Position numbers and translations under genes: made by a program
Part shown: positions 1 to 46,951 of the stretch, in pieces
How positions within the stretch are numbered: the first letter of the stretch is position 1
Layout of the letters: each line of letters begins with the position of its first letter
Source of the DNA: Candidatus Saccharimonadota bacterium
Lineage (GTDB): Bacteria > Patescibacteriota > Saccharimonadia > CAILAD01 > BJGX01
Length of the DNA: 46,951 nucleotides
NCBI GenBank assembly: GCA_016191105.1
Contig: JACPPH010000009.1
Coordinates: forward strand, 1-46,951
Direction: 5' to 3'
Notes under the pieces: generated by a model
What the model was told of the DNA's origin: nothing
Databases searched by the model: none
The model's input: only the letters and a program-made list of their open reading frames with translations

Positions 1-1
1 C

Positions 2-304
2 TGCCAGCTCCAAGGCCAGCTGCCCTTGCCACGGCAGCTGCTAATTAGTGAGCTAGACTGCTGGGCCAACCAACTCACCAGCCTGCCAGAGCTGCCGGCC
101 AGCTTGCAGCGGCTGTACTGCTACTCCAACCAACTCACCAGCCTGCCAGAGCTGCCGGCCAGCTTGCAGCGGCTGTACTGCTACTCCAACCAACTCACCA
201 GCCTGCCAGAGCTGCCGGCCAGCTTGCAGCGGCTAGAATGCCGCCACAACCACCTTGATGCTGCCACCCAAGCTAGGCTACGCCAGCGCGGCTTTAGCTA
301 TTAG
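2..304 (+). CDS. C-terminal part of a leucine-rich-repeat protein (20-residue LPX / IpaH-SspH-YopM-type LRRs); the 5' end lies outside the window
   Basis: The frame is open from the window edge. It contains consecutive units NQLTSLPELPASLQRLYCYS that fit LxxLPxLPxxLxxLxxxxNxL. The stop is TAG at 302-304, and the segment is G+C-rich relative to its neighbours. Confidence 0.75.
   Translation, partial: CQLQGQLPLPRQLLISELDCWANQLTSLPELPASLQRLYCYSNQLTSLPELPASLQRLYCYSNQLTSLPELPASLQRLECRHNHLDAATQARLRQRGFSY
61..240 (+). repeat. Tandem 60-bp repeat, about 3 units, coding for the LRR units
   Basis: Positions 68-120, 128-180 and 188-234 are identical base for base, and 121-180 equals 181-234. This was read directly from the sequence lines. 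Confidence 0.95.
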
Positions 305-866
305 GCAAGTCTTTAGTAGTCTGGGCATACGGTTCGGGGTTTTCCCAAATGTCGTCGTGTTGACCCGCAAACCTGTATACATCCCAGCCATTTTTACTAG
401 CTAACTCTCGCACAGCACTTGAATTCGCAAAGTAGTCTTGATCGTTTTGCAGTAGCACAGTTTTTGGTATATTGAGATTAAAATGGTCTCGATTGGGTTT
501 GTAGGCTCGCCACATTTTTAGATTGTGCTTAGGGCGAGCAAAAAAGTAATATATGTTCCAGTTCATTTTTTTGAGCCATTTTACTGTGCCTTGATCACTT
601 TTGTAGCCCAGAAAGTCGCCTGTGGTCTTTTTTATAAGCCTCCCGGGTAGCTTTCGGCCAGGCCAATGCGGCACGCCACACATGATTGCAACTTCGGCTT
701 TTGAATCAGCGGGTATCACATAGCATCCGCCAGAATGCGTTAAAACCACGTCGGCTTTCTTGGGATCCTTAACTACCTCAAGGGCCTGCTTGCGCAATTC
801 GACCTCTAGCTTGCGGCTATGGCGTGGCCCTTCTGTAAGACCATGAATTATGGCTACCTTTTTCAT
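294..866 (-). CDS. Hypothetical protein, possibly alpha/beta-hydrolase-like
   Basis: The ORF is open, with MKKVAIIHG as the likely start (ATG at 866). An LTHSGGC motif resembles a GxSxG nucleophile elbow. I do not recognise a family. Confidence 0.5.
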   Translation of the reverse strand: MKKVAIIHGLTEGPRHSRKLEVELRKQALEVVKDPKKADVVLTHSGGCYVIPADSKAEVAIMCGVPHWPGRKLPGRLIKKTTGDFLGYKSDQGTVKWLKKMNWNIYYFFARPKHNLKMWRAYKPNRDHFNLNIPKTVLLQNDQDYFANSSAVRELASKNGWDVYRFAGQHDDIWENPEPYAQTTKDLPNS

Positions 867-997
867 ATCACATCTAATTCTACACAAAAGACATTGAAGG
901 GTCGATGAAATAAAAGGCACAATCGAAACTCGAAGCGAGGCGTAGTCAATCTACGGCGAGTAAGACTCGGAGATTGTAACGTGGTAGTTTGCGATCT

Positions 998-1798
998 TTA
1001 AAAGTCGAGCGTTACACTTACCGGGCAGTGATCGGACCCCATAACTTCTGAGTGGATTTCAGCTTTTTTAATATGCGGCACCAAACTTTTACTGGCCAAC
1101 CAGTAATCTATGCGCCACCCCACATTGTTAGCCCTGGCATTGGCCCAGTGAGTCCACCAGCTGTAGTATCCGTTGCCCTTGGTAAATAATCTAAAAGTAT
1201 CTACAAAGCCAGCATCTACAAACTTATCAAAACCCTCGCGCTCTTCGGCGGTAAAGCCCTTTTTGCCCACATTAGGCTTGGGCCGAGCTAGGTCGTCTTC
1301 GGTGTGGGCTACGTTTAGGTCGCCACAAAACAGCACTGGCTTCTTCTTTTCTAGTGCTTTGCAGTATTCCAAAAAGGCCGGGTCCCAGTGTTTGTGTCGC
1401 AGTGGTATGCGACTAAGATCGTCTTTGGCATTGGGCGTGTATACGGTTACGACCGTGAATTTATCGAATTCGGCCGCGATCACTCGCCCTTCGGCGCTGC
1501 TGTCACGATCCTTATCGTCTAATAGGTGATATTTTTTGGCAATGGCTTCGGGAAAGTCATTCATAACCTTAACCGGCTTAAGTTTGGTGAATATGGCTGT
1601 GCCGCTATAGCCCTTCTTTTCGGCCGAATTCCAAAACTCCTCGTAGCCCTTAATATCGATCTCGGCTTGGCCTTGCTGAGCCTTGGTTTCTTGCAAGCAC
1701 AATATGTCGGGTTTGTATTTGTTCACAAACGGCACAAACTCGTCTTTACGAATCACCGCACGAATGCCGTTTACGTTCCAAGAAAATAGTTTAATCAT
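998..1798 (-). CDS. xth: Exodeoxyribonuclease III (AP endonuclease, EEP fold)
   Basis: It starts MIKLFSWNVNGIRA and contains LCLQETK, GDLNVAH and a C-terminal SDHCPV. The ATG at 1798 overlaps the upstream stop as ATGA. Confidence 0.9.
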   Translation of the reverse strand: MIKLFSWNVNGIRAVIRKDEFVPFVNKYKPDILCLQETKAQQGQAEIDIKGYEEFWNSAEKKGYSGTAIFTKLKPVKVMNDFPEAIAKKYHLLDDKDRDSSAEGRVIAAEFDKFTVVTVYTPNAKDDLSRIPLRHKHWDPAFLEYCKALEKKKPVLFCGDLNVAHTEDDLARPKPNVGKKGFTAEEREGFDKFVDAGFVDTFRLFTKGNGYYSWWTHWANARANNVGWRIDYWLASKSLVPHIKKAEIHSEVMGSDHCPVSVTLDF

Positions 1799-2460
1799 TT
1801 TATGCTTTTTAAATTGGCCTGGCGAAGACCCATGGTTGCTAATAGCATTTTTCCTTGCCAAACCGAGTCATCAACAGCTTTGTGGCTAAATTCATCTTTG
1901 GGCCTTAGGTAATCAGGGAGCTTTGATTTAGAAGTTTGCCCCCACGAGTTCAAGTCGAGCTCACCAAATGCCTGAGATGGAATGTCTAGTGGTTTGATTT
2001 CAAAAGGAAATTTTTTACCGACAGTCTCATAATACAGCCAGAGTAAAGAATGATCGTAGCCGGCGTTAAAACCCACAAAAACTAGCCGTTGCTTGTTGTG
2101 CATTTGCTGTAGAGAACTAAGCCATTGGTCTAGCTTTTCAATGACTTCATCTGCTTCTGGCGCATCAGCCATAGCATCTGGATCTAAGCCTACCGACTTG
2201 CAAAATTCTCTATTGCTCGGTATAAACCCCATGCCCTCAACAGGTCTTACATCTGATTCAAATGTGTTGGTTAAGTCTAAACAATCTGCTGCACCAACCT
2301 GTAACAGCGAGCCTTTACCGGCAATTCCGTCTGACTCTAAATCTATTGAGACAAACAGATCGGGGGAGTTCTTAAGAACTTCTAGACCGCTACCCATCAA
2401 AGCCTCAAGTTCATACTTGGGAGCTGGGTTAAGTTCGTTATTGTCTCTAAATTCGCTCAT
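1795..2460 (-). CDS. DEDDh-type 3'-5' exonuclease-like protein
   Basis: Three motifs are present: DLESDG (ExoI), GFNAGYDHSLL (ExoII) and HKAVDD (ExoIII, H-x4-D). Confidence 0.6.
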   Translation of the reverse strand: MSEFRDNNELNPAPKYELEALMGSGLEVLKNSPDLFVSIDLESDGIAGKGSLLQVGAADCLDLTNTFESDVRPVEGMGFIPSNREFCKSVGLDPDAMADAPEADEVIEKLDQWLSSLQQMHNKQRLVFVGFNAGYDHSLLWLYYETVGKKFPFEIKPLDIPSQAFGELDLNSWGQTSKSKLPDYLRPKDEFSHKAVDDSVWQGKMLLATMGLRQANLKSIK

Positions 2461-2476
2461 AGCAGTAATTATAGCA

Positions 2477-2501
2477 GATCCTTCGACAAGCTCAGGATGA
2501 C
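2477..2501. repeat. Short intergenic hairpin element ending in CAGGATGAC
   Basis: The sequence is gatccttcgacaagctcaggatgac (ATCCT/AGGAT stem). It has the same ...CAGGA(A/T)GAC ending as the elements at 20540 and 39219. Confidence 0.5.
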
Positions 2502-2567
2502 GGCACCAGAAACGGCAAAGGCCCCCGACGATGAGGTCGGGTGACCTTCGTCGAGAGCCGTGTGAGA

Positions 2568-2729
2568 CTACTTGCTGCGTGGCTCATAGTCGAGACCTCG
2601 AGCCTTGCGCCATTCGGCACACTCGATTGCGTACCGCTCTTGCGCTTCTTCGTCGCTGAGTTCGGGATGCTTACGCCTGAACACCGTGATCGAGGGAAAG
2701 GCGACCGGCACCTCTTGTTCGTCGGTCAT
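2568..2729 (-). CDS. Small hypothetical protein (53 aa), translationally coupled to the purH N-domain gene
   Basis: The ATG at 2729-2727 overlaps the TGA at 2728-2726 (ATGA). The ORF is G+C-rich, and the product is MTDEQEVPVAFPSITVFRRKHPELSDEEAQERYAIECAEWRKARGLDYEPRSK. Confidence 0.5.
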   Translation of the reverse strand: MTDEQEVPVAFPSITVFRRKHPELSDEEAQERYAIECAEWRKARGLDYEPRSK

Positions 2730-3490
2730 CCCACTTGGTCTGGCGCCAGCCCCGGGAACACCGATCCGCACACCGGGCAGGCGTACATGCTGCCCGCACG
2801 GAGCGTCTCGATGCCGTCCAATATGCAGTACGGAGCCCGCACCACAACATCCTCGAACAACTCCGGGTTCTCCGTGCGGATCCAGCTGCGGATCTGCGCG
2901 TCGTAGTTGGAGGTGGTGTCATACGCCTTGTAGGCCAGGCGCTTGCGGGTGCTGGGAGTCAGCATGCCATCATCGGTCTCGGCCAGCTCCTCGAGCACCT
3001 CGGAGTAATCGTTGGGGTCCACCACCACGCCCACATACTCATGGTTCTTGGCGGCTGCTCGCACCATGGCCGGCCCGCCAATGTCGATCAGCTCGATCGA
3101 CGGGTCGGAGCTGAATGGGTACAGGTTGACCACCACCAGGTCGATGGCCTCGATGTCGTAGTCCACCATGTCGGCCCGGTGATCTGGATCGTTGCGATCG
3201 GCCAAGATGCCGCCGTGCACCTTGGGATGCAGGGTGACAACCCGGTGCCCCAAGATGGCCGGGTATCCAGTCAGCTCAGCCACGTCGGTGACCGGTATGC
3301 CCTTTTCGGCGATCTTCTTGGCCGTGCCACCCGAGCTGAGAATCTCCCAGCCCAGAGCGTGCAGACCTCGTGCCAGCTCAACCACATCGGTCTTGTCGTA
3401 GACCGAGATCAGCGCCTTCTTGGGCTTCGGCTTGGTTGTTGTCTCCTCTGCCGATTCCTTGGGCGCTTGCAATGTTTGCGTGTCGGTCAT
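2726..3490 (-). CDS. purH: Stand-alone IMP cyclohydrolase (PurH N-terminal MGS-like domain only) with an unrelated Cys-containing C-terminal tail
   Basis: ALISVYDKT, LSSGGTAKK, VTLHPKVHGGIL, VVVNLYPF and IDIGGPAMVRAAAKNH are colinear with the N domain of E. coli PurH. No RYGENxHQ motif or transformylase part is present. The gene is G+C-rich. Confidence 0.85.
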   Translation of the reverse strand: MTDTQTLQAPKESAEETTTKPKPKKALISVYDKTDVVELARGLHALGWEILSSGGTAKKIAEKGIPVTDVAELTGYPAILGHRVVTLHPKVHGGILADRNDPDHRADMVDYDIEAIDLVVVNLYPFSSDPSIELIDIGGPAMVRAAAKNHEYVGVVVDPNDYSEVLEELAETDDGMLTPSTRKRLAYKAYDTTSNYDAQIRSWIRTENPELFEDVVVRAPYCILDGIETLRAGSMYACPVCGSVFPGLAPDQVG

Positions 3491-3569
3491 GATGACCCTT
3501 CTTTCACTCGTTGGTTCAGACTTTTGTCCAAACTACAGTTTGCTGATTTTTTGCCGTAAAAACAAGCAC

Positions 3570-3600
3570 AACAAAAAACGATCTGTTATTCAGATCGTTT
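3570..3600 (-). terminator. Rho-independent terminator (perfect 10-bp stem plus T-run on the minus strand)
   Basis: The stem is aaacgatctg / cagatcgttt (3576-3600), and the plus-strand A-run at 3571-3578 gives a U-run on the minus strand. Confidence 0.6.
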
Positions 3601-3619
3601 AAACGGCCAATTTTGTGCG

Positions 3620-3679
3620 ATAAAAATCACGTGCGGACCAGCAAGAGCCTTGCTCTAACAAACGTACTTGTCCGCACGT
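3620..3679 (-). terminator. Long stem-loop terminator downstream of the 56-aa ORF
   Basis: acgtgcggac (3629-3638) pairs with gtccgcacgt (3670-3679), with an inner AGCAAG/CTTGCT hairpin. On the minus strand it is followed by GATTTTTA. Confidence 0.55.
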
Positions 3680-3724
3680 CAGACATTTATCTTTCCCAAA
3701 CCATCACCTTTCGCTCGGGCCGTG

Positions 3725-3895
3725 TTATTTAGTGTTATTTTTAGTGTGCATTTTACCGAATGCTCGAGTCTGCATTCGCTCGGCTTTAGCAGCCCATTTG
3801 GTTGCCATTTCGTCTAGTATGTCTTCAACGATTTGGCGATCGCGCAACAGATTACGATTAGCTCGCCTAAACTGTCGCATAACGCGTTTCTTCAT
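3725..3895 (-). CDS. Small basic hypothetical protein (56 aa), absent from the ORF track
   Basis: GGGAGGTGAG lies 6-7 nt upstream of the ATG at 3895. The product is MKKRVMRQFRRANRNLLRDRQIVEDILDEMATKWAAKAERMQTRAFGKMHTKNNTK, with TAA at 3725-3727 followed by two terminators. Confidence 0.45.
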   Translation of the reverse strand: MKKRVMRQFRRANRNLLRDRQIVEDILDEMATKWAAKAERMQTRAFGKMHTKNNTK

Positions 3896-4032
3896 AGTAT
3901 CTCACCTCCCTTCTCAAAAGTAAGAGTACTATTAATATTATACACCCGCGCGGTGCAAAACGTGACCAAATTCTTACAAATTATTTGCAAAATGTATCGC
4001 CAGATGCGCCAAAATAGTAGAATACTATTGTT

Positions 4033-5064
4033 ATGAAACCGCAGCTTCAAGAACATGTCGATTTGGCTCAGCTTACCACCTTTAAAATGGGCGGCACGGC
4101 TCGCTATTTTATCGAAGTTACTCAAGCCGAAGAACTAAAAGACATCTTTGCCTGGATAAAATCCGAAGGGTTACCATATTTCATCCTCTCCGGTGGCAGC
4201 AACACAATCTTCGACGACGGCGAGTTTGATGGTGTGGTTATAAGGATCAATATTGAGGGTTTTAAGGTTGCGGAGCAGGATCAGCAGTCCTGTACAGTTC
4301 AAGTTGGTGCTGGCGAGGTTTGGGACGGCGTGGTTGCTAAATCTGTCGAGATGGGCTTAAGCGGCATTGAGGCTCTCTCGGGTATCCCTGGGCTGGCTGG
4401 CACAGCGCCGGTTCAAAACATTGGTGCCTATGGACAAGAAATATCGGATTGCCTAGAGTATTTGTTGGCCTTCGATACCCAGACTATGCAGATTGAGCAA
4501 ATCTCGCATTACAGCTGCAAATTTGGCTACCGTGACAGCATTTTTAAATCTAGTGCCAAGGGTCGCTACATAATCACCTCGATTGTTCTTAAACTATCTA
4601 AACAGTTTGGCACTATCACCCACTACAAAGATGTGGTTGAATACTTTTCAAACCATTCAGATCTTCAAAAATCCCCGGCCACAGTTCGGGCGGCAGTGCT
4701 AGAAATCAGAAAGTCAAAATTTGCCAACCCCGCCGATAAACCGAATGCTGGCTCTTTCTTTAAAAACCCAATCGTTTCAAGCCAAACCTATCAAGCTGTC
4801 GCCATGCTTAATCCGAATATGCCCCACTACCCGCAAAAAGATGGGCGCGAAAAACTTTCGGCGGGCTGGCTTATAGAAAATTGCGATCTTAAGGGCTACA
4901 AGTCTGGCCGGGTTCAGGTCGACCCCAAACATGCTCTTGTTCTCGAAAATACTGGTGGCGCCAAGACTGAGGAGCTAAAGAAGTTAAGAGATTATATAAT
5001 TCAAAAAGTCCACGAACGGTTCGGCATAACACTCGAGCCCGAACCCGAGATCGTGAACTTTTGA
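4033..5064 (+). CDS. murB: UDP-N-acetylenolpyruvoylglucosamine reductase
   Basis: It has the FAD-binding N-terminus (LTTFKMGGTARYF, LSGGSNT) and the MurB C-terminal GSFFKNP and AGWLIE motifs. Confidence 0.9.
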   Translation: MKPQLQEHVDLAQLTTFKMGGTARYFIEVTQAEELKDIFAWIKSEGLPYFILSGGSNTIFDDGEFDGVVIRINIEGFKVAEQDQQSCTVQVGAGEVWDGVVAKSVEMGLSGIEALSGIPGLAGTAPVQNIGAYGQEISDCLEYLLAFDTQTMQIEQISHYSCKFGYRDSIFKSSAKGRYIITSIVLKLSKQFGTITHYKDVVEYFSNHSDLQKSPATVRAAVLEIRKSKFANPADKPNAGSFFKNPIVSSQTYQAVAMLNPNMPHYPQKDGREKLSAGWLIENCDLKGYKSGRVQVDPKHALVLENTGGAKTEELKKLRDYIIQKVHERFGITLEPEPEIVNF

Positions 5065-5073
5065 ATCTTTTGG

Positions 5074-5493
5074 CTAGTTTATGGCGTAAACAATAGCCGC
5101 CATTACTACTAAGGTAACTAGCTGATTACCCAAGTTGAGCGCCATAAGCTTGGGTGAGCGTTTTTCGAACACCCCGCCACCTACAGCGTAGGTAACAACA
5201 AAGCCCAGCCAGATCCACAGGGCCACTTTAATGGCTTGGAAGTAGCTGTCTGGAGCAGCAATTACAATAAATCTTTTTAAAACAAATGCGCTTACGAAGG
5301 CCATTACCAACATTATTATCATGCCCTTGGCAAAGCCAGACTTCATGTCGCTGTCTTTTAAGCCGACTTCCTTTTGCCACATGGTGCCAAATACTGGCTT
5401 GGCATACCATATACTACCAATTATCATGGCAGCAACAGTAGCTAAAACAATCCCTAACCAGTTGGCAGTAAAGAAACTCAACATGTCATTCAC
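5074..5493 (-). CDS. DUF1761-like integral membrane protein
   Basis: It has four hydrophobic segments, and the N-terminal NWLGIVLATVAAMIIGSIWYAKPVFGTMW pattern is typical of DUF1761. Confidence 0.6.
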   Translation of the reverse strand: MNDMLSFFTANWLGIVLATVAAMIIGSIWYAKPVFGTMWQKEVGLKDSDMKSGFAKGMIIMLVMAFVSAFVLKRFIVIAAPDSYFQAIKVALWIWLGFVVTYAVGGGVFEKRSPKLMALNLGNQLVTLVVMAAIVYAIN

Positions 5494-5550
5494 CTCCCTT
5501 CTTATTTAGTACTTATGCTTATTATTGCTTTGTGTGCACGAAAAAGCAAA

Positions 5551-5769
5551 TCAGTCAGACAGTTTTACAAATCTTGGCTGGCTTTTGCCTTCCCACTCCA
5601 CCGATTCTGCAAACATTTTGGCCGGCCTCACCCAAACCTGCGACTCTTTGTTCTCATACAAGCTAACATACGCTACCATTTCTTCTAACGTCTCAGAATG
5701 TTTGGCATTGGCCAATACTAGATATTTATTGCCTTTGTAGTGCTGGTAAATTCCGGGGCCGATTTTCAT
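5551..5769 (-). CDS. DUF1653-like small protein
   Basis: The YQHYKGNKYLVL...HSETLEEMVAYVSLY...VWVRPAKMF pattern is present. Its start overlaps the proS stop by 1 nt. Confidence 0.65.
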   Translation of the reverse strand: MKIGPGIYQHYKGNKYLVLANAKHSETLEEMVAYVSLYENKESQVWVRPAKMFAESVEWEGKSQPRFVKLSD

Positions 5770-7178
5770 TAATAAGCCTTGGCTAGAATTGTTTTATCTG
5801 GATCATCAAATGGGTAACAGCGCACCGTAATGCCATGCTTAGCCTTGAGCTCGGTTTCTTTTTTATCATCAATCTCAAAATCTGCACTTGCAAACTTGCC
5901 TTGCTCGACCGCTTCAACCAATTCTTTTTCGTCTTTTACAGGCACTGTATTCGAAGTTAGTTGATCTTGCGATGACTTAAGCAGGTTGGCCTGGATGTGG
6001 CCCAGGAGTTTTTCACAGTGGTTTTTAAGATCATCGAGCTTAACCGATGCTTTCTCAGATGTATCGCGGCGAACCACAACCACGGATTTAGATTCAACGT
6101 CGCGCGGGCCAATCTCGATTCGTATGGGTGCACCACGTTTTTCCCAAGCGAAAGCTTTCTCGCCAATGCGGGCATCGCGATCGTCAAGCTCGACATTGCC
6201 AAGCGCACCCAAGGAATCGGCGACCTGCTGAGCCGTTTTTTGAACATTGCCATCGGCATTTACCGTCATAATCACAGCTTTAATCGGTGCGAGTTTTGGC
6301 GGCAACACCAGACCCTTATCGTCGCCATGAGCCATAATTAAGCCACCAATGCTGCGAGTGCTTACTCCCCAGCTAGTCTGCCCAACATATTTTTGACTAC
6401 CATCCTCTGCACTATACTGGACATTAAAAGCTTTGGAGAAATTGTCGCCCAAATTATGCGAAGTGGCTATCTGCAGAGCCTTGCCGTCTTTCATCATAGC
6501 CTCTAGGGTATAGGTGGCTTTAGCGCCAGCAAAGCGCTCGGCCACACTTTTCTCGCCATCTATAGTTGCAATCGCCAATACGTTTGTCATAAGGTCTTGG
6601 TAAAATTCTAATACCTCCCTAGCAAACCCATCGGCTTCTTTAACGCTGGCATGAGCAGTGTGGCCTTCTTGCCACAAAAACTCTGTACTGCGCAGAAAAA
6701 GCCTAGGGCGCATTTCCCAGCGCACCACATTGGCCCACTGATTAATCTTAAATGGCAGGTCGCGATAACTATTAATCCATCTGCTGAAGCTCTCATACAT
6801 AATAGTTTCGCTGGTTGGGCGCACCACCAATGGTTCATCGAGCTTCTTACCGCCAGCATGGGTAACCACAGCTACTTCTGGTGCAAAGCCTTCGACATGC
6901 TTAGCCTCGCGATGCAGATAGCTTTCGGGTATAAAAATCGGGAAGTACATATTGGGTACACCGGCGGCATAAATACGTTGGCTCAATTCCTGTTGAATAC
7001 CTTCCCAAATGGCGTAACCATAAGGCTTAATTATCATGCTGCCCTTACTGGGCCCATGTTCAGCCAGATCGGCTGCCTCCACAACATCCTGATACCACCG
7101 GGGGAAATCTTGGTCTTGGGGAGTTATCTTTTTACTAGATCTGTCGGTACCAATAAAATAAGAGATTTGTTTTTTCAT
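5769..7178 (-). CDS. proS: Prolyl-tRNA synthetase, archaeal/eukaryote-like type
   Basis: It shows class II motifs, is 469 aa long with no bacterial INS editing domain, and has a C-terminal ...RCYPFDD...ILAKAY tail. Confidence 0.9.
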   Translation of the reverse strand: MKKQISYFIGTDRSSKKITPQDQDFPRWYQDVVEAADLAEHGPSKGSMIIKPYGYAIWEGIQQELSQRIYAAGVPNMYFPIFIPESYLHREAKHVEGFAPEVAVVTHAGGKKLDEPLVVRPTSETIMYESFSRWINSYRDLPFKINQWANVVRWEMRPRLFLRSTEFLWQEGHTAHASVKEADGFAREVLEFYQDLMTNVLAIATIDGEKSVAERFAGAKATYTLEAMMKDGKALQIATSHNLGDNFSKAFNVQYSAEDGSQKYVGQTSWGVSTRSIGGLIMAHGDDKGLVLPPKLAPIKAVIMTVNADGNVQKTAQQVADSLGALGNVELDDRDARIGEKAFAWEKRGAPIRIEIGPRDVESKSVVVVRRDTSEKASVKLDDLKNHCEKLLGHIQANLLKSSQDQLTSNTVPVKDEKELVEAVEQGKFASADFEIDDKKETELKAKHGITVRCYPFDDPDKTILAKAY

Positions 7179-7250
7179 ATTGTCATCAATTATAACCGAC
7201 TGTTATCAATTCCACCAGATTAGAGCTGGCAGAAATAGTGAATTTTCTTA

Positions 7251-7279
7251 TTGACTTTCCATAAGCTTTTTGGTAGACT
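7251..7279 (+). promoter_or_regulatory. Candidate sigma70-type promoter (TTGACT-17 nt-TAGACT)
   Basis: TTGACT is at 7251-7256 and TAGACT at 7274-7279 with a 17-nt spacer. It faces the GC-rich 7355-7665 segment. Confidence 0.4.
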
Positions 7280-7371
7280 GGTAATTCTCGTCTCAGGACG
7301 GGATTTTTAGTTGCGATGCCACAGCAGTATCAGACGACACCACAAAATACACACTCCGGGAGGAAAAAGCA

Positions 7372-7593
7372 GTGGCAAATGAAGATGCAACAGGGGGAAC
7401 CGAGGAGAGATTCGTGCCTCGGCTGGTGAATGGTCGCAACCCGAACGCTCGGATAAACACAGACCGCATGCGGATCTGGCAAAACGTTGGCCCCAAGTAC
7501 GGGCCTAGCGCGCCTCCCCAGCCCGACTGGACACCCGACGAGCTCAAGTGCCGAGCCCTACACCCCAGCAACCCTCAGCCCCCATCCGCCTAG
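7372..7593 (+). CDS. Candidate 73-aa Pro-rich hypothetical protein in a GC-rich islet (coding versus ncRNA is unresolved)
   Basis: GGAGG lies 8 nt upstream of a GTG start. Third codon positions are G/C-rich, and a terminator follows 30 nt after the TAG. I see no family match. Confidence 0.35.
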   Translation: MANEDATGGTEERFVPRLVNGRNPNARINTDRMRIWQNVGPKYGPSAPPQPDWTPDELKCRALHPSNPQPPSA

Positions 7594-7622
7594 AACGCAC
7601 GCTGGTGTTCTGGGTCTTACAG

Positions 7623-7676
7623 CCCGCGGTAGTTCGAGACCCCAACCGGTCTCGAACCCGCGGGTTCTCAGTTTTT
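7623..7676 (+). terminator. Two-tier 16-bp hairpin plus T-run; it overlaps the stop codon of the convergent ATPase gene
   Basis: The hairpin is cccgcgg-tag-ttcgagacc-ccaac-c-ggtctcgaa-c-ccgcggg, followed by ttctcagttttt. Confidence 0.6.
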
Positions 7677-9965
7677 GCGATTTTCAAACCATTTTGCCAC
7701 CATAAACTCAAACGACATAAGTACAATTAGAAGTGGTAGAACCAGGGCATAGCCGATAAACGGTAGTGGGGTTAGATCGAAAAACCTAGCCACTGGTGGT
7801 ACTAACGATCCAACAAACGTAGTTACTGCGGCACCCTCAAAAATCAAATGTAACATCCGATCCTGTTTTTTATTTGGCTTAGTTTGCAGACCTCGAGGCA
7901 CCAGCATAACCACATCAACGCAGCCAAGCAAAAACAGCCATACTGCCACCATCTGGCCCTGCGCAGTCGTTAAGCCCATCCTTTGAGCAATCATATATCC
8001 AGCCAAAACTGCTACCGAGATAAGTGCTGCGCTAATAAATCCAAATGGTAGCGTGCGGCCCAAAAAACTCTCGCGTAACCTACGCTGCCTATCTCTTGGC
8101 CAAAAAGACCAAACAATTACCGGCAAGCCAACAATAAACCAATTCATAATTGTAATATTGCGTGGGCTTAAGGGGTAAGCAAACCCCATTATTGTGCTAG
8201 CCGTAAACAAAAACAAACCTATGCCAATGCGGGCAAAGAAGACTGTGGCAATAAGCTCTAGTGTCGTAATTACACTATCTGATACAGCAATGGCCTTGGG
8301 CAAGCCGGCAAAATTGTTGTTTAGTAAAACTACATCGGCAATCTGTCGAGTGACAGCTGCGCCGTCGTACATAGCTACACCCATGTCGGCCCGCTTAATG
8401 GCCATGGCGTCGTTAGCACCGTCGCCCACCATGGCCACAAAACCACGATTGTGGCACTCGGCAATAATTCGCTGTTTTTGCTCAGGCGATATGCGAGCAA
8501 ACACACTATTGGCCGCCACGGCCTGGGTAAACTCAACATCGTTTAGCTTGTCTAAAGCCTGGCTCTCGATTGCCCTTGGATTGTTTGCAATGCCAGCAGC
8601 CATGGCTATAGCTTGTGTTGTTTCTGCGCCGTCGCCGGATATCACCTTGAGTTTTATGCCACGCTTCTGCAGAACTTGTACAATTTCAACCACACCATCT
8701 TTGAGGGGATTCTCGAGCACTACAACACCCACCAACAACAGTTTCTTGTTCTGTTCAAGACCAACAAAAACCAATCGCTTGGCTTGGACTCCTAATTCTT
8801 TTGCGTTAGTCTGCAACCAATTTACCGCATCTTTGTCGAGCCTATTGTAGAACTTTTCGGCCGCGCCCACGTAAACAGAGTAAACCCCTTTATTTTGTTC
8901 GAATGTTGCTGAACCATATTTGCGATTAGATGAGAAGGGCTCTAAGCCATTTGCTTTAAGTATCTCTTTTGGTTCATAATGGCCGGCTAGAGCCTGGGCT
9001 GTAGCCGATGTTTGGCCAGTAGCAAACAGGTAACTGCTTATAAGTTCTTTGTCTGTAAATATTGTTTTTTGATACTTAATAAACTCTGCGAACTTGGGTA
9101 TATTCTCAGTAAGCGTGCCGGTCTTGTCGACACACAGATATTCTACCTGGCCAAGCTCCTCGGTGGCATTAATTTGCTGGAGCAAGATTTTTTTGCGGCT
9201 CAAGCGAACTGCACCATAGCTAAATAGCAAGGTGCTTACCAATATTAAGCCTTCGGCAATCACGGTTGCAGCTAGCGCCGCTATCTCACGAACCGAGCCA
9301 AGTAGTGCTTGGTGATTCAGGTAGTTACGGATGAGTATAACCACGGACATCCCGATTAGTACCAGCACCATTATTTGAATAAACCTCAGAAGCGACTTTT
9401 GGATTGGGCTTGGACTAAAAGAATACTTTTTAATATCAGCCGTCATGGAGCCCAAGAAGCTATCGTTTAGAGCCTTGGTGACTTTAACAGTTGTCTGGCC
9501 TGCTACTATTGCACTACCGGCGTAAACACTATCGCCAGGCTTTTTAGAAATATTGGTTGATTCGCCAGTTAAAAGAGATTCATTAACCTCCAGTCCGCTG
9601 GTTTGCTGAACTGTACCGTCGGCCGGCACTTGATCGCCCAGCGAAAGTTGCAAAGTGTCGCCTTTTTGAATTTGTTCTGGCCAGACCTCTTGGATCTCAT
9701 CACCAGTCAGTTTTTTATAACTAACGCGATTGAGGGCTTGGAGTTTTTCGAGCGCCAGTTTGGCTCTGAGCTCTTGGACAATGCCCACAAGTACATTAAC
9801 AACAATAACTACACCCAGAAACAGCGCGTCGCGAGCATCGCCCAAATAGAATAACGCCAAGGAGAGTCCACCAATAATAATCACCACCAGTGAAAAAACA
9901 TTGCGCCAAATTATTGGCCCCAGGTCTTTTAAAATTGACTTGTAATAGTTGTTTTTACCTGACAT
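7668..9965 (-). CDS. P-type cation-transporting ATPase (HAD subfamily IC)
   Basis: It has CVDKTGTLTEN (phosphorylation site), TGES, MVGDGANDAMAIKRADMGVAM and multiple TM segments. Confidence 0.9.
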   Translation of the reverse strand: MSGKNNYYKSILKDLGPIIWRNVFSLVVIIIGGLSLALFYLGDARDALFLGVVIVVNVLVGIVQELRAKLALEKLQALNRVSYKKLTGDEIQEVWPEQIQKGDTLQLSLGDQVPADGTVQQTSGLEVNESLLTGESTNISKKPGDSVYAGSAIVAGQTTVKVTKALNDSFLGSMTADIKKYSFSPSPIQKSLLRFIQIMVLVLIGMSVVILIRNYLNHQALLGSVREIAALAATVIAEGLILVSTLLFSYGAVRLSRKKILLQQINATEELGQVEYLCVDKTGTLTENIPKFAEFIKYQKTIFTDKELISSYLFATGQTSATAQALAGHYEPKEILKANGLEPFSSNRKYGSATFEQNKGVYSVYVGAAEKFYNRLDKDAVNWLQTNAKELGVQAKRLVFVGLEQNKKLLLVGVVVLENPLKDGVVEIVQVLQKRGIKLKVISGDGAETTQAIAMAAGIANNPRAIESQALDKLNDVEFTQAVAANSVFARISPEQKQRIIAECHNRGFVAMVGDGANDAMAIKRADMGVAMYDGAAVTRQIADVVLLNNNFAGLPKAIAVSDSVITTLELIATVFFARIGIGLFLFTASTIMGFAYPLSPRNITIMNWFIVGLPVIVWSFWPRDRQRRLRESFLGRTLPFGFISAALISVAVLAGYMIAQRMGLTTAQGQMVAVWLFLLGCVDVVMLVPRGLQTKPNKKQDRMLHLIFEGAAVTTFVGSLVPPVARFFDLTPLPFIGYALVLPLLIVLMSFEFMVAKWFENRKN

Positions 9966-10003
9966 TTATCTTATGAGTATATCACTTCTTGGTTAAAACT
10001 ACA

Positions 10004-10032
10004 TTGTAAAAGTCACACCTTGATTGTATAAT
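10004..10032 (+). promoter_or_regulatory. Candidate sigma70-type promoter (TTGTAA-17 nt-TATAAT)
   Basis: TTGTAA is at 10004-10009 and TATAAT at 10027-10032. It lies in AT-rich DNA directly upstream of the GC-rich zinc-finger ORF. Confidence 0.5.
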
Positions 10033-10066
10033 TACGCCACAATCCCACAACCGTAAAGGAAGGCTA

Positions 10067-10471
10067 ATGGCGATCAAAACCTGCGCCTTCCCAGACTGTG
10101 GGCAGGTGATCTTTAAGGAAGGTGTGTGCGAAGAGCATTTCTGGGGCCGCTACTCACGCGCATTCATAGCGAGTCTTGTACGCCAGCCGCAAGGTACGAA
10201 CCAATGCGTGTTCCCGGGTTGCGCTCGGAGCATTCTGTCGAGAGGACTGTGTGCTACACATCGAAGGCAGCTGAACCGCGGAGACCTTCATGCAATAGGC
10301 CAACAGACCACACCTAAGCCGTGTAAGTTCAAGGGCTGTCCATTTCGTGCTGAAAGCGATGGCTACTGCCGTGGTCACTACGCTCAGAAGCGCAAAGACA
10401 AGCTGCTTACGCCGCTAGGCAAGCCCAGGCGTAGATCAACTCGAGACCGCCTATACAAACGTCCGCAATGA
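10067..10471 (+). CDS. Small protein with three tandem C-x4-C-x9-C-x2-H zinc-finger units
   Basis: The three units are CAFPDCGQVIFKEGVCEEH, CVFPGCARSILSRGLCATH and CKFKGCPFRAESDGYCRGH, about 40 aa apart. SD AAGGAAGG precedes the start, and the ORF is G+C-rich. Confidence 0.7.
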   Translation: MAIKTCAFPDCGQVIFKEGVCEEHFWGRYSRAFIASLVRQPQGTNQCVFPGCARSILSRGLCATHRRQLNRGDLHAIGQQTTPKPCKFKGCPFRAESDGYCRGHYAQKRKDKLLTPLGKPRRRSTRDRLYKRPQ

Positions 10472-10504
10472 CCCCGACGGAGCTCCGGCCCCGCCGGGGT
10501 TTCG

Positions 10505-11710
10505 TCATTTATTATATTGCTTTAAAAACTGTTTTCTGTGCTCGTCAAACTTATCTTCTAAAATTGCCTGGTGAATGTCACTCATCATCTTAGTCATAAA
10601 ATTTAGGTTATGAATTGTTAACAAGGTAGCTGCTAACATTTCTTGCGAACGTACAAGGTGCGACAAATACGCTGAGCTAAAATTTTGGCAAGTGTAGCAA
10701 GCACAGTCTGGTTCGAGCGGATCAAGCTCCGTGGCAAATCTTGCATTGGCAACATGCTTGCGACCGCCATGAGTATATATGGTGCCGGTCCGTGCCAAAC
10801 GGGTTGGGTTCACGCAATCAAAGCTATCTACCCCACTCTCTATGCCGGCAAAAATATCGGCTGGCTCGCCAATACCAAGCAGGTGCCTGGGCTTGTTTTC
10901 GGGCAATATATCGTTTACCCAACGCACCGCCTGACCCATATCGACCTTGCTAAAACTGCCACCTATTCCATAGCCATCAAAGTCCATTTTTGCCAACGTT
11001 CTGGCCGATTCCCGTCGTAAATCTTTGTGTCGACCACCCTGCACTATGCCAAACAGGGCTTGATAGTTTTTTGAACTTTTAGATAATTTTTTGTGTTCAT
11101 CCAGGCTCCTGCGCGCCCAAGCATGGGTACGATCCATCGCTTCTTTTTGATATTCATGGTTTGCTGCTGGGCTAGTGCATTCGTCGAAAGCAAAAATAAT
11201 GTCGGCACCTAGATCATGCTGAATTTGCATAGATTTTTCGGCATCCAAATAGCGCTTAGACCCGTCGATGTGGCTATAAAAGGTTACTCCTTCGCCTGTA
11301 ATTTTGGCCGGCTTAACATTGGTGTTTTTAGTCGCCCTATCAGCCACCACAATGCCGCCCTTGGCGAGTTTGGAAATGCCTTTGTCTAGCGCCTCGCCTA
11401 GGCTAAATACTTGAAATCCACCAGAGTCGGTATATATTGGCCCTGGCCAGTTCATAAACTTATGTAGTCCGCCAGCTTTTTTGATCACACCTGAACCTGG
11501 TTGCAAATACAAATGGTAAGTATTGGCTAACACCGACTCTGCACCAGCCGTGGTTATTTGCTCTGGTGTGAGCGATTTAGTGGTAGCTTTAGTGGCTGCG
11601 ACTGTAAATGTTGGCGTATGGATATCGCCATGTGGCGTGTGCATTACGCCAGCTCGAGCTAATGATTTTTTATCGGCTTGTTTGATCGAAAAGCCAAATG
11701 ATTTGTTCAT
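10505..11710 (-). CDS. tgt: tRNA-guanine transglycosylase (queuine tRNA-ribosyltransferase)
   Basis: It has LANTYHLYLQPG, TDSGGFQVFSL, FAFDEC and the Zn motif CxCxxC...H (CACYTC). I prefer the ATG at 11710 over the TTG at 11716. Confidence 0.9.
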   Translation of the reverse strand: MNKSFGFSIKQADKKSLARAGVMHTPHGDIHTPTFTVAATKATTKSLTPEQITTAGAESVLANTYHLYLQPGSGVIKKAGGLHKFMNWPGPIYTDSGGFQVFSLGEALDKGISKLAKGGIVVADRATKNTNVKPAKITGEGVTFYSHIDGSKRYLDAEKSMQIQHDLGADIIFAFDECTSPAANHEYQKEAMDRTHAWARRSLDEHKKLSKSSKNYQALFGIVQGGRHKDLRRESARTLAKMDFDGYGIGGSFSKVDMGQAVRWVNDILPENKPRHLLGIGEPADIFAGIESGVDSFDCVNPTRLARTGTIYTHGGRKHVANARFATELDPLEPDCACYTCQNFSSAYLSHLVRSQEMLAATLLTIHNLNFMTKMMSDIHQAILEDKFDEHRKQFLKQYNK

Positions 11711-11749
11711 AACCAAGCATTTTACCAGATGTTGTATAAAATTACATCT

Positions 11750-11788
11750 ATAAAGACAGCTCGAGCCGCGGAGAAAGTTCCCCGCGGC
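11750..11788 (-). terminator. GC-rich hairpin downstream of purB
   Basis: The stem is gccgcggaga-aagt-tccccgcggc (11765-11788, one mismatch). The U-run on the minus strand is weak. Confidence 0.45.
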
Positions 11789-11812
11789 CCTTGCCGTTTG
11801 GGTTGTTGGTGC

Positions 11813-13234
11813 TCAGAGGATTGAGCCAGGCCGATAGGTAGCCGCCTCGGGGTACTTGGCAACCACTCCCTCTACAGACCGAGCAAACGCCTGGATTTGC
11901 GGTACAGCTGCACCGACCAGGTCGATCGGACTCGAGATGGCATGCTTCATGTCTGGCAAGCTCACCGGCCAATCTGGATTGGCATCGAGCCGAATCAACA
12001 AGAGGTTCTCTTCGCCCTCTCTCATGCTGAGCGCGGCTGAAACAGCCTTCTCCTTGATCATCTCGTGCGCTGTTTCGCGACCCACACCCATCCTCACTGC
12101 CGCCATCAGCAACTTGGTCGTAGCCAGGAACGGCAGAAATCGACGCAGCTCGGCGGCAATGATCTTGGGGAAAGCTCCAAACTCTTCCAGCACAGTCAAC
12201 AGGGTTTCGAAAATCCCATCGATTGCGAAGAATGCATCTGGCAGAACCACCCTACGAACCACACTGCAGCTCACATCGCCCTCGTTCCACTGGTCGCCCA
12301 GCAATTCGTTGGCCATCACCACGAGCCCCTTGAGCACCTTGGTGAGTGCGTTGATGCGTTCACAGCTGCGGGTATTCATCTTGTGAGGCATAGCCGTGCT
12401 TCCGACTTGATCCTTCTGAAACCCCTCGGTCACCAACTCCTGCCCAGCCATCAGCCGGATCGTTGTTGCAAGACTGCTTGGACCGCCGGCCAGCTGCAAC
12501 AAACAGCTAACCACTTCGGAGTCGAGCGAGCGCGGATAGACCTGGCCGACAGAGCCCATGGCGCTTTCGAAGCCCAGGTGCTCGGCCACACCTCGTTCCA
12601 ACACAACAATGTCGTCGGGATTGGGCAAGATGTCGAGCATGTCTTGTTGAGTACCTACCGGACCCTTGATGCCACGAAGCGGATATGAGCCCAGAACGTA
12701 ATCCAGGTGGCCAAACGCATGGAGCAGCTCCTCGCCAAAGTTGGCGAACCGCTTTCCCAACGTGATTGGCTGAGCAGCCACGTTGTGGCTACGGCCAGCC
12801 ATGACCAAGCTCGAGTTCTCGGTAGCCAGCTCTGCCATGCGCACCAGTACGGTCACCGCCTTGTTGCGAATCAGCTCCAACGATCGGCGTACCTGCATTT
12901 GTTCGACGTTCTCGGTCAGATCGCGACTGGTCATGCCCTTGTGGATCTGCTCGTGACCAGCCAGGGCGTTGAACACCTCGATCTTGGCCTTCACGTCGTG
13001 ACGCAGCTTTCGCTCAAGTGTCTCGATGGCAATGAGATCCACGTCGTACAGCGCGGCCTCGTATGCTTCGATCGCACCGTCTGGAATTTCCACGCCCAGC
13101 CGCTTCTGAAGCTTCATTACTGCCACCCAAAGCTCCCGCTCCATGATGGTTTTTTGCTCGAGCCCCCAGATTGCCACCATCTCCTCAGAGGCATAGCGAT
13201 GGGCCAGAACGTCGGGAATCGTTGTCTTGGCCAT
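11813..13234 (-). CDS. purB: Adenylosuccinate lyase
   Basis: It belongs to the fumarate-lyase superfamily (GSTAMPHKMNTRSCE signature; MAKTTIPDVLAHRYASEEMVAIW N-terminus). AAGGAGG lies 6 nt upstream of the ATG at 13234. The gene is G+C-rich. Confidence 0.85.
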   Translation of the reverse strand: MAKTTIPDVLAHRYASEEMVAIWGLEQKTIMERELWVAVMKLQKRLGVEIPDGAIEAYEAALYDVDLIAIETLERKLRHDVKAKIEVFNALAGHEQIHKGMTSRDLTENVEQMQVRRSLELIRNKAVTVLVRMAELATENSSLVMAGRSHNVAAQPITLGKRFANFGEELLHAFGHLDYVLGSYPLRGIKGPVGTQQDMLDILPNPDDIVVLERGVAEHLGFESAMGSVGQVYPRSLDSEVVSCLLQLAGGPSSLATTIRLMAGQELVTEGFQKDQVGSTAMPHKMNTRSCERINALTKVLKGLVVMANELLGDQWNEGDVSCSVVRRVVLPDAFFAIDGIFETLLTVLEEFGAFPKIIAAELRRFLPFLATTKLLMAAVRMGVGRETAHEMIKEKAVSAALSMREGEENLLLIRLDANPDWPVSLPDMKHAISSPIDLVGAAVPQIQAFARSVEGVVAKYPEAATYRPGSIL

Positions 13235-13405
13235 GATGGCCCTCCTTAGATTAGGGCACCGATGGCGCCAGTGTTTTTCAAGTTTACCCAAACGGGCACT
13301 GCTTATTATGTTATGAACTAGTAGCCCAAACAAGCATAAGCACGGCTAGCTTGATCAAATTATCAATACTCGCCTATACTAAAATCAAACTAAGCGGAGA
13401 TTGGC

Positions 13406-14614
13406 ATGAAAATAGTAGTTGTTGGTTCGGGCGGTCGCGAGCACGCACTGGTTGAGGCCTTTAAGCGCGAAGGTAACGAAGTAGTAATAACTCCAGGTAG
13501 GCCGGATTGTATTCCCGGCTCGATCGATACCTCGGTCCATGATATTGAAGCCGATCTTTACGTGGTTGGCCCCGAGGCGCCTCTAGTTGATGGCGAGGCC
13601 GATAAGTTGCGAGCCAAAGGCAAATTAGTGTTTGGACCAAACAAAGACGGTGCACAAGTCGAGGGCTCCAAAGCTTACATGAAACAACTGCTCGCCGATG
13701 CCAAGGTGCCCACTGCCGATTTTGGTGTATTTACCGATGTTAAACCAGCTAATGAGTTTCTAAAAAAACTAAATGGCAAAGCCGCCATTAAGACCAGTGG
13801 CCTAGCCGGGGGCAAGGGTGTATTTGTAAGTCAAAATATCGACGAGGGTTTAGCCGACATAAAAGATAAGTTAAGCGGTAAGTCGTTTGGTGAGGCCGGC
13901 CAAGAAATTGTAGTTGAAGAGTTTTTAGATGGTCGTGAGTTCTCGGTGTTTGCAATCACCGATGGCAAAAAAGTTGTAGCTTTGCCGGTCGCGCAAGATT
14001 ACAAGCGACTCGAAAACGGCGCCATGACTGGCGGCGTGGGTTCTTACTCGCCAGTTAACCACATCGACGACAAAACGCTCGACAGGGTTGTTAAAACCTG
14101 CATACAACCAACTCTCGACGAGCTACGCAAACGCGGCATAGGCTACCGCGGAGTTTTGTACATGGGCGGCATGCTAGGTAGAGATGGCAGCACCAAAGTG
14201 CTCGAATATAACATTCGCTTTGGTGATCCAGAGGCTCAAGTTGTTTTACCAAGAGTCGACAACCTAACCGATTTGCTTTACGAAGCCGCCAGCGGCGAGC
14301 TCAAAAGTCAGCCCCAAATAAACAACAAGGCACTAGCCTTGGTTGTACTGTGTGCCGAAGGCTACCCCGACAATCCCGTTAAAAACGTTGAAATAAAAGG
14401 CCTAGATACTGCAGCCAATACTGATGGTGTTACAATTTTGCACGCTGGCACCAAATCTGATGGCGGCAGCATTCTGGTTGATGGTGGCCGCACTATCAAT
14501 GTGGTAGCCGAAGGCAAAAGCATAGAGCAAGCTCGCAAGCGAGCCTACGACGCAGTTAACAAAATCAGTTGGCCTGGTATGCAATATCGTAGTGATATTG
14601 CCAAAGATATTTAG
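13406..14614 (+). CDS. purD: Phosphoribosylamine-glycine ligase
   Basis: It starts MKIVVVGSGGREHAL, has ATP-grasp features and is about 400 aa long. Confidence 0.9.
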   Translation: MKIVVVGSGGREHALVEAFKREGNEVVITPGRPDCIPGSIDTSVHDIEADLYVVGPEAPLVDGEADKLRAKGKLVFGPNKDGAQVEGSKAYMKQLLADAKVPTADFGVFTDVKPANEFLKKLNGKAAIKTSGLAGGKGVFVSQNIDEGLADIKDKLSGKSFGEAGQEIVVEEFLDGREFSVFAITDGKKVVALPVAQDYKRLENGAMTGGVGSYSPVNHIDDKTLDRVVKTCIQPTLDELRKRGIGYRGVLYMGGMLGRDGSTKVLEYNIRFGDPEAQVVLPRVDNLTDLLYEAASGELKSQPQINNKALALVVLCAEGYPDNPVKNVEIKGLDTAANTDGVTILHAGTKSDGGSILVDGGRTINVVAEGKSIEQARKRAYDAVNKISWPGMQYRSDIAKDI

Positions 14615-15825
14615 CGCGAGCCGCCCACAAAGGTTAGGGCCTGGCCGCTGTTACCGGCTCGGCCGGTTCGCCCTATACGGTGAATGTAATCTTCGTATGT
14701 ACCTGGCTGATCGAAGTTAATCACATGACTTACATTTGGTATATCAAGCCCTCGAGCCGCAACGTCGGTTGCAACAAGTATGCGAACGTCGTTTTTCTTA
14801 AATGCGTCGAGCGCTCGTTGGCGTTGCGACTGCGACTTATTGCCGTGTATGGCCGCGGCTTTGAGGCCTTGCTTAGTAAGGGTGTCGGCCAATCGTTGCA
14901 CGCCCCACTTGGTTTCGCCAAACACCAAAACTTTTTCGAACTCTGGTTTTTTTAGCATACCAATTAGCATTTTGAGCTTTTCGTCTTTTGAGTAGGCTCG
15001 AATTACGTCTTGCTCAACATGCTCGCTGGTTTCGGTAGTGCGTACCGAAACAGTTACTGGGTCATTTAAGATGTTTTGTATTAATCGCTCAATTGTTGGC
15101 GTGATAGTGGCGCTGAAACACAACGACTGGCGGACTTTTGGTAGTTGGTCGATCAAAAATTGGATGTCTTTTATAAAACCCATATCGAGCATGCGGTCGG
15201 CCTCGTCGAGCACAAGATGATTGGTGTTGTTTAAACGCAATGCTCCTTGGCCCACTAAGTCTTTGAGTCGTCCTGGGGTGCCAATTACAAACTGGGGTTT
15301 GCGTGCTAGAGCTCGGATTTGTCGCTGCATGTTGGCACCGCCCACACACAAAGCCGAATACAGGTTTAGCCCCTTGGCAAAGGCCTTAAACTCATCATCT
15401 ATCTGCACAGCAAGCTCGCGGGTTGGCGCTACAATCAGAACTCCGCCCTGACCATTCTTGGCCATGAGATTGTTAATTATTGGTAGCAAAAAGGCGGCGG
15501 TTTTGCCAGTGCCAGTGTTGGCTAGCCCAATCAAATCACGACCCTCCAAAACTGCTGGGATAGATTGATCTTGAATTGGCGTTGGAACTTCATAGCCCTT
15601 GGCGACTATGTTGCGCTTAAGCGCGTCGCTCAAAGCAAAGTCTACAAACCTATGGGTCGGCTCGTATTCGACAACTTCAGATCTGGCTGTGGCCTTATTT
15701 ATAAATTTTTCTGGGTTAATGTAGCCGCCCTGGCGATTCGGTCGCTGCTTGCGGCCGCGCTGGCTGCTACTGTAGACCCGCCGGCTACTTTTGTAGCCCG
15801 AACGAGCAAAGGAGTTATTCTGCAT
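14611..15825 (-). CDS. DEAD-box ATP-dependent RNA helicase with a basic N-terminal extension
   Basis: It has a Q motif region, GTGKTAAF, VAPTRELA, DEAD, SAT and HRIGRTGRAG. Confidence 0.9.
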   Translation of the reverse strand: MQNNSFARSGYKSSRRVYSSSQRGRKQRPNRQGGYINPEKFINKATARSEVVEYEPTHRFVDFALSDALKRNIVAKGYEVPTPIQDQSIPAVLEGRDLIGLANTGTGKTAAFLLPIINNLMAKNGQGGVLIVAPTRELAVQIDDEFKAFAKGLNLYSALCVGGANMQRQIRALARKPQFVIGTPGRLKDLVGQGALRLNNTNHLVLDEADRMLDMGFIKDIQFLIDQLPKVRQSLCFSATITPTIERLIQNILNDPVTVSVRTTETSEHVEQDVIRAYSKDEKLKMLIGMLKKPEFEKVLVFGETKWGVQRLADTLTKQGLKAAAIHGNKSQSQRQRALDAFKKNDVRILVATDVAARGLDIPNVSHVINFDQPGTYEDYIHRIGRTGRAGNSGQALTFVGGSR

Positions 15826-15977
15826 GAATACCTTTCGTTATATTATTCTGTCTGCTTCGACGAACAGCGAGAATAATTTTTACGAAGTTTAAGATCCCGG
15901 CATTCATCAATTCAAATGTAAGCTAATTATAGCACATAATCTTAGCTTTGTCTACTATCTCTTTTTACAGATACATA

Positions 15978-16388
15978 CTACGTCTTTGGCTGCAAAATTG
16001 AGAACCGGTTATCCTCGGTATCAATAGCCGAGATCCACAGGCCAACACCTGGAATCGCTTGCGGCTCCAAGGTGTACTTTCCGTCTTGCCCAATAGAGCC
16101 AAGAACTTTACCGCCAGCCAACTCAATCGCTTTCACGGCTGCTTTAGCATCTTCGACTGCGAGCACTACCGATGGAGCTTGACTAAGTGGGTTATTGGTT
16201 TTGGCATAAAAGCCACCGTTAATTGCGCCTTTGGTTTGAACCATGCCGTCTTTATCTGTTTTGGTGGTGTGAGCAACAACATAGTTGCCCATTTCTGGGC
16301 CAAACTTTTGAGTTTCCCACCCAAAAGCTGACTCGTAAAACTTAATCATACGGTCTTGATCTTTGTAGCCCATTTCGAAGTGAACCAC
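15978..16388 (-). CDS. VOC/glyoxalase-fold protein (5' end uncertain; possible 1-nt frameshift)
   Basis: The VHFEMGYKDQDRMIKFYESAFGWE pattern is present. An SD plus ATG at 16407 lies one frame off (see findings). Confidence 0.65.
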   Translation of the reverse strand: MVHFEMGYKDQDRMIKFYESAFGWETQKFGPEMGNYVVAHTTKTDKDGMVQTKGAINGGFYAKTNNPLSQAPSVVLAVEDAKAAVKAIELAGGKVLGSIGQDGKYTLEPQAIPGVGLWISAIDTEDNRFSILQPKT

Positions 16389-16466
16389 TTGGATTCATTT
16401 TTGCCATAATTATCTCCTGCTAATTCTTAGTTATACTCTATTCCTTTGCGTAGCCCAATGAAATGT

Positions 16467-16967
16467 TTAGAGCTTTACTATATTGAGCAATAAAAGCACC
16501 AATGAAATCGGCATGCCAAAGTCCCAAATGAGTATGTAGAGGTTATTCGGAGCAAAGTTGTGTTTAGTAATAATTTCTTTAAGGTGATTAAGGCCGGCCA
16601 AAAACAAAAAGGTAACTATTGGTAACGAAATTGCCACCCAGGCCTCGACCCCATGATAAACCGCATAAAAGCAACCCAGACCTAAACCCAAACTAACTGC
16701 TGCAATCTCGTATTGAAAGCCATTGGTTTTCCAGCCAATCGAAGCCGCCATTTTTCTGGCAAAGACCGAATGCATAACCGATGAAAATATAAATACAAAA
16801 CCAGCAAAATACAACAGCCAGCGAAGATCTACAATTAAGCGGCTGTCGCCCGGCACTGCACCCGGTGGTGTAACACCGCTCAAGGCTAATACCCACGCCA
16901 AAACAAAAAGTCCAGGCAAAACAAACCCAGACATCTTTTGACTTATGCTTTTGTTTTTTGCCACCAT
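16467..16967 (-). CDS. Integral membrane protein, unknown function
   Basis: It has about 5 hydrophobic helices and no recognisable motif. Confidence 0.5.
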   Translation of the reverse strand: MVAKNKSISQKMSGFVLPGLFVLAWVLALSGVTPPGAVPGDSRLIVDLRWLLYFAGFVFIFSSVMHSVFARKMAASIGWKTNGFQYEIAAVSLGLGLGCFYAVYHGVEAWVAISLPIVTFLFLAGLNHLKEIITKHNFAPNNLYILIWDFGMPISLVLLLLNIVKL

Positions 16968-17011
16968 ACTTAAACCCAGTTTAGCATAAGCACTATAAAA
17001 TCATCAATCAG

Positions 17012-17266
17012 CTAAACTTTAAAGGTATTGAGCTGTTTTAGTAATCGATCTTGTTCCGAATATAGCTCGTCGTACTTTCGTGCCGTATATATTTTAGGGT
17101 CATATTCAGAATCCTCATTTTCTACCCGCGGCGAGTAATACAAGGCCAGCTCTTCTTTCACTTTTTTTAGCCTTGTTCGCACCTCGTCTCGTGTCATGTT
17201 GTATATATTATATACCCTCATAGCTCGCTCGCCTACTCTAAAACTAAAATAAACCTTCATCAGCAT
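17012..17266 (-). CDS. Small hypothetical protein (start uncertain)
   Basis: This is an open frame only. The product is charged and helical (MTRDEVRTRLKKVKEEL...). Confidence 0.35.
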   Translation of the reverse strand: MLMKVYFSFRVGERAMRVYNIYNMTRDEVRTRLKKVKEELALYYSPRVENEDSEYDPKIYTARKYDELYSEQDRLLKQLNTFKV

Positions 17267-17577
17267 CGTTTGTTGGAGAAGAAAAGTTCAAACAGCTCTA
17301 GGACGGAGGTAAGAACCGGCGTACGTATTGTTCTCGCAAGATTAACCACAACTGCCCAGAAAAGTACCTGCCAGAGAGTTCTTTGGTCAATCAGCTAGTT
17401 GGCATTAACCATTTACTGAAGGTGAGCAAAAAGAATGCTGAATCAGGGCTATTGCTAGCAATAGATAAATACGGCAAGATGATGCTATCATCTAGCCCAG
17501 AGCTGGATTAGTAAATGAGGATGATGCTCAACCAAGTACTGAACCCAAGGCATTACGGTCGCCTTTGGTGCACTACT

Positions 17578-17652
17578 TGGCTGGGGCGGTAGGATTCGAA
17601 CCTACGATCTCTTGAGCCAGAATCAAGCGCCTTACCACTTGGCCACGCCCCA
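17578..17652 (-). tRNA. tRNA-Gln (anticodon CUG), CCA encoded
   Basis: The reverse complement TGGGGCGTGGCCAAGTGGTAAGGCGCTTGATTCTGGCTCAAGAGATCGTAGGTTCGAATCCTACCGCCCCAGCCA folds as a cloverleaf. It has a U1-A72 pair as in E. coli tRNA-Gln, anticodon loop TTCTGGC and T-loop GGTTCGAATCC. Confidence 0.9.
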
Positions 17653-17866
17653 ACGTTTTAGCAAAGTTTTGGCTAATATAGCAAATATACCATTTGTTAT
17701 ATATGCTTTTACTTTACTACTCCACTTCGATTCAAATTTCTTCGACAATTTAAATCGGCTAGAATCTCATTCCTTTATCTTGCCATGAAATCACATAAGC
17801 ACAGCGAGCAATAGAACCTGTGTATTTTAACAAAAACGCAATCAATTTTCCAGATCTACACGCCTA

Positions 17867-18214
17867 ATGCTACAATGTATACATATGGATCCAATTGCAA
17901 AGATTGGCACTAAAAAGTTACTCAGAGTCGTTGGGCTAGTAGCCTTTTGTACGCTTTTGGGCGGCTCAATATTTTACCACTATACCGAGCGCCTCAGCTG
18001 GGTCGACAGTTTTTACTTTAGTACTGTTACCCTGGCTACGGTTGGCTATGGCGACATAGTACCCCGCACCAACACTGGCAAGATATTTACGATATTCTAT
18101 ATATTAGGCGGCATTGGCATAATCGTAGCTTTTGCTAACATTTTGGTTCGCCGGGCTGGTGAACGGGCGGTCGAAAAGGCCAAAAAACGTAAAGAAGAAA
18201 AAGCTAATAAGTAA
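17867..18214 (+). CDS. Two-TM potassium channel (minimal pore-only type)
   Basis: The selectivity filter TLATVGYGD is flanked by two hydrophobic helices. The protein is 115 aa long. Confidence 0.85.
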   Translation: MLQCIHMDPIAKIGTKKLLRVVGLVAFCTLLGGSIFYHYTERLSWVDSFYFSTVTLATVGYGDIVPRTNTGKIFTIFYILGGIGIIVAFANILVRRAGERAVEKAKKRKEEKANK

Positions 18215-18220
18215 TTTATA

Positions 18221-18269
18221 GCCAAAATGCGAAGGGCGGCTCCGGAGTCGAAACTCCAGAACCGCCCTT
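18221..18269 (-). terminator. Hairpin terminator at the end of the purH-C islet (possibly bidirectional)
   Basis: aagggcgg (18232-39) pairs with ccgccctt (18262-69), with an inner GGAG/CTCC stem. On the minus strand it is followed by TTCGCATTTTGG. Confidence 0.55.
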
Positions 18270-18316
18270 GCCGATATGAAACCACCAAGCGGAGTGTTGG
18301 GTGGCCCCACATAGAC

Positions 18317-18535
18317 TTATTCAGTTGTAGCCGATTCAGTTGGAACTTCCTCGGCCTGTCCGTTGCAGACGATGCAAGTCACCGATTCGATCACGTCCCT
18401 CAGAACCTCCGAATCCTCATCGTTGAACCCGTCGTCCTTGCCCAGCCCGAAGTGTCTAAACACTTTGGTTCGGACTGTGCGAACAACTTCGAAGTCGTTG
18501 CTGTTGCCGCACGGGCACTTGTAGCGAGTTGGCAT
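18317..18535 (-). CDS. Small (72 aa) putative zinc-ribbon protein downstream of the purH C-domain gene
   Basis: It has CPCG near the N-terminus and CIVC near the C-terminus. The ATG lies 9 nt after the purH-C stop, and the ORF is G+C-rich. Confidence 0.5.
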   Translation of the reverse strand: MPTRYKCPCGNSNDFEVVRTVRTKVFRHFGLGKDDGFNDEDSEVLRDVIESVTCIVCNGQAEEVPTESATTE

Positions 18536-18544
18536 CCGGCTCGC

Positions 18545-19540
18545 CTAGTGTTTGAAGTGGCGTTCGCCGGTGAAGACCATGGCAAGGCCATGCTCGTCGG
18601 CCGCGGCAATCACCTCGTCGTCGCGAATTGAGCCGCCGGGCTGGATCACCACAGCGGCGCCGGCCTCGACAGCGCCGTCGAGGCCGTCGGGGAACGGGAA
18701 GAACGCATCGCTGGCATACACGCCGCCTTTGGCTCGGCCGGCAGCCTTCTCACAGGCCAGATTGCCAGCATCACGTCGGTTCTGCTGACCACAGCCGATG
18801 CCGACGGCTTTCTGACCCATGACCAGAACGATGGCATTGCTAGTGGTTTTGGCAACCACTCGCCAGGCCATCTCGACATCTCGCCATTGCCACCTGGTCG
18901 GCCTCTTCTTGGTAACCACCCTCCAGGCCGAGGGATCAACCGTGACTGGATCAGGCGTCTGCACCAAGTAGCCACCGTCGATTGGCCTCATGATGTGAGG
19001 TGGCGGTGAGCCGGGTGGCTTGGCTTCGATCAGGCGCATGTCCTTCTTTTTGAGTAGAAGCTCTTTGGCGCCGTCTTCGAATCCCGGCACGATCATCACC
19101 TCGGTGAAGACCGACTTGATGGCCCTGGCAATACCCAGAGTCACCGGGCGGTTCAGAGCCACAATGCCGCCATAGGCAGACACTGGATCGCAGGCATGAG
19201 CCGCCTTGTAGGCAGCCGTGATGCTTCCCGCAATTGCCGCACCGCACGGGTTGGCATGCTTGATCACCACGGCTGTCGGGTCGTTGCCGAGAGACCAAGC
19301 CAGCCGCCAGGCCGCATCGGCATCAGCGACGTTGAGAAAGCTCATTTCCTTGCCGCCATGTTGCACGGCTGTGTTCCACCAGCCACCCTTCCCACCCACT
19401 ACCGAATAGCGAGCGCCGAGCTGATGTGGGTTCTCGCCGTAACGCAGCACCTCATTGCGCTTCAGCGTGATCGTGATCTCTTCGGGCAGCTGCTCGTCGA
19501 TGTTGGCCTTTTCGTCGTTGGTTTCGTCGGTCTTGCTCAT
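18545..19540 (-). CDS. purH: Stand-alone AICAR transformylase (PurH C-terminal domain only)
   Basis: [39 protein letters not shown] and [34 protein letters not shown] are colinear with the C domain of E. coli PurH. SD GAGGAGGGG precedes the start. The gene is G+C-rich. Confidence 0.9.
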
Positions 19541-19641
19541 TGCATCCCCTCCTCGGGTTGTCCTTGGAACGTTTAGCGAAGTTTATCGCCACCATAATTC
19601 TGTCATCGCACCAGTAATAACTCAAGCTCAAGCGGCTTTGG

Positions 19642-20316
19642 CTAAAAGTCGGTTAAGTCAGCTCTATTGGCTTTGGTCTTTACTACCGACTGCTCGGTGC
19701 GCCACCTTTTAATCTCTACATGATTACCACCCTTAAGAATCTCTGGCACCTTCATGCCCCGAAATTCATCAGGCCGCGTGTATTGTGGATATTCTAGCAG
19801 GCCTTGGCTAAATGATTCTTCTTCGGGGCTGGCCTTGTCGCCCAACACACCAGGAATTAGGCGCACCACTGAATCAACCAGCACCATGGCTGGTAGTTCG
19901 CCGCCGGTCAGCACATAGTCGCCGATCGAAATCTCTTGGTCAACAATCTCCATTATTCTTTCATCGAAACCTTCGTAGTGGCCACACAGAATAATCAAAT
20001 CACTCTCTTTACTCAATAATTTTACGGTTAACTGAGTGAGCTTTTTGCCACGCGGGCTCATCATAATAACTTTGGCCTTTGGCGCTTTCTTCTTCACACT
20101 CTCAACCGCAGCAAAGACTGGCTCAGGCTTGAGCACCATGCCAGCCCCGCCACCATAGGGCGTATCGTCAACCGTTTTGCGTGATCCTAATCCAAAATCG
20201 CGCAGATTCACGAGTTCGATCTGCGCCAACTTTCTTTCCCGAGCCTTCCAGATCATGCTGTGGGCAAACGGCCCCTCAAACATTTCTGGAAAGAGTGTAA
20301 CGATAAATATTTTCAT
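19642..20316 (-). CDS. trmD: tRNA (guanine37-N1)-methyltransferase
   Basis: It starts MKIFIVTLFPEMF and contains the GGGAGMV and YEGFDERI motifs. Confidence 0.9.
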   Translation of the reverse strand: MKIFIVTLFPEMFEGPFAHSMIWKARERKLAQIELVNLRDFGLGSRKTVDDTPYGGGAGMVLKPEPVFAAVESVKKKAPKAKVIMMSPRGKKLTQLTVKLLSKESDLIILCGHYEGFDERIMEIVDQEISIGDYVLTGGELPAMVLVDSVVRLIPGVLGDKASPEEESFSQGLLEYPQYTRPDEFRGMKVPEILKGGNHVEIKRWRTEQSVVKTKANRADLTDF

Positions 20317-20539
20317 TTGTAGTAATTATACCTTTTTTGTTGATCGCCGGCATTAAAGCAATCGGCAATTAAGAATAGTTTTAGCGCTCTATCTTCGAGG
20401 ACTGCCTGAGTCTGCCTACTGGCGGACGAGTTCCGCAGAACAAGAAGTTAAACTATTTGAATGCTGCTAGCATTGCGTCCATGCCAGAAGTTTTGCTTCT
20501 TTGGCTACAAAGAAGTGCTGGCTGCACAAGCCGTAGACT

Positions 20540-20564
20540 GGATTCCTGCCTACGCAGGAATGAC
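20540..20564. repeat. Short intergenic hairpin element ending in CAGGAATGAC
   Basis: The sequence is ggattcctgc-ctac-gcaggaatgac, with a perfect 8-bp stem ATTCCTGC/GCAGGAAT. Confidence 0.55.
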
Positions 20565-20577
20565 AAAATGCGGGTGT

Positions 20578-20988
20578 TTACACGTCCAAATCGAGGTCTT
20601 CGAGGCCTTCTCTGGCTTTGGCCTTAATATCCTCGGCTTTGTTCTCAGACGTGTCTTCTTCGGCAGCTGGCTCGGCTGCCGCCTCTTGCTCGGCCTCTTC
20701 GTTGGCCTCCTCAACCTCTTCTTTTACCGGACGTTCAGAGCCTTCTGGTTCAACAATCTTTAAGTTAAAACGAGCATCGTTTTTGGCACCAAGCACACGT
20801 AATAGGGTGCGAATCGATTTGGCTGTGGCACCACTTTTACCAATAATTTTGCCCATGTCTTCGGGGTCGACCGTGAGCTCTAAAAGCACGCCACGTTCAT
20901 CGACGCTGCGACTAATTTCGACTTTGTCGGGCTTATCGACTATTGCCTTTACAACGAATTCTACAAATTCCTGATCAATGTCGGCCAT
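20578..20988 (-). CDS. KH-domain RNA-binding protein (YlqC/UPF0109-like) with an acidic C-terminal tail
   Basis: It has the MGKIIGKSGATAKSIRTLL GXXG KH core and sits between rpsP and trmD. Confidence 0.8.
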   Translation of the reverse strand: MADIDQEFVEFVVKAIVDKPDKVEISRSVDERGVLLELTVDPEDMGKIIGKSGATAKSIRTLLRVLGAKNDARFNLKIVEPEGSERPVKEEVEEANEEAEQEAAAEPAAEEDTSENKAEDIKAKAREGLEDLDLDV

Positions 20989-21064
20989 TGGGAGAGTCTC
21001 CTTATTAATCTTTACTGATATTGTAGACGTAAAAGTTCTATTTGGCTAGTGCTTACTTTTGGTG

Positions 21065-21568
21065 CTAAGCCTTAGCTTCTTTGTCGGCTTTGGCGGCCGC
21101 GTCGGCTACGTCTTCGGTAGCTTTTTTGACATCTTCGACAACTTTCTCTTCTGTGGCTGCTGTTTCTGGGGCATCGACTGTGGCAGCTTTGGCCTCAGCG
21201 TTTTCTTGCGTGGCTTCAGCCACTTCGGCTTCTCCACCAGCTGGCGGATTTTCGGGTTTGGCTACTGCTTCGTCTTTCTTTTCTTCGCTCTTTTTAGACT
21301 TCTTATTGCGATCATGAATCCCGGCCCATTTGGGCAGATCAACGCCATTAGCTTTCAAAATCCGAAGTACACGATCTGAGGCCTGAGCTCCATTTTGCAG
21401 ATACTTGGCAATCTCGTCTTTGTCGAGTTTTACCTCTTTGGTGTGTGGGTTGTAAGTACCCAAAACCGCCAAAAACTTGCCTGTAGCAGCCCGGCGCTTA
21501 TCGGCTGCTACAATTCGGTATAACGCATATTTATTTCGGCCCACTCGGGACAAACGAATTACTACCAT
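21065..21568 (-). CDS. rpsP: 30S ribosomal protein S16 with a K/E/A-rich C-terminal extension
   Basis: It starts MVVIRLSRVGRNKYALYRIVAADKR. Confidence 0.9.
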   Translation of the reverse strand: MVVIRLSRVGRNKYALYRIVAADKRRAATGKFLAVLGTYNPHTKEVKLDKDEIAKYLQNGAQASDRVLRILKANGVDLPKWAGIHDRNKKSKKSEEKKDEAVAKPENPPAGGEAEVAEATQENAEAKAATVDAPETAATEEKVVEDVKKATEDVADAAAKADKEAKA

Positions 21569-21667
21569 ATACTCCTTAAGTTAAAGTGTAGGTTTAAAAA
21601 CAATGAGGTTAATTGTAGTTGAACTAACCTGAAAAGTCAAGGGTCTACAGGTGGGGCTGAGGAAGGC

Positions 21668-22357
21668 CTATTTTTCGTACTTTTCGAGCGCCTTGGCGGC
21701 GGCGGCCTGTTGGGCAGCCTGTTTACTGCTGCCGCCACCCTTGCCAAGCAGTTTTTTGCCCAAGTAAACACCCATTATAAACTGCTTGTCGTGATCTGGG
21801 CCAGACTCCTCGAGCACCTGGTAGCTAGGGGTAATGCCGTCCCGCTCCTGCGCGATCTCCTGAAAATGACTTTTGGCATCAATATGGGCGCCCTCTTTTA
21901 AAATTCCAGGGAGCTTTACAATTATATGATCATGAATAAACTTACTTGCAGCATCGTAGCCGGTGTCCATATAAATGGCTCCGAGCGTGGCCTCAACTAG
22001 GTTGGCCAAAAGAGCTACCCGGTTTCGGCCGCCGCTTTTAGCCTCGCCGCGACTCATGAGCAGATATTGGCCTAGGCCTAAGATCTCGGCCAGTTCGGCT
22101 AGACTCTCAGTTTTTACCAGAGCCGATCGCCAGCTGGTTAGTTCGCCTTCGGGTTTGTCGGGATAGCTGCAGAATAAATAGTCGGTAACTACCAATTCGA
22201 GCACAGCATCGCCCAAAAACTCCAATCGCTCATTGTGTTCAATTTTGGCTCGACGGTGCTCATTAAGATAGCTTCGGTGGGTAAAAGCCGTTTTTACTAG
22301 TTCGGCATCTTTAAACTTTATGCCCAGCACTTTTTCAACTTCGGCTTGATTAAACAC
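21668..22357 (-). CDS. rnc: Ribonuclease III
   Basis: It has the NERLEFLGDAVLE signature and a C-terminal dsRBD. Confidence 0.9.
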   Translation of the reverse strand: MFNQAEVEKVLGIKFKDAELVKTAFTHRSYLNEHRRAKIEHNERLEFLGDAVLELVVTDYLFCSYPDKPEGELTSWRSALVKTESLAELAEILGLGQYLLMSRGEAKSGGRNRVALLANLVEATLGAIYMDTGYDAASKFIHDHIIVKLPGILKEGAHIDAKSHFQEIAQERDGITPSYQVLEESGPDHDKQFIMGVYLGKKLLGKGGGSSKQAAQQAAAAKALEKYEK

Positions 22358-22961
22358 GGGCTTTGGCCTCCAGACGATTAATAGCTTCTCGCAAAATTAC
22401 TCTTGTTGCTTTGTATTCCAGTATCTCATAAGCTTTTTCGGCTTCAAACCACTTAACAGCCACTATGCCTTCGGAGTTTTCTGGCACCACTGCCTCGGTG
22501 TGATCGAGTGATTCGATCATGAATACAAAGGTTGTCATAAATATCAGCTTGCCATTCATGCGATAAAAAAAGTGAATCTTGTCGAGTTTCTCAACAATCT
22601 TAAGCTCGTGCAGACCGGTTTCTTCGCCAATTTCACGCAGCGCAGTTTGCTCTAGGGTTTCGCCCGATTCAACATGGCCTTTTGGAATACTCCAGCGGCC
22701 TTTTACATCTTGCAGCAAGAGCACCTGGAGTTCGCCATCGACAAAGCGATAAACAATGCCGCCGGCCGTATACTCACGGATGGCTTTGGCGCGATTGTTG
22801 TTTTGGCTTGGCTTGCGCCGGCGCCTATTTGGCTTCTGCTTGTTGCTCGGAGTCGTCTGTTGAATCTGTGGAGTCGGTTTTGGTTTTTGACTCTGGTTTG
22901 GATTCGGACTTGTCTGGAGTGTTGGCTTCGGCCTTAGCTTTTTTGTCTTCTTCTGGTTCAT
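22350..22961 (-). CDS. NUDIX hydrolase with a basic low-complexity N-terminus (start uncertain: 22961, 23000 or 23030)
   Basis: It has the Nudix box [23 protein letters not shown]. No in-frame start codon lies downstream of the nusB stop, so it must overlap nusB. Confidence 0.75.
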
Positions 22962-23394
22962 AAAAATCACTCTTTCGATAAATCGTACCCAGCACGCCAT
23001 TAATAAACTTGCTGGAGTTTTCGCCACCAAAGGCCTTGGCTAACTCCACAGCTTCGTTAATGGCAACTTTGGGCGGAACATCGCGCTTAAGCATTAGTTC
23101 GTAAATACTCATACGCAATATGGCTTTGTCGACCTTGGCAATTTGTTCAATCGGCCATTCTGGTGCTGCCGGTGTAATTATGTCGTCAATCTTCTTTTGG
23201 TCTCGAATGGTGCCGCGCACAAGATCCTCGATAAAATCTTTCTCACCGGCAGCATCTTCGTAAACGGCAATGTTACGGGCCAGGATCTCGTCGATACTGG
23301 TCTTGAGTTCGGTCATTTCCAAGGCACTGCGAAAGTCGTATTCGTATAGACTCTGTAAGGCAATTATTCGACATAAATGGCGATTGCTGGCCAT
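22825..23394 (-). CDS. nusB: Transcription antitermination factor NusB with an acidic low-complexity C-terminal tail
   Basis: It has [13 protein letters not shown] and [26 protein letters not shown]. Confidence 0.85.
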
Positions 23395-23399
23395 TACTG

Positions 23400-23570
23400 T
23401 TAACTGGCTTTGCGGACTCTTGCCATATTGAGAGCAGCTGCCTTGTGCAATCTGCGCGGCAAGTTAGTTTTACTGTTTTTCTCGTACATCAACTGCACTG
23501 CTGCCAAGCTGTCGTGACTCCGACGCTGGCCGCGAGTAGCACTAGTGCGACGTTTTTTGGGTACAGGCAT
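23400..23570 (-). CDS. rpmF: 50S ribosomal protein L32 (56 aa, no Cys zinc motif), absent from the ORF track
   Basis: My hand translation is [25 protein letters not shown]..., which matches the L32 N-terminal signature (VPKKRTS...RRSHD.L). AGGAGG lies 7 nt upstream. Confidence 0.8.
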
Positions 23571-23786
23571 GAGCATGCCTCCTTTTATTTGATCTAACCA
23601 TGCTAGTGATTGAGCGCTTATCTCGCTTCAGCGAGATGTCTATTGCCCCAATTGCATACTTAAATAATTACGATGCAATTTGGGATCTGTGACACGATGT
23701 CGGGTTTTATTGATTTTTTGCGACACCGAATGCTCTATTTGAAGCATTTCGCTAATCATTCTAGCACTTTTTGGGCTATTTAGCAA

Positions 23787-24314
23787 CTACTTATCGGCCG
23801 GGCGTACCATCTCTACGGTGGGCATCTTATCGTGGTGCAGAGGTAACTCTTTATCGGTTTTAGCAAAACCGTATCTCTGGTAAAAGCGTAGTGCTCTATC
23901 GTTGTAAGCAGCAGCTGCCAGTTTTGAAGGTTTGGCCGGATCCAGCCAGGCTAAGAAACCATCCATAAGCTCGTTAGCAATTCCGCTGCCTTTAGCAGAA
24001 TCTAATAGGTAGATCGCCTGCAGATCATTAAACTCATCTATTTTTTCGGCAATAAAAAAGCCAACTACCTCACCAGCTTTGTTCTTAACAACCTTATACA
24101 TAACTTTTTCTGGATTGGCCTGGGCTTCGGCTATGCGCTTACGTCGAAACTCGTTACCCTCTTCTTTGGCGACCTTGCCCATTTTTTCATTAATAAATGC
24201 AGAATTAATTCCAAGCTCGTGATTTATATAGGTCTCGTGCCAAGATTTTAAATGCATCGGCCCTATAGCAACCGCGTCATTTTGCGTTGCGTCTGAAACT
24301 GTATATTCGCTCAT
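23787..24314 (-). CDS. GNAT family N-acetyltransferase
   Basis: It has a DSAKGSGIANELM (Q/RxxGxG/A-like) motif and the RFYQRYGF ending typical of GNAT. The junction with the upstream gene is ATGA. Confidence 0.75.
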   Translation of the reverse strand: MSEYTVSDATQNDAVAIGPMHLKSWHETYINHELGINSAFINEKMGKVAKEEGNEFRRKRIAEAQANPEKVMYKVVKNKAGEVVGFFIAEKIDEFNDLQAIYLLDSAKGSGIANELMDGFLAWLDPAKPSKLAAAAYNDRALRFYQRYGFAKTDKELPLHHDKMPTVEMVRPADK

Positions 24315-25198
24315 TGCTTGGTAATCATCCTTAATACCGCTTGGCCAGTCGACCCTCTGACTGGCCCCATGGGTATTGTGTTGTAATCCAGACCCAGCTG
24401 TTCTTTGAGTTCGTTAAACTCTGAGTCTGCATAGGATAGCCGGTCTGTAATTTCCGACCGACCCGACACCGTATCTACCACCATGTCAGCTAGCGAATCT
24501 TTCCAGCTGGCATAGCTCCTTAAAACATCGCCATGGCTGCCAGTAACAAAGCCGTCCATGTAGACGCCGGGGGATTTTAGGGTCCGCGATAGTTCAGTAA
24601 TAAAATCAATTGATTTTGTTCGGTCAAGCGAGAAAATCAGTCCGCAACTAGTAACAAGATCGAAACTCTCATCTCTAAAAGGCAACCTGGTTACGTCGGC
24701 TGCAACCAGCCCAATCTTATTTTTTGTTCTCTCGCGGGCAATAGTGAGAAACTCTGTGCTTCGATCGAGCCCTGCAAAAGAATCACAAAAACCCGCTAGC
24801 CTCTTTGCCAACACACCGGTGCCCGTACCCAAATCAATGCCTTGGCCAAGTTTTGCCCGGTGTCTATTTATAACCTTTTGCATAAAGTCAGTGATGCTCT
24901 CTACAATTGTTGGGCTGCTGAAACCATAAAGCTCATCAAACCAGAGCTTGCCAGTAGGGCTGGGCTCTAGCGTCTGTAAATAGCGTTCCACTGGCGTATC
25001 TAAATGACGAACTGCCTCTGCAAAACCAATGAGTTGGTCGGCCGATATGCCTCTTAGGCCTTTTTCTAAACCCCTTTCTTCTGACTCTCGTGCTAGTGCA
25101 TAAACTGTTTGCCAAGTTTGTTCGTTCTCTACATCGGCAGTTTCTAAAAACTCCTGGCGCTTTTCTGGCGTAGTATCGGCAGAATATAGTTCACTCAT
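24311..25198 (-). CDS. Class I SAM-dependent methyltransferase
   Basis: It has motif I IDLGTGTGVLA, the acidic GLDRS after beta2 and FDLVTSCG. The junction with leuS is ATGA. Confidence 0.8.
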   Translation of the reverse strand: MSELYSADTTPEKRQEFLETADVENEQTWQTVYALARESEERGLEKGLRGISADQLIGFAEAVRHLDTPVERYLQTLEPSPTGKLWFDELYGFSSPTIVESITDFMQKVINRHRAKLGQGIDLGTGTGVLAKRLAGFCDSFAGLDRSTEFLTIARERTKNKIGLVAADVTRLPFRDESFDLVTSCGLIFSLDRTKSIDFITELSRTLKSPGVYMDGFVTGSHGDVLRSYASWKDSLADMVVDTVSGRSEITDRLSYADSEFNELKEQLGLDYNTIPMGPVRGSTGQAVLRMITKQ

Positions 25199-28074
25199 TG
25201 CTTGGTCACAAAGTTAACTAATCGACCTGGCACAACTACAGCTTTTACAATCTCGGCACCACTAGTCCAGCTAAGTTCGTCATTCTTAATGCGGGCCTCA
25301 GTTTCAATGGCTTTGGCATCAGCGCCAGCCTCAACCACAAACTCCCCGCGTAGTTTGCCATTTACCTGCACTACAATTGTAACCACGTCATCTTTTACTA
25401 ATTCTGGATCGTACTTGGGCCAAGACTGCAAATGGATGCTCTCGGTGCGGCCAAGCTGCTCCCACAACTCCTCGGCTATGTGAGGTACAAACGGCGCAAG
25501 GATTTGCAGCAAGCTCTCTATTGCAAGCGTCCACTCTGGCGACTTTTGCACACTATAATCACTCTTGTGTTTATAATACTCATTGGTCGCCTCCATAATT
25601 GCAGCTATGGCGGTGTTGAACTTTTCGCCCCCAATATCTTGAGTAACTTTTTTGATTGATTTGTGAGCAGACCTTGTAATGGCAGTGCCGGCTATAGGTT
25701 CAGTTTTGTTACCTTCCGCTGCCATGTAAGCCTGGGTCAAGCTCCAGACTCGACTCAAGAAACGATATGCACCGGGTACACCTTGTGGATCCCAAAGTAC
25801 ATCTTGCTCAACAGGGGCAGCAAACATTTCGTACAGCCGTAAAGCATCGGCACCGTTTTGCTCAATCACCTCCAATGGATCAACACCATTGCCTTTGCTT
25901 TTACTAAAGGCCGAGCCGTCCGGGGCTTTGATTTTGCCATTGTAGACCATCTTGTCGAATGGCTCGGGGCTGTCCACTAAGCCAAGTTTGTGGAAAAACC
26001 TTGTGAAGAATCGTGCATACAGCAAATGAGCCGTAGCATGATCGCCGCCATTGTAAAAATCTACGGGCATCCATTTTTTTGTAAGTGCTGGGTCCCAGGC
26101 TTGAGTATCGTCGTGTGGACTCAAGTAACGCAAGAAGTACCAGCTAGAGCAAACGTAGCCATCCATGGTGTCGGTCTCGCGCTTACCCATCTTTCCACAT
26201 GTCGGACAGGGAGCATTTACCCAGCCTTCTACGCCCGCCAGTACCGATACATTCCCGCCGGTAGGCTGGTAGTCCTTTATTTCGGGCAGCAACACTGGCA
26301 AATCTTTTTCAGGGACTGCTACTGCACCGTGTTCTTCGCAGTGAATAATTGGAATTGGTGCTCCCCAATACCGCTGACGGCTAATCAGCCAATCGCGCAT
26401 CTTGTATTGCACTTCTGGTTTAGCCAGCCCTTTTTTGCTCAAGAATTCAGTAATCTTTTCTCGGGCTTGGACCGAACTCATGCCGTCAAATTGGTCAGAG
26501 TTGTAAAGCACCCCATCGCCAGTAAATACCATGCGGGCAACAAACTTGTCATATACGTAGCGATGCAGGGGATCAACCACCTCTGTTTCGGCTTTGTCTT
26601 TGCTGATCCATTCAACCTTAAACTTATCTTTTTCATTATCTTCGAGCTGTTGGCTTTGGCGATTATCGCTCTTTAATCGGAAATGGACAGCCTTAGTGTG
26701 GGCAATTGTGGCCTGCTTTTTGGAATGCGCATAGTAGTGGTGGTGAATTGTTTCGTCACCTATCTCTATCAGCTCTAAGTCTGCGTAACCAGTCTCTTCA
26801 GCTACTTCGCGCTTGGCGGTTTTAACCGGATCTTCACCCTCTTCGACCGTACCGCCAACCAGTAAGCGCCCGCCAAGCTTTGGACCCCAGTTTATGGTCA
26901 AAACTTCGCCCTTAGCATTTTCCACCAAGGCCACAATCTTGCCCTTTTCTTTAGGCTCTTTTTGTTCACTGCCAGTTACAGGCTCAACCGAGGTCTTGAG
27001 TGGAATCTTATGCTTCATAGCGAATTCCACATCGCGTTCATCGTGGCCATCACCAAAAACCGCGCCTGTGCCATAGCCACCCAACACAAAGTCAGCTACC
27101 CAAATCGGCATTCTTTCACCACTGGCCGGGTTGGTTGCATAACTACCAGTAAAAACACCGGTCTTTTCTTTGGCCTCTTGACGGTCAACGTCGGTCTTAA
27201 CCACAGCCTGCTTGGTGTATTGTTCAACCTCGGCTTGCTTGTCATTTGTAGACAGCTCTTTGATTAGTGGGTTCTCAGGTGCCAACACTATAAACGTGCC
27301 GCTGTAGATTGTGTCTATTCGAGTAGTGTAGGCTTCAATGGTCTTGCTTGAATCCTCAATCGGAAACTTAACCAAAACACCTTGGCTACGACCAATCCAG
27401 CTTTTTTGCGAAGCTTTGACCGACTGGGTCCAGTTAAGATCATCTGTGGCCTTGAGCATCTCATCGGCATAATCAGTAATCTTAAAAAACCACTGCTTTA
27501 AGTTCTTTTTGGTTACTAGTGGATCATCCGGACCGTCATGACGCCAACACTTGCCATTTATTACCTGTTCGTCTGCTAAAACAGTCTTGCACTGATCGCA
27601 CCACCATTGAGCACTTTCTTTTTGATAAGCAAGCTTGTGCTCAAACAGCTTGGTAAAGATCCATTGCGTCCATTTGTAATACTCAGGGTCGGTCGTGTTG
27701 ATCTCTTTGCTCCAGTCGACCGCCCAGCCCATGGCTCGATATTGCTTTTGGTATTTAGCGATAGCTTTTTTGGTAGATTCTTGGGGTGAAACTCCCGTCT
27801 TGATAGCAAAGTTCTCGGCTGGCAAGCCAAATGAGTCCCAACCTACTGGCTGATACGAGGCATGGCCTTGTTGTCGCTTAAATCGAGTTATTACATCAGA
27901 AATCGTGTAATTGCGTACGTGCCCAACATGTATACCAGCGCCGCTTGGGTAATTAAACATACCAAAGCCATAAAACTTAGGATTTTTGCTGGCTAGGTCG
28001 ACAGAATAAATGCCTGTGTCTTGCCAGATTTTTTGCCATTTCGGCTCGATTGACTTAGGATCGTATTTTTTCAT
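25195..28074 (-). CDS. leuS: Leucyl-tRNA synthetase carrying an inserted Nudix-box domain
   Basis: It has HVGH (HIGH), FSKSK (KMSKS) and the CP1 editing motifs TTRIDT and GTGAVFGDGHDERD. At 959 aa it is about 100 aa longer than E. coli LeuRS. Confidence 0.95.
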   Translation of the reverse strand: MKKYDPKSIEPKWQKIWQDTGIYSVDLASKNPKFYGFGMFNYPSGAGIHVGHVRNYTISDVITRFKRQQGHASYQPVGWDSFGLPAENFAIKTGVSPQESTKKAIAKYQKQYRAMGWAVDWSKEINTTDPEYYKWTQWIFTKLFEHKLAYQKESAQWWCDQCKTVLADEQVINGKCWRHDGPDDPLVTKKNLKQWFFKITDYADEMLKATDDLNWTQSVKASQKSWIGRSQGVLVKFPIEDSSKTIEAYTTRIDTIYSGTFIVLAPENPLIKELSTNDKQAEVEQYTKQAVVKTDVDRQEAKEKTGVFTGSYATNPASGERMPIWVADFVLGGYGTGAVFGDGHDERDVEFAMKHKIPLKTSVEPVTGSEQKEPKEKGKIVALVENAKGEVLTINWGPKLGGRLLVGGTVEEGEDPVKTAKREVAEETGYADLELIEIGDETIHHHYYAHSKKQATIAHTKAVHFRLKSDNRQSQQLEDNEKDKFKVEWISKDKAETEVVDPLHRYVYDKFVARMVFTGDGVLYNSDQFDGMSSVQAREKITEFLSKKGLAKPEVQYKMRDWLISRQRYWGAPIPIIHCEEHGAVAVPEKDLPVLLPEIKDYQPTGGNVSVLAGVEGWVNAPCPTCGKMGKRETDTMDGYVCSSWYFLRYLSPHDDTQAWDPALTKKWMPVDFYNGGDHATAHLLYARFFTRFFHKLGLVDSPEPFDKMVYNGKIKAPDGSAFSKSKGNGVDPLEVIEQNGADALRLYEMFAAPVEQDVLWDPQGVPGAYRFLSRVWSLTQAYMAAEGNKTEPIAGTAITRSAHKSIKKVTQDIGGEKFNTAIAAIMEATNEYYKHKSDYSVQKSPEWTLAIESLLQILAPFVPHIAEELWEQLGRTESIHLQSWPKYDPELVKDDVVTIVVQVNGKLRGEFVVEAGADAKAIETEARIKNDELSWTSGAEIVKAVVVPGRLVNFVTKQ
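26530..26979 (-). other. Roughly 150-aa Nudix hydrolase-like domain nested inside leuS (residues about 366-515)
   Basis: GTVEEGEDPVKTAKREVAEETGY (nt 26788-26856) is a perfect match to G-x5-E-x7-REUxEExGU. The insert lies between KHKIPLKTSV and GVLYNSDQFDG, which are about 20 aa apart in E. coli LeuRS. Confidence 0.75.
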
Positions 28075-28106
28075 AATGACCTTATTCTATCAGATTAATT
28101 TAGTAC

Positions 28107-28145
28107 GGACACGGCCCGGGGTGGTTTCCCACCCCGAAGCCGTCC
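28107..28145 (-). other. Long imperfect GC-rich hairpin with a GAAA loop, about 30 nt upstream of the leuS ATG
   Basis: On the minus strand the sequence is GGACGGCTTCGGGGTGG-GAAA-CCACCCCGGGCCGTGTCC. No U-run follows it. Confidence 0.5.
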
Positions 28146-28170
28146 GCAAGGGCACCTGTCCTGACTGAGC

Positions 28171-28326
28171 TCAGGCGTATGGCACCAAGCCGTCAGGAAA
28201 ACGAGCTTTGTCAAAGGCTGGCCAGACTGGCGGCCAGGAATGACCAATTGCACTCTCGACCTGAGTGTTGTCTGGTGTCGAGCTGATCTGGGTTGTAATC
28301 GGTTGTGTGGTTGCTTGTTTCTTCAT
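28171..28326 (-). CDS. Small (51 aa) hypothetical protein in a GC-rich mini-islet inside the leuS leader, absent from the ORF track
   Basis: AGGGAGAG lies just upstream of the ATG at 28326. The product is MKKQATTQPITTQISSTPDNTQVESAIGHSWPPVWPAFDKARFPDGLVPYA, with TGA at 28171-73. Confidence 0.35.
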   Translation of the reverse strand: MKKQATTQPITTQISSTPDNTQVESAIGHSWPPVWPAFDKARFPDGLVPYA

Positions 28327-28392
28327 GTCTCTCCCTTGGTGCTTATCCTTGCTATCAGCTCACGAACGAATCGTAAGCTGATTGTCTAGACA

Positions 28393-28416
28393 AACAAAAA
28401 ACCGCCTTTCGGCGGT
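28393..28416 (-). terminator. Intrinsic terminator / attenuator (GACCGCC-GAAA-GGCGGUU-UUUU)
   Basis: The hairpin is at 28401-28416, and the plus-strand A-run at 28396-28400 gives a U-run on the minus strand. It lies 23 nt after the leader ORF stop. Confidence 0.6.
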
Positions 28417-28438
28417 CAGATTCTTGAAAAACTATTTA

Positions 28439-28519
28439 TTATCGATCAGCGCGTACACGAACCTTAACCGCCTTACGGGGCACCAGTAGAGTAAGTAGGT
28501 TAAGTAAAAATTCTCGCAT
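28439..28519 (-). CDS. Candidate Leu-codon-rich leader peptide (26 aa, MREFLLNLLTLLVPRKAVKVRVRADR)
   Basis: Six Leu codons fall within codons 5-12. The ATG lies 10 nt after the -10 box, so the mRNA is nearly leaderless. A terminator follows. Confidence 0.4.
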   Translation of the reverse strand: MREFLLNLLTLLVPRKAVKVRVRADR

Positions 28520-28529
28520 AACGATTCTG

Positions 28530-28558
28530 ATATTACGCTTATAGTTGTACTCTGTCAA
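28530..28558 (-). promoter_or_regulatory. Near-consensus sigma70-type promoter (TTGACA-17 nt-TAATAT)
   Basis: On the minus strand, TTGACA is at 28558-28553 and TAATAT at 28535-28530, with a 17-nt spacer. Confidence 0.55.
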
Positions 28559-28577
28559 GCTAGTTTCACAAACTTTT

Positions 28578-29603
28578 TTAAACATGTCGGATTTTTTTGC
28601 GGGCAACTTCCACAGCCAGATTCAAAGCGTACTTAGTTTTGTTAACCACTAAGTCTTGGGCGTGCAAATACTCGACATCTTCACCACCAAAGCCGCGCTT
28701 GAAGACCGATACCCCATGGAATCTGTGGCTAGCCTCGCCCGCCGGCGCTACCCCCCAGAAGTTATAGCGACTCATGCCGCGCTTTTTGGCCTCACGAATA
28801 GCCTGCCACTGAATAAGCGGTGCGCCAGGATACTTGCGGCCTTCAAGAGTGCTGGCACCATAATGATAAGCAGCCTCTTCCCCATAAAATATCACAAATG
28901 CTTGGGCCAACAACTTGCCGTCGCGATGTGCGCTATAGAGTTTAGCCATGTCGTGCTCGGCAAAGGTCCTGAATTGCTTCTCTAGAAAGTCATAGCTAAA
29001 CGGCACAAAACCCTGGCGCTTGGCCGTCTCCATCTGTAGATCATAAAAGGCCTTAAGATCTTGAGGACTCGATGACTGGCTAACTTTTACACATTGCTTG
29101 ATGGCTTTGCGAATCTCATAGCGGGTTTGCTGACGCATATCTGCCATAATTTCATCTTCGGATTTGCTAAGATCAAGTTGGCTGGTTAACTCGGCTGAGA
29201 GGTGCATTGGACTCGGCCGAAAGCCGGCTTGAGCAAAGATAGTTTTCGCAAAGTCATTGCTGATTAACTGCGGTCGAACCCGGACAAATACACACTTTTG
29301 ATCGTTAATCAGCTGCCGCAGAGATTCAGCCCAGATCCTCACCAGGTTTTGGTTGTGCCAATCTAATATTGGCCCACCAGCAACCGCCATATAGCGTCCA
29401 CGCCGAGCCGCTTCGGTTACACTCAACATCACACCTGCCAGCTTACTTCCTTCAAAGTAGCCTAGGCGATGTATATTTTTGCCTAGAGATTTGTTAAATT
29501 CACCCCAATACCACGATTGTAAAAAATTAGCCTCAGGGTGCTTAGCTAAAAAAGCCTCCCAAACTTTCTCTTCTTCAATTGTTTTAATTGTTATTGCTGG
29601 CAT
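28578..29603 (-). CDS. FemX/FemAB-family aminoacyl-tRNA-dependent peptidoglycan peptidyltransferase
   Basis: The N-terminus is WEAFLAKHPEANFLQSWYWGEF. The protein is about 340 aa with C-terminal FKRGFGG. Confidence 0.8.
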   Translation of the reverse strand: MPAITIKTIEEEKVWEAFLAKHPEANFLQSWYWGEFNKSLGKNIHRLGYFEGSKLAGVMLSVTEAARRGRYMAVAGGPILDWHNQNLVRIWAESLRQLINDQKCVFVRVRPQLISNDFAKTIFAQAGFRPSPMHLSAELTSQLDLSKSEDEIMADMRQQTRYEIRKAIKQCVKVSQSSSPQDLKAFYDLQMETAKRQGFVPFSYDFLEKQFRTFAEHDMAKLYSAHRDGKLLAQAFVIFYGEEAAYHYGASTLEGRKYPGAPLIQWQAIREAKKRGMSRYNFWGVAPAGEASHRFHGVSVFKRGFGGEDVEYLHAQDLVVNKTKYALNLAVEVARKKIRHV

Positions 29604-30784
29604 TGGTTTATAACTTCGCTTATTTTCTGAGCCAGGCCGGGAGTTATCTGTCTGTGAGTTGGCAGATTAATAATTTGTCTGCACAGCTTCTCGGCATTGG
29701 GGCATTGGCCGGTTTTGTAGGTAGTTGCGCTCATATAGCGAGGTGGTGCGATTGGTGTGTCGTACCATGTATCAGTTATATATATGCATTGTTTGGCCAG
29801 CTCGGCAAAAACCTTATCGCGATCCTTAACGACTGCTGGGAAGCGCAAGCATGACGATTTAGCAAGTTTACTCGAGGCCAGAAGTTGTACTGAACTATCA
29901 AAATTATCTGCATAGACCTTGGCCAAATTCTGACGTCGGCTCAGTTCCGAGGACAAGTCTTTGAACTGGTTTAGGGCGAGCCTGGCCTGCCATGCAGAAA
30001 TAGCATGACCCTCGTAGTATTCGGCGTCGACCGAGCGCGAAAGCAGACCAAGTTTCTTGAACAAACTGTGCAAGAGTTTTCCTATGCCAAAAATGCCATA
30101 AAAAACTCGGACTTTCCAAGTTAGTATTGGGTACAAGCAGTCGCGCATGCGGGCTGAGGCTGGCGGCTTAGACAGCCTAAATTGATCTAGCTTTTGGTAT
30201 TTGCCGGTGCGAACCACGAGTGCCCCGCCCGACACCGCATCGATCAGCTTATCGCGGCCAAAGCTGAGCATGGCAAAATCACCAACAGTGCCGACTTCGC
30301 GCCCATCGGCATATTTGGTTTTAACACCGTGGGCCAAATCTTCGATCAAAACAAGCCCGTGCTCTTTACAAACTTTTTCGATACCGGCAATATCGCACGG
30401 CACGCCAAGAGTATTTTGAATGATCACCGCCTTAACTTTTGCATTCTTACTAACAGCTTGCTCAAGTTGAGTTGCAGAGAATTGTAGTCCGCCAGGCTCT
30501 ATGTCGACAAACTCCGCTTCGCACCCGGCATAAGTCACTGCTCGATAGACCGCATAGCAAGTAAAGCCATTAATTGCAACTGCTGAGCCTTTCGGTAGAT
30601 CGCTTAATTTGACTGCTAGCTGCAAAGCCTCGCGACCTTTGTATGTCAGTAGCGCCTTACCAGCATAGGTTTTTTCGAGTTCGCCTGTGAGTTCTTGTGT
30701 GGCCGTTTTAGAACCAATCCCAAAGAAAGCCCGCCAGATTTCTGAGGCACTATAATTTGAGCCCAGGGAGTTGAAAATGCTCAC
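29591..30784 (-). CDS. DegT/DnrJ/EryC1/StrS-family PLP-dependent aminotransferase
   Basis: The fold-type I layout is present, with SFGRDKLIDAVSGGAL (Lys-containing PLP motif). Confidence 0.7.
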   Translation of the reverse strand: MSIFNSLGSNYSASEIWRAFFGIGSKTATQELTGELEKTYAGKALLTYKGREALQLAVKLSDLPKGSAVAINGFTCYAVYRAVTYAGCEAEFVDIEPGGLQFSATQLEQAVSKNAKVKAVIIQNTLGVPCDIAGIEKVCKEHGLVLIEDLAHGVKTKYADGREVGTVGDFAMLSFGRDKLIDAVSGGALVVRTGKYQKLDQFRLSKPPASARMRDCLYPILTWKVRVFYGIFGIGKLLHSLFKKLGLLSRSVDAEYYEGHAISAWQARLALNQFKDLSSELSRRQNLAKVYADNFDSSVQLLASSKLAKSSCLRFPAVVKDRDKVFAELAKQCIYITDTWYDTPIAPPRYMSATTYKTGQCPNAEKLCRQIINLPTHRQITPGLAQKISEVINQCQQ

Positions 30785-31473
30785 CTCAACAACTCCAGAA
30801 TGGTATCGCCAACAATTTCTGGGTTGGTATAGAACGGTGAGTGTCGGCCCTCTTTAATCACTTGGAGCTTTGAGCCCTTGATCTGCTCATGAATTTGTTT
30901 ACCATCACTCAAAGGGGTTAACTTGTCGTCTTCACCCCAAATAATGGTTGTGGGCACTCTTACTTCTTCAAAATGCAGATTCTTATTGTCACGCTGCAGG
31001 TTAACCATGGTCTGCTTCATGTTTTCTGGCGCACGTTCGTAATCATGAGCTCGGCTGGCTTTGTATAGTAGTTTTTTTAGCTTGGGTGAGCGAGTAATCT
31101 TCTTGCCGGCTTTGGCAGCAGCTTTAAACATTCGCAGGCGCAGTTTTAGAGTTGCTTGATCGTGGTGTACGCCAGCACTATCTATTAATATGAGTTGTCT
31201 AACTCGCTCAGGATTTTGGATTACAAAATTGGCGCATATACGGCCACCATTGGAGTGACCGACTAATACAAATGGCTGCTTGGCTGACTTGGTTTGATCT
31301 TTCAGCCAATCAGTATACTTCTGCAAGTCCCAAATCTCTTTAGATGGAGCAGTGAGGCCAGGAACTTTTAGCATGGTGGGCTCAACATCCTTGCTTTTCA
31401 GATACGTCATAAGCTTTTCCCACTTACTAAGGTCATAAGCCCAGCCGTGGACAACATAGATTCTTGGCCTCAT
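30781..31473 (-). CDS. Alpha/beta hydrolase
   Basis: It has the VLVGHSNGG nucleophile elbow and a late GRHSPF His. I prefer the ATG at 31473 (MRPRIYVVHGW). Confidence 0.75.
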   Translation of the reverse strand: MRPRIYVVHGWAYDLSKWEKLMTYLKSKDVEPTMLKVPGLTAPSKEIWDLQKYTDWLKDQTKSAKQPFVLVGHSNGGRICANFVIQNPERVRQLILIDSAGVHHDQATLKLRLRMFKAAAKAGKKITRSPKLKKLLYKASRAHDYERAPENMKQTMVNLQRDNKNLHFEEVRVPTTIIWGEDDKLTPLSDGKQIHEQIKGSKLQVIKEGRHSPFYTNPEIVGDTILELLR

Positions 31474-31475
31474 AG

Positions 31476-32759
31476 CTATAGTCCCCAAGCCCTTCGGCGT
31501 TTTACCCAAACAGCCTCACGTCGGCATAGCTTTGCGGCATCGGCCTTATCTTTTAGTAGGTGCTCAATTACGCCTTCTAAAAAGCGGGTGCCCTTAAATA
31601 GAATCGTCTCGCCACCTGTTAGCTCTGACTCTAGTATGTCTAAAACCTCGCGCGGTGTCTTCACAGCAGTGTGTTCGACCTTGAGTTGGGTCAAAACTGG
31701 CGAACAGAACTTTTTGCAACGTGGCCCCATAACAATAATCTTATCAAACTTATACTTTGCAATGTCGCGGGCTAACTGCTGGTGCACTTTTTGCTCACTT
31801 TCGCCCTGCTCCAAAACGTCGCTAATTACTACCCATTTTTTAGGCACATCGAGGCTAGCAAACATATTCAAGATGGCCTCAGCCGCATCTAACGAGGCGT
31901 TGTAGGTGCCGTCTATTAAGGTAGTGTTTTTAATGCCTTTGAAGACTGAGCTGCGACCTGGTGGGGGCAGAAAGTTCTTGAAATCCTTGTCGAACTTAAA
32001 GTTAAGGTTGAAACAAAGTATCAAAGTAGCGAGAGCTGATAGGCCAGCCTCCTCAGGAACTAGCGATGGAATGGTAAACTCTTTTGGTAATTGTTTAAAG
32101 TTTCCTTCGTGGGTGAATATTGTGGACTCTAGACCTGGCCGGTAGCTAACTATGTTTTTACTAGAAACCAGAATATTCTCTTTTGGCCCCAGTCCGGGTT
32201 CACTCTGTTTAGTTATGTCCGGGTTATCTCGATTTAATATTGAAAGCTCCGATGTTGCTCTTAAGATGTGTCCATATTCAAAAGCAATCGCTTGCTCGAC
32301 ATTGTTGAATTTACCGCTTTTAACCAGCTTATCGAAATTCATAGCATGGGTTTGGGTGCTGGATAGCCAAATTACACCATTCGGTCGTAATAGCTCAGCC
32401 AAGAACTTACCTTCGCCTGGCCGATCACAATCAACCTCAACCACATAGATACTCTGTTTATGTATGCCCTTGAATGCCTTAAATGGTGCCTTGGAAATTA
32501 AACTTAACCACTCTGTCCGTTTCAATTCCTTGCGACTTAGGCCCAAGATATCGAATGGCACACCAAAACTGCTGTTAGCCTTATGCGAGTAGCGAGCCTT
32601 GCTGCCTAGCTGCGCCTCAGCCAAATGAAGCATGGTGGTTTTGCCGCTGGAGCCAGTAATCACAAATACTTTTGGGCGCCAGCGCTTTAACTGGATCTTG
32701 GCCCAAAAACGAAAATATCGAGCTGCCACAAAATAGAGGCGCTTCTTCAATGGACTCAT
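31476..32759 (-). CDS. Mur ligase family protein lacking the N-terminal UDP-binding domain
   Basis: It has the VITGSSGKTT P-loop and central and C-terminal Mur-ligase-like regions. SD AGGAGAA precedes the start. Confidence 0.7.
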   Translation of the reverse strand: MSPLKKRLYFVAARYFRFWAKIQLKRWRPKVFVITGSSGKTTMLHLAEAQLGSKARYSHKANSSFGVPFDILGLSRKELKRTEWLSLISKAPFKAFKGIHKQSIYVVEVDCDRPGEGKFLAELLRPNGVIWLSSTQTHAMNFDKLVKSGKFNNVEQAIAFEYGHILRATSELSILNRDNPDITKQSEPGLGPKENILVSSKNIVSYRPGLESTIFTHEGNFKQLPKEFTIPSLVPEEAGLSALATLILCFNLNFKFDKDFKNFLPPPGRSSVFKGIKNTTLIDGTYNASLDAAEAILNMFASLDVPKKWVVISDVLEQGESEQKVHQQLARDIAKYKFDKIIVMGPRCKKFCSPVLTQLKVEHTAVKTPREVLDILESELTGGETILFKGTRFLEGVIEHLLKDKADAAKLCRREAVWVKRRRAWGL

Positions 32760-32805
32760 TGTAGATTCTCCTGCGAGATTCGAAAGCCCAATCGCCGAGT
32801 AAGAT

Positions 32806-32858
32806 GGTTGTTTTCTTGCGCCAAAGCATAGCCGTAGCTACGCTGCGAAGTAAAAAAT
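32806..32858 (-). promoter_or_regulatory. Conserved 53-nt palindrome-containing element, copy 1 (candidate promoter plus operator)
   Basis: On the minus strand it reads ATTTTTTACTTCGCAGCGTAGCTACGGCTATGCTTTGGCGCAAGAAAACAACC. The near-identical copy is at 46606-46658. It lies 62 nt upstream of the ATG. Confidence 0.55.
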
Positions 32859-32957
32859 AAGCAGCTTGCTGGCGAGTGGAGTTGCAGACGCAGGAATATC
32901 TGTAATGAGTCCATAATAACCATAATTATATACTACTTTCAATTTTGGTATCTGTGA

Positions 32958-33287
32958 CTACAAATGACTGTGTTTTTTGTGCCGCGCCCAGGTTGGACCA
33001 ACTGCTTTCGGGTTCATATAGGCTCGCCCAAAGCCCGAAACAACTAATACAGTGCCGATTAGCACCACTGGGCTATTCTTAACAAATAGTCCAGCCAGAA
33101 CTACTAGCACACCTACCCCGGCCAGTAGCCCTGCCACACCCAGCACATAGTCGACATTTCGGCCAAACATGGGGAAGAAGTGGTCTTTCGGGTGAGGCTG
33201 ACGTTTACCGGTCTCAAGCTGCCAGCCAAACCAAAGCAGCAAAGCTGCCAACAAAAAAATCATAATGGCCGCTATAGCTGTGAACAT
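32958..33287 (-). CDS. Small membrane protein (3 TM)
   Basis: The hydrophobic profile is the only evidence. Confidence 0.45.
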   Translation of the reverse strand: MFTAIAAIMIFLLAALLLWFGWQLETGKRQPHPKDHFFPMFGRNVDYVLGVAGLLAGVGVLVVLAGLFVKNSPVVLIGTVLVVSGFGRAYMNPKAVGPTWARHKKHSHL

Positions 33288-33338
33288 GCCATTATTATCT
33301 CACCCATGGAATAATAGATACAAGCAAAAGAGTTTCTA

Positions 33339-33791
33339 TTAAACCAGCGGGCTGGATGGTGGTGTACCTGCTGAACCGCTAGCAGTGCCTGCAGGGGCTG
33401 TGGCGGTTGTGGCCTGGGTATCTTCGGCGGGCTGTTCAAGGTCTAGTTGAGCCAATTCTTGCACGGCCTGTCTATGTTCGTTTGCTGCGTGTACAAGCTC
33501 TGAAGCCTGAGTGGCAAACTCCGACTTAACCTTATCCATTTCGGCCTGCAATAGGTCGTTATAGTTTGGCACCACCAGGCTAATGTACTGCCAGGCGGCG
33601 GCATCATCGCCTGCTTTTAGAAACTTTTCGAATTCAGCATACTGACTATCACTCATCTGTTTAGACAAAACATCGCTCATGCGAGTTTCTAGTAAATCTG
33701 TAATTGCAGCCACAATGGGCTCTTTTTGTTCTGTGTCCAGGTCACTGAGGCCCAACCCTGCTATGATAGCATCGATATTTTCTTGGTTCAT
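33339..33791 (-). CDS. Acidic helical hypothetical protein
   Basis: This is an open frame with a plausible start. No motif is recognised. Confidence 0.5.
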   Translation of the reverse strand: MNQENIDAIIAGLGLSDLDTEQKEPIVAAITDLLETRMSDVLSKQMSDSQYAEFEKFLKAGDDAAAWQYISLVVPNYNDLLQAEMDKVKSEFATQASELVHAANEHRQAVQELAQLDLEQPAEDTQATTATAPAGTASGSAGTPPSSPLV

Positions 33792-33826
33792 CGTTTCTCC
33801 TTATGCTTATTCTAACACATCAACGG

Positions 33827-35107
33827 CTAGCCGGCGGCCCCTTGCTGTTGTTGGCCAGAATTACTTAATCGTTCAGCCCCTTGTCTCAACCCCCTGCCGA
33901 CACTCTCAGCAACTCTTGCAGCACCACGCATTAACAAGCCAACTGATCGCCTCATAAAGCCCTTGAACACATTGCCTTTCTGACTCAACTGGCTGTTCTC
34001 TTTTTCTCTGGTTTTGTTTAAGTTGTCGAGCATTACATCGAGTCGATTTTTGTTCAGTTCGGCTGCCTTCTCTATAGACTTAATTAACTGATCTCTTCGC
34101 TCTAATACTCCCTGTATTCGCTCCTGGGTGTCTTGTTTTAGTTGCTCGCCTTGTTTTGCGACCTCTGCCTGTTCGGCCTTAATACCGGCCTTAAACTTAT
34201 CAGATAGATCCATCTCTCTGGCGTTAGCCAGCATACCCTTCAATGTTTCTGTTTTTTTATCAAGCTTAGCCCGAGCATCGGCGGCCTGCTCTAGAATTTT
34301 CGCAATCATTTCTTTGGCCATTCTTTCGACCTGGGCTTTTTGCTGTTCTGCTTTTTCACGGACTCGTTCTTTTTCGGCCTGAATCTCTGCCCTGGCCCTA
34401 CGCTCCTGTCGTTCCTGGCTCCGTTCCGTGGCGCGCGCCTCTAGTTTTTGGTCTAGATTTTTGTAACTTTCTTGTATGTTTTCGATGGCATTTTTGGCAT
34501 TGCCCCTTAAGCGCTCGCCTGCTTTTGCACCAAGACCTACACCAGCTAGTAGGGCGTTTTTGCCAGCCTCTTTAAGTCTAGGTAAAATGTTACGTCCTCG
34601 TTCAGTTAAGTTAGCCTTGGCCTCCTTGGCCTTATCTTTTGCTGACTGCAAAACCTCGCTTCCTTTATTGCGGATAGCTTCTCGCTTTTCGGCGACAGAC
34701 TTTTTAGCGTTCTCGTATTTTTCCTTGCCTGCGCTGCCCAGTCTCTCAGCAGCGTTACGCCCCTGCTCTGCAGTGCGGCCCATAAACCTTTTTAGCTCAA
34801 TGCCCTTGGCTGTCAACTGCCCTTTAGCGAACTCGGCAGATGTACTCAAATTTTGTCGAAATTCAGAGGCCTTTTTTGTAAAGGCCTCGGACTTAGCCTT
34901 AACAAATTCACCGCTAGCCTGTCTGGCACCTCCAAGCATTTCTTTGGCGCCGCTTTTAATCAAGTCCTTGCCAAGACCTACTCTTTCTTGGCCACTCATA
35001 CCATTCTCGGCCCGATTGGCACTTGCAATAGATTTTAGATCTTCGAGCGTGCCAGGTTTATATGACGACTCGGATCCTTTTGCTGGGCTTCTTGTTTCTG
35101 CAGGCAT
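33827..35107 (-). CDS. K/E/A/R-rich coiled-coil-like hypothetical protein (426 aa)
   Basis: It is a long open frame of low-complexity charged helical sequence. Confidence 0.55.
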   Translation of the reverse strand: MPAETRSPAKGSESSYKPGTLEDLKSIASANRAENGMSGQERVGLGKDLIKSGAKEMLGGARQASGEFVKAKSEAFTKKASEFRQNLSTSAEFAKGQLTAKGIELKRFMGRTAEQGRNAAERLGSAGKEKYENAKKSVAEKREAIRNKGSEVLQSAKDKAKEAKANLTERGRNILPRLKEAGKNALLAGVGLGAKAGERLRGNAKNAIENIQESYKNLDQKLEARATERSQERQERRARAEIQAEKERVREKAEQQKAQVERMAKEMIAKILEQAADARAKLDKKTETLKGMLANAREMDLSDKFKAGIKAEQAEVAKQGEQLKQDTQERIQGVLERRDQLIKSIEKAAELNKNRLDVMLDNLNKTREKENSQLSQKGNVFKGFMRRSVGLLMRGAARVAESVGRGLRQGAERLSNSGQQQQGAAG

Positions 35108-35165
35108 ATTAGTAAATATTAGCTAAAACCACTATACCATAAGCATTATGAGACATAAATAACGC

Positions 35166-35801
35166 TTAAGGCTTAACGACAGGCCAGCGAAAGTTAGGAT
35201 TAGCTTTGATCAGACTAGACCATTGCCAAACGGCTTGCAGCCACAGCCTACGCTCGACCACCTTGATTCTTTCGTGCAAACTATCGACGGTATCACCACG
35301 CAAAACTTTAACCTCTTCTTGAAACAAATAGGGCTGGCCATCGACATCGGCACTAGCTACGTGAATAGTGGTGCCCGAAACTTTAACTTTGTCCTTAATT
35401 TGTGGGGGCACTGCATGGCCTATGCCCTTATAAGCTGGCAATAATGCCGGATGGCTGTTGAGTACTCTGCCGTAAAAGTTTTTTGGAGTAAAGAAAGAGG
35501 CATCAAGAATTGTATCCCAACCCGCCAATATAGCCCCGTCTACCTTATTTTTATGCAAAACTTCAGCAACCGCCTTAGTGAATGCTTTGCGGTCCAGTTT
35601 GGCTTTTTTAGGTATGTAACCATAATCTTGCCGGCTCACTACAACAGCCTTAACTTCGTGTTTTGGCGCAACTTTATCAACTGCCTTGCACGGCTGATCG
35701 GCAACCATAAGCTTAACTGGCAATCCGGCTTTTAATATGGCGTCAGCCAGGGTGCCACTGCCACTTACTAACACTGCAAACTTTGGCTGGTACTTAGACA
35801 T
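35166..35801 (-). CDS. purN: Phosphoribosylglycinamide formyltransferase
   Basis: It has FAVLVSGSGT, VLNSHPALLP and GTTIHV...D motifs, and overlaps purM by 8 nt. Confidence 0.85.
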   Translation of the reverse strand: MSKYQPKFAVLVSGSGTLADAILKAGLPVKLMVADQPCKAVDKVAPKHEVKAVVVSRQDYGYIPKKAKLDRKAFTKAVAEVLHKNKVDGAILAGWDTILDASFFTPKNFYGRVLNSHPALLPAYKGIGHAVPPQIKDKVKVSGTTIHVASADVDGQPYLFQEEVKVLRGDTVDSLHERIKVVERRLWLQAVWQWSSLIKANPNFRWPVVKP

Positions 35802-36927
35802 TAAACTCCAACTTCTCGCCCTTGTTGTAGTAACCGGTGCTGGTTATAGTTAGACCTTTTTGTGGCACCACCTCACCAATAACTTTGGCCTTCAATTTAT
35901 GGCTTTTAGCTATTTCGATGGCTTTATCTGGCTCGGGCGTAACTATCACCATCCCCTGGCCCATGTGCCACGTGCGGTAAGCCTCGCGATCGCTCACGCC
36001 GCCCAGTTGCTGACAATGTAACATTAGCTCAACTGGTGTATACGGATCGTATATAGCAGCACCCAGGCCACTTGGCCTTAGAGCCCGCTCCAGTTTAGAT
36101 GGCAAGCCACCACCCGTAACATTGGCTAGGGCATGTAGTCCGGCTTTGGCTGGGTTAGTTTTTTGCCAACCCCCAGACATATCTACAACTGCGGCCGAAT
36201 AGATAGTTGAAGGCGCCAGTGCCAAATCAATTAGCTTCTTGCCCCTCAGCCTTTTCTTGTGCCAGTCTGGCCCGACTTTGCTGTTAAGGATTTTGCGAAT
36301 CAACGATATGCCATTCGAGCGCAGGCTGGTTTCTTGCAAACCCACGATGGCGTCACCTGGCTTAACCTTGTGGCCGGTAATTAGTTTGCTCTTATGCGCA
36401 AACCACACCAGCGCCGCACCCCAGTTCAAGCTAAAATCTTTGCTCGCCCCCACACGATTACCGAGCTGGGCAATTTCGCCATTCACGATGGCCACATTGG
36501 CGGCCTTGGCGGCTTTTACATAGCCTTCCGTAAGTTGTTTAACATAAATCAAGCGGCTGTCGTCTTCGCCCAGGGTATTTACGTCGATTATAGAGCCGGC
36601 TATCACTGGCTCACCGCCACGAATCACAGCGTCGTCGCAAACCATAGCTAACAAATCAAAGGCCAAGGTATCGTAGCGTTTGGCTTTGTCGGCAAACTCA
36701 GCCTTGGTGCCCACGCCGTCGAAACCTAGGTTCATTAAGGTGCCCGCCGGCAATTTGCCAGCATCAATAGCCCGAATGCCCGAAAAGTCATCGAACGGCA
36801 ATACAACTTCGCCTAAGATTCCCTCTCGGTTTCTCCAGGTTTTGCGCGCTGCTTTGTACAGCAGCTCGGCAGCTTTTTCTTCGACATCTACATCTACCCC
36901 CGCTCCGGCGTAAGTCATACGCTTCAT
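35794..36927 (-). CDS. purM: Phosphoribosylformylglycinamidine cyclo-ligase (AIR synthetase)
   Basis: It has YAGAGVDVD, GFDGVGTK, DDAVIRGGEP and the PurM C-terminal domain. Confidence 0.85.
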   Translation of the reverse strand: MKRMTYAGAGVDVDVEEKAAELLYKAARKTWRNREGILGEVVLPFDDFSGIRAIDAGKLPAGTLMNLGFDGVGTKAEFADKAKRYDTLAFDLLAMVCDDAVIRGGEPVIAGSIIDVNTLGEDDSRLIYVKQLTEGYVKAAKAANVAIVNGEIAQLGNRVGASKDFSLNWGAALVWFAHKSKLITGHKVKPGDAIVGLQETSLRSNGISLIRKILNSKVGPDWHKKRLRGKKLIDLALAPSTIYSAAVVDMSGGWQKTNPAKAGLHALANVTGGGLPSKLERALRPSGLGAAIYDPYTPVELMLHCQQLGGVSDREAYRTWHMGQGMVIVTPEPDKAIEIAKSHKLKAKVIGEVVPQKGLTITSTGYYNKGEKLEFNV

Positions 36928-36942
36928 AATCGTTATTGTAAC

Positions 36943-37660
36943 TTAAAACTTCGACTTAATATAGTTCATACCGATTGCTCTAAACAAAGGGTTGAAATTG
37001 CTAGTAATTGCTTTTTGACCATTCACAAAACTAACAATTGTGTGGAAGTAAATGTTTGGCAAACTTGGATCGTTGGCCGACCTAACTCTCATCTCAGCTG
37101 TGAAGGCGATGGTGGCTGGAATCACTTTCTCCTCATCAGCATTTATAAAAACTCGCTTGCTGCTAATGAGTTTGTTTACCTCGACCTTATCGCCTCGATT
37201 CAAAGCTCATGCCAACTTTTGAGCATTCGGCCAAATCTTCGACCATGCCAAGACCATTAACTATATGGTTATGAATTTTCTTGTCGCTACCGGTGTAAAT
37301 AGCAGCACCGAAGTCAGCAATAATGCCAGTGCGTTGCCAAAAAGGCGACACGTGAAACAGCCCTACGGTTTCTTTTTCGAAGTTGTACTTTGGACTTGGC
37401 CAATACTTCTCAGGCCGTAGGCTATCAAAACGCGTTCTTTCGTATTTCTCGCCTGGGTTGCCAAACAACACGACCACACCATTTGGTGGTGGGTCGTACC
37501 AACCTTTCGATGCACTTTTAATTTTATCTAGACCCGAAATAATCCCTTTTGCGGCTCGGGATTCGCTTTTGCCTTCGGCTCGACTTAAAGCATCAGCAAC
37601 AATACTCGATGCTTGCTTGCGTAGTTCTAGGCAGCTTTGGATTGCATTCATTGTGGCCAT
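36943..37660 (-). pseudogene. M24 (MetAP/creatinase-fold)-like gene split into two frames (37187-37660 and 36943-37203)
   Basis: IIADFGAAIYTGSDKK, NGLG, IAFTAEM and YFHTIV are colinear with the MetAP motifs D97/D108, HGIG, TIEP and YEHT. The two frames overlap only at 37187-37208. Confidence 0.45.
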
Positions 37661-37682
37661 TGTAGCGCAAAAAATAATTCCC

Positions 37683-37719
37683 AAAAAGCACTCGGGCCCG
37701 GGGACGAATCCCCGGGCCC
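37683..37719 (-). terminator. Rho-independent terminator closing the tRNA-Ala islet
   Basis: The perfect 11-bp stem is gggcccgggga-cgaa-tccccgggccc, followed on the minus strand by GAGTGCTTTTT. Confidence 0.7.
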
Positions 37720-37747
37720 TACTCGGATTTTGATTGAACCAGTGGCG

Positions 37748-38110
37748 CTACCGATTGCGATGATCCCGAGACTCTCGGTCCACATCAAGGCCGATTACAT
37801 CAACCAGGTGGTCGGGATCTAGAACAATGGACGATAGGCCAGCAGGATTGATACGAACCCCTTCGTCGGTTGCTGAAACAGCTTCGATCCAAGCCAGATT
37901 CCGGCTCAGAATGACCACAGAACCCACCTTGAGATCAGCGGCCCTGATGCTTTCTTGGGTGAGCACCATTTCGTCGTGGGATGTCCACCGCTTACCACAG
38001 CTTGTGCACTGTCTACGACGGCGCTTGTGACCATCGGCGGTTCTTCGTGTCTCGAGCACATTCGACACCGTCTGGCAGTTGGGACAGAACCTATCTAGCA
38101 CAACTTTCAT
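37748..38110 (-). CDS. NrdR-like zinc-ribbon protein without an ATP-cone (120 aa)
   Basis: CPNCQTVSNVLETRRTADGHKRRRRQCTSCGKRWTSHDE matches the NrdR N-terminal pattern CPxC...V..(S/T)R...RRRRxCxxCxxR(F/W)T. The C-terminal 70 aa are unrelated to the ATP-cone. Confidence 0.65.
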   Translation of the reverse strand: MKVVLDRFCPNCQTVSNVLETRRTADGHKRRRRQCTSCGKRWTSHDEMVLTQESIRAADLKVGSVVILSRNLAWIEAVSATDEGVRINPAGLSSIVLDPDHLVDVIGLDVDRESRDHRNR

Positions 38111-38122
38111 CTCACCCCATCC

Positions 38123-38626
38123 TCAGAGTCGAGTGTCTGGTTCGAGCCAGATCACATAGTTGATGTTCTTGATCTGTGCACCCCTAGCTTCGTGAAGAGC
38201 ACGTGATTTCGTGTTCCACCCCCACACATTGGTCTCGATCGAATCGATACCTAGTGTGCGAAAGTGCTTCTTGGTGGCTTCCACCATGGCCTTGCCCACT
38301 CCCTGCCGGCGCTTGACTGGTCGAACCCATTCGGCTTCGATGTAGCCGTAGTCATGATCGGGCCAACCGGGCTTGTCGCGAGTGTGATGCACTGAGAGGT
38401 GGATAATGCCGACAGCTTTGTCTTCTAGAAAAGCCAACAGCAACCACTGTTCGGGGTCGGCCAGCACCTCGCGCACGTACGCTTCGTCACGCGGCCTGGC
38501 TGGCGGTGCTTGCCATGGTTCACACTGCAACACGTGCCAGTCAGCGAAGTCGGTCAGTAAGCGCGAACACAGCAAGATCGTGGCCTGCGACGCATCGCGC
38601 GGCACTTCTTCTACCTTGATAGCCAT
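38123..38626 (-). CDS. GNAT acetyltransferase (167 aa; AAC(6')-like or toxin-like)
   Basis: It has YIEAEWVRPVKRRQGVGKAMV (acetyl-CoA motif A) and NTKSRALHEARG. GGAGGGTGAG lies upstream of the ATG at 38626. The gene is G+C-rich. Confidence 0.75.
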   Translation of the reverse strand: MAIKVEEVPRDASQATILLCSRLLTDFADWHVLQCEPWQAPPARPRDEAYVREVLADPEQWLLLAFLEDKAVGIIHLSVHHTRDKPGWPDHDYGYIEAEWVRPVKRRQGVGKAMVEATKKHFRTLGIDSIETNVWGWNTKSRALHEARGAQIKNINYVIWLEPDTRL

Positions 38627-38628
38627 TT

Positions 38629-38707
38629 GTCTCACCCTCCCTTGGCAAGAAAGGTGAGGGACGTTCCATCTCACCTCCCCGCTCCCATACAGAGAGGCGA
38701 GATGGAA
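38629..38707 (-). promoter_or_regulatory. Leader with mutually exclusive hairpins, one of which sequesters the SD of the GNAT gene
   Basis: On the plus strand: ctcacc at 38631-36 (complement of the SD), aggtgag at 38652-58, ctcacct at 38670-76, ttccatctc at 38664-72 and gagatggaa at 38699-707. Confidence 0.45.
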
Positions 38708-38729
38708 TCGCACTTATTTAAACATGTGT

Positions 38730-38759
38730 AAACAAGAATAGAAAGCTTGAGCTTTCTAT
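38730..38759 (-). terminator. Terminator downstream of tRNA-Ala
   Basis: The perfect 9-bp stem is atagaaagc-ttga-gctttctat, followed on the minus strand by TCTTGTTT. Confidence 0.6.
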
Positions 38760-38772
38760 AAATAATAACTTA

Positions 38773-38849
<77 letters not shown>

Positions 38850-38891
38850 TCAATAGCAACTAATTTTAACCTGAAAATCGCCAAAAATCAA

Positions 38892-39098
38892 CTAGAATAG
38901 CTTAAACAGCATATTTATGCCATACACTATCAGCACCAGAATTAGGGTGGCGGCAGCAAAGCCAATAAAAAAGCCAAATCCCAACCTAAAACCATCCCTA
39001 TAGCTAAGCCTAGCTGGGTTTTCGATCTCGGCAGTTTTGATCTCTTTCTTAAAAAAGTCGTCGGCTTTTTTGGCTCGTTTGTCTTTGGATTCGTCCAT
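38892..39098 (-). CDS. Small single-TM protein (68 aa)
   Basis: It has a charged N-terminus and one C-terminal hydrophobic helix. Confidence 0.45.
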   Translation of the reverse strand: MDESKDKRAKKADDFFKKEIKTAEIENPARLSYRDGFRLGFGFFIGFAAATLILVLIVYGINMLFKLF

Positions 39099-39149
39099 AC
39101 TAGTTAAGTATAAAGTATGATGGATGAAGTATAAAGTTTATTGTTCGAA

Positions 39150-39169
39150 CCTGCCTGCCGGCAGGTAGG
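39150..39169. repeat. Intergenic palindrome CCTGCCTGCCGGCAGGTAGG
   Basis: It has a 12-nt perfect core cctgccggcagg (39154-39165). Confidence 0.5.
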
Positions 39170-39218
39170 CGAAGTGAGAACTAATAGTTCTCGATAAACC
39201 TCGAACGGTAAAGATCCA

Positions 39219-39233
39219 GATCCTGAATCAAGT

Positions 39234-39243
<10 letters not shown>
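39219..39243. repeat. Short hairpin element ending in CAGGATGAC; it overlaps the stop of the rsmC-like gene
   Basis: The sequence is gatcctgaa-tcaag-ttcaggatgac, with a perfect 8-bp stem. Confidence 0.55.
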
Positions 39244-41104
<1,861 letters not shown>

Positions 41105-41138
41105 CTAGATCCGTTCTTGCCCTTTAGGAGGCAGCAAC

Positions 41139-41609
41139 ATGCAGTCCATAAAGAGAGGCTTCGGGACTGAGGTCAAAGTGCTTCGGTGGGAAGACTTGCC
41201 CTGGATCGACCAGGTAACGCCTGGGAAATTCAGCTGGCTCAAGAGTTTCGGTGGTGAGGACGTGCGAACCGGCCAGTTACTGCCTCTAGGCAGTGATCTG
41301 GTCGCTCTGCTAATGACTACACCACTGGTCATAGCCGTCGACATAACGCAAGACCCCAACAACCTTTCCATAAGGTTCGGGGTCAAGATCGAGGGTCGGG
41401 GTGTCTATACCGCTAAGGACAGTGGCTTTCCATTGATCGAGGACTCGATCGATGAGGCCATCGCGATCGTTGAACTGTTCGGCGAATCTGGTCGGTTGGA
41501 GGCTTACGTCACCGAGAATCCAGCGACATCGGCCGAAAAGTGGGTAGGAGCTTACGCCGCCAGCAACGAGTCCGCTCGGCAAGGGGCTCAAGGATGGCGC
41601 CATGGGTAG
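41139..41609 (+). CDS. Hypothetical protein (156 aa), GC-rich islet
   Basis: TAGGAGG lies 7 nt upstream of the ATG. The codon bias is G+C-rich, and no family is recognised. Confidence 0.6.
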   Translation: MQSIKRGFGTEVKVLRWEDLPWIDQVTPGKFSWLKSFGGEDVRTGQLLPLGSDLVALLMTTPLVIAVDITQDPNNLSIRFGVKIEGRGVYTAKDSGFPLIEDSIDEAIAIVELFGESGRLEAYVTENPATSAEKWVGAYAASNESARQGAQGWRHG

Positions 41610-41865
41610 CACCGAAGTCGGCGACCGCTGGAAGGAGTTCGTGCGCGGATCTCTCGCCCCCATCGTTCGCGATGAGGCGCGTATCTCCGACCCGGAGTCC
41701 ATTCGGCAAGTTCTGACTGGGGCCTTGGCCCCGCTCCGGCGAGCCGTCGAAATCGTGCCCGGCCCCTACCTGGTGGCACCAAGTGTTATCGAGGGTCTAG
41801 TTCGGACCTACATCACAACAGGCTCGATAGACCCGCTCCTCGAGGAGCTCTCACCCCGAGGATGA
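41602..41865 (+). CDS. Hypothetical protein (87 aa), overlapping the previous ORF by 8 nt
   Basis: The ATG at 41602 lies inside CGCCATGGGTAG. The ORF is G+C-rich, and no family is recognised. Confidence 0.5.
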   Translation: MGSTEVGDRWKEFVRGSLAPIVRDEARISDPESIRQVLTGALAPLRRAVEIVPGPYLVAPSVIEGLVRTYITTGSIDPLLEELSPRG

Positions 41866-41908
41866 GCTACAAGCCCACCCAACCCGCCCCCGAAAGGGTT
41901 CGCAACCA

Positions 41909-41937
41909 AGCGAGCCCCTTTGGGGGCTTTCGCGTTT
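41909..41937 (+). terminator. GC-rich hairpin plus GTTTT after the islet genes
   Basis: The sequence is gcgagcccc-tttg-ggggctttcgc, followed by gtttt. Confidence 0.45.
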
Positions 41938-41954
41938 TACCAACTTTTGTAGCC

Positions 41955-41997
41955 AAAAAAGAGCCCCGGACTTTTCGCAAGGGCTCTTTGTTTTTTT
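41955..41997. terminator. Bidirectional terminator (A-run, AGAGCCC/GGGCTCT stem, T-run)
   Basis: The sequence is aaaaaagagccccggacttttcgcaagggctctttgttttttt. It serves the plus-strand islet and the minus-strand LysM-CHAP gene. Confidence 0.6.
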
Positions 41998-42005
41998 GTT
42001 TTACT

Positions 42006-43376
42006 TTAATAAATGTATAAGAATTGACTAGCTGGGGCTGTACGCCAGGTTACGCGGTTCCAAGCACCATTAAAGTTCATCTCCGATACAGTTATAGTGC
42101 CGTCACCATTAACCGATTCCACATAGGCTACATGGTTGATGTTTCTTTGATCCCAGGCTATTGCGCCTGCACGAGGTGCGCTACCAGTAGCAAAGCCACT
42201 GGCCCCCGCCCGGCCATACCAATACCGAGCATCACCCCAGCCATTTGGTACATTGCGGCGACTGGCTACATAGTAGGTACAATAACCATATGCGTAGCCA
42301 TTGTTCAAGCTACCGCTGCCGCTTAGGCTAGGTAGGGTAATCTTGCTAGCAAAGGTGGGGGCTGGTGTGGCTGTAGCTGGAGCTGACGCAGCAACTAAAG
42401 CTGGGGCAGCTTGAATTACGCCATCGGGGATTATCAACTGAACACCAGCCAACGGAGCCTTGCCCTCAAGGTTGTTGTAGCTATCGATCATGGCAGCATT
42501 GGCTTGATATTTGGCTGCTAGCTGGCCAATGTCTTCGCCGCCAGTAGCAGTTAGCAATACGCCATTAACCGGCAAGATGGTTAACTTATCGCCAGGCTTA
42601 ACACTATTTTCATCACTTATACCATTGACCCACTTAAGGGTGTTGCTAGTAATGTTAAACTTTTGAGCCAGGCTACTGAGGGTATCGCCATCTTTAACAG
42701 TATAAGAACTAATGGTCCGCGGACCCTCGGCGGTGAGAACTGGAGATTTCTTGGTCAAGAAATCATCGGCGGCAGTATTTAGAGCCACCTGAGAGTTCAT
42801 ATCTTGGGCTTTTTGACTAACGGCTTGAGCAACCACACCCTGGCTATCGGCCGCCAAAACTGCACCAGTGGCAATCTCGGAGCTTTGGTCGCCAGAACCA
42901 ACGTTTTGCCCACCCGATGTAATCAAAGCCAGCTTGGGCTGGGTGGCGACTTTGCCTACCAACACCAATGCCAAAGCTAGGCCAAGCAGACTAGAGTGAA
43001 CACCTAGACGTAAAACTATTGATTTTTTTTCGGTCTTATTAAATACGAGCGAGCGAACTCGGTCGCGTAATTTTTTCTTGGCTTGTGTATATGTGGCCGG
43101 TTGTTGGCCAGAGCTTTGAGTTTTTGTTTGAGAAAAGGTTTGGAACTGCCCCACACCTACGAATGACTCGCGGCGCACTTCAAGAGGCAAACCGAGGACT
43201 TTTCTACTAATAAAGAACTCCTTTTTCTCGGTAAGCGAGAATTTTGACTGTTGGTTTATCTGTCTCCACCATATCAGCGGACCGGAGATGTTCGACCTTT
43301 TATAAGTTAAGATCTCCTGATCTGATAAGTACCAGCAGGCAACATTATTTTTGGATTTAGTTACACCACTCCACAC
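42006..43376 (-). CDS. Membrane-anchored peptidoglycan hydrolase (2 LysM domains plus a C-terminal CHAP domain)
   Basis: It has YTVKDGDTLSSLAQKFNIT (LysM), a second LysM-like repeat, and CHAP GYCTYYV (Cys) and NHVAYVES (His). The start is uncertain (GTG at 43376). Confidence 0.8.
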   Translation of the reverse strand: MWSGVTKSKNNVACWYLSDQEILTYKRSNISGPLIWWRQINQQSKFSLTEKKEFFISRKVLGLPLEVRRESFVGVGQFQTFSQTKTQSSGQQPATYTQAKKKLRDRVRSLVFNKTEKKSIVLRLGVHSSLLGLALALVLVGKVATQPKLALITSGGQNVGSGDQSSEIATGAVLAADSQGVVAQAVSQKAQDMNSQVALNTAADDFLTKKSPVLTAEGPRTISSYTVKDGDTLSSLAQKFNITSNTLKWVNGISDENSVKPGDKLTILPVNGVLLTATGGEDIGQLAAKYQANAAMIDSYNNLEGKAPLAGVQLIIPDGVIQAAPALVAASAPATATPAPTFASKITLPSLSGSGSLNNGYAYGYCTYYVASRRNVPNGWGDARYWYGRAGASGFATGSAPRAGAIAWDQRNINHVAYVESVNGDGTITVSEMNFNGAWNRVTWRTAPASQFLYIY

Positions 43377-43476
43377 TTCGGATAATGGTTATCCTTAACA
43401 ATGGTACGTTGTGTAGTCTAGCATGCACCAAATGAGGCGTCAACTAGATTATTTTGCCTTTGTAAAAGCCAAAATG

Positions 43477-44523
43477 TTAGTTGTTCAGGTATTTTTCAAT
43501 ATTGGCTTGATGTTGGGCGTTAGTTGTGGCAAAACGAATATTGCCCTGTTGGTCAGCCAAAAAGAATAGATAGTCGGATTGAGCAGGATTCATAGCGGCC
43601 TCAATAGCATCTAGGCTGGGATTGTTTATGGGTGCTGGCGGCAAGCCAGGTGCTAAATAGGTATTGTAAGGAGAATTCACTCGCAAATCGCCGGGGCTGG
43701 TGGTTTTCTTGCCGGTAGCATAGTTTACGGTCACATCACTTTGCAGCTTCATGCCGACCTTTAGCCGATTGTAGAAAACCCCGGCTACCATTTTGCGATC
43801 CTGCGAGGTATTGGCCTCTTTTTCGATAATCGAAGCTAGAGTTAGTATCTGATTGGGGCTAAGGTTTTGGGGCCGACTACCCTGCAAGACCGACCAGGCC
43901 TGATCTGAAAAAGCCTGCAACATCTGTTGTACCAAGCCTGCAGCCGGGGTGCCGTATATTACCTTATAAGTAGCCGGAAACAGATAGCCTTCGAGGTTGC
44001 CGGCCGGCACTGTGCCGCTTAAGAAGTTAAAATTGTAAGCTTGGCGGGTGGCACTAACAAAGTCCTGGCGCGAGCCTAAGCCCGCTGCTTGCCACCTGTT
44101 AGCCAGCTCTTCGATGGTTAGGCCCTCTGGAAAAGTCAGCTTAATAATTGCTATCTGGCCACGGCTTAGCATAGTCGCCAGCTGATACATATTGGTTCCT
44201 GGCTGAATCAGATACGGGCCGGGCTTGATGCGCCCGCGGGCGGGGCCTAGGTTTAGCATTATCTCCAGCAACCACGGGTTAGCTATCAGCTTTTGTTGGA
44301 ACAGATTGCTGGCTATCTTAGAGCTGGAATCACCCTCATTAACTGTAACCAAGGTCTTGCCCGTCCGCTGGCCAGCGGATTCGGCCCCGTAAGGCTGCGT
44401 TAGTTGCCAGCCCGCCAATGCAACGAGTCCGAGTAAAAACAGGCTAAAAAGCACCGCTATAGCGGCCAAAAGCACAAATATGGGCCTGGGCTTTGAATTT
44501 TTAGATTTTTCAACTTGTTTCAT
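43477..44523 (-). CDS. mltG: Endolytic murein transglycosylase MltG (YceG-like)
   Basis: It has an N-terminal TM segment, LASIIEKEA, VFYNRL and NSPYNTY motifs. Confidence 0.88.
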   Translation of the reverse strand: MKQVEKSKNSKPRPIFVLLAAIAVLFSLFLLGLVALAGWQLTQPYGAESAGQRTGKTLVTVNEGDSSSKIASNLFQQKLIANPWLLEIMLNLGPARGRIKPGPYLIQPGTNMYQLATMLSRGQIAIIKLTFPEGLTIEELANRWQAAGLGSRQDFVSATRQAYNFNFLSGTVPAGNLEGYLFPATYKVIYGTPAAGLVQQMLQAFSDQAWSVLQGSRPQNLSPNQILTLASIIEKEANTSQDRKMVAGVFYNRLKVGMKLQSDVTVNYATGKKTTSPGDLRVNSPYNTYLAPGLPPAPINNPSLDAIEAAMNPAQSDYLFFLADQQGNIRFATTNAQHQANIEKYLNN

Positions 44524-44932
44524 GTAAATAATACTCCAGTATTGCCTGGGCGGCCAAAGCGTTGCGTTGCTGCTTTTGCTTATGCAAAGGCAATCTTTTA
44601 TCTATTTGTTCGTCAGCCGCCTGACTGCTCATAAATTCATCTTGCATAACTACCGGCCGGCCAAACTGCCTTAAACCTGAGGCAAAACTCTCGGCTAGGT
44701 TGGTTTGAGCAGTGTTATTGGCCTCTATATTACGCGGTCGGCCCACCACCAGTACATCTGGATTAAACCTATCGAGCAAGTGTTTAACTTGGGGCCGAAC
44801 ATCTTGTTTGGCATTAATATTGCCCAAAGAATCGGCCGTGGCTTCACCAGCTCGGCTCAGGGCTACGCCTATCCAGACCAAGCCATGATCGAAGGCTAGC
44901 TCACAGGCTGCAATCTTTTTTGAATTAACCAT
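44510..44932 (-). CDS. ruvX: YqgF/RuvX-family putative Holliday junction resolvase / pre-16S rRNA nuclease
   Basis: It is about 140 aa long, has an RNase H-like layout and lies next to mltG. Confidence 0.7.
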   Translation of the reverse strand: MVNSKKIAACELAFDHGLVWIGVALSRAGEATADSLGNINAKQDVRPQVKHLLDRFNPDVLVVGRPRNIEANNTAQTNLAESFASGLRQFGRPVVMQDEFMSSQAADEQIDKRLPLHKQKQQRNALAAQAILEYYLHETS

Positions 44933-44947
44933 ACTTAATTAGTTGTT

Positions 44948-46558
44948 TTAGCCGCTGGTGTCGGCAATTATTTCAACCTTTATACGGCTCGAGAAAAACG
45001 GCATGTTGGGGTCGAGCGCTGGAGTAGTCTCAACCTGTACATTGGTGGTCTGTGGGTATTGTGACTTAACCTTATCGGACACGTCTTTCTTGGCTTTGCC
45101 GGCGGCGTCTTTGGCCACTTGGGTGGTATCGATAGTGTCACCATAGTAAGCGCTGGTGTCGGCTGTAAGCTGAACCCGACTATCGCCCACCAGCTTGGCA
45201 TTTGTGTATCTGGCATCGGCTCGGCCATTTTGATAAATCTGGGTGCCACCAGGAATCTTAGTCTTTACCTGAGCATCGAATAGGCCATCGAGGTCTTTGT
45301 TGTTGGCTGCAAAGACTGTGTAGGCTACCTTAATATTGAGCGTGCCCGAACCAGCCTCGGCCCCAACGGCTGCCGAGGGTTGCGAGTTTACCACTGTAGC
45401 CCTATACGAATCGCTTAAGACGGTTTGTTGGTTGCTGGCCTTACTGGCAACCTCTTGTTTGTTGCCACTTTCGGCTTGGGCTAGAGCCGTTTTTTGAGCG
45501 TTGGCAATATCGTCGGCCGTTACCACAGTTACGGTTTTGCTACTGCCGCCACTGGTGGAGCCGCTAGCGCCAATGCCACCATAGCCCGAGACTGCAAAGG
45601 TAGCCGAGCTCATATTGTAGCTGTCGCCATTTTGGGTAGCTGTAATGTTGCCATTGGCCGAACCGGCTACAATACTGCCGCCTTGCACTGTGGCTCCCGG
45701 CACGTTTACAGTCGAATCAAGGCTAAAATTCTTGCCACCCGAGCTCAAAACGGTGCCGGCTGAAATTGTAACCGAGTTCGAGCTGTTAGCATTAGTAAAC
45801 TTAACCTGCCCGCTAGCCTTACTGCCAACGTCCTTTTTGCCGGTGGCATCATAGGTAGCGCTTAAGTCTTTATTGGCCTCGAGCTTTTGGGCAGCAATTT
45901 GGCCAGCTGCAAAGTTACTTTGGCTGGTACCCGAATCGGCCGTAAATTGAAAACTAACTGGCGTTTTGTTGGCCTTGGCAGTAAGAATAACCTTACCGGT
46001 CGGCAAAAACACGTAGGCCAGAATTAGTAGCAAGAATACCGCGGCAATACCCACACCTACCAAAATCTTCTTATTGAGCTTGTCGAATTTAGGGACTTTT
46101 ACCTTCTTGCCGCTGGGCGGAGCCTGCACACTGCGATCTTTGCTTAGTCGCTTGCGAACAATGCCGCCACTGGCAGTGGCCGTAGCCTCGCCAGCATCAG
46201 CTGCAGAACTTGGCTCAGGTTCGGGCTCGGGCCCATTAATCTCAATTGGCTCGTTGCTAGCTGTAGCAGCCTCGGGAGCCTCGGGTACCGCCGCCTCGGC
46301 TTTAACGCTGCTGGCTACGGCCACACCTAGGGCACCAGCGAGGCCAAGGGTGGTTTTATCGCCACTTACCAGTACCAACTTTTTATTGTGGTCGCTGGCG
46401 GCTTTTTTGAGCAGCTTTAAATTTACGGCGCTTTGTAAGATGCTCGAACGAGCCGGGGCCACCAAGCGAACCTCGTCGGCTTTGGCGGCTTTGAGCTTAT
46501 CGATAGCCTCGGTTATTTCACTGTCGGTGTCTAGATAGAGTACTTCTGGAGGGTTCAT
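44948..46558 (-). CDS. Membrane-anchored S/T/G/A-rich hypothetical protein (536 aa)
   Basis: It has an N-terminal cytoplasmic domain, one TM segment (ILVGVGIAAVFLLLILAYVFL) and a long beta-rich exterior. SD GAGG precedes the start. Confidence 0.6.
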   Translation of the reverse strand: MNPPEVLYLDTDSEITEAIDKLKAAKADEVRLVAPARSSILQSAVNLKLLKKAASDHNKKLVLVSGDKTTLGLAGALGVAVASSVKAEAAVPEAPEAATASNEPIEINGPEPEPEPSSAADAGEATATASGGIVRKRLSKDRSVQAPPSGKKVKVPKFDKLNKKILVGVGIAAVFLLLILAYVFLPTGKVILTAKANKTPVSFQFTADSGTSQSNFAAGQIAAQKLEANKDLSATYDATGKKDVGSKASGQVKFTNANSSNSVTISAGTVLSSGGKNFSLDSTVNVPGATVQGGSIVAGSANGNITATQNGDSYNMSSATFAVSGYGGIGASGSTSGGSSKTVTVVTADDIANAQKTALAQAESGNKQEVASKASNQQTVLSDSYRATVVNSQPSAAVGAEAGSGTLNIKVAYTVFAANNKDLDGLFDAQVKTKIPGGTQIYQNGRADARYTNAKLVGDSRVQLTADTSAYYGDTIDTTQVAKDAAGKAKKDVSDKVKSQYPQTTNVQVETTPALDPNMPFFSSRIKVEIIADTSG

Positions 46559-46605
46559 TGCAAAACCTCATTGAGTTTCGAAAAAGCTAGTAGATTGCTT
46601 GCCTG

Positions 46606-46658
46606 GGTGGTTTTATTGTGCCAAACCATAGCCGTAGCTACGGTGCGAAGCAAAAAAT
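46606..46658 (-). promoter_or_regulatory. Conserved 53-nt palindrome-containing element, copy 2
   Basis: On the minus strand it reads ATTTTTTGCTTCGCACCGTAGCTACGGCTATGGTTTGGCACAATAAAACCACC. It lies 63 nt upstream of the ATG at 46558. Confidence 0.55.
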
Positions 46659-46951
46659 TGCTCAGGCACAATCTAATAGTTTTGTAGATCGATGTGGTTT
46701 TGGGATGAGCCCTATGCATAGATACATTCATTATAGCGCAAAATGGCTAAGGTTAAAGGTTTGGAGAGCTTGAGATACAAAACTTTGAGATTGGTAATTC
46801 GTGACATTCCAGGGTATTGTTAACGTGTTGGTACAAAAGTTAATGTTTTTGTAAGAAATTCCAGGGGCGAGTCAAATAATTGGGGTGAGGAAAAACGAGC
46901 ACAGAATTCACTCACATAGTCCGAAGCCGTGTCTGGTGTTATGTGATGGTA

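What the first reader, a model, noticed from the sequence alone, without database searches (positions are those of the whole stretch)
2726..19540. purH is split into separate cyclohydrolase-only and transformylase-only genes, 15 kb apart on two different GC-rich islets
Established: bacterial PurH is normally one bifunctional chain, with an N-terminal IMP cyclohydrolase (MGS-like) domain and a C-terminal AICAR transformylase domain. Seen: ORF 2726-3490 matches only the N domain (ALISVYDKT, SSGGTAKK, VTLHPKVHGGIL, VVVNLYPF, IDIGGPAMVRAAAKNH) and then runs into an unrelated tail (…RAPYCILDGIETLRAGSMYACPVCGSVFPG…). ORF 18545-19540 starts just before RYGENPHQ and contains only the transformylase domain, down to [34 protein letters not shown]. 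Both are intact ORFs with good SDs, on the same strand, in unrelated operon contexts; the C half lies directly downstream of trmD. Inference: this is either a functional two-subunit PurH or two independent acquisitions that each supply one activity.
Basis: partly seen in the sequence, partly recalled or inferred. Interest (0 to 1): 0.8.

Follow-up and report, generated by a model that had tools for sequence, protein, structure and literature searches.

The report
Split purine enzyme PurH in Saccharibacteria
A tiny epibiotic bacterium (Saccharibacteria/TM7) carries the normally fused last enzyme of purine synthesis as two separate, intact genes 15 kb apart. Both came from high-GC actinobacteria, but split PurH is already known in other bacteria and archaea, so this is a well-supported new example, not a new kind of system.

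Summary
ORF 2726-3490 (minus strand) encodes only the IMP cyclohydrolase domain plus a 49-residue tail. ORF 18545-19540 (minus strand) encodes only the AICAR formyltransferase domain. Together they cover PurH once, and the break lies in the interdomain linker. Both sit in ~62% GC islets in a 48.6% GC Saccharimonadales (TM7) contig.

It is not a mis-assembly. An independent Logan assembly embeds each half in host flanks. Three other metagenomic genomes carry the same halves at the same loci.

The genes are not decaying. dN/dS is 0.10-0.16 for the C half and 0.28-0.37 for the N half. The halves keep 68/70 and 148/154 near-invariant PurH positions.

The same two full-length Actinomycetota-like PurHs are nearest or tied-nearest to both window halves (about 76-78% identity). 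That favours one donor lineage over two unrelated acquisitions.

Most likely these are two independent monofunctional enzymes (PurJ/PurH2 plus PurV/PurH1). A physical complex is neither needed nor shown.

Split purH is already described: purV/purJ in 44 of 1,266 bacterial genomes, and Archaeoglobus PurH2 has been assayed. So this is a new member of a known kind.

One puzzle remains. The N half of one relative (L004) groups with a different actinobacterial PurH clade, yet it shares the locus and the zinc-ribbon tail.

The parts
2726..3490 (-). purJ-like gene (stand-alone IMP cyclohydrolase, the N half of PurH), 254 aa. It has a leader (residues 1-22), the IMPCH domain (residues ~23-205, window 2876-3424) and a degenerate zinc-ribbon tail (residues 206-254, window 2729-2875).
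   Evidence: ORF and translation. Pfam and NCBIfam hits. 3ZZM alignment to residues 11-197. 68/70 near-invariant columns retained. AlphaFold pLDDT is above 90 for the domain and 46-64 for the tail. Foldseek gives rmsd 1.7-2.0 A to the IMPCH domains of PurH/ATIC and TM 0.81 to stand-alone ForH.
2568..2729 (-). GC-rich 53-aa ORF whose start overlaps the purJ stop codon (ATGA). It is part of the foreign islet.
   Evidence: Sequence. Called as a gene on the Logan contig. A weak homologue lies downstream of purJ in L086/L087 (31% over 35 aa, E 0.014). GC 0.595. No Pfam family.
3576..3600 (-). Terminator-like hairpin between the conserved 56-aa ORF and purJ. It implies that purJ has its own promoter.
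   Evidence: 10-bp stem followed by a T run.
18545..19540 (-). purV-like gene (stand-alone AICAR formyltransferase, the C half of PurH), 331 aa. A new 17-residue leader ([17 protein letters not shown]) precedes the domain.
   Evidence: ORF. Pfam PF01808 positions 62-311 at E 8e-82, and PRK00881 positions 197-510. 3ZZM alignment to residues 217-523 at E 2e-75. 148/154 near-invariant columns retained, and the [27 protein letters not shown] and RHFKH motifs are present. Orthologues at 81% and 72% identity.
19541..19625 (-). Conserved upstream region of purV (promoter/5'UTR with the GGAGG Shine-Dalgarno sequence). It is better conserved than the coding sequence across three genomes.
   Evidence: Alignment. 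It is retained next to purV in L003 although another gene separates trmD from purV there. A predicted anti-SD hairpin shows no covariation. No Rfam match.
18317..18535 (-). Small Cys-rich (CxC...CxxC) 72-aa ORF directly downstream of purV. A counterpart sits at the same position in L003 (79 aa) and L088 (start only).
   Evidence: L088: 80% over the first 15 aa. Similarity to the L003 ORF is only 27% identity and BLAST does not detect it, so homology is uncertain. No Pfam family.
18230..18270 (-). Terminator-like hairpin that closes the purV islet.
   Evidence: Sequence. Partial detection.
19642..20316 (-). trmD, the host gene directly upstream of purV (end of the rpsP-KH-trmD cluster).
   Evidence: Pfam tRNA_m1G_MT on the Logan contig. 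The same neighbourhood occurs in L003 and L088.
11813..13234 (-). purB (adenylosuccinate lyase). GC3 is also raised, at 0.68.
   Evidence: NCBIfam TIGR00928 scores 364.6, above its cut-off of 326.
13406..14614 (+). purD (GAR synthetase).
   Evidence: NCBIfam TIGR00877 scores 403.9, above its cut-off of 288.
35166..36927 (-). purM-like (35794-36927) and purN-like (35166-35801) genes. They add purine-pathway context.
   Evidence: Pfam AIRS/AIRS_C and Formyl_trans_N. The best NCBIfam hits are purM and PurN, but both are below cut-off.

Best explanation
The window is from a Saccharimonadales bacterium (Candidatus Saccharibacteria/TM7, Patescibacteria). In it, steps 9 and 10 of de novo purine synthesis are encoded by two separate monofunctional genes. 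One is a stand-alone AICAR formyltransferase (PurV/PurH1 type, 18545-19540). The other is a stand-alone IMP cyclohydrolase (PurJ/PurH2 type, 2726-3490).

Both derive from a bifunctional purH of a high-GC Actinomycetota lineage (Acidimicrobiia-like). The gene was cut in the interdomain linker. Each half gained its own start or stop, its own short leader or tail, and its own expression signals.

The arrangement arose before the divergence of at least three to four related genomes. It has been kept by purifying selection while the GC content slowly falls toward the host's.

Proposed mechanism (inferred, not shown). PurV, as a homodimer, formylates AICAR with 10-formyl-tetrahydrofolate to give FAICAR. 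FAICAR diffuses to PurJ, which cyclises it to IMP. No physical PurJ-PurV complex is required. The zinc-ribbon tail of PurJ is most likely a decaying by-product of the rearrangement that made the split.
For: The split is real:
- Each half sits inside a separate contig of an independent Logan assembly with host genes on both sides. These contigs are 100% identical to the window and overlap each other by 30 nt.

The break is in the linker:
- The halves abut in the interdomain linker and together cover PurH once.

The split is conserved:
- L003 has a C-half-only gene (81% identity) in the same rpsP-KH-trmD ... purD-purB-tgt neighbourhood.
- L004 has an N-half-only gene next to the same 56-aa ORF and murB.
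- One ENA sample has both an N half (P0002, with its own stop) and a C half (P0122, downstream of trmD) on separate contigs.
- The leaders are conserved among orthologues.

The halves co-diverge with the host:
- Window versus L003: purV 81%, against trmD 87%, DEAD 80%, purD 75%, S16 74%, tgt 66%, purB 64%. Synonymous sites are saturated.

Selection and integrity:
- dN/dS is 0.10-0.16 for the C half and 0.28-0.37 for the N half.
- 68/70 and 148/154 near-invariant columns of 111 full-length PurHs are kept.
- The IMPCH fold is confirmed.

One donor lineage for the window halves:
- P0124 and P0132 are the two nearest full-length proteins to the C half (76.3/75.8%). They tie with two others for nearest to the N half (77.7%).
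- Both halves have GC about 0.62. Sampled close full-length relatives (P0124, P0132, P0131) have GC about 0.70 and GC3 above 0.9.
- Named relatives are Acidimicrobiia or Actinomycetes.

Host identity:
- The LeuRS carries a NUDIX insert, and all named hits are Candidatus Saccharimonadales.
- The best TGT hits are almost all Patescibacteria.

Pathway context:
- purD, purB, purN-like and purM-like genes are in the window.

The separated domains can work:
- Truncated human ATIC domains are each active (Rayl 1996, as cited in PMC6486802).
- Naturally unfused A. fulgidus PurH2 is active and complements E. coli (PMC6797443).
- purV/purJ pairs replace purH in 44 bacterial genomes (PMC6486802).
Against: - No activity, expression or interaction data exist.
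- The rest of the genome is unseen, so a fused purH, a purO or missing upstream pur genes cannot be excluded.
- The physical route of the split is unresolved. On the coding strand the C half lies 15 kb upstream of the N half, so a simple insertion into the linker cannot explain it. No repeats or mobile-element traces link the islets.
- On domain sequence the N halves are not monophyletic (0/100 bootstraps). The L004 N half groups with a different full-length clade. A single clean 'one transfer, one fission, vertical descent' history therefore does not hold for all N halves.
- The donor assignment rests on a few named hits. The organism names of the closest full-length proteins were truncated in the output.
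- Lys66 (human ATIC numbering, from my own knowledge) is Val in the N half. The closest full-length PurHs also have Val there.
Confidence: 0.8

Rival explanations
1. Two independent acquisitions: the window's N half and C half came from different donors or events, each supplying one activity.
For: The halves sit in separate islets 15 kb apart, each with its own flanking small GC-rich ORF. N-half sequences of different genomes have different nearest full-length relatives, so more than one transfer into this clade seems to have happened. GC3 differs somewhat between the halves, 0.82 versus 0.72.
Against: For the window itself, P0124 and P0132 are nearest or tied-nearest to both halves, with nearly equal identity. 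The two pieces abut in the linker with no loss and no true overlap. Two unrelated captures would not be expected to do that. Both halves co-occur in at least two genomes or samples.
Confidence: 0.1
2. A non-covalent two-subunit PurH: PurJ and PurV reassemble into a complex. The zinc-ribbon tail of PurJ and/or the small Cys-rich protein encoded after purV might help assembly.
For: A zinc-ribbon tail occurs on two of three N halves. A small Cys-rich ORF follows purV in all three genomes. The AICARFT equilibrium benefits from coupling to IMPCH (from my own knowledge).
Against: The tail is absent in P0002. It has lost two of five Cys in the window and is modelled with low confidence (pLDDT 46-64). 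The small ORF is only 27% identical between the window and L003, with dN/dS 0.49. The separated domains are active on their own (PMC6486802, PMC6797443). The review cited there states that fused PurH has no channel between the two sites (PMC6486802).
Confidence: 0.08
3. Artefact or decay: an assembly chimera, or two pseudogene remnants of a broken purH.
For: The GC-rich pieces in a lower-GC contig look foreign. The N half ends in a non-PurH tail.
Against: An independent assembly and three other samples reproduce the junctions. Both ORFs are intact. dN/dS is well below 1 at saturated dS. Invariant residues are kept.
Confidence: 0.02

Closest known systems
purV / purJ gene pairs of bacteria (Cruz et al. 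2019, Genome Biol Evol, PMC6486802)
   Same: Separate genes encode the AICARFT domain and the IMPCH domain of PurH. They are often not adjacent and often not in a pur context (63% of cases). They are inferred to replace purH.
   Different: That survey covered complete genomes such as Prevotellaceae and Fervidobacteriaceae and did not report Patescibacteria. Here both halves are 76-78% identical to full-length actinobacterial PurHs and are still GC-rich. This therefore looks like an independent, comparatively young fission of a horizontally acquired gene. The N half also carries an added zinc-ribbon tail.
Archaeoglobus fulgidus PurH2 (AF1811), a naturally unfused IMP cyclohydrolase (PMC6797443)
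   Same: It is a stand-alone IMPCH domain. Its activity and its complementation of an E. coli mutant are shown, which proves that the domain works unfused.
   Different: It is archaeal and is partnered with PurP rather than with a PurH-type transformylase. It has no tail, and it is not of recent bacterial PurH origin.
ForH (PDB 6NKO), a stand-alone IMPCH homologue
   Same: It is a roughly 200-aa stand-alone protein with the IMPCH fold. Foldseek TM-score is 0.81 normalised to ForH, and phmmer E-value is 4e-30.
   Different: It is only 38-40% identical. It belongs to a secondary-metabolite pathway (from my own knowledge), not to primary purine synthesis.
Stand-alone AICAR formyltransferase family NF005492 / PRK07106 (390 aa)
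   Same: It is a transformylase-only protein.
   Different: The window's C half scores only 148.7 bits against a cut-off of 415. It scores 381.5 bits on the bifunctional PurH model. It is a truncated bifunctional-type PurH, not a member of that older stand-alone family.
Bifunctional PurH/ATIC (for example M. tuberculosis 3ZZM, human 1PKX)
   Same: Both domains, their motifs and the IMPCH fold are the same. The halves align to 3ZZM residues 11-197 and 217-523.
   Different: Here there is no single chain. The linker is replaced by a new stop plus tail on one side and a new start plus leader on the other.

Membership tests
Bifunctional PurH (TIGR00355 / NF002049 equivalogs) | One polypeptide that carries both the IMPCH and the AICARFT domain and reaches the model's cut-off. 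| tested here: not met
   The N ORF covers model positions 5-202 and scores 241 bits. The C ORF covers positions 197-510 and scores 381.5 bits. Both are below the cut-off of 402. They are two ORFs 15 kb apart.
IMP cyclohydrolase domain of PurH (PurJ/PurH2) | MGS-like fold with the SVxDK, SGGT, TLHP, NLYPF, IDIGG and AAKNH motifs. | tested here: met
   Pfam MGS at E 6.5e-17. All the motifs are present, and 68/70 near-invariant columns are kept. The AlphaFold model superposes on ATIC/PurH IMPCH domains at 1.7-2.0 A.
AICAR formyltransferase domain of PurH (PurV/PurH1) | A complete AICARFT domain from the RYGENPHQ motif to the C-terminal RHFxH, including the catalytic Lys-His. | tested here: met
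   PF01808 positions 62-311 at E 8e-82. The alignment to 3ZZM residues 217-523 runs to the last residue. The [34 protein letters not shown] and GERHFKH motifs are present, and 148/154 near-invariant columns are kept.
purV/purJ replacement of purH (sensu PMC6486802) | Both domains are encoded by separate genes in the same genome. | tested here: met
   Both genes are on one 46,951-bp contig. The same pair is found in ENA sample ERZ28614411.
purV/purJ replacement of purH (sensu PMC6486802) | No fused purH in the genome (anticorrelation with purH). | not testable with these tools
   Only the window and short related contigs are available.
Stand-alone AICARFT family NF005492 (PRK07106) | A score at or above the curated cut-off of that equivalog. 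| tested here: not met
   148.7 bits against a cut-off of 415.
Functional enzymes of steps 9 and 10 | AICAR to FAICAR and FAICAR to IMP activity, or complementation of a purH mutant. | not testable with these tools
   Indirect support only: purifying selection, conserved residues and pathway neighbours.

The most novel reading that the evidence does not exclude
The purine islets of this Saccharimonadales clade may be repeatedly overwritten with DNA from Actinomycetota, the phylum of all known Saccharibacteria hosts. The likely route is natural transformation and homologous recombination.

The N half sits at the same locus in all genomes, with the same break point. It carries a homologous zinc-ribbon tail in two of the three genomes.

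Its cyclohydrolase domain, however, groups with one actinobacterial PurH clade in the window and the ENA genome, and with a different clade in L004 (split in 200/200 NJ bootstraps).

If true, the GC-rich islets record ongoing host-to-epibiont gene conversion of a metabolic gene, not one old transfer.
Probability: 0.2. Interest if true: 0.6.

Novelty: new member of a known kind. Interest (0 to 1): 0.38.

Why it matters
Saccharibacteria and other Patescibacteria are described as unable to make their own nucleotides (PMC7786006). Their cultured members live on Actinobacteria and are naturally competent (PMC10633639).

This clade has kept a purine-pathway step that came from high-GC Actinomycetota, and has kept it in split form across several related genomes. 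That is a concrete, datable case of metabolic gain by horizontal transfer in a reduced epibiont.

It is also a natural experiment showing that PurH tolerates fission at its linker. It adds Patescibacteria to the taxa with purV/purJ-type splits. It gives annotators a reason not to call such halves pseudogenes or fragments.

It does not change how PurH is understood to work.

Tried and rejected
1. Genome-contig scan with the window's TGT as a central anchor and 10-kb flanks. It was meant to capture both purH loci in relatives. The best hits were at most 60% identical. The best-scoring hits were almost all Patescibacteria. None of the 80 loci carried a split purH (three Clostridia-type loci carry only a distant purH-like match), and none was syntenic.

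2. Metagenome-contig scan with a concatenated N+C query. It returned only full-length purH from unrelated organisms and no new split loci. The scan was wasted.

3. The idea that the N-half tail is a remnant of the start of the AICARFT domain (LDGIETLRAGS...APDQVG against [17 protein letters not shown]). Rejected. The tail is homologous to the intact CxxC...CxxCxxC zinc ribbon of P0003, which shows no such similarity.

4. The idea that the tail comes from a ribonucleotide-reductase-type C-terminal zinc ribbon. Only non-significant hits appeared (NRDD E 0.5; generic zinc ribbons E at least 0.05).

5. Many 'short PurH' hits on long contigs looked like stand-alone purJ genes in donors. Most of the 16 tails inspected are Arg/Pro/Ala-rich frameshift nonsense. 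The rest look like truncated, contaminated or internally duplicated ORFs. None has a tail like the one here. They are assembly artefacts.

6. Repeats or mobile-element scars that might link the two islets. Only chance-level matches of 16-26 nt were found.

7. A ZTP or other riboswitch upstream of purV. There was no Rfam hit.

8. The small ORFs of the islets next to purH in full-length PurH loci. They were not found in the loci held.

9. Co-transfer of purN with purH. The window's purN is only 45% identical to the purN of the closest full-length locus and has host-like GC.

Full report
**Observation**

The window (46,951 bp, GC 0.486) has two ORFs on the minus strand. They are 2726-3490 (254 aa) and 18545-19540 (331 aa).

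- The first ORF matches the MGS-like domain and only the first 66 positions of Pfam AICARFT_IMPCHas. On NCBIfam's PurH model it covers positions 5-202 of 510.
- The second ORF matches AICARFT_IMPCHas positions 62-311 and PurH model positions 197-510.
- Against M. tuberculosis PurH (3ZZM) they align to residues 11-197 and 217-523.
- An alignment with 111 full-length PurHs places the break in the interdomain linker. The N piece follows PurH through '...YDAQIRSWI' and then diverges. The C piece has a new leader ([17 protein letters not shown]) and then follows PurH from 'LPEEITITL...RYGENPHQ' to the last residue.
- Both genes lie in GC-rich islets (0.62 and 0.61; GC3 0.82 and 0.72). Neighbouring genes have GC3 of about 0.44-0.55.
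- Each islet also includes a small downstream ORF and a hairpin.

The genes are on the minus strand, and the C half is the upstream one on that strand.

**Not an artefact**

An independent Logan assembly of run SRR12113392 gives two contigs, of 14,881 and 23,645 bp. Each contains one half with host genes on both sides. The fetched parts are 100% identical to the window (333-13490 and 15184-29540). From the contig lengths, the two contigs overlap by about 30 nt. Three further data sets reproduce the junctions, as described below.

**Who carries it**

- The window's LeuRS has a NUDIX insert. That insert is shared by most of the ~960-aa hits listed, and every named hit is 'Candidatus Saccharimonadales bacterium'.
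- The best TGT hits in 185,579 species genomes are at most 60% identical, and almost all of them are Patescibacteria.
- The host is therefore a poorly sampled Saccharimonadales lineage (Saccharibacteria/TM7).

**Who it came from**

- The nearest full-length PurHs are 72-78% identical. Those whose DNA was fetched have GC about 0.70, GC3 above 0.9 and a purN-purH arrangement.
- Named relatives are Desertimonas, Acidimicrobiaceae and 'Actinomycetes'.
- Among 111 full-length proteins, P0124 and P0132 are the two nearest to the window's C half (76.3/75.8%). They tie with two others for nearest to its N half (77.7%).
- This, together with the halves abutting without loss or true overlap, favours one donor gene over two unrelated captures.

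**Conservation**

- L003 (Logan SRR21686417) has a C-half-only gene (330 aa, 81% identity). Its neighbourhood is the same: rpsP-KH-trmD ... ion channel, DEAD, purD, purB, tgt, ATPase.
- L004 (NCBI GCA_964565675.1) has an N-half-only gene (242 aa). It lies directly after the same conserved 56-aa ORF and near murB.
- ENA sample ERZ28614411 has an N half with its own stop (P0002, 204 aa) after the same 57-aa ORF. It also has a C half (P0122, 334 aa) after trmD.
- The leaders are conserved among orthologues.
- Divergence of the halves matches that of host genes. For window against L003: purV 81%; trmD 87%, DEAD 80%, purD 75%, S16 74%, tgt 66%, purB 64%. Synonymous sites are saturated everywhere.
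- The split therefore predates these lineages.
- dN/dS is 0.10-0.16 for the C half and 0.28-0.37 for the N half including its leader and tail.
- The halves keep 68/70 and 148/154 of the columns that are at least 97% conserved in full-length PurHs. All the classical motifs are present.
- An AlphaFold model of the N half has pLDDT above 90 across most of the domain. It superposes on the IMPCH domains of PurH/ATIC at 1.7-2.0 A, and on stand-alone ForH with TM 0.81.
- All orthologues are still GC-rich (0.60-0.63) in flanks of 0.47-0.50. This is consistent with amelioration still in progress.

**How it most likely works**

- The window also carries purD and purB (both above NCBIfam cut-offs) and purN-like and purM-like genes. 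The two genes therefore sit in a purine-synthesis context.
- The literature shows that the domains work when separated. Truncated human ATIC halves are each active, and purV/purJ pairs replace purH in 44 of 1,266 bacterial genomes (PMC6486802). Naturally unfused A. fulgidus PurH2 is active and complements E. coli (PMC6797443).
- The best reading is two independent enzymes, with FAICAR diffusing between them.
- A terminator lies upstream of purJ.
- A strongly conserved ~85-nt region lies upstream of purV. It is kept in L003 even though another gene separates purV from trmD there.
- Together these suggest that each gene has its own expression signals.

**The tail and the small ORFs**

- The window's tail (…APYCILDGIETLRAGSMYACPVCG…) matches the tail of L004's protein (…APICMQCGIQMLPTGSCWACPACG…) at 13 of 24 positions without gaps (tblastn: 52% over 25 residues, E 7e-5).
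- L004's tail is an intact zinc ribbon. The window's has lost two Cys. P0002 has no tail.
- The window's tail is modelled with low confidence.
- No family or donor gene could be assigned to it.
- It looks like a decaying by-product of the rearrangement, not an assembly module.
- A small Cys-rich ORF follows purV in all three genomes, but it is poorly conserved.

**How the gene was physically split is unresolved**

On the coding strand the C half precedes the N half by 15 kb, so a simple insertion into the linker is excluded. No repeats link the islets.

**An unexplained twist**

- The C halves are monophyletic (99/100 NJ bootstraps), but the N halves are not (0/100).
- The window and ENA N halves group with the full-length 'A' proteins (P0124/P0132).
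- L004's N half is 82% identical to a different group (P0131/P0149/P0140/P0139) and 72-73% identical to group A.
- The split {L004 N half + B | window N half, P0002, A} appears in 200/200 bootstraps.
- At 15 A/B-discriminating columns the window reads 10 A: 1 B and L004 reads 1 A: 12 B.
- Caveats: those columns are polymorphic among other PurHs. The groups were chosen after the fact. Only NJ was available.
- dS to the nearest sampled full-length genes is 0.66-0.82, so neither event is recent.
- Same locus, same break and same tail, but a different domain origin. This would fit replacement of the domain by recombination with a second actinobacterial purH in one lineage.
- Saccharibacteria are naturally competent and grow on Actinobacteria (PMC10633639).
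- This remains a hypothesis.

**Comparison with what is known**

- Functionally and architecturally this is a purV/purJ (PurH1/PurH2) split, which is a catalogued phenomenon.
- The C half is not a member of the older stand-alone AICARFT family NF005492 (148.7 bits against a cut-off of 415). It scores far better on the bifunctional model.
- Apparent stand-alone N halves in high-GC contigs are assembly artefacts: mostly frameshifted ORFs, the rest truncated, contaminated or internally duplicated.
- This is therefore an independent and comparatively young fission of a transferred gene.
- Saccharibacteria are reported to lack complete purine synthesis, although 6 of 12 enzymes have been seen (PMC7786006). 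Whether this genome has the whole pathway cannot be told from the window.

**Verdict**

- Observation: confirmed.
- Interpretation: partly supported. The split is functional, one donor lineage is likely, and a complex is neither shown nor needed.
- Novelty: new member of a known kind.
- Interest: moderate. It rests on the CPR host, the origin from the hosts' phylum, and the unexplained polyphyly of the N half.

Noticed in passing
window 19541-19625 (minus strand); L003 3035-3121; L088 438-524: The ~85 nt upstream of purV are nearly invariant across three genomes (for example GGCGATAAACTTCGCTAAACGTTCCAAGGACAACCCGAGGAGGGGA), although the coding sequence is only about 75% identical. RNAalifold predicts a small hairpin and an anti-SD pairing, but with no covariation. 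There is no Rfam family, and no ZTP riboswitch. It may be a promoter or leader regulatory element.
   Followed up: partly
L004 3898-4626 compared with window 2726-3490: The N half of this relative shares the locus and the zinc-ribbon tail, but its cyclohydrolase domain groups with a different actinobacterial PurH clade (200/200 NJ bootstraps). L004 also has an extra GC-rich Cys-rich small ORF upstream of purJ. The domain may have been replaced by recombination.
   Followed up: partly
window 25195-28074 (minus strand): The leucyl-tRNA synthetase (959 aa) carries a NUDIX domain (PF00293) insert. Most of the ~960-aa Saccharimonadales LeuRS hits share it. Shorter hits of ~820 aa lack it.
   Followed up: no
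window 7179-7667: A 490-nt GC-rich (0.63) gap without a convincing ORF lies between the P-type ATPase and proS. It has no Rfam match, and its folding energy is not unusual (z -1.29). It starts with a strong hairpin that may terminate the ATPase gene.
   Followed up: partly
window 11813-13234, 13406-14614, 35166-36927: purB, purD, purN-like and purM-like genes are present in a Saccharibacteria contig. purB also has raised GC3 (0.68) and may be another transferred gene. purN is only 45% identical to the purN of the closest full-length PurH locus and has host-like GC.
   Followed up: partly
window 10067-10471 (+), 41139-41702, 1-300, 46101-46400: There are further short GC-rich patches. The ORF at 10067-10471 has weak zinc-finger-like Pfam hits. 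The ORFs at 41139-41702 have no family. Their origin was not examined.
   Followed up: no
L003 2000-3004: A 334-aa ORF with no Pfam family is inserted between trmD and purV in the relative. It is absent from the window.
   Followed up: no
proteins P0005-P0120: Most of the 16 'short PurH' proteins inspected, several from long contigs, end in Arg/Pro/Ala-rich nonsense, which is typical of frameshifted high-GC ORFs. A few others look truncated, contaminated or internally duplicated (for example P0005, P0010). They are assembly artefacts that inflate apparent stand-alone N halves in the protein database.
   Followed up: yes
window 17578-17652 and 38773-38849 (minus strand): tRNA-Gln(CTG) and tRNA-Ala(GGC). 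These are the only Rfam or ARAGORN RNA genes in the window.
   Followed up: yes

Follow-up and report, generated by a model that had tools for sequence, protein, structure and literature searches.

The window, by which we mean the whole stretch of 46,951 nucleotides of Candidatus Saccharimonadota DNA that was analysed, carries on its minus strand the gene leuS (25195..28074), one uninterrupted ORF that encodes a 959-aa leucyl-tRNA synthetase (LeuRS) of the bacterial type and is the host of the insert described below. The whole protein scores 910.3 bits against TIGR00396 (leuS_bact), above the equivalog cut-off of 548.4, and the match falls into two stretches with the insert between them. The AF2 model of the complete LeuRS (pLDDT 90.4, pTM 0.81) was matched by Foldseek to the E. 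coli and T. thermophilus enzymes with TM scores of 0.77–0.86. Both signature motifs of class I synthetases could be located: HIGH, which reads HVGH (aa 49-52; 27919..27930, minus strand) and has H49, G51 and H52 invariant, and the KMSKS-equivalent loop, which reads AFSKS (aa 722-726; 25897..25911, minus strand).

The N-terminal part of the CP1 editing domain (aa 224-363; 26986..27405, minus strand) matches PF13603 with an E-value of 5e-52, over profile positions 1-150 of 185 only. It contains, intact and on the same minus strand, the T-rich motif TTRIDT (aa 250-255; 27310-27327) and the GHDERD editing motif with its conserved Asp (aa 343-348; 27031-27048); T250, T251, D254, T255, H344, D345 and D348 are invariant among 96 homologues. 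The C-terminal part of CP1 (aa 521-560, GVLYNS...QYKMR; 26395..26514, minus strand), which aligns to E. coli 379-418, picks up again directly past the insert. The original prediction, made from the bare sequence, had regarded all these motifs as intact, and this is true of HIGH, TTRIDT and GHDERD; in the KMSKS loop the second Lys (K725, invariant in the family) is kept, but the first, which is not conserved within the clade, is replaced by Ala. From the integrity of the motifs and the orthologous synteny with Nudix-free leuS genes, we infer that this is the organism's ordinary leuS, with predicted leucylation and editing activity.

Between the two parts of CP1 lies a nested Nudix domain of 157 aa (LeuRS aa 364-520; 26515..26985, minus strand; Pfam PF00293), at the place where E. 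coli LeuRS has an 18-residue CP1 loop (361-378). The landmark that precedes it, ...GDGHDERDVEFAMKHKIPLKTSV, has its last residue at aa 363, whereas GVLYNSDQFDG begins at aa 521; in E. coli the corresponding landmarks, IKPVI (356-360) and GVLFNS (379-384), have 18 residues between them. These measurements agree with the roughly 150 extra residues, against about 20 in E. coli, that had been claimed, and the insert, which had been placed at 26530-26979, is real with its borders corrected to those given above. Its Nudix box, GTVEEGEDPVKTAKREVAEETGY (aa 408-430, minus strand), is indeed a perfect GX5EX7REUXEEXGU, located at 26785..26853 and not, by a shift of 3 nt, at 26788-26856.

The identity of the domain had been left to be checked by profile search and structure prediction, and both give the same answer. 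PF00293 matches aa 381-510 with an E-value of 2.2e-13 (50.8 bits against a cut-off of 21.1) and covers profile positions 7-133 of 134; because this match is nearly full-length and above the cut-off, the box is not a chance motif. In the AF2 model the domain is folded with confidence (pLDDT 93.1), and each of the best 50 of 521 Foldseek matches in the PDB (E <= 0.001) is a Nudix enzyme, the TM score reaching 0.78, so that model and matches together assign it the alpha/beta/alpha Nudix fold. The LeuRS of the window has a complete Nudix domain nested within its CP1 editing domain, and the nesting is three levels deep, with Nudix within CP1 and CP1 within the Rossmann fold. A full-text literature search found no publication describing a Nudix domain nested in LeuRS, in agreement with the earlier remark that no described LeuRS of this kind was known to its author.

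We looked for a frameshift or assembly artefact at the borders of the insert, as had been advised, and the ORF is continuous, composition is uniform with no break, and the same architecture is found on more than 100 independent contigs, some of them of 0.5-0.8 Mb. An intein was rejected as well: the insert opens with EPVTG and closes with FTGD, the next residue being G, and so lacks the Cys/Ser/Thr and His-Asn junctions. Nothing was found in support of an assembly, frameshift or chimera artefact or of a spliced intein-like element, and we give this explanation practically no weight.

The best Foldseek matches of the domain are 2AZW, RppH, an ADP-ribose pyrophosphatase and the Aquifex Ap4A hydrolase. 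With the compact Nudix hydrolases (E. faecalis 2AZW, of unknown function, E. coli RppH, Aquifex 3I7U and lupin 1F3Y) the insert shares the canonical box, an alpha/beta/alpha sandwich of ~150 aa, and conserved Glu and aromatic residues downstream, with Foldseek E-values of 4e-9 to 7e-8. A profile search of the PDB gave 3e-8 to 2AZW and 5e-7 to 1F3Y; a search with the single insert sequence returned only matches at the level of the Nudix box. Identity to the compact enzymes is only 15-24%, however; they are free-standing whereas the nested domain sits inside another enzyme, and the nested family has a conserved motif of its own, [YF][YF]xxxK...E...W. An aromatic pair, Y447/Y448, is found 17-18 residues past the Nudix box and may be a candidate counterpart of the Tyr marker of ApnA hydrolases; in the profile alignment, the Tyr of the TYDF motif of lupin Ap4A hydrolase falls two positions ahead of this pair.

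Against the NCBIfam equivalogs RppH, NudB, YtkD, NudE and MutT, the insert stays under every curated cut-off. The best of them is NudB (34.9 bits, cut-off 103), while RppH models give 23-24 bits (cut-offs 116-118) and YtkD gives 25 bits (cut-off 154); NudB, RppH and YtkD are likewise the best sub-threshold NCBIfam matches of the type-A inserts (24/24). The nested domain is closest to RppH, NudB and enzymes of the Ap4A-hydrolase type, yet it is a member of none of these equivalog families. Since all equivalog scores are at or below 35 bits and the best structure, 2AZW, has no known function, no substrate can be assigned.

Among Saccharibacteria and other candidate-phyla (CPR) bacteria, at least 130 LeuRS have a Nudix domain at the same site. 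The concern that this might be a lineage-wide insert without a Nudix fold was therefore correct as to the lineage-wide occurrence but not as to the fold, which is present. A word-index search with the insert only returned a single 94-aa fragment, while full-length and profile searches gave hundreds of matches, so the lone fragment reflects a limit of sensitivity and not rarity. The NCBI label on these LeuRS is merely 'class I tRNA ligase family protein', and the apparent cause is that their match to the LeuRS model is broken in two by the insert. The nested subfamily is nearly confined to LeuRS: of the 20 long top matches tested, 19 were LeuRS or fragments of it.

The nested domains fall into at least 14 sequence clusters at this one site, often with less than 20% identity overall. 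G408, E423, E426 and E427 are nevertheless invariant (130/130), R422 is kept in 123/130 and E414 in 117/130, and K452 and W489 (98%) and E481 (93%) are further conserved residues of the family. Relative to the nearest relative, L081, dN is 0.087 for the insert and 0.092 for the remaining LeuRS, with omega about 0.05. These data show that the module, its catalytic glutamates included, is under strong purifying selection. The invariance of E423, E426 and E427, along with the low omega, indirectly supports the predicted catalysis, namely Mg2+-dependent hydrolysis of a nucleoside diphosphate-X bond, and the nested domain is apparently active as a hydrolase. A Nudix fold could also serve LeuRS as a structural, tRNA-binding or ligand-sensing (NrtR-like) modulator devoid of catalysis, and the weakened boxes of a minority of clusters, in which A, N or T stands in place of R422 and Q in place of E414 (for example in L016, L018, L023, L034, P0010 and P0055), would suit such a role. 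The boxes of NrtR-type sensors are typically degenerate. That of the window is perfect, few other lineages are changed at R422 or E414, and the three metal-binding glutamates never vary, all of which makes a non-catalytic role very improbable.

We compared the module with the gene around it. leuS genes whose flanking DNA is 85-100% identical bear Nudix modules that cannot be aligned with each other, or none. In the pair L016/L025, flanks of 86-100% nucleotide identity enclose a cassette, about 540 nt long, in which identity is 31-63%, and the contrast between L018 and L039 is an indel of about 470 nt. There are 22 pairs with core identity of at least 86% and different Nudix state, and presence, absence and type of Nudix are interleaved on the core tree. 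Distances between inserts correlate with those between cores with a Spearman coefficient of 0.13, against 0.44 for a control segment. The value of the control segment indicates, separately, that leuS itself is partly mosaic. The module has been exchanged among very divergent Nudix types, and the observations show that it is an exchangeable cassette with sharp boundaries at conserved flanks. LeuRS sisters with 86-95% identical cores wholly lack the insert, and therefore LeuRS does not need the Nudix module. In P0013 the place of the module is taken by a short natural loop, SGGDTSKQAY. It is this cassette behaviour (swap, loss and multiplication) in an essential translation enzyme, of which the literature search turned up no description, that is new here.

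Relatives of the window's LeuRS hold other modules. Some have two or three Nudix domains, the additional copies being inserted around the same CP1 domain; a Ham1/ITPase domain is nested in the LeuRS of relative P0233, alpha/beta serine hydrolase modules in those of some others, and a DUF559 Vsr-like endonuclease module in one variant. The CP1 region of CPR LeuRS may be a dedicated docking platform that accepts one to three Nudix domains, alpha/beta serine hydrolase, Ham1 ITPase and DUF559 modules, exchanged by recombination between lineages while the active site stays fixed, a proposal that we consider tentative and somewhat doubtful. If true, it would amount to an unrecognised modular polymorphism in an essential translation enzyme, which could be driven by conflict involving toxins, phage or host nucleotide signals or, alternatively, by quality control of tRNA ends or nucleotides physically coupled to tRNA(Leu) charging.

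The synteny leuS...nusB-nudix-rnc is identical in Nudix-plus and Nudix-minus lineages, and the standalone Nudix gene lies 2 kb downstream of leuS. We rejected the nested domain as a recent copy of this gene, the two being only 29-34% identical; they are related at the level of the superfamily or subfamily. Also rejected was the identification of the upstream alpha/beta hydrolase with the serine-hydrolase module of other LeuRS, for which there is only a match of the nucleophile-elbow motif (E 0.008). The only genes that Rfam and tRNA scans of the window detected were tRNA-Gln and tRNA-Ala; neither an RNase P RNA nor a tRNA-Leu, which could have borne on a role at tRNA ends, was present among the matches.

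The genes next to leuS in the window are housekeeping genes with no defence-island context, and this, like the partly mosaic nature of leuS itself (control Spearman only 0.44), counts against a conflict-driven origin of the cassettes. On that explanation the nested hydrolases would inactivate an antibiotic, a nucleotide-based toxin or a signalling molecule that comes from phage or host, and an arms race would lead to cassette turnover and to diversification outside the active site. Consistent with it are the many clusters that occupy a single site and share an invariant active site, the recent swaps and losses among near-identical hosts, the many combinations of hydrolase modules, the endonuclease of one variant included, and the fact that many phages encode structurally similar Nudix proteins. 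We know of no toxin that links Nudix to LeuRS, and we consider conflict an improbable driver.

The original prediction proposed a putative built-in hydrolase for Ap4A, mis-activated adenylates or adenylate-mimicking inhibitors, and we find this idea only weakly favoured, given that Ap4A hydrolases and RppH are among its nearest structural matches. Nudix substrates require a pyrophosphate bond, and aminoacyl-adenylates, which do not have one, are a chemically unlikely substrate. Further against this idea, LeuRS dispenses with the insert in sister lineages, the module is swapped between very divergent Nudix types, and the Ham1 and alpha/beta serine hydrolase modules of relatives have no obvious link to Ap4A.

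Broadened, this idea becomes one of coupling between the Nudix reaction and that of LeuRS, which could take two forms. The tethered domain could cleave Ap4A, Ap3A or Ap4 made at the synthetic site, where these would arise from Leu-AMP and ATP, ADP or PPPi, or it could act on the CP1-bound acceptor end of tRNA(Leu), where a 5'-triphosphate or an Np4 cap might be the target. The module is carried by CP1, a mobile domain that handles the tRNA acceptor end; its nearest folds are those of RppH, including the Ap4A-bound 7SP3, and of the Ap4A hydrolases 3I7U and 1F3Y; its nearest families, YtkD and NudB, take pyrophosphate off triphosphate ends; and both the near-exclusivity of the subfamily to LeuRS and the further copies around the same CP1 would be in line with such coupling. 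LeuRS works without the module in the sisters with near-identical cores, however, and the Ham1 and serine-hydrolase modules nested in relatives are at odds with a role specific to Ap4A. Moreover, neither aminoacyl-adenylates nor phosphoramidate inhibitors are substrates of the Nudix type, and LeuRS is a weak producer of Ap4A. We regard coupling as rather unlikely.

The explanation that we prefer, with a probability of about 45%, is that a functional leuS hosts, in a permissive surface loop of CP1, a self-contained and catalytically competent Nudix domain that acts as an autonomous 'house-cleaning' hydrolase and is exchanged as a cassette. Such a module would clean up nucleotide-polyphosphate substrates, the likeliest being NTP-like, NpnN/Ap4A-like, or 5'-triphosphate RNA ends, and would gain constitutive co-expression through its residence in an essential gene, while aminoacylation and editing would not need Nudix catalysis. 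The probable route of cassette exchange, loss and duplication would be homologous recombination between co-occurring lineages, by way of the conserved flanks in leuS. What makes us lean towards house-cleaning is the Ham1/ITPase domain of P0233, the two or three Nudix domains or serine hydrolase elsewhere, and the NudB, RppH and YtkD matches of type-A inserts. A hitch-hiker model leaves unexplained why the Nudix subfamily is nearly restricted to LeuRS, why insertions cluster around CP1 and why the module diversifies fast outside its active site, and with a standalone Nudix gene so close downstream, extra house-cleaning capacity is not obviously needed.

Domain accretion by aminoacyl-tRNA synthetases is familiar from eukaryotes, and bacterial synthetases are usually taken as architecturally fixed. 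The LeuRS of E. coli and T. thermophilus (4AQ7, 4ARC, 2BTE) have in common with that of the window the Rossmann core, the HIGH and KMSKS-like loops, and the ZN1, CP1 editing, anticodon-binding and C-terminal domains, but the solved LeuRS structures, all of 876 aa or shorter, contain no Nudix domain, in contrast to the 157-aa insert described here. An IleRS with an N-acetyltransferase domain (NCBIfam NF040702) is likewise a class I synthetase with an accreted enzyme domain, and the self-immunity LeuRS AgnB2 (5AH5) also has a non-canonical feature, although no added domain; unlike in these two, the addition in the window is a hydrolase nested in the editing domain, polymorphic and swappable between close relatives. 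Inteins and homing elements resemble the cassette in their patchy occurrence at a single conserved position in an essential gene, their host-discordant history and their sharp boundaries, a likeness to which the DUF559 endonuclease of one relative adds. Unlike inteins, the Nudix module is maintained as an enzyme by purifying selection and belongs to the mature protein as modelled.

According to a 2026 survey of 213 events (PMC13114784), the editing domain is solely an insert and never a host. An intact second enzyme within the editing domain of LeuRS is a counter-example to that survey. Gain, loss and swap of a cassette between near-identical leuS genes are unusual for an essential housekeeping gene, and they make leuS cassettes a tractable system for the acquisition and exchange of nested domains. 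If Ap4A, capped or triphosphorylated RNA or damaged nucleotides are what the Nudix domain acts on, translation would be linked through it to the quality control of nucleotides, and such a link would concern ultra-small CPR symbionts that rely on salvaged nucleotides.

The leuS gene of the window (25195..28074, minus strand) is a single uninterrupted ORF with even GC content (0.44-0.53), and its 959-aa product matches the bacterial leucine--tRNA ligase model TIGR00396 (NCBIfam) in two stretches (910 bits, cut-off 548). Pfam detects the class I catalytic domain and the anticodon-binding domain. The LeuRS editing domain (PF13603) matches at aa 224-373, covering only positions 1-150 of its 185-position profile, and is followed by a full-length NUDIX domain (PF00293) at aa 381-510 (profile positions 7-133/134, E 2.2e-13, score 50.8 bits, threshold 21.1), which bears out the original prediction of a Nudix domain within LeuRS. 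Since PF13603 resumes past the insert, the Nudix domain is nested in CP1, the editing domain, which is in turn nested in the Rossmann fold. The nested segment spans nt 26515-26985 (minus strand; aa 364-520), and its Nudix box, GTVEEGEDPVKTAKREVAEETGY (nt 26785-26853, minus strand; aa 408-430), lies 3 nt from the position first proposed. Alignment indicates that the insert replaces loop 361-378 of E. coli LeuRS, between IKPVI and GVLFNS, in agreement with the ~20 residues first noted between these landmarks. The synthetase and editing motifs had all looked intact at first reading; the HIGH motif (HVGH) and both editing motifs (TTRIDT and GHDERD) are, while the KMSKS loop reads AFSKS and keeps the second lysine. 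An artefact or an intein was rejected on the continuous ORF, the even GC and the insert sequence itself, and we give either practically no credence.

The insert, whose structure the original prediction had proposed to model, takes a Nudix fold in AlphaFold2, with a pLDDT of 93.1 by itself and blocks scoring 87-94 within the whole LeuRS model (96 homologues, pLDDT 90.4, pTM 0.81). The best 50 of the 521 PDB matches with E <= 0.001 (Foldseek) are Nudix enzymes only. The top group includes 2AZW, an E. faecalis Nudix protein of function not known (E 4e-9); E. coli RppH (including its Ap4A complex 7SP3, TM ~0.67) and T. thermophilus ADP-ribose pyrophosphatase are among the best matches, and the Aquifex Ap4A hydrolase 3I7U superposes with TM 0.77 and rmsd 2.8. 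LeuRS from E. coli, T. thermophilus and Neisseria superpose on the full model at TM 0.77-0.86, and the insert is absent from every solved LeuRS in this Foldseek comparison with the PDB. Full-text literature searches turned up no account of a Nudix domain within LeuRS or another bacterial aminoacyl-tRNA synthetase. A 2026 domain-insertion survey classes PF13603 as insertion-exclusive, with 0 host events among 213 (PMC13114784); the window LeuRS, whose PF13603 hosts a Nudix domain, is a counter-example.

A full-protein search returned dozens of LeuRS of 952-996 aa carrying PF00293, at 52-85% identity, which NCBI names 'class I tRNA ligase family protein' and nothing more and which belong, where a source is named, to Candidatus Saccharimonadales; siblings of ~815-866 aa lack the Nudix domain and forms of ~1085-1132 aa have more. 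Among GTDB species representatives, ~45 of 80 loci carry a Nudix at the same LeuRS site, including, by record title, Dojkabacteria (L032), Magasanikbacteria (L064, L065, L080) and MAGs labelled Bacilli, Gammaproteobacteria and Bdellovibrionales. Searching 1.84 billion representatives with a profile of the insert gave 2481 matches at E <= 1e-3 (311 at E <= 1e-10). LeuRS or LeuRS fragments made up 19 of the 20 long top matches tested, and standalone relatives of ~150-200 aa, with generic names only, were also found. The sole non-LeuRS host among those long matches, P0178 (1318 aa), is a GNAT-Nudix-GNAT-M17 (leucyl aminopeptidase) fusion with a relative of the nested Nudix. What makes a coupling of the Nudix to LeuRS chemistry or to the tRNA end attractive is that the subfamily occurs almost solely in LeuRS, invariably around CP1, but aminoacyl-adenylates are not substrates of Nudix enzymes, and we consider such a coupling unlikely.

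Gene order leuS...nusB-nudix-rnc is the same in Nudix-plus and Nudix-minus lineages; the leuS locus is thus orthologous with and without the module, which indicates that LeuRS does not need it. The standalone Nudix gene (22350-23030, minus strand; PF00293, E 2.6e-19), ~2.2 kb downstream of leuS and flanked by nusB (22825-23394) and rnc (21668-22357), shares 29-34% identity with the nested domain and has a counterpart 1-4 kb downstream of leuS at almost every Saccharibacteria locus, with Nudix-bearing and Nudix-free LeuRS alike. Genes for a class I SAM methyltransferase (24311-25198, minus strand) and then a GNAT acetyltransferase (23787-24314, minus strand) follow leuS with 4-nt start/stop overlaps, so the three probably form one operon; in L081, the nearest relative, GNAT directly follows leuS, with no methyltransferase gene between them. 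The RNA genes detected in the window are tRNA-Gln(CTG) (17578-17652, minus strand) and tRNA-Ala(GGC) (38773-38849, minus strand), and no others.

Across 130 nested Nudix domains, whose clusters are often <20% identical overall, G408, E423, E426 and E427 are invariant, R422 is kept in 123/130 and E414 in 117/130; K452, W489 and the aromatic pair 447/448 reach 98%, and E481 93%. The box is weakened in a few lineages (R to A, N or T; E to Q), with the three invariant glutamates retained. Compared with L081 (85% identity), dN is 0.087 for the insert, 0.092 for the rest of LeuRS and 0.114 for the N-terminal editing part; for the insert, dS is ~1.7 and omega ~0.05, which argues that selection keeps the module as a predicted enzyme. 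A non-catalytic role looks very improbable.

The behaviour of the insert as a cassette is the main new finding; its component parts belong to known families. On the LeuRS core tree, lineages with a cassette, without one and with different types are intermingled, and the inserts, which diverge faster (mean identity to the window protein 41% versus 59% for the core), sort into at least 14 clusters. Insert and core distances are barely correlated (Spearman 0.13, n=130), against 0.44 for a control of similar size, the N-terminal editing part. In 22 pairs whose cores are 86% identical or more, cassette type or presence differs. Between loci L034 and L035, flanking 25-residue windows are 84-100% identical and inserts 4-28%; in DNA, L016 and L025 share flanks at 86-100% around a ~540-nt block at just 31-63%, and L018 and L039 are 85-100% identical save for an indel of ~470 nt. 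The borders are the conserved flanks ...LPI..VI and GEG.L.NSG. These patterns are read most simply as repeated homologous exchange and deletion, by which cassettes would pass between leuS alleles of co-occurring lineages. A [YF][YF]xxxK...E...W motif, common to all clusters and visible in 2AZW too, points to probable diversification within a single nested Nudix family rather than to many unrelated captures. That conflict drove this diversification seems rather improbable.

Some relatives carry further modules. LeuRS of ~1130 aa (P0014, P0032, P0025, P0062, P0121) have a second Nudix ~30 residues after the first, ahead of KVNYxxRDW, and P0122, P0123 and P0144 have three each, two preceding the editing domain. 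A PF06821 alpha/beta serine hydrolase accompanies the Nudix in CPR LeuRS L058:3977-7543, L064:3992-7414, L079:3944-7480 and L080:3638-7162 and in P0167, P0129, P0130 and P0150, placed past catalytic-core re-entry or, in P0167, ahead of the editing domain. Upstream of the window leuS, four minus-strand genes (30781-31509, 28578-29603, 29591-30784, 31476-32759) encode an alpha/beta hydrolase, a FemAB-family peptidyl transferase, a DegT-type aminotransferase and a Mur ligase; the first of these matches PF06821 weakly and, compared with the serine hydrolases nested in LeuRS, has the nucleophile-elbow motif alone in common (E 0.008). Single examples add a Ham1/ITPase domain (P0233, 1330 aa; aa 984-1167) and, ahead of the editing domain, a DUF559 Vsr-like endonuclease (P0165, a 672-aa fragment; aa 278-390), which could be relevant to cassette mobility. 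Because the LeuRS of an Anaerolineae MAG (L052:3977-7111) has a ~120-aa non-Nudix insert, without Pfam match, at the identical CP1 loop, this loop may be a general insertion hot spot. L034:3980-7240 and L078:2568-6032 have an extra ~120-190 aa with no Pfam match, either ahead of the editing domain or in its early part, and PF13603 begins only at aa 362 and aa 421, respectively, and there at profile position 19-21.

Type-A inserts match the NCBIfam models NudB and RppH (24/24) and YtkD (21), at scores far under the curated cut-offs (<=35 bits versus 103-154), and the best PDB profile matches to the insert are 2AZW, lupin Ap4A hydrolase and AvrM14. Judged on these similarities, we lean towards substrates with a polyphosphate chain (NTP-like, NpnN, 5'-triphosphate or capped RNA); ADP-sugars look less likely. 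Our preferred reading, with a probability of roughly 0.45, is that the insert is a predicted active Nudix of house-cleaning type, which would act autonomously from a permissive CP1 loop and be exchanged by recombination. More tentatively, CP1 might be a docking site for interchangeable modules, making LeuRS a swappable multi-hydrolase platform, which, if true, would be the most novel of these readings.

Follow-up and report, generated by a model that had tools for sequence, protein, structure and literature searches.

We identified a short leader on the minus strand of a ~47-kb window (the whole stretch of DNA analysed, from a groundwater Saccharibacteria genome of the CPR) that may act, with a probability of about 0.5, as a ribosome-mediated leader-peptide transcription attenuator reporting the supply of charged tRNA-Leu. 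The leader combines a promoter, a near-leaderless short open reading frame (ORF) with a cluster of Leu codons, two competing RNA helices and an intrinsic terminator, and the next real gene 3' of it is the aminoacyl-tRNA synthetase gene leuS. In a folding model, a ribosome placed on most of the Leu codons all but abolishes the terminator, a behaviour that shuffled sequences and natural terminators almost never recreate.

A Leu-rich short ORF with its own promoter and terminator

The leader promoter consists of a -35 hexamer with perfect consensus, TTGACA (28553..28558, minus strand, as are all features of the leader, of leuS and of the spacer between them), and, after a 17-nt spacer, the -10 hexamer TAATAT (28530..28535), which is separated by 10 nt (N10) from the leader ATG at 28519. 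This promoter scored 10/12, and matches of its type are not rare on their own (16 sites versus 10.9 expected in 9 kb). The ORF (28439..28519) comprises 26 codons plus stop, encodes MREFLLNLLTLLVPRKAVKVRVRADR and ends in tandem stops (TAA TAA, 28441-28436). The predicted peptide has a Leu-rich hydrophobic N-terminal half and a basic C-terminal half, and the frame stays open upstream to an ATG at 28585 that overlaps the stop codon of the preceding FemAB-family gene (28578..29603, minus strand). No Pfam family was found for the small ORFs, tblastn against the leuS loci of relatives yielded no match, and a homologue search with the 55-aa extended version of the leader ORF returned no candidate.

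The ORF is preceded by no Shine-Dalgarno (SD) sequence, which an earlier, sequence-only reading of this DNA had counted as a weakness. It need not count as one, because near-leaderless -10/start geometry is routine in this genome and its relatives: a -10 hexamer lies 6-11 nt upstream of the start codon in 9 of 47 genes of the window (0.8 expected), and the -10-N10-ATG geometry of the leader falls inside the range of window genes and related leuS loci (N7-N11). To our knowledge, translation of an mRNA with a leader of just a few nt has never been demonstrated in CPR bacteria.

Within the ORF, six of eight successive codons specify Leu (TTA CTT aac CTA CTT act CTA CTG, 28484..28507), and these are the putative regulatory codons. 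Clusters of at least six Leu in eight codons occur twice in the six frames of the window, the one in the leader being alone on the minus strand, and shuffling the intergenic region 20000 times reproduced such a cluster in 52 cases (0.26%). TTG, the Leu codon used most often, does not occur in the run. We also considered a type I toxin or small membrane peptide and rejected it: the hydrophobic stretch spans only ~10-11 residues, below membrane-helix length, and 28393-28560 contains no plus-strand promoter-like site for an antisense RNA.

The leader ends in an intrinsic terminator (28392..28417), GACCGCC-GAAA-GGCGGUU followed by UUUUGUUU (in DNA, GGCGGTT then TTTTGTTT), with a 7-bp stem, a GAAA loop and U at 7/8 positions of the tract (-12.3 kcal/mol). 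No other hairpin of the 47-kb window is followed by a U-tract. The promoter, the 26-codon ORF, the Leu codons, the complementarities and the terminator listed in the sequence-only reading are all present in the minus-strand sequence; the distance between ORF and terminator needs a small correction, from 23 nt to 21 nt, measured between the first stop and the stem.

Mutually exclusive helices and ribosome-footprint folding

Four segments with the potential for alternative pairing were delineated. Segment 1 (CUUAACC ua CUUAC, 28491..28504) lies within the Leu codons and pairs with segment 2 in the minimum-free-energy (MFE) structure of the free RNA. Segment 2 (GUAAG GC GGUUAAG GUUC, 28459..28476) can pair either with segment 1 or, via GGCGGUUA-a-GGUUC, with segment 3 (GAAUC UGACCGCC, 28411..28423), which serves both as the 3' arm of the antiterminator and as the 5' arm of the terminator, whereas segment 4 (28400-28406) is the 3' arm of the terminator. 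At the DNA level, CTTAACC (28504-28498) is complementary to GGTTAAG (28469-28463), and GGCGGTT is present in two copies (28472-28466 and 28406-28400). The stems had been described as short, at 7 bp, but both alternative helices are longer: 1:2 comprises 7+5 bp (CUUAACC/GGUUAAG plus CUUAC/GUAAG), and the 2:3 antiterminator 13 bp (8+5), with a predicted energy of -17.2 kcal/mol that exceeds that of the terminator. The two helices overlap at 28472-28463 and are therefore mutually exclusive. In the masked structures, a further element, GCCCC (28477..28481), is predicted to sequester segment 4 when the RNA adopts the read-through fold.

The switch was modelled by equilibrium (not kinetic) folding with the ribosome footprint masked, using four footprint sizes. 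The probability of the terminator, P(terminator), was about 0.96 in the free leader RNA and 0.76-0.95 with the ribosome on the stop codon. With the A site at Leu5-Leu9, it fell to about 0.005-0.09 at all four footprint sizes; Leu11/12 gave intermediate values, and positions Val13 to Arg23 values of at least 0.95, so that the ribosome positions that flip the fold coincide exactly with the Leu codon run. The 1:2 / 2:3 / 3:4 attenuator logic put forward in the sequence-only reading, with folding of the leader as a check on it, is thus borne out in silico, in its full anatomy as well as in the flip at the Leu codons.

The ribosome-dependent switch was recreated by one of 1000 dinucleotide shuffles and by none of 58 natural hairpin-plus-U terminators from related loci. 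The overall fold of the leader RNA is not significantly more stable than that of shuffles (z = -1.57). A search of the entire window against Rfam at gathering thresholds yielded two tRNAs and nothing else, and at E <= 10 the region 28000-28700 gave sub-threshold chance matches, with no T-box (RF00230), riboswitch, SRP or 6S RNA among them. The best of these matches, Trp_leader (RF00513; E = 0.49), is driven by the terminator and, at 18.6 bits, stays well below the gathering score of 41, which places the leader outside that family. A tRNA/tmRNA scan found none in the leader region.

leuS and the spacer that precedes it

The leuS gene (25195..28074) begins ~320 nt past the leader terminator and encodes a 959-aa protein that carries a NUDIX domain insertion (aa 381-510). 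The gene is preceded by an extended -10 promoter of its own (TGaTAGAAT, 28084..28092) located nine nt (N9) from the leuS ATG, and the sequence in between, AAGGTCATT, holds a weak SD-like AAGG. The same extended -10/start arrangement was detected at 127 of 140 related leuS loci (TGn in 111; N7-N11, mode N9), against a background of 4.7%, and merely 9 of these 127 relatives carry an SD-like 4-mer between the -10 and the start. Hence, whether or not an attenuator operates here, an extended -10 7-11 nt upstream of the leuS start is almost universal in Saccharibacteria, which implies near-leaderless expression of leuS as the norm.

These observations bear on the proposal, made in the sequence-only reading, that the leader raises leuS transcription. 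With the ~320-nt gap and a conserved promoter of its own, leuS is neither directly 3' of the leader nor dependent on read-through from it; because that promoter abuts the ATG, read-through would at most supplement expression. Accordingly, the proposal survives insofar as read-through into leuS is possible and is weakened as a claim of control. The same reading had held that transcription of leuS from a different start would speak against the model, and the comparative promoter evidence (127/140 loci) points part of the way in this direction, while leaving room for read-through from the leader.

The 317-nt spacer between the terminator and leuS (28075..28391) is itself structured (folding z = -4.2). 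It contains, in order, a palindrome at its edge (TTGTCTAGACAA, 28393-28382), hairpin H1 (28382-28354), an orphan 51-codon ORF (28326-28171) and a GC-rich hairpin, H4 (28138-28115). The ORF is led by a strong SD, AAGGGAGAG, of the same type as those of internal operon genes in the window, and its 51-aa product has no homologue among 5.8 billion proteins, the self-match being the only one. H4 is located ~25 nt 5' of the leuS -10 and is similar to GC hairpins lacking a U-tract that occur after other stop codons of the window (such as 11790-11763, ahead of the tgt promoter); it could stop leader read-through before leuS. A hairpin that lacks a U-tract is, however, known to terminate transcription poorly, which makes read-through past H4 into leuS likely anyway.

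On the 5' side of the leader, the FemAB-family gene ends a Mur-ligase / hydrolase / DegT / FemAB block that is absent from relatives at the equivalent position; in most of them, leuS follows a Mur-ligase-like gene after only 20-70 nt. The stretch from the FemAB stop codon to the leader contains no terminator. Two origins of the region were tried and discarded: the spacer does not derive by decay from the gene found 5' of leuS in relatives, as this gene matches only 31476-32759 of the window, and a mobile element is not indicated, as neither a repeat family nor flanking inverted repeats reach into 28075-28560.

Relatives and a natural variant

The leader DNA was compared by blastn and nhmmer with 160 loci of relatives whose LeuS is no more than ~69% identical (80 from GTDB and 80 leuS loci from metagenomes), and neither search found a homologue. 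One relative outside this set (P0002) carries a LeuS that is 85% identical. In the search for closer relatives, a look-up of the FemAB protein returned the same contig only, a scan of viral_contigs returned none, and a look-up of the 51-aa ORF gave no record. Sequencing runs X2, X3 and X6 contained low-coverage fragments only, and no relative was present in X4 and X5; the wastewater metatranscriptome X7, the only one containing this organism, provided two identical 151-nt contigs inside leuS and none across the leader or spacer.

The sole variant of the leader comes from one fragment of run X2 that is ~97% identical. In this variant, the ATG is replaced by GTG, two Arg codons are changed synonymously, and an in-frame 6-nt duplication adds Val-Leu; the start codon (as GTG), the frame, the Leu run (with one additional Leu codon) and the switch are all kept, and the terminator is identical. 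A further substitution, U28420 to C, converts a G-U pair of the antiterminator into G-C, and two of the three substitutions in the 5' domain preserve predicted pairs. Overall, the X2 leader differs by 4 substitutions and an indel, in contrast to an invariant spacer. With one footprint size, P(terminator) of the variant was 0.20 when the ribosome was on the stop codon.

Among related Saccharibacteria with a real leuS intergenic region, near-leaderless upstream ORFs (uORFs) with an LLL run were detected in 2 of 16 loci versus 0.19 expected (P = 0.0175). At locus L059, the arrangement is TTGAAT-17-TATAAT-N10-ATG, with the peptide MFVFNCSVVALLLPAGM closed by a stop codon and followed by a hairpin with U6, 42 nt 5' of leuS; the uORF with an LLL run at L026 encodes MTSLRRRTLLLAR, likewise followed by a stop. 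LLL uORFs at five other loci (L131, L113, L078, L068 and L074) lie inside coding sequence or lack the promoter geometry and were left uncounted. The Leu-run uORFs of L059, L026 and possibly L102 hint at a strategy that recurs where leuS of Saccharibacteria lacks a proximal promoter.

Alternative explanations

The attenuator could be real and yet have another target, namely a spacer unit (the 51-codon ORF or a structured RNA) ending at H4, with leuS transcribed from its own promoter only. The location of H4 just 5' of the leuS -10, in the manner of the U-less hairpins at gene ends, would fit this arrangement, as would the strong SD (AAGGGAGAG) of the 51-codon ORF, the conservation and self-sufficiency of the leuS promoter, and the invariance of the spacer in X2, where the leader accumulated 4 substitutions and an indel. 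We nevertheless consider it unlikely, given an ORF product with neither a homologue among the 5.8 billion proteins nor a Pfam family, and given that a Leu sensor adjoining leuS would be left as a coincidence. About equally improbable is an independent gene for a near-leaderless small protein of 26 aa, with its own promoter and terminator, incidental pairings and no link to leuS. A membrane helix would need more than the ~10-11 hydrophobic residues available, the search for homologues came back empty, a switch tied to the Leu codons would be due to chance (about 0.1-1%), and so would the position beside leuS, one in ~1000 genes by the estimated gene count of the genome. These objections have to be set against a promoter, start codon and terminator that together make a complete mini transcription unit, against changes in X2 that fit coding constraint (two synonymous, an in-frame indel, the start kept), and against the frequent Leu-richness of small hydrophobic peptides.

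Slightly less probable again is that the terminator marks the end of the Mur-ligase / hydrolase / DegT / FemAB operon and insulates the leuS promoter, the promoter-like site, the ORF and the Leu run being chance features of a 3' UTR. A strong insulator ahead of leuS makes sense in view of the insertion of this block relative to related genomes; furthermore, the genes are all co-oriented, promoter-like matches are common, and the leader hairpin is the only terminator 3' of the FemAB stop (28578). Such a reading, however, requires the joint coincidence of the Leu cluster (0.26%), the switch (0.1%) and a perfect -35 set 17 nt from a -10 that precedes an ATG by N10, and places 160 nt past the FemAB stop codon a canonical terminator of a kind used by no other operon in the window. 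Finally, a trans-acting non-coding sRNA of ~125 nt from promoter to terminator, with the ORF untranslated, appears very improbable: neither the Leu run, nor the open frame that the in-frame indel preserves, nor the start codon at leaderless distance would be explained, the stability of the fold is unremarkable (z = -1.57), and no Rfam family matches (Trp_leader, the best, at 18.6 bits versus 41). All the same, the size and the promoter/terminator layout are typical of bacterial sRNAs, the fold of the free RNA shows a 5' domain followed by the terminator, and two of three X2 substitutions in that domain keep the predicted pairs.

Putative mechanism and known attenuators

Under the preferred reading as an attenuator, transcription would start from TTGACA-17-TAATAT ~3-6 nt 5' of the ATG at 28519, and the RNA would be translated near-leaderless. 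When Leu-tRNA is plentiful, the ribosome would reach the tandem stops, with the 1:2 pair forming behind it, and the GACCGCC/GGCGGUU hairpin with its U-tract would form, causing RNA polymerase to terminate at ~28395. When Leu-tRNA is scarce, the ribosome would stall with its A site at Leu codons 5-9 (less at 11-12) and mask segment 1; segment 2 (GGCGGUUAAGGUUC) would then pair with segment 3 (GAAUCUGACCGCC), GCCCC would take segment 4, and the terminator would be unable to form, allowing the polymerase to continue. The read-through RNA would traverse the 317-nt spacer into leuS and supplement the constitutive near-leaderless leuS transcript, and in this long RNA the AAGG ahead of the leuS AUG might act as a weak ribosome-binding site. 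What the analysis demonstrates is the sequence elements, their statistics and the thermodynamic switch; promoter activity, translation of the ORF, regulated termination in vivo and leuS as the target are inferences.

Seliverstov et al. (2005, PMC1262725) predicted a leuS attenuator, leuL2, for S. coelicolor and S. avermitilis, and it was observed by RNA-seq in S. lividans TK24 (PMC8079986); the Streptomyces leuS leader peptide is leaderless, Leu-containing and 12 aa long (MRAVRLLLSEPR), and is followed by a hairpin and a U stretch (PMC1262725; PMC8079986). Given this leaderless Leu leader before leuS, the leader described here is probably a further case of an already known attenuator type. Both consist of a short Leu-rich leader peptide 5' of leuS, leaderless or near so, followed by a hairpin with a U stretch; in both, a terminator/antiterminator choice is proposed, and the linked gene is an aminoacyl-tRNA synthetase rather than a biosynthetic operon. 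They differ in phylum (Actinobacteria versus the CPR phylum Saccharibacteria), in peptide length, with 26 aa here and a resemblance, on comparison of the peptides alone, that ends at 'MR...L-run', in the interruption of the Leu codons here (LLNLLTLL), and in the position of the terminator, which here is 320 nt from a leuS that has its own promoter. If the attenuator works, a Streptomyces-type leaderless leader before an aminoacyl-tRNA synthetase would extend to a very distant phylum.

The four-segment 1:2 / 2:3 / 3:4 logic is that of E. coli pheST (pheM leader) and of the enterobacterial leu leader (leuL), and pheST shows that an aminoacyl-tRNA synthetase can be attenuator-controlled. As in these systems, the regulatory codons of the Saccharibacteria leader overlap segment 1, and the position of the stop codon lets 1:2 and 3:4 form behind a finishing ribosome. 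In contrast, pheST and leuL have SD sites, consecutive rather than interrupted regulatory codons, and a regulated gene that lies a few tens of nt away without a second promoter at its start codon.

The genomes of Saccharibacteria and other CPR bacteria are tiny, encode few regulators that can be recognised and lack amino-acid biosynthesis, and a working Leu attenuator would bear on how these bacteria sense the nutrient supply from their hosts. Our literature search turned up no work dealing with transcription attenuation in Saccharibacteria. It is conceivable, at somewhat less than even odds, that the leader represents the first ribosome-mediated attenuator in CPR (Patescibacteria), with a near-leaderless peptide, a direct sensor of tRNA-Leu charging for an amino-acid-auxotrophic epibiont, and inducible read-through atop a constitutive leaderless leuS promoter. 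A working attenuator would also imply that transcription and translation are coupled in these bacteria, that near-leaderless mRNAs are translated promptly and that tRNA charging is monitored in cis.

T-box leaders of leuS in Firmicutes likewise choose between terminator and antiterminator and report tRNA-Leu charging; in a T-box, however, the uncharged tRNA itself is the ligand, and Stem I, a specifier loop and the conserved T-box sequence are required. The leader described here, by contrast, is ~125 nt long, and T-box elements were not detected in the window. Among the leuS loci compared, a T-box-like leader (33 bits), which gives a loose positive control for the T-box search, was found 5' of leuS in a Dojkabacteria MAG (L032).

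Genomic setting and leader elements

The window derives from a Saccharibacteria (TM7, CPR) genome of a groundwater metagenome assembly, its sequence is present in sequencing run X1, and almost all of its genes lie on the minus strand. The leuS gene (28074-25195, minus) encodes a 959-aa protein with an inserted NUDIX domain, and its top matches in both GTDB and metagenomes are all from Saccharibacteria. The insert, a NUDIX hydrolase domain (aa 381-510, window 26545-26934; Pfam PF00293, E = 2e-13), is common to most Saccharibacteria LeuS matches and absent from a subset of ~815-830 aa. Upstream, on the same strand, we identified a Mur-ligase-like gene (32759-31476), an alpha/beta hydrolase gene, a DegT-type aminotransferase gene, a FemAB-family gene (29603-28578) and a 503-nt intergenic region preceding leuS. 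In relatives, leuS mostly lies 20-70 nt past the Mur-ligase-like gene, so that both the block of hydrolase, DegT and FemAB genes and the 503-nt region are additional in the window lineage; compared with the related loci L001-L080, this stretch (28578-31509) is absent between these genes in most relatives. Judged from gene order, the block is a putative lineage-specific insertion, or was lost elsewhere.

Each leader element described in a sequence-only reading was found on the minus strand of this region: a promoter (TTGACA 28558-28553, 17 nt, TAATAT 28535-28530), an ATG at 28519, 10 nt past TAATAT, opening a 26-codon ORF (MREFLLNLLTLLVPRKAVKVRVRADR) that closes with TAA TAA and has six Leu codons inside codons 5-12, the complementary CTTAACC and GGTTAAG, two copies of GGCGGTT, and a terminator, GACCGCC-GAAA-GGCGGTT with a U-tract (28417-28392). 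The gap between stop codon and terminator stem measured 21 nt rather than 23 nt, and the actual helices are longer than had been proposed. Clusters of at least six Leu per eight sense codons occur only twice in the six frames of the whole 47 kb, and arose in 52 of 20000 shuffles of the leader's intergenic region.

The leader terminator is the only hairpin with a U-tract in the 47 kb, the remaining intergenic hairpins being GC-rich and U-less, and canonical terminators are scarce in relatives too (58 per ~1.2 Mb). Hairpins of the U-less kind, with 10-13 bp, lie directly past stop codons or ahead of the next promoter (37719-37694, 11790-11763, 10500-10471, 7658-7631 and 28138-28115) and seem to be the usual gene-end signal of this genome.

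Predicted ribosome-dependent folding of the leader

The leader transcript from 28523 to 28400 was folded at equilibrium, not kinetically, with nucleotides beneath the ribosome footprint forced single-stranded. In the free RNA, a helix of segments 1 and 2 (CUUAACC-ua-CUUAC with GUAAG-gc-GGUUAAG) forms together with the terminator, which has a probability, P(terminator), of 0.96. This value falls to 0.005-0.09 once the A site is on Leu5, 6, 8 or 9; it is intermediate on Leu11/12, returns to at least 0.95 at Val13 and beyond, and is 0.76-0.95 at the stop codon, a pattern that was the same across four footprint sizes. In the read-through fold, GGCGGUUA-a-GGUUC (28472-28459) and GAAUC-UGACCGCC (28423-28411) form a 13-bp antiterminator of -17.2 kcal/mol vs -12.3 kcal/mol for the terminator, and GCCCC (28481-28477) pairs off segment 4, the terminator's 3' arm. 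The folding check suggested earlier, run here with ribosome footprints, predicts loss of the terminator on stalls at Leu5-9. Among 1000 dinucleotide shuffles of the leader that retained the terminator, one combined a free P(terminator) above 0.9 with a masked value below 0.05, and the 58 natural terminators of related loci included no such switch.

The sequence-only reading counted the missing SD as a weakness, which loses its force here: a -10 hexamer with at least 5/6 matches ends 6-11 nt ahead of the start codon in 9 of the 47 window genes (0.8 expected), including proS (5769-7178) and leuS, and clear SD sites occur in other window genes, mostly operon-internal. The leader, with TAATAT-N10-ATG, matches this class, so its near-leaderless translation would not be anomalous, and we infer that such translation is the local norm. 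In frame with the leader ORF, a further ATG (28585) overlaps the stop codon of FemAB (cATGtTTAA, 28578-28585), and a start there extends the ORF to 48 codons. Ribosomes that complete FemAB could thus restart at this ATG and translate the Leu codons too, on transcripts that read through from the operon.

Relation of the leader to leuS expression

The leuS start region reads cTGaTAGAAT-aaggtcatt-ATG, with a -10 at 28089-28084 (extended element 28084-28092). At 140 related leuS loci a start codon occupies the aligned position; in 127 of these it is preceded, at N5-12 (mode N9), by a -10 matching at least 5/6, which is TGn-extended in 111 (background rate 4.7%). The leuS start codon, which lies 320 nt past the candidate terminator, is thus served by a conserved promoter of its own, and the abutting element implies that Saccharibacteria leuS mRNAs are near-leaderless. 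The extended -10 (TGnTAnnnT) lies 7-11 nt before the start almost always, even where the upstream gene ends 20-70 nt away. Because of this promoter, leuS cannot depend chiefly on the leader for its expression; leader read-through may add to it. On long transcripts, an AAGG in the promoter-to-ATG spacer could act as an SD, which is a weak hint; any SD-like 4-mer is unusual there, occurring in 9 of the 127 relatives.

The 317 nt between terminator and leuS are strongly structured (z = -4.2) and hold a 51-codon orphan ORF (28171-28326) with a strong SD (AAGGGAGAG), in the leuS frame with stop codons between, as well as the GC-rich hairpin 28138-28115, which resembles the window's gene-end hairpins. 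Given these features, leader read-through possibly reaches leuS. The ORF has one Leu only and no homologue among 5.8 billion proteins.

Relatives and analogues

Nothing similar to the leader, as DNA or as peptide, turned up in the conservation check of 160 related leuS loci, whose LeuS identity is at most ~69%; the one relative at useful distance is P0002 (LeuS 85% identical). The soil run X2 contains a 339-nt contig, ~97% identical, that spans 28246-28568; all its listed differences fall inside the leader, with no change in the covered portion of the spacer ORF. These are ATG to GTG at the start, two synonymous Arg codon changes, an in-frame duplication of ACTGGT in the 1:2 loop adding Val-Leu to the peptide, and U28420 to C, converting an antiterminator G-U to G-C. 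Footprint folding retained the switch on stalls at Leu5-12; with the ribosome at the stop codon, one footprint size gave P(terminator) = 0.20. This single near-identical sequence is compatible with the attenuator model.

Of the related loci, 16 have at least 110 nt ahead of leuS, and two of these carry near-leaderless uORFs with LLL (shuffles: mean 0.19 loci, P(at least 2) = 0.0175), both among the 13 loci without a proximal leuS promoter. One is in L059 (2866-2965; TTGAAT-17-TATAAT-N10-ATG, MFVFNCSVVALLLPAGM), where a hairpin and U6 lie 42 nt before leuS, and the other, in L026 (2885-2945; TGGTATAGT-N6-ATG, MTSLRRRTLLLAR), is 60 nt ahead of an SD-led leuS. L102 may be a third case, with a Leu run in a near-leaderless uORF upstream of leuS (about 1290-1370; MTALAPFASVYLLP). 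Both L059 and L102 have their Leu codons within the 5' arm of a hairpin (CUCCC/GGGAG), and a U-rich tract (U6 in L059) comes after it. L030, with a leaderless uORF without Leu, is a counter-example.

The leader is most likely a Leu-tRNA-sensing leader-peptide attenuator: we put the probability of this with leuS as beneficiary at about one half, to which a variant that controls the spacer unit alone, unlikely by itself, adds a little. The leader could also be a stand-alone small-peptide gene or a small RNA, or its terminator the plain end of the FemAB operon, but each of these remaining readings would require several low-probability coincidences. As an attenuator, the leader would belong to a known kind of control not yet described for this phylum; we found no literature on transcription attenuation in Saccharibacteria. 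Its analogue is the Streptomyces leuS leader: upstream of leuS in S. lividans, RNA-seq revealed a leaderless leader peptide, LeuL2 (MRAVRLLLSEPR), after which come a hairpin and a U stretch (PMC8079986).

Additional observations

The Dojkabacteria (CPR) MAG locus L032 carries a T-box-like leuS leader (2751-2924) including AAAAUGGGUGGUACCACC and a terminator (33.3 bits, E = 8e-6, under the Rfam gathering score of 93). In L085 and L155, the LeuS N-terminus (MQRYNPKEIEP...), with a TATAAT-N10 promoter, lies ~80-100 nt upstream of the alignment of the remaining protein, which suggests an insertion, frameshift or intervening element near codon 20; the L085 match is ~1.3 kb above the usual length.

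Directly past the leader terminator's U-tract, a perfect 12-bp palindrome (TTGTCTAGACAA, 28382-28393; chance expectation ~0.1 per 500 nt) could be a protein-binding site, and is followed by a 12-bp hairpin (28382-28354). A 53-nt element with a 10-bp palindrome (CGTAGCTACG) and no Rfam match occurs in two 89% identical copies (32806-32858 and 46606-46658), in the 5' regions of the Mur-ligase-like gene and of an orphan 536-aa gene (44948-46558), both minus, and could be a shared operator or RNA motif. At the window edge (52-255), a 60-nt unit is repeated in tandem at least three times with 85-100% identity, probably coding for the 20-residue repeats of a protein that continues past the edge.
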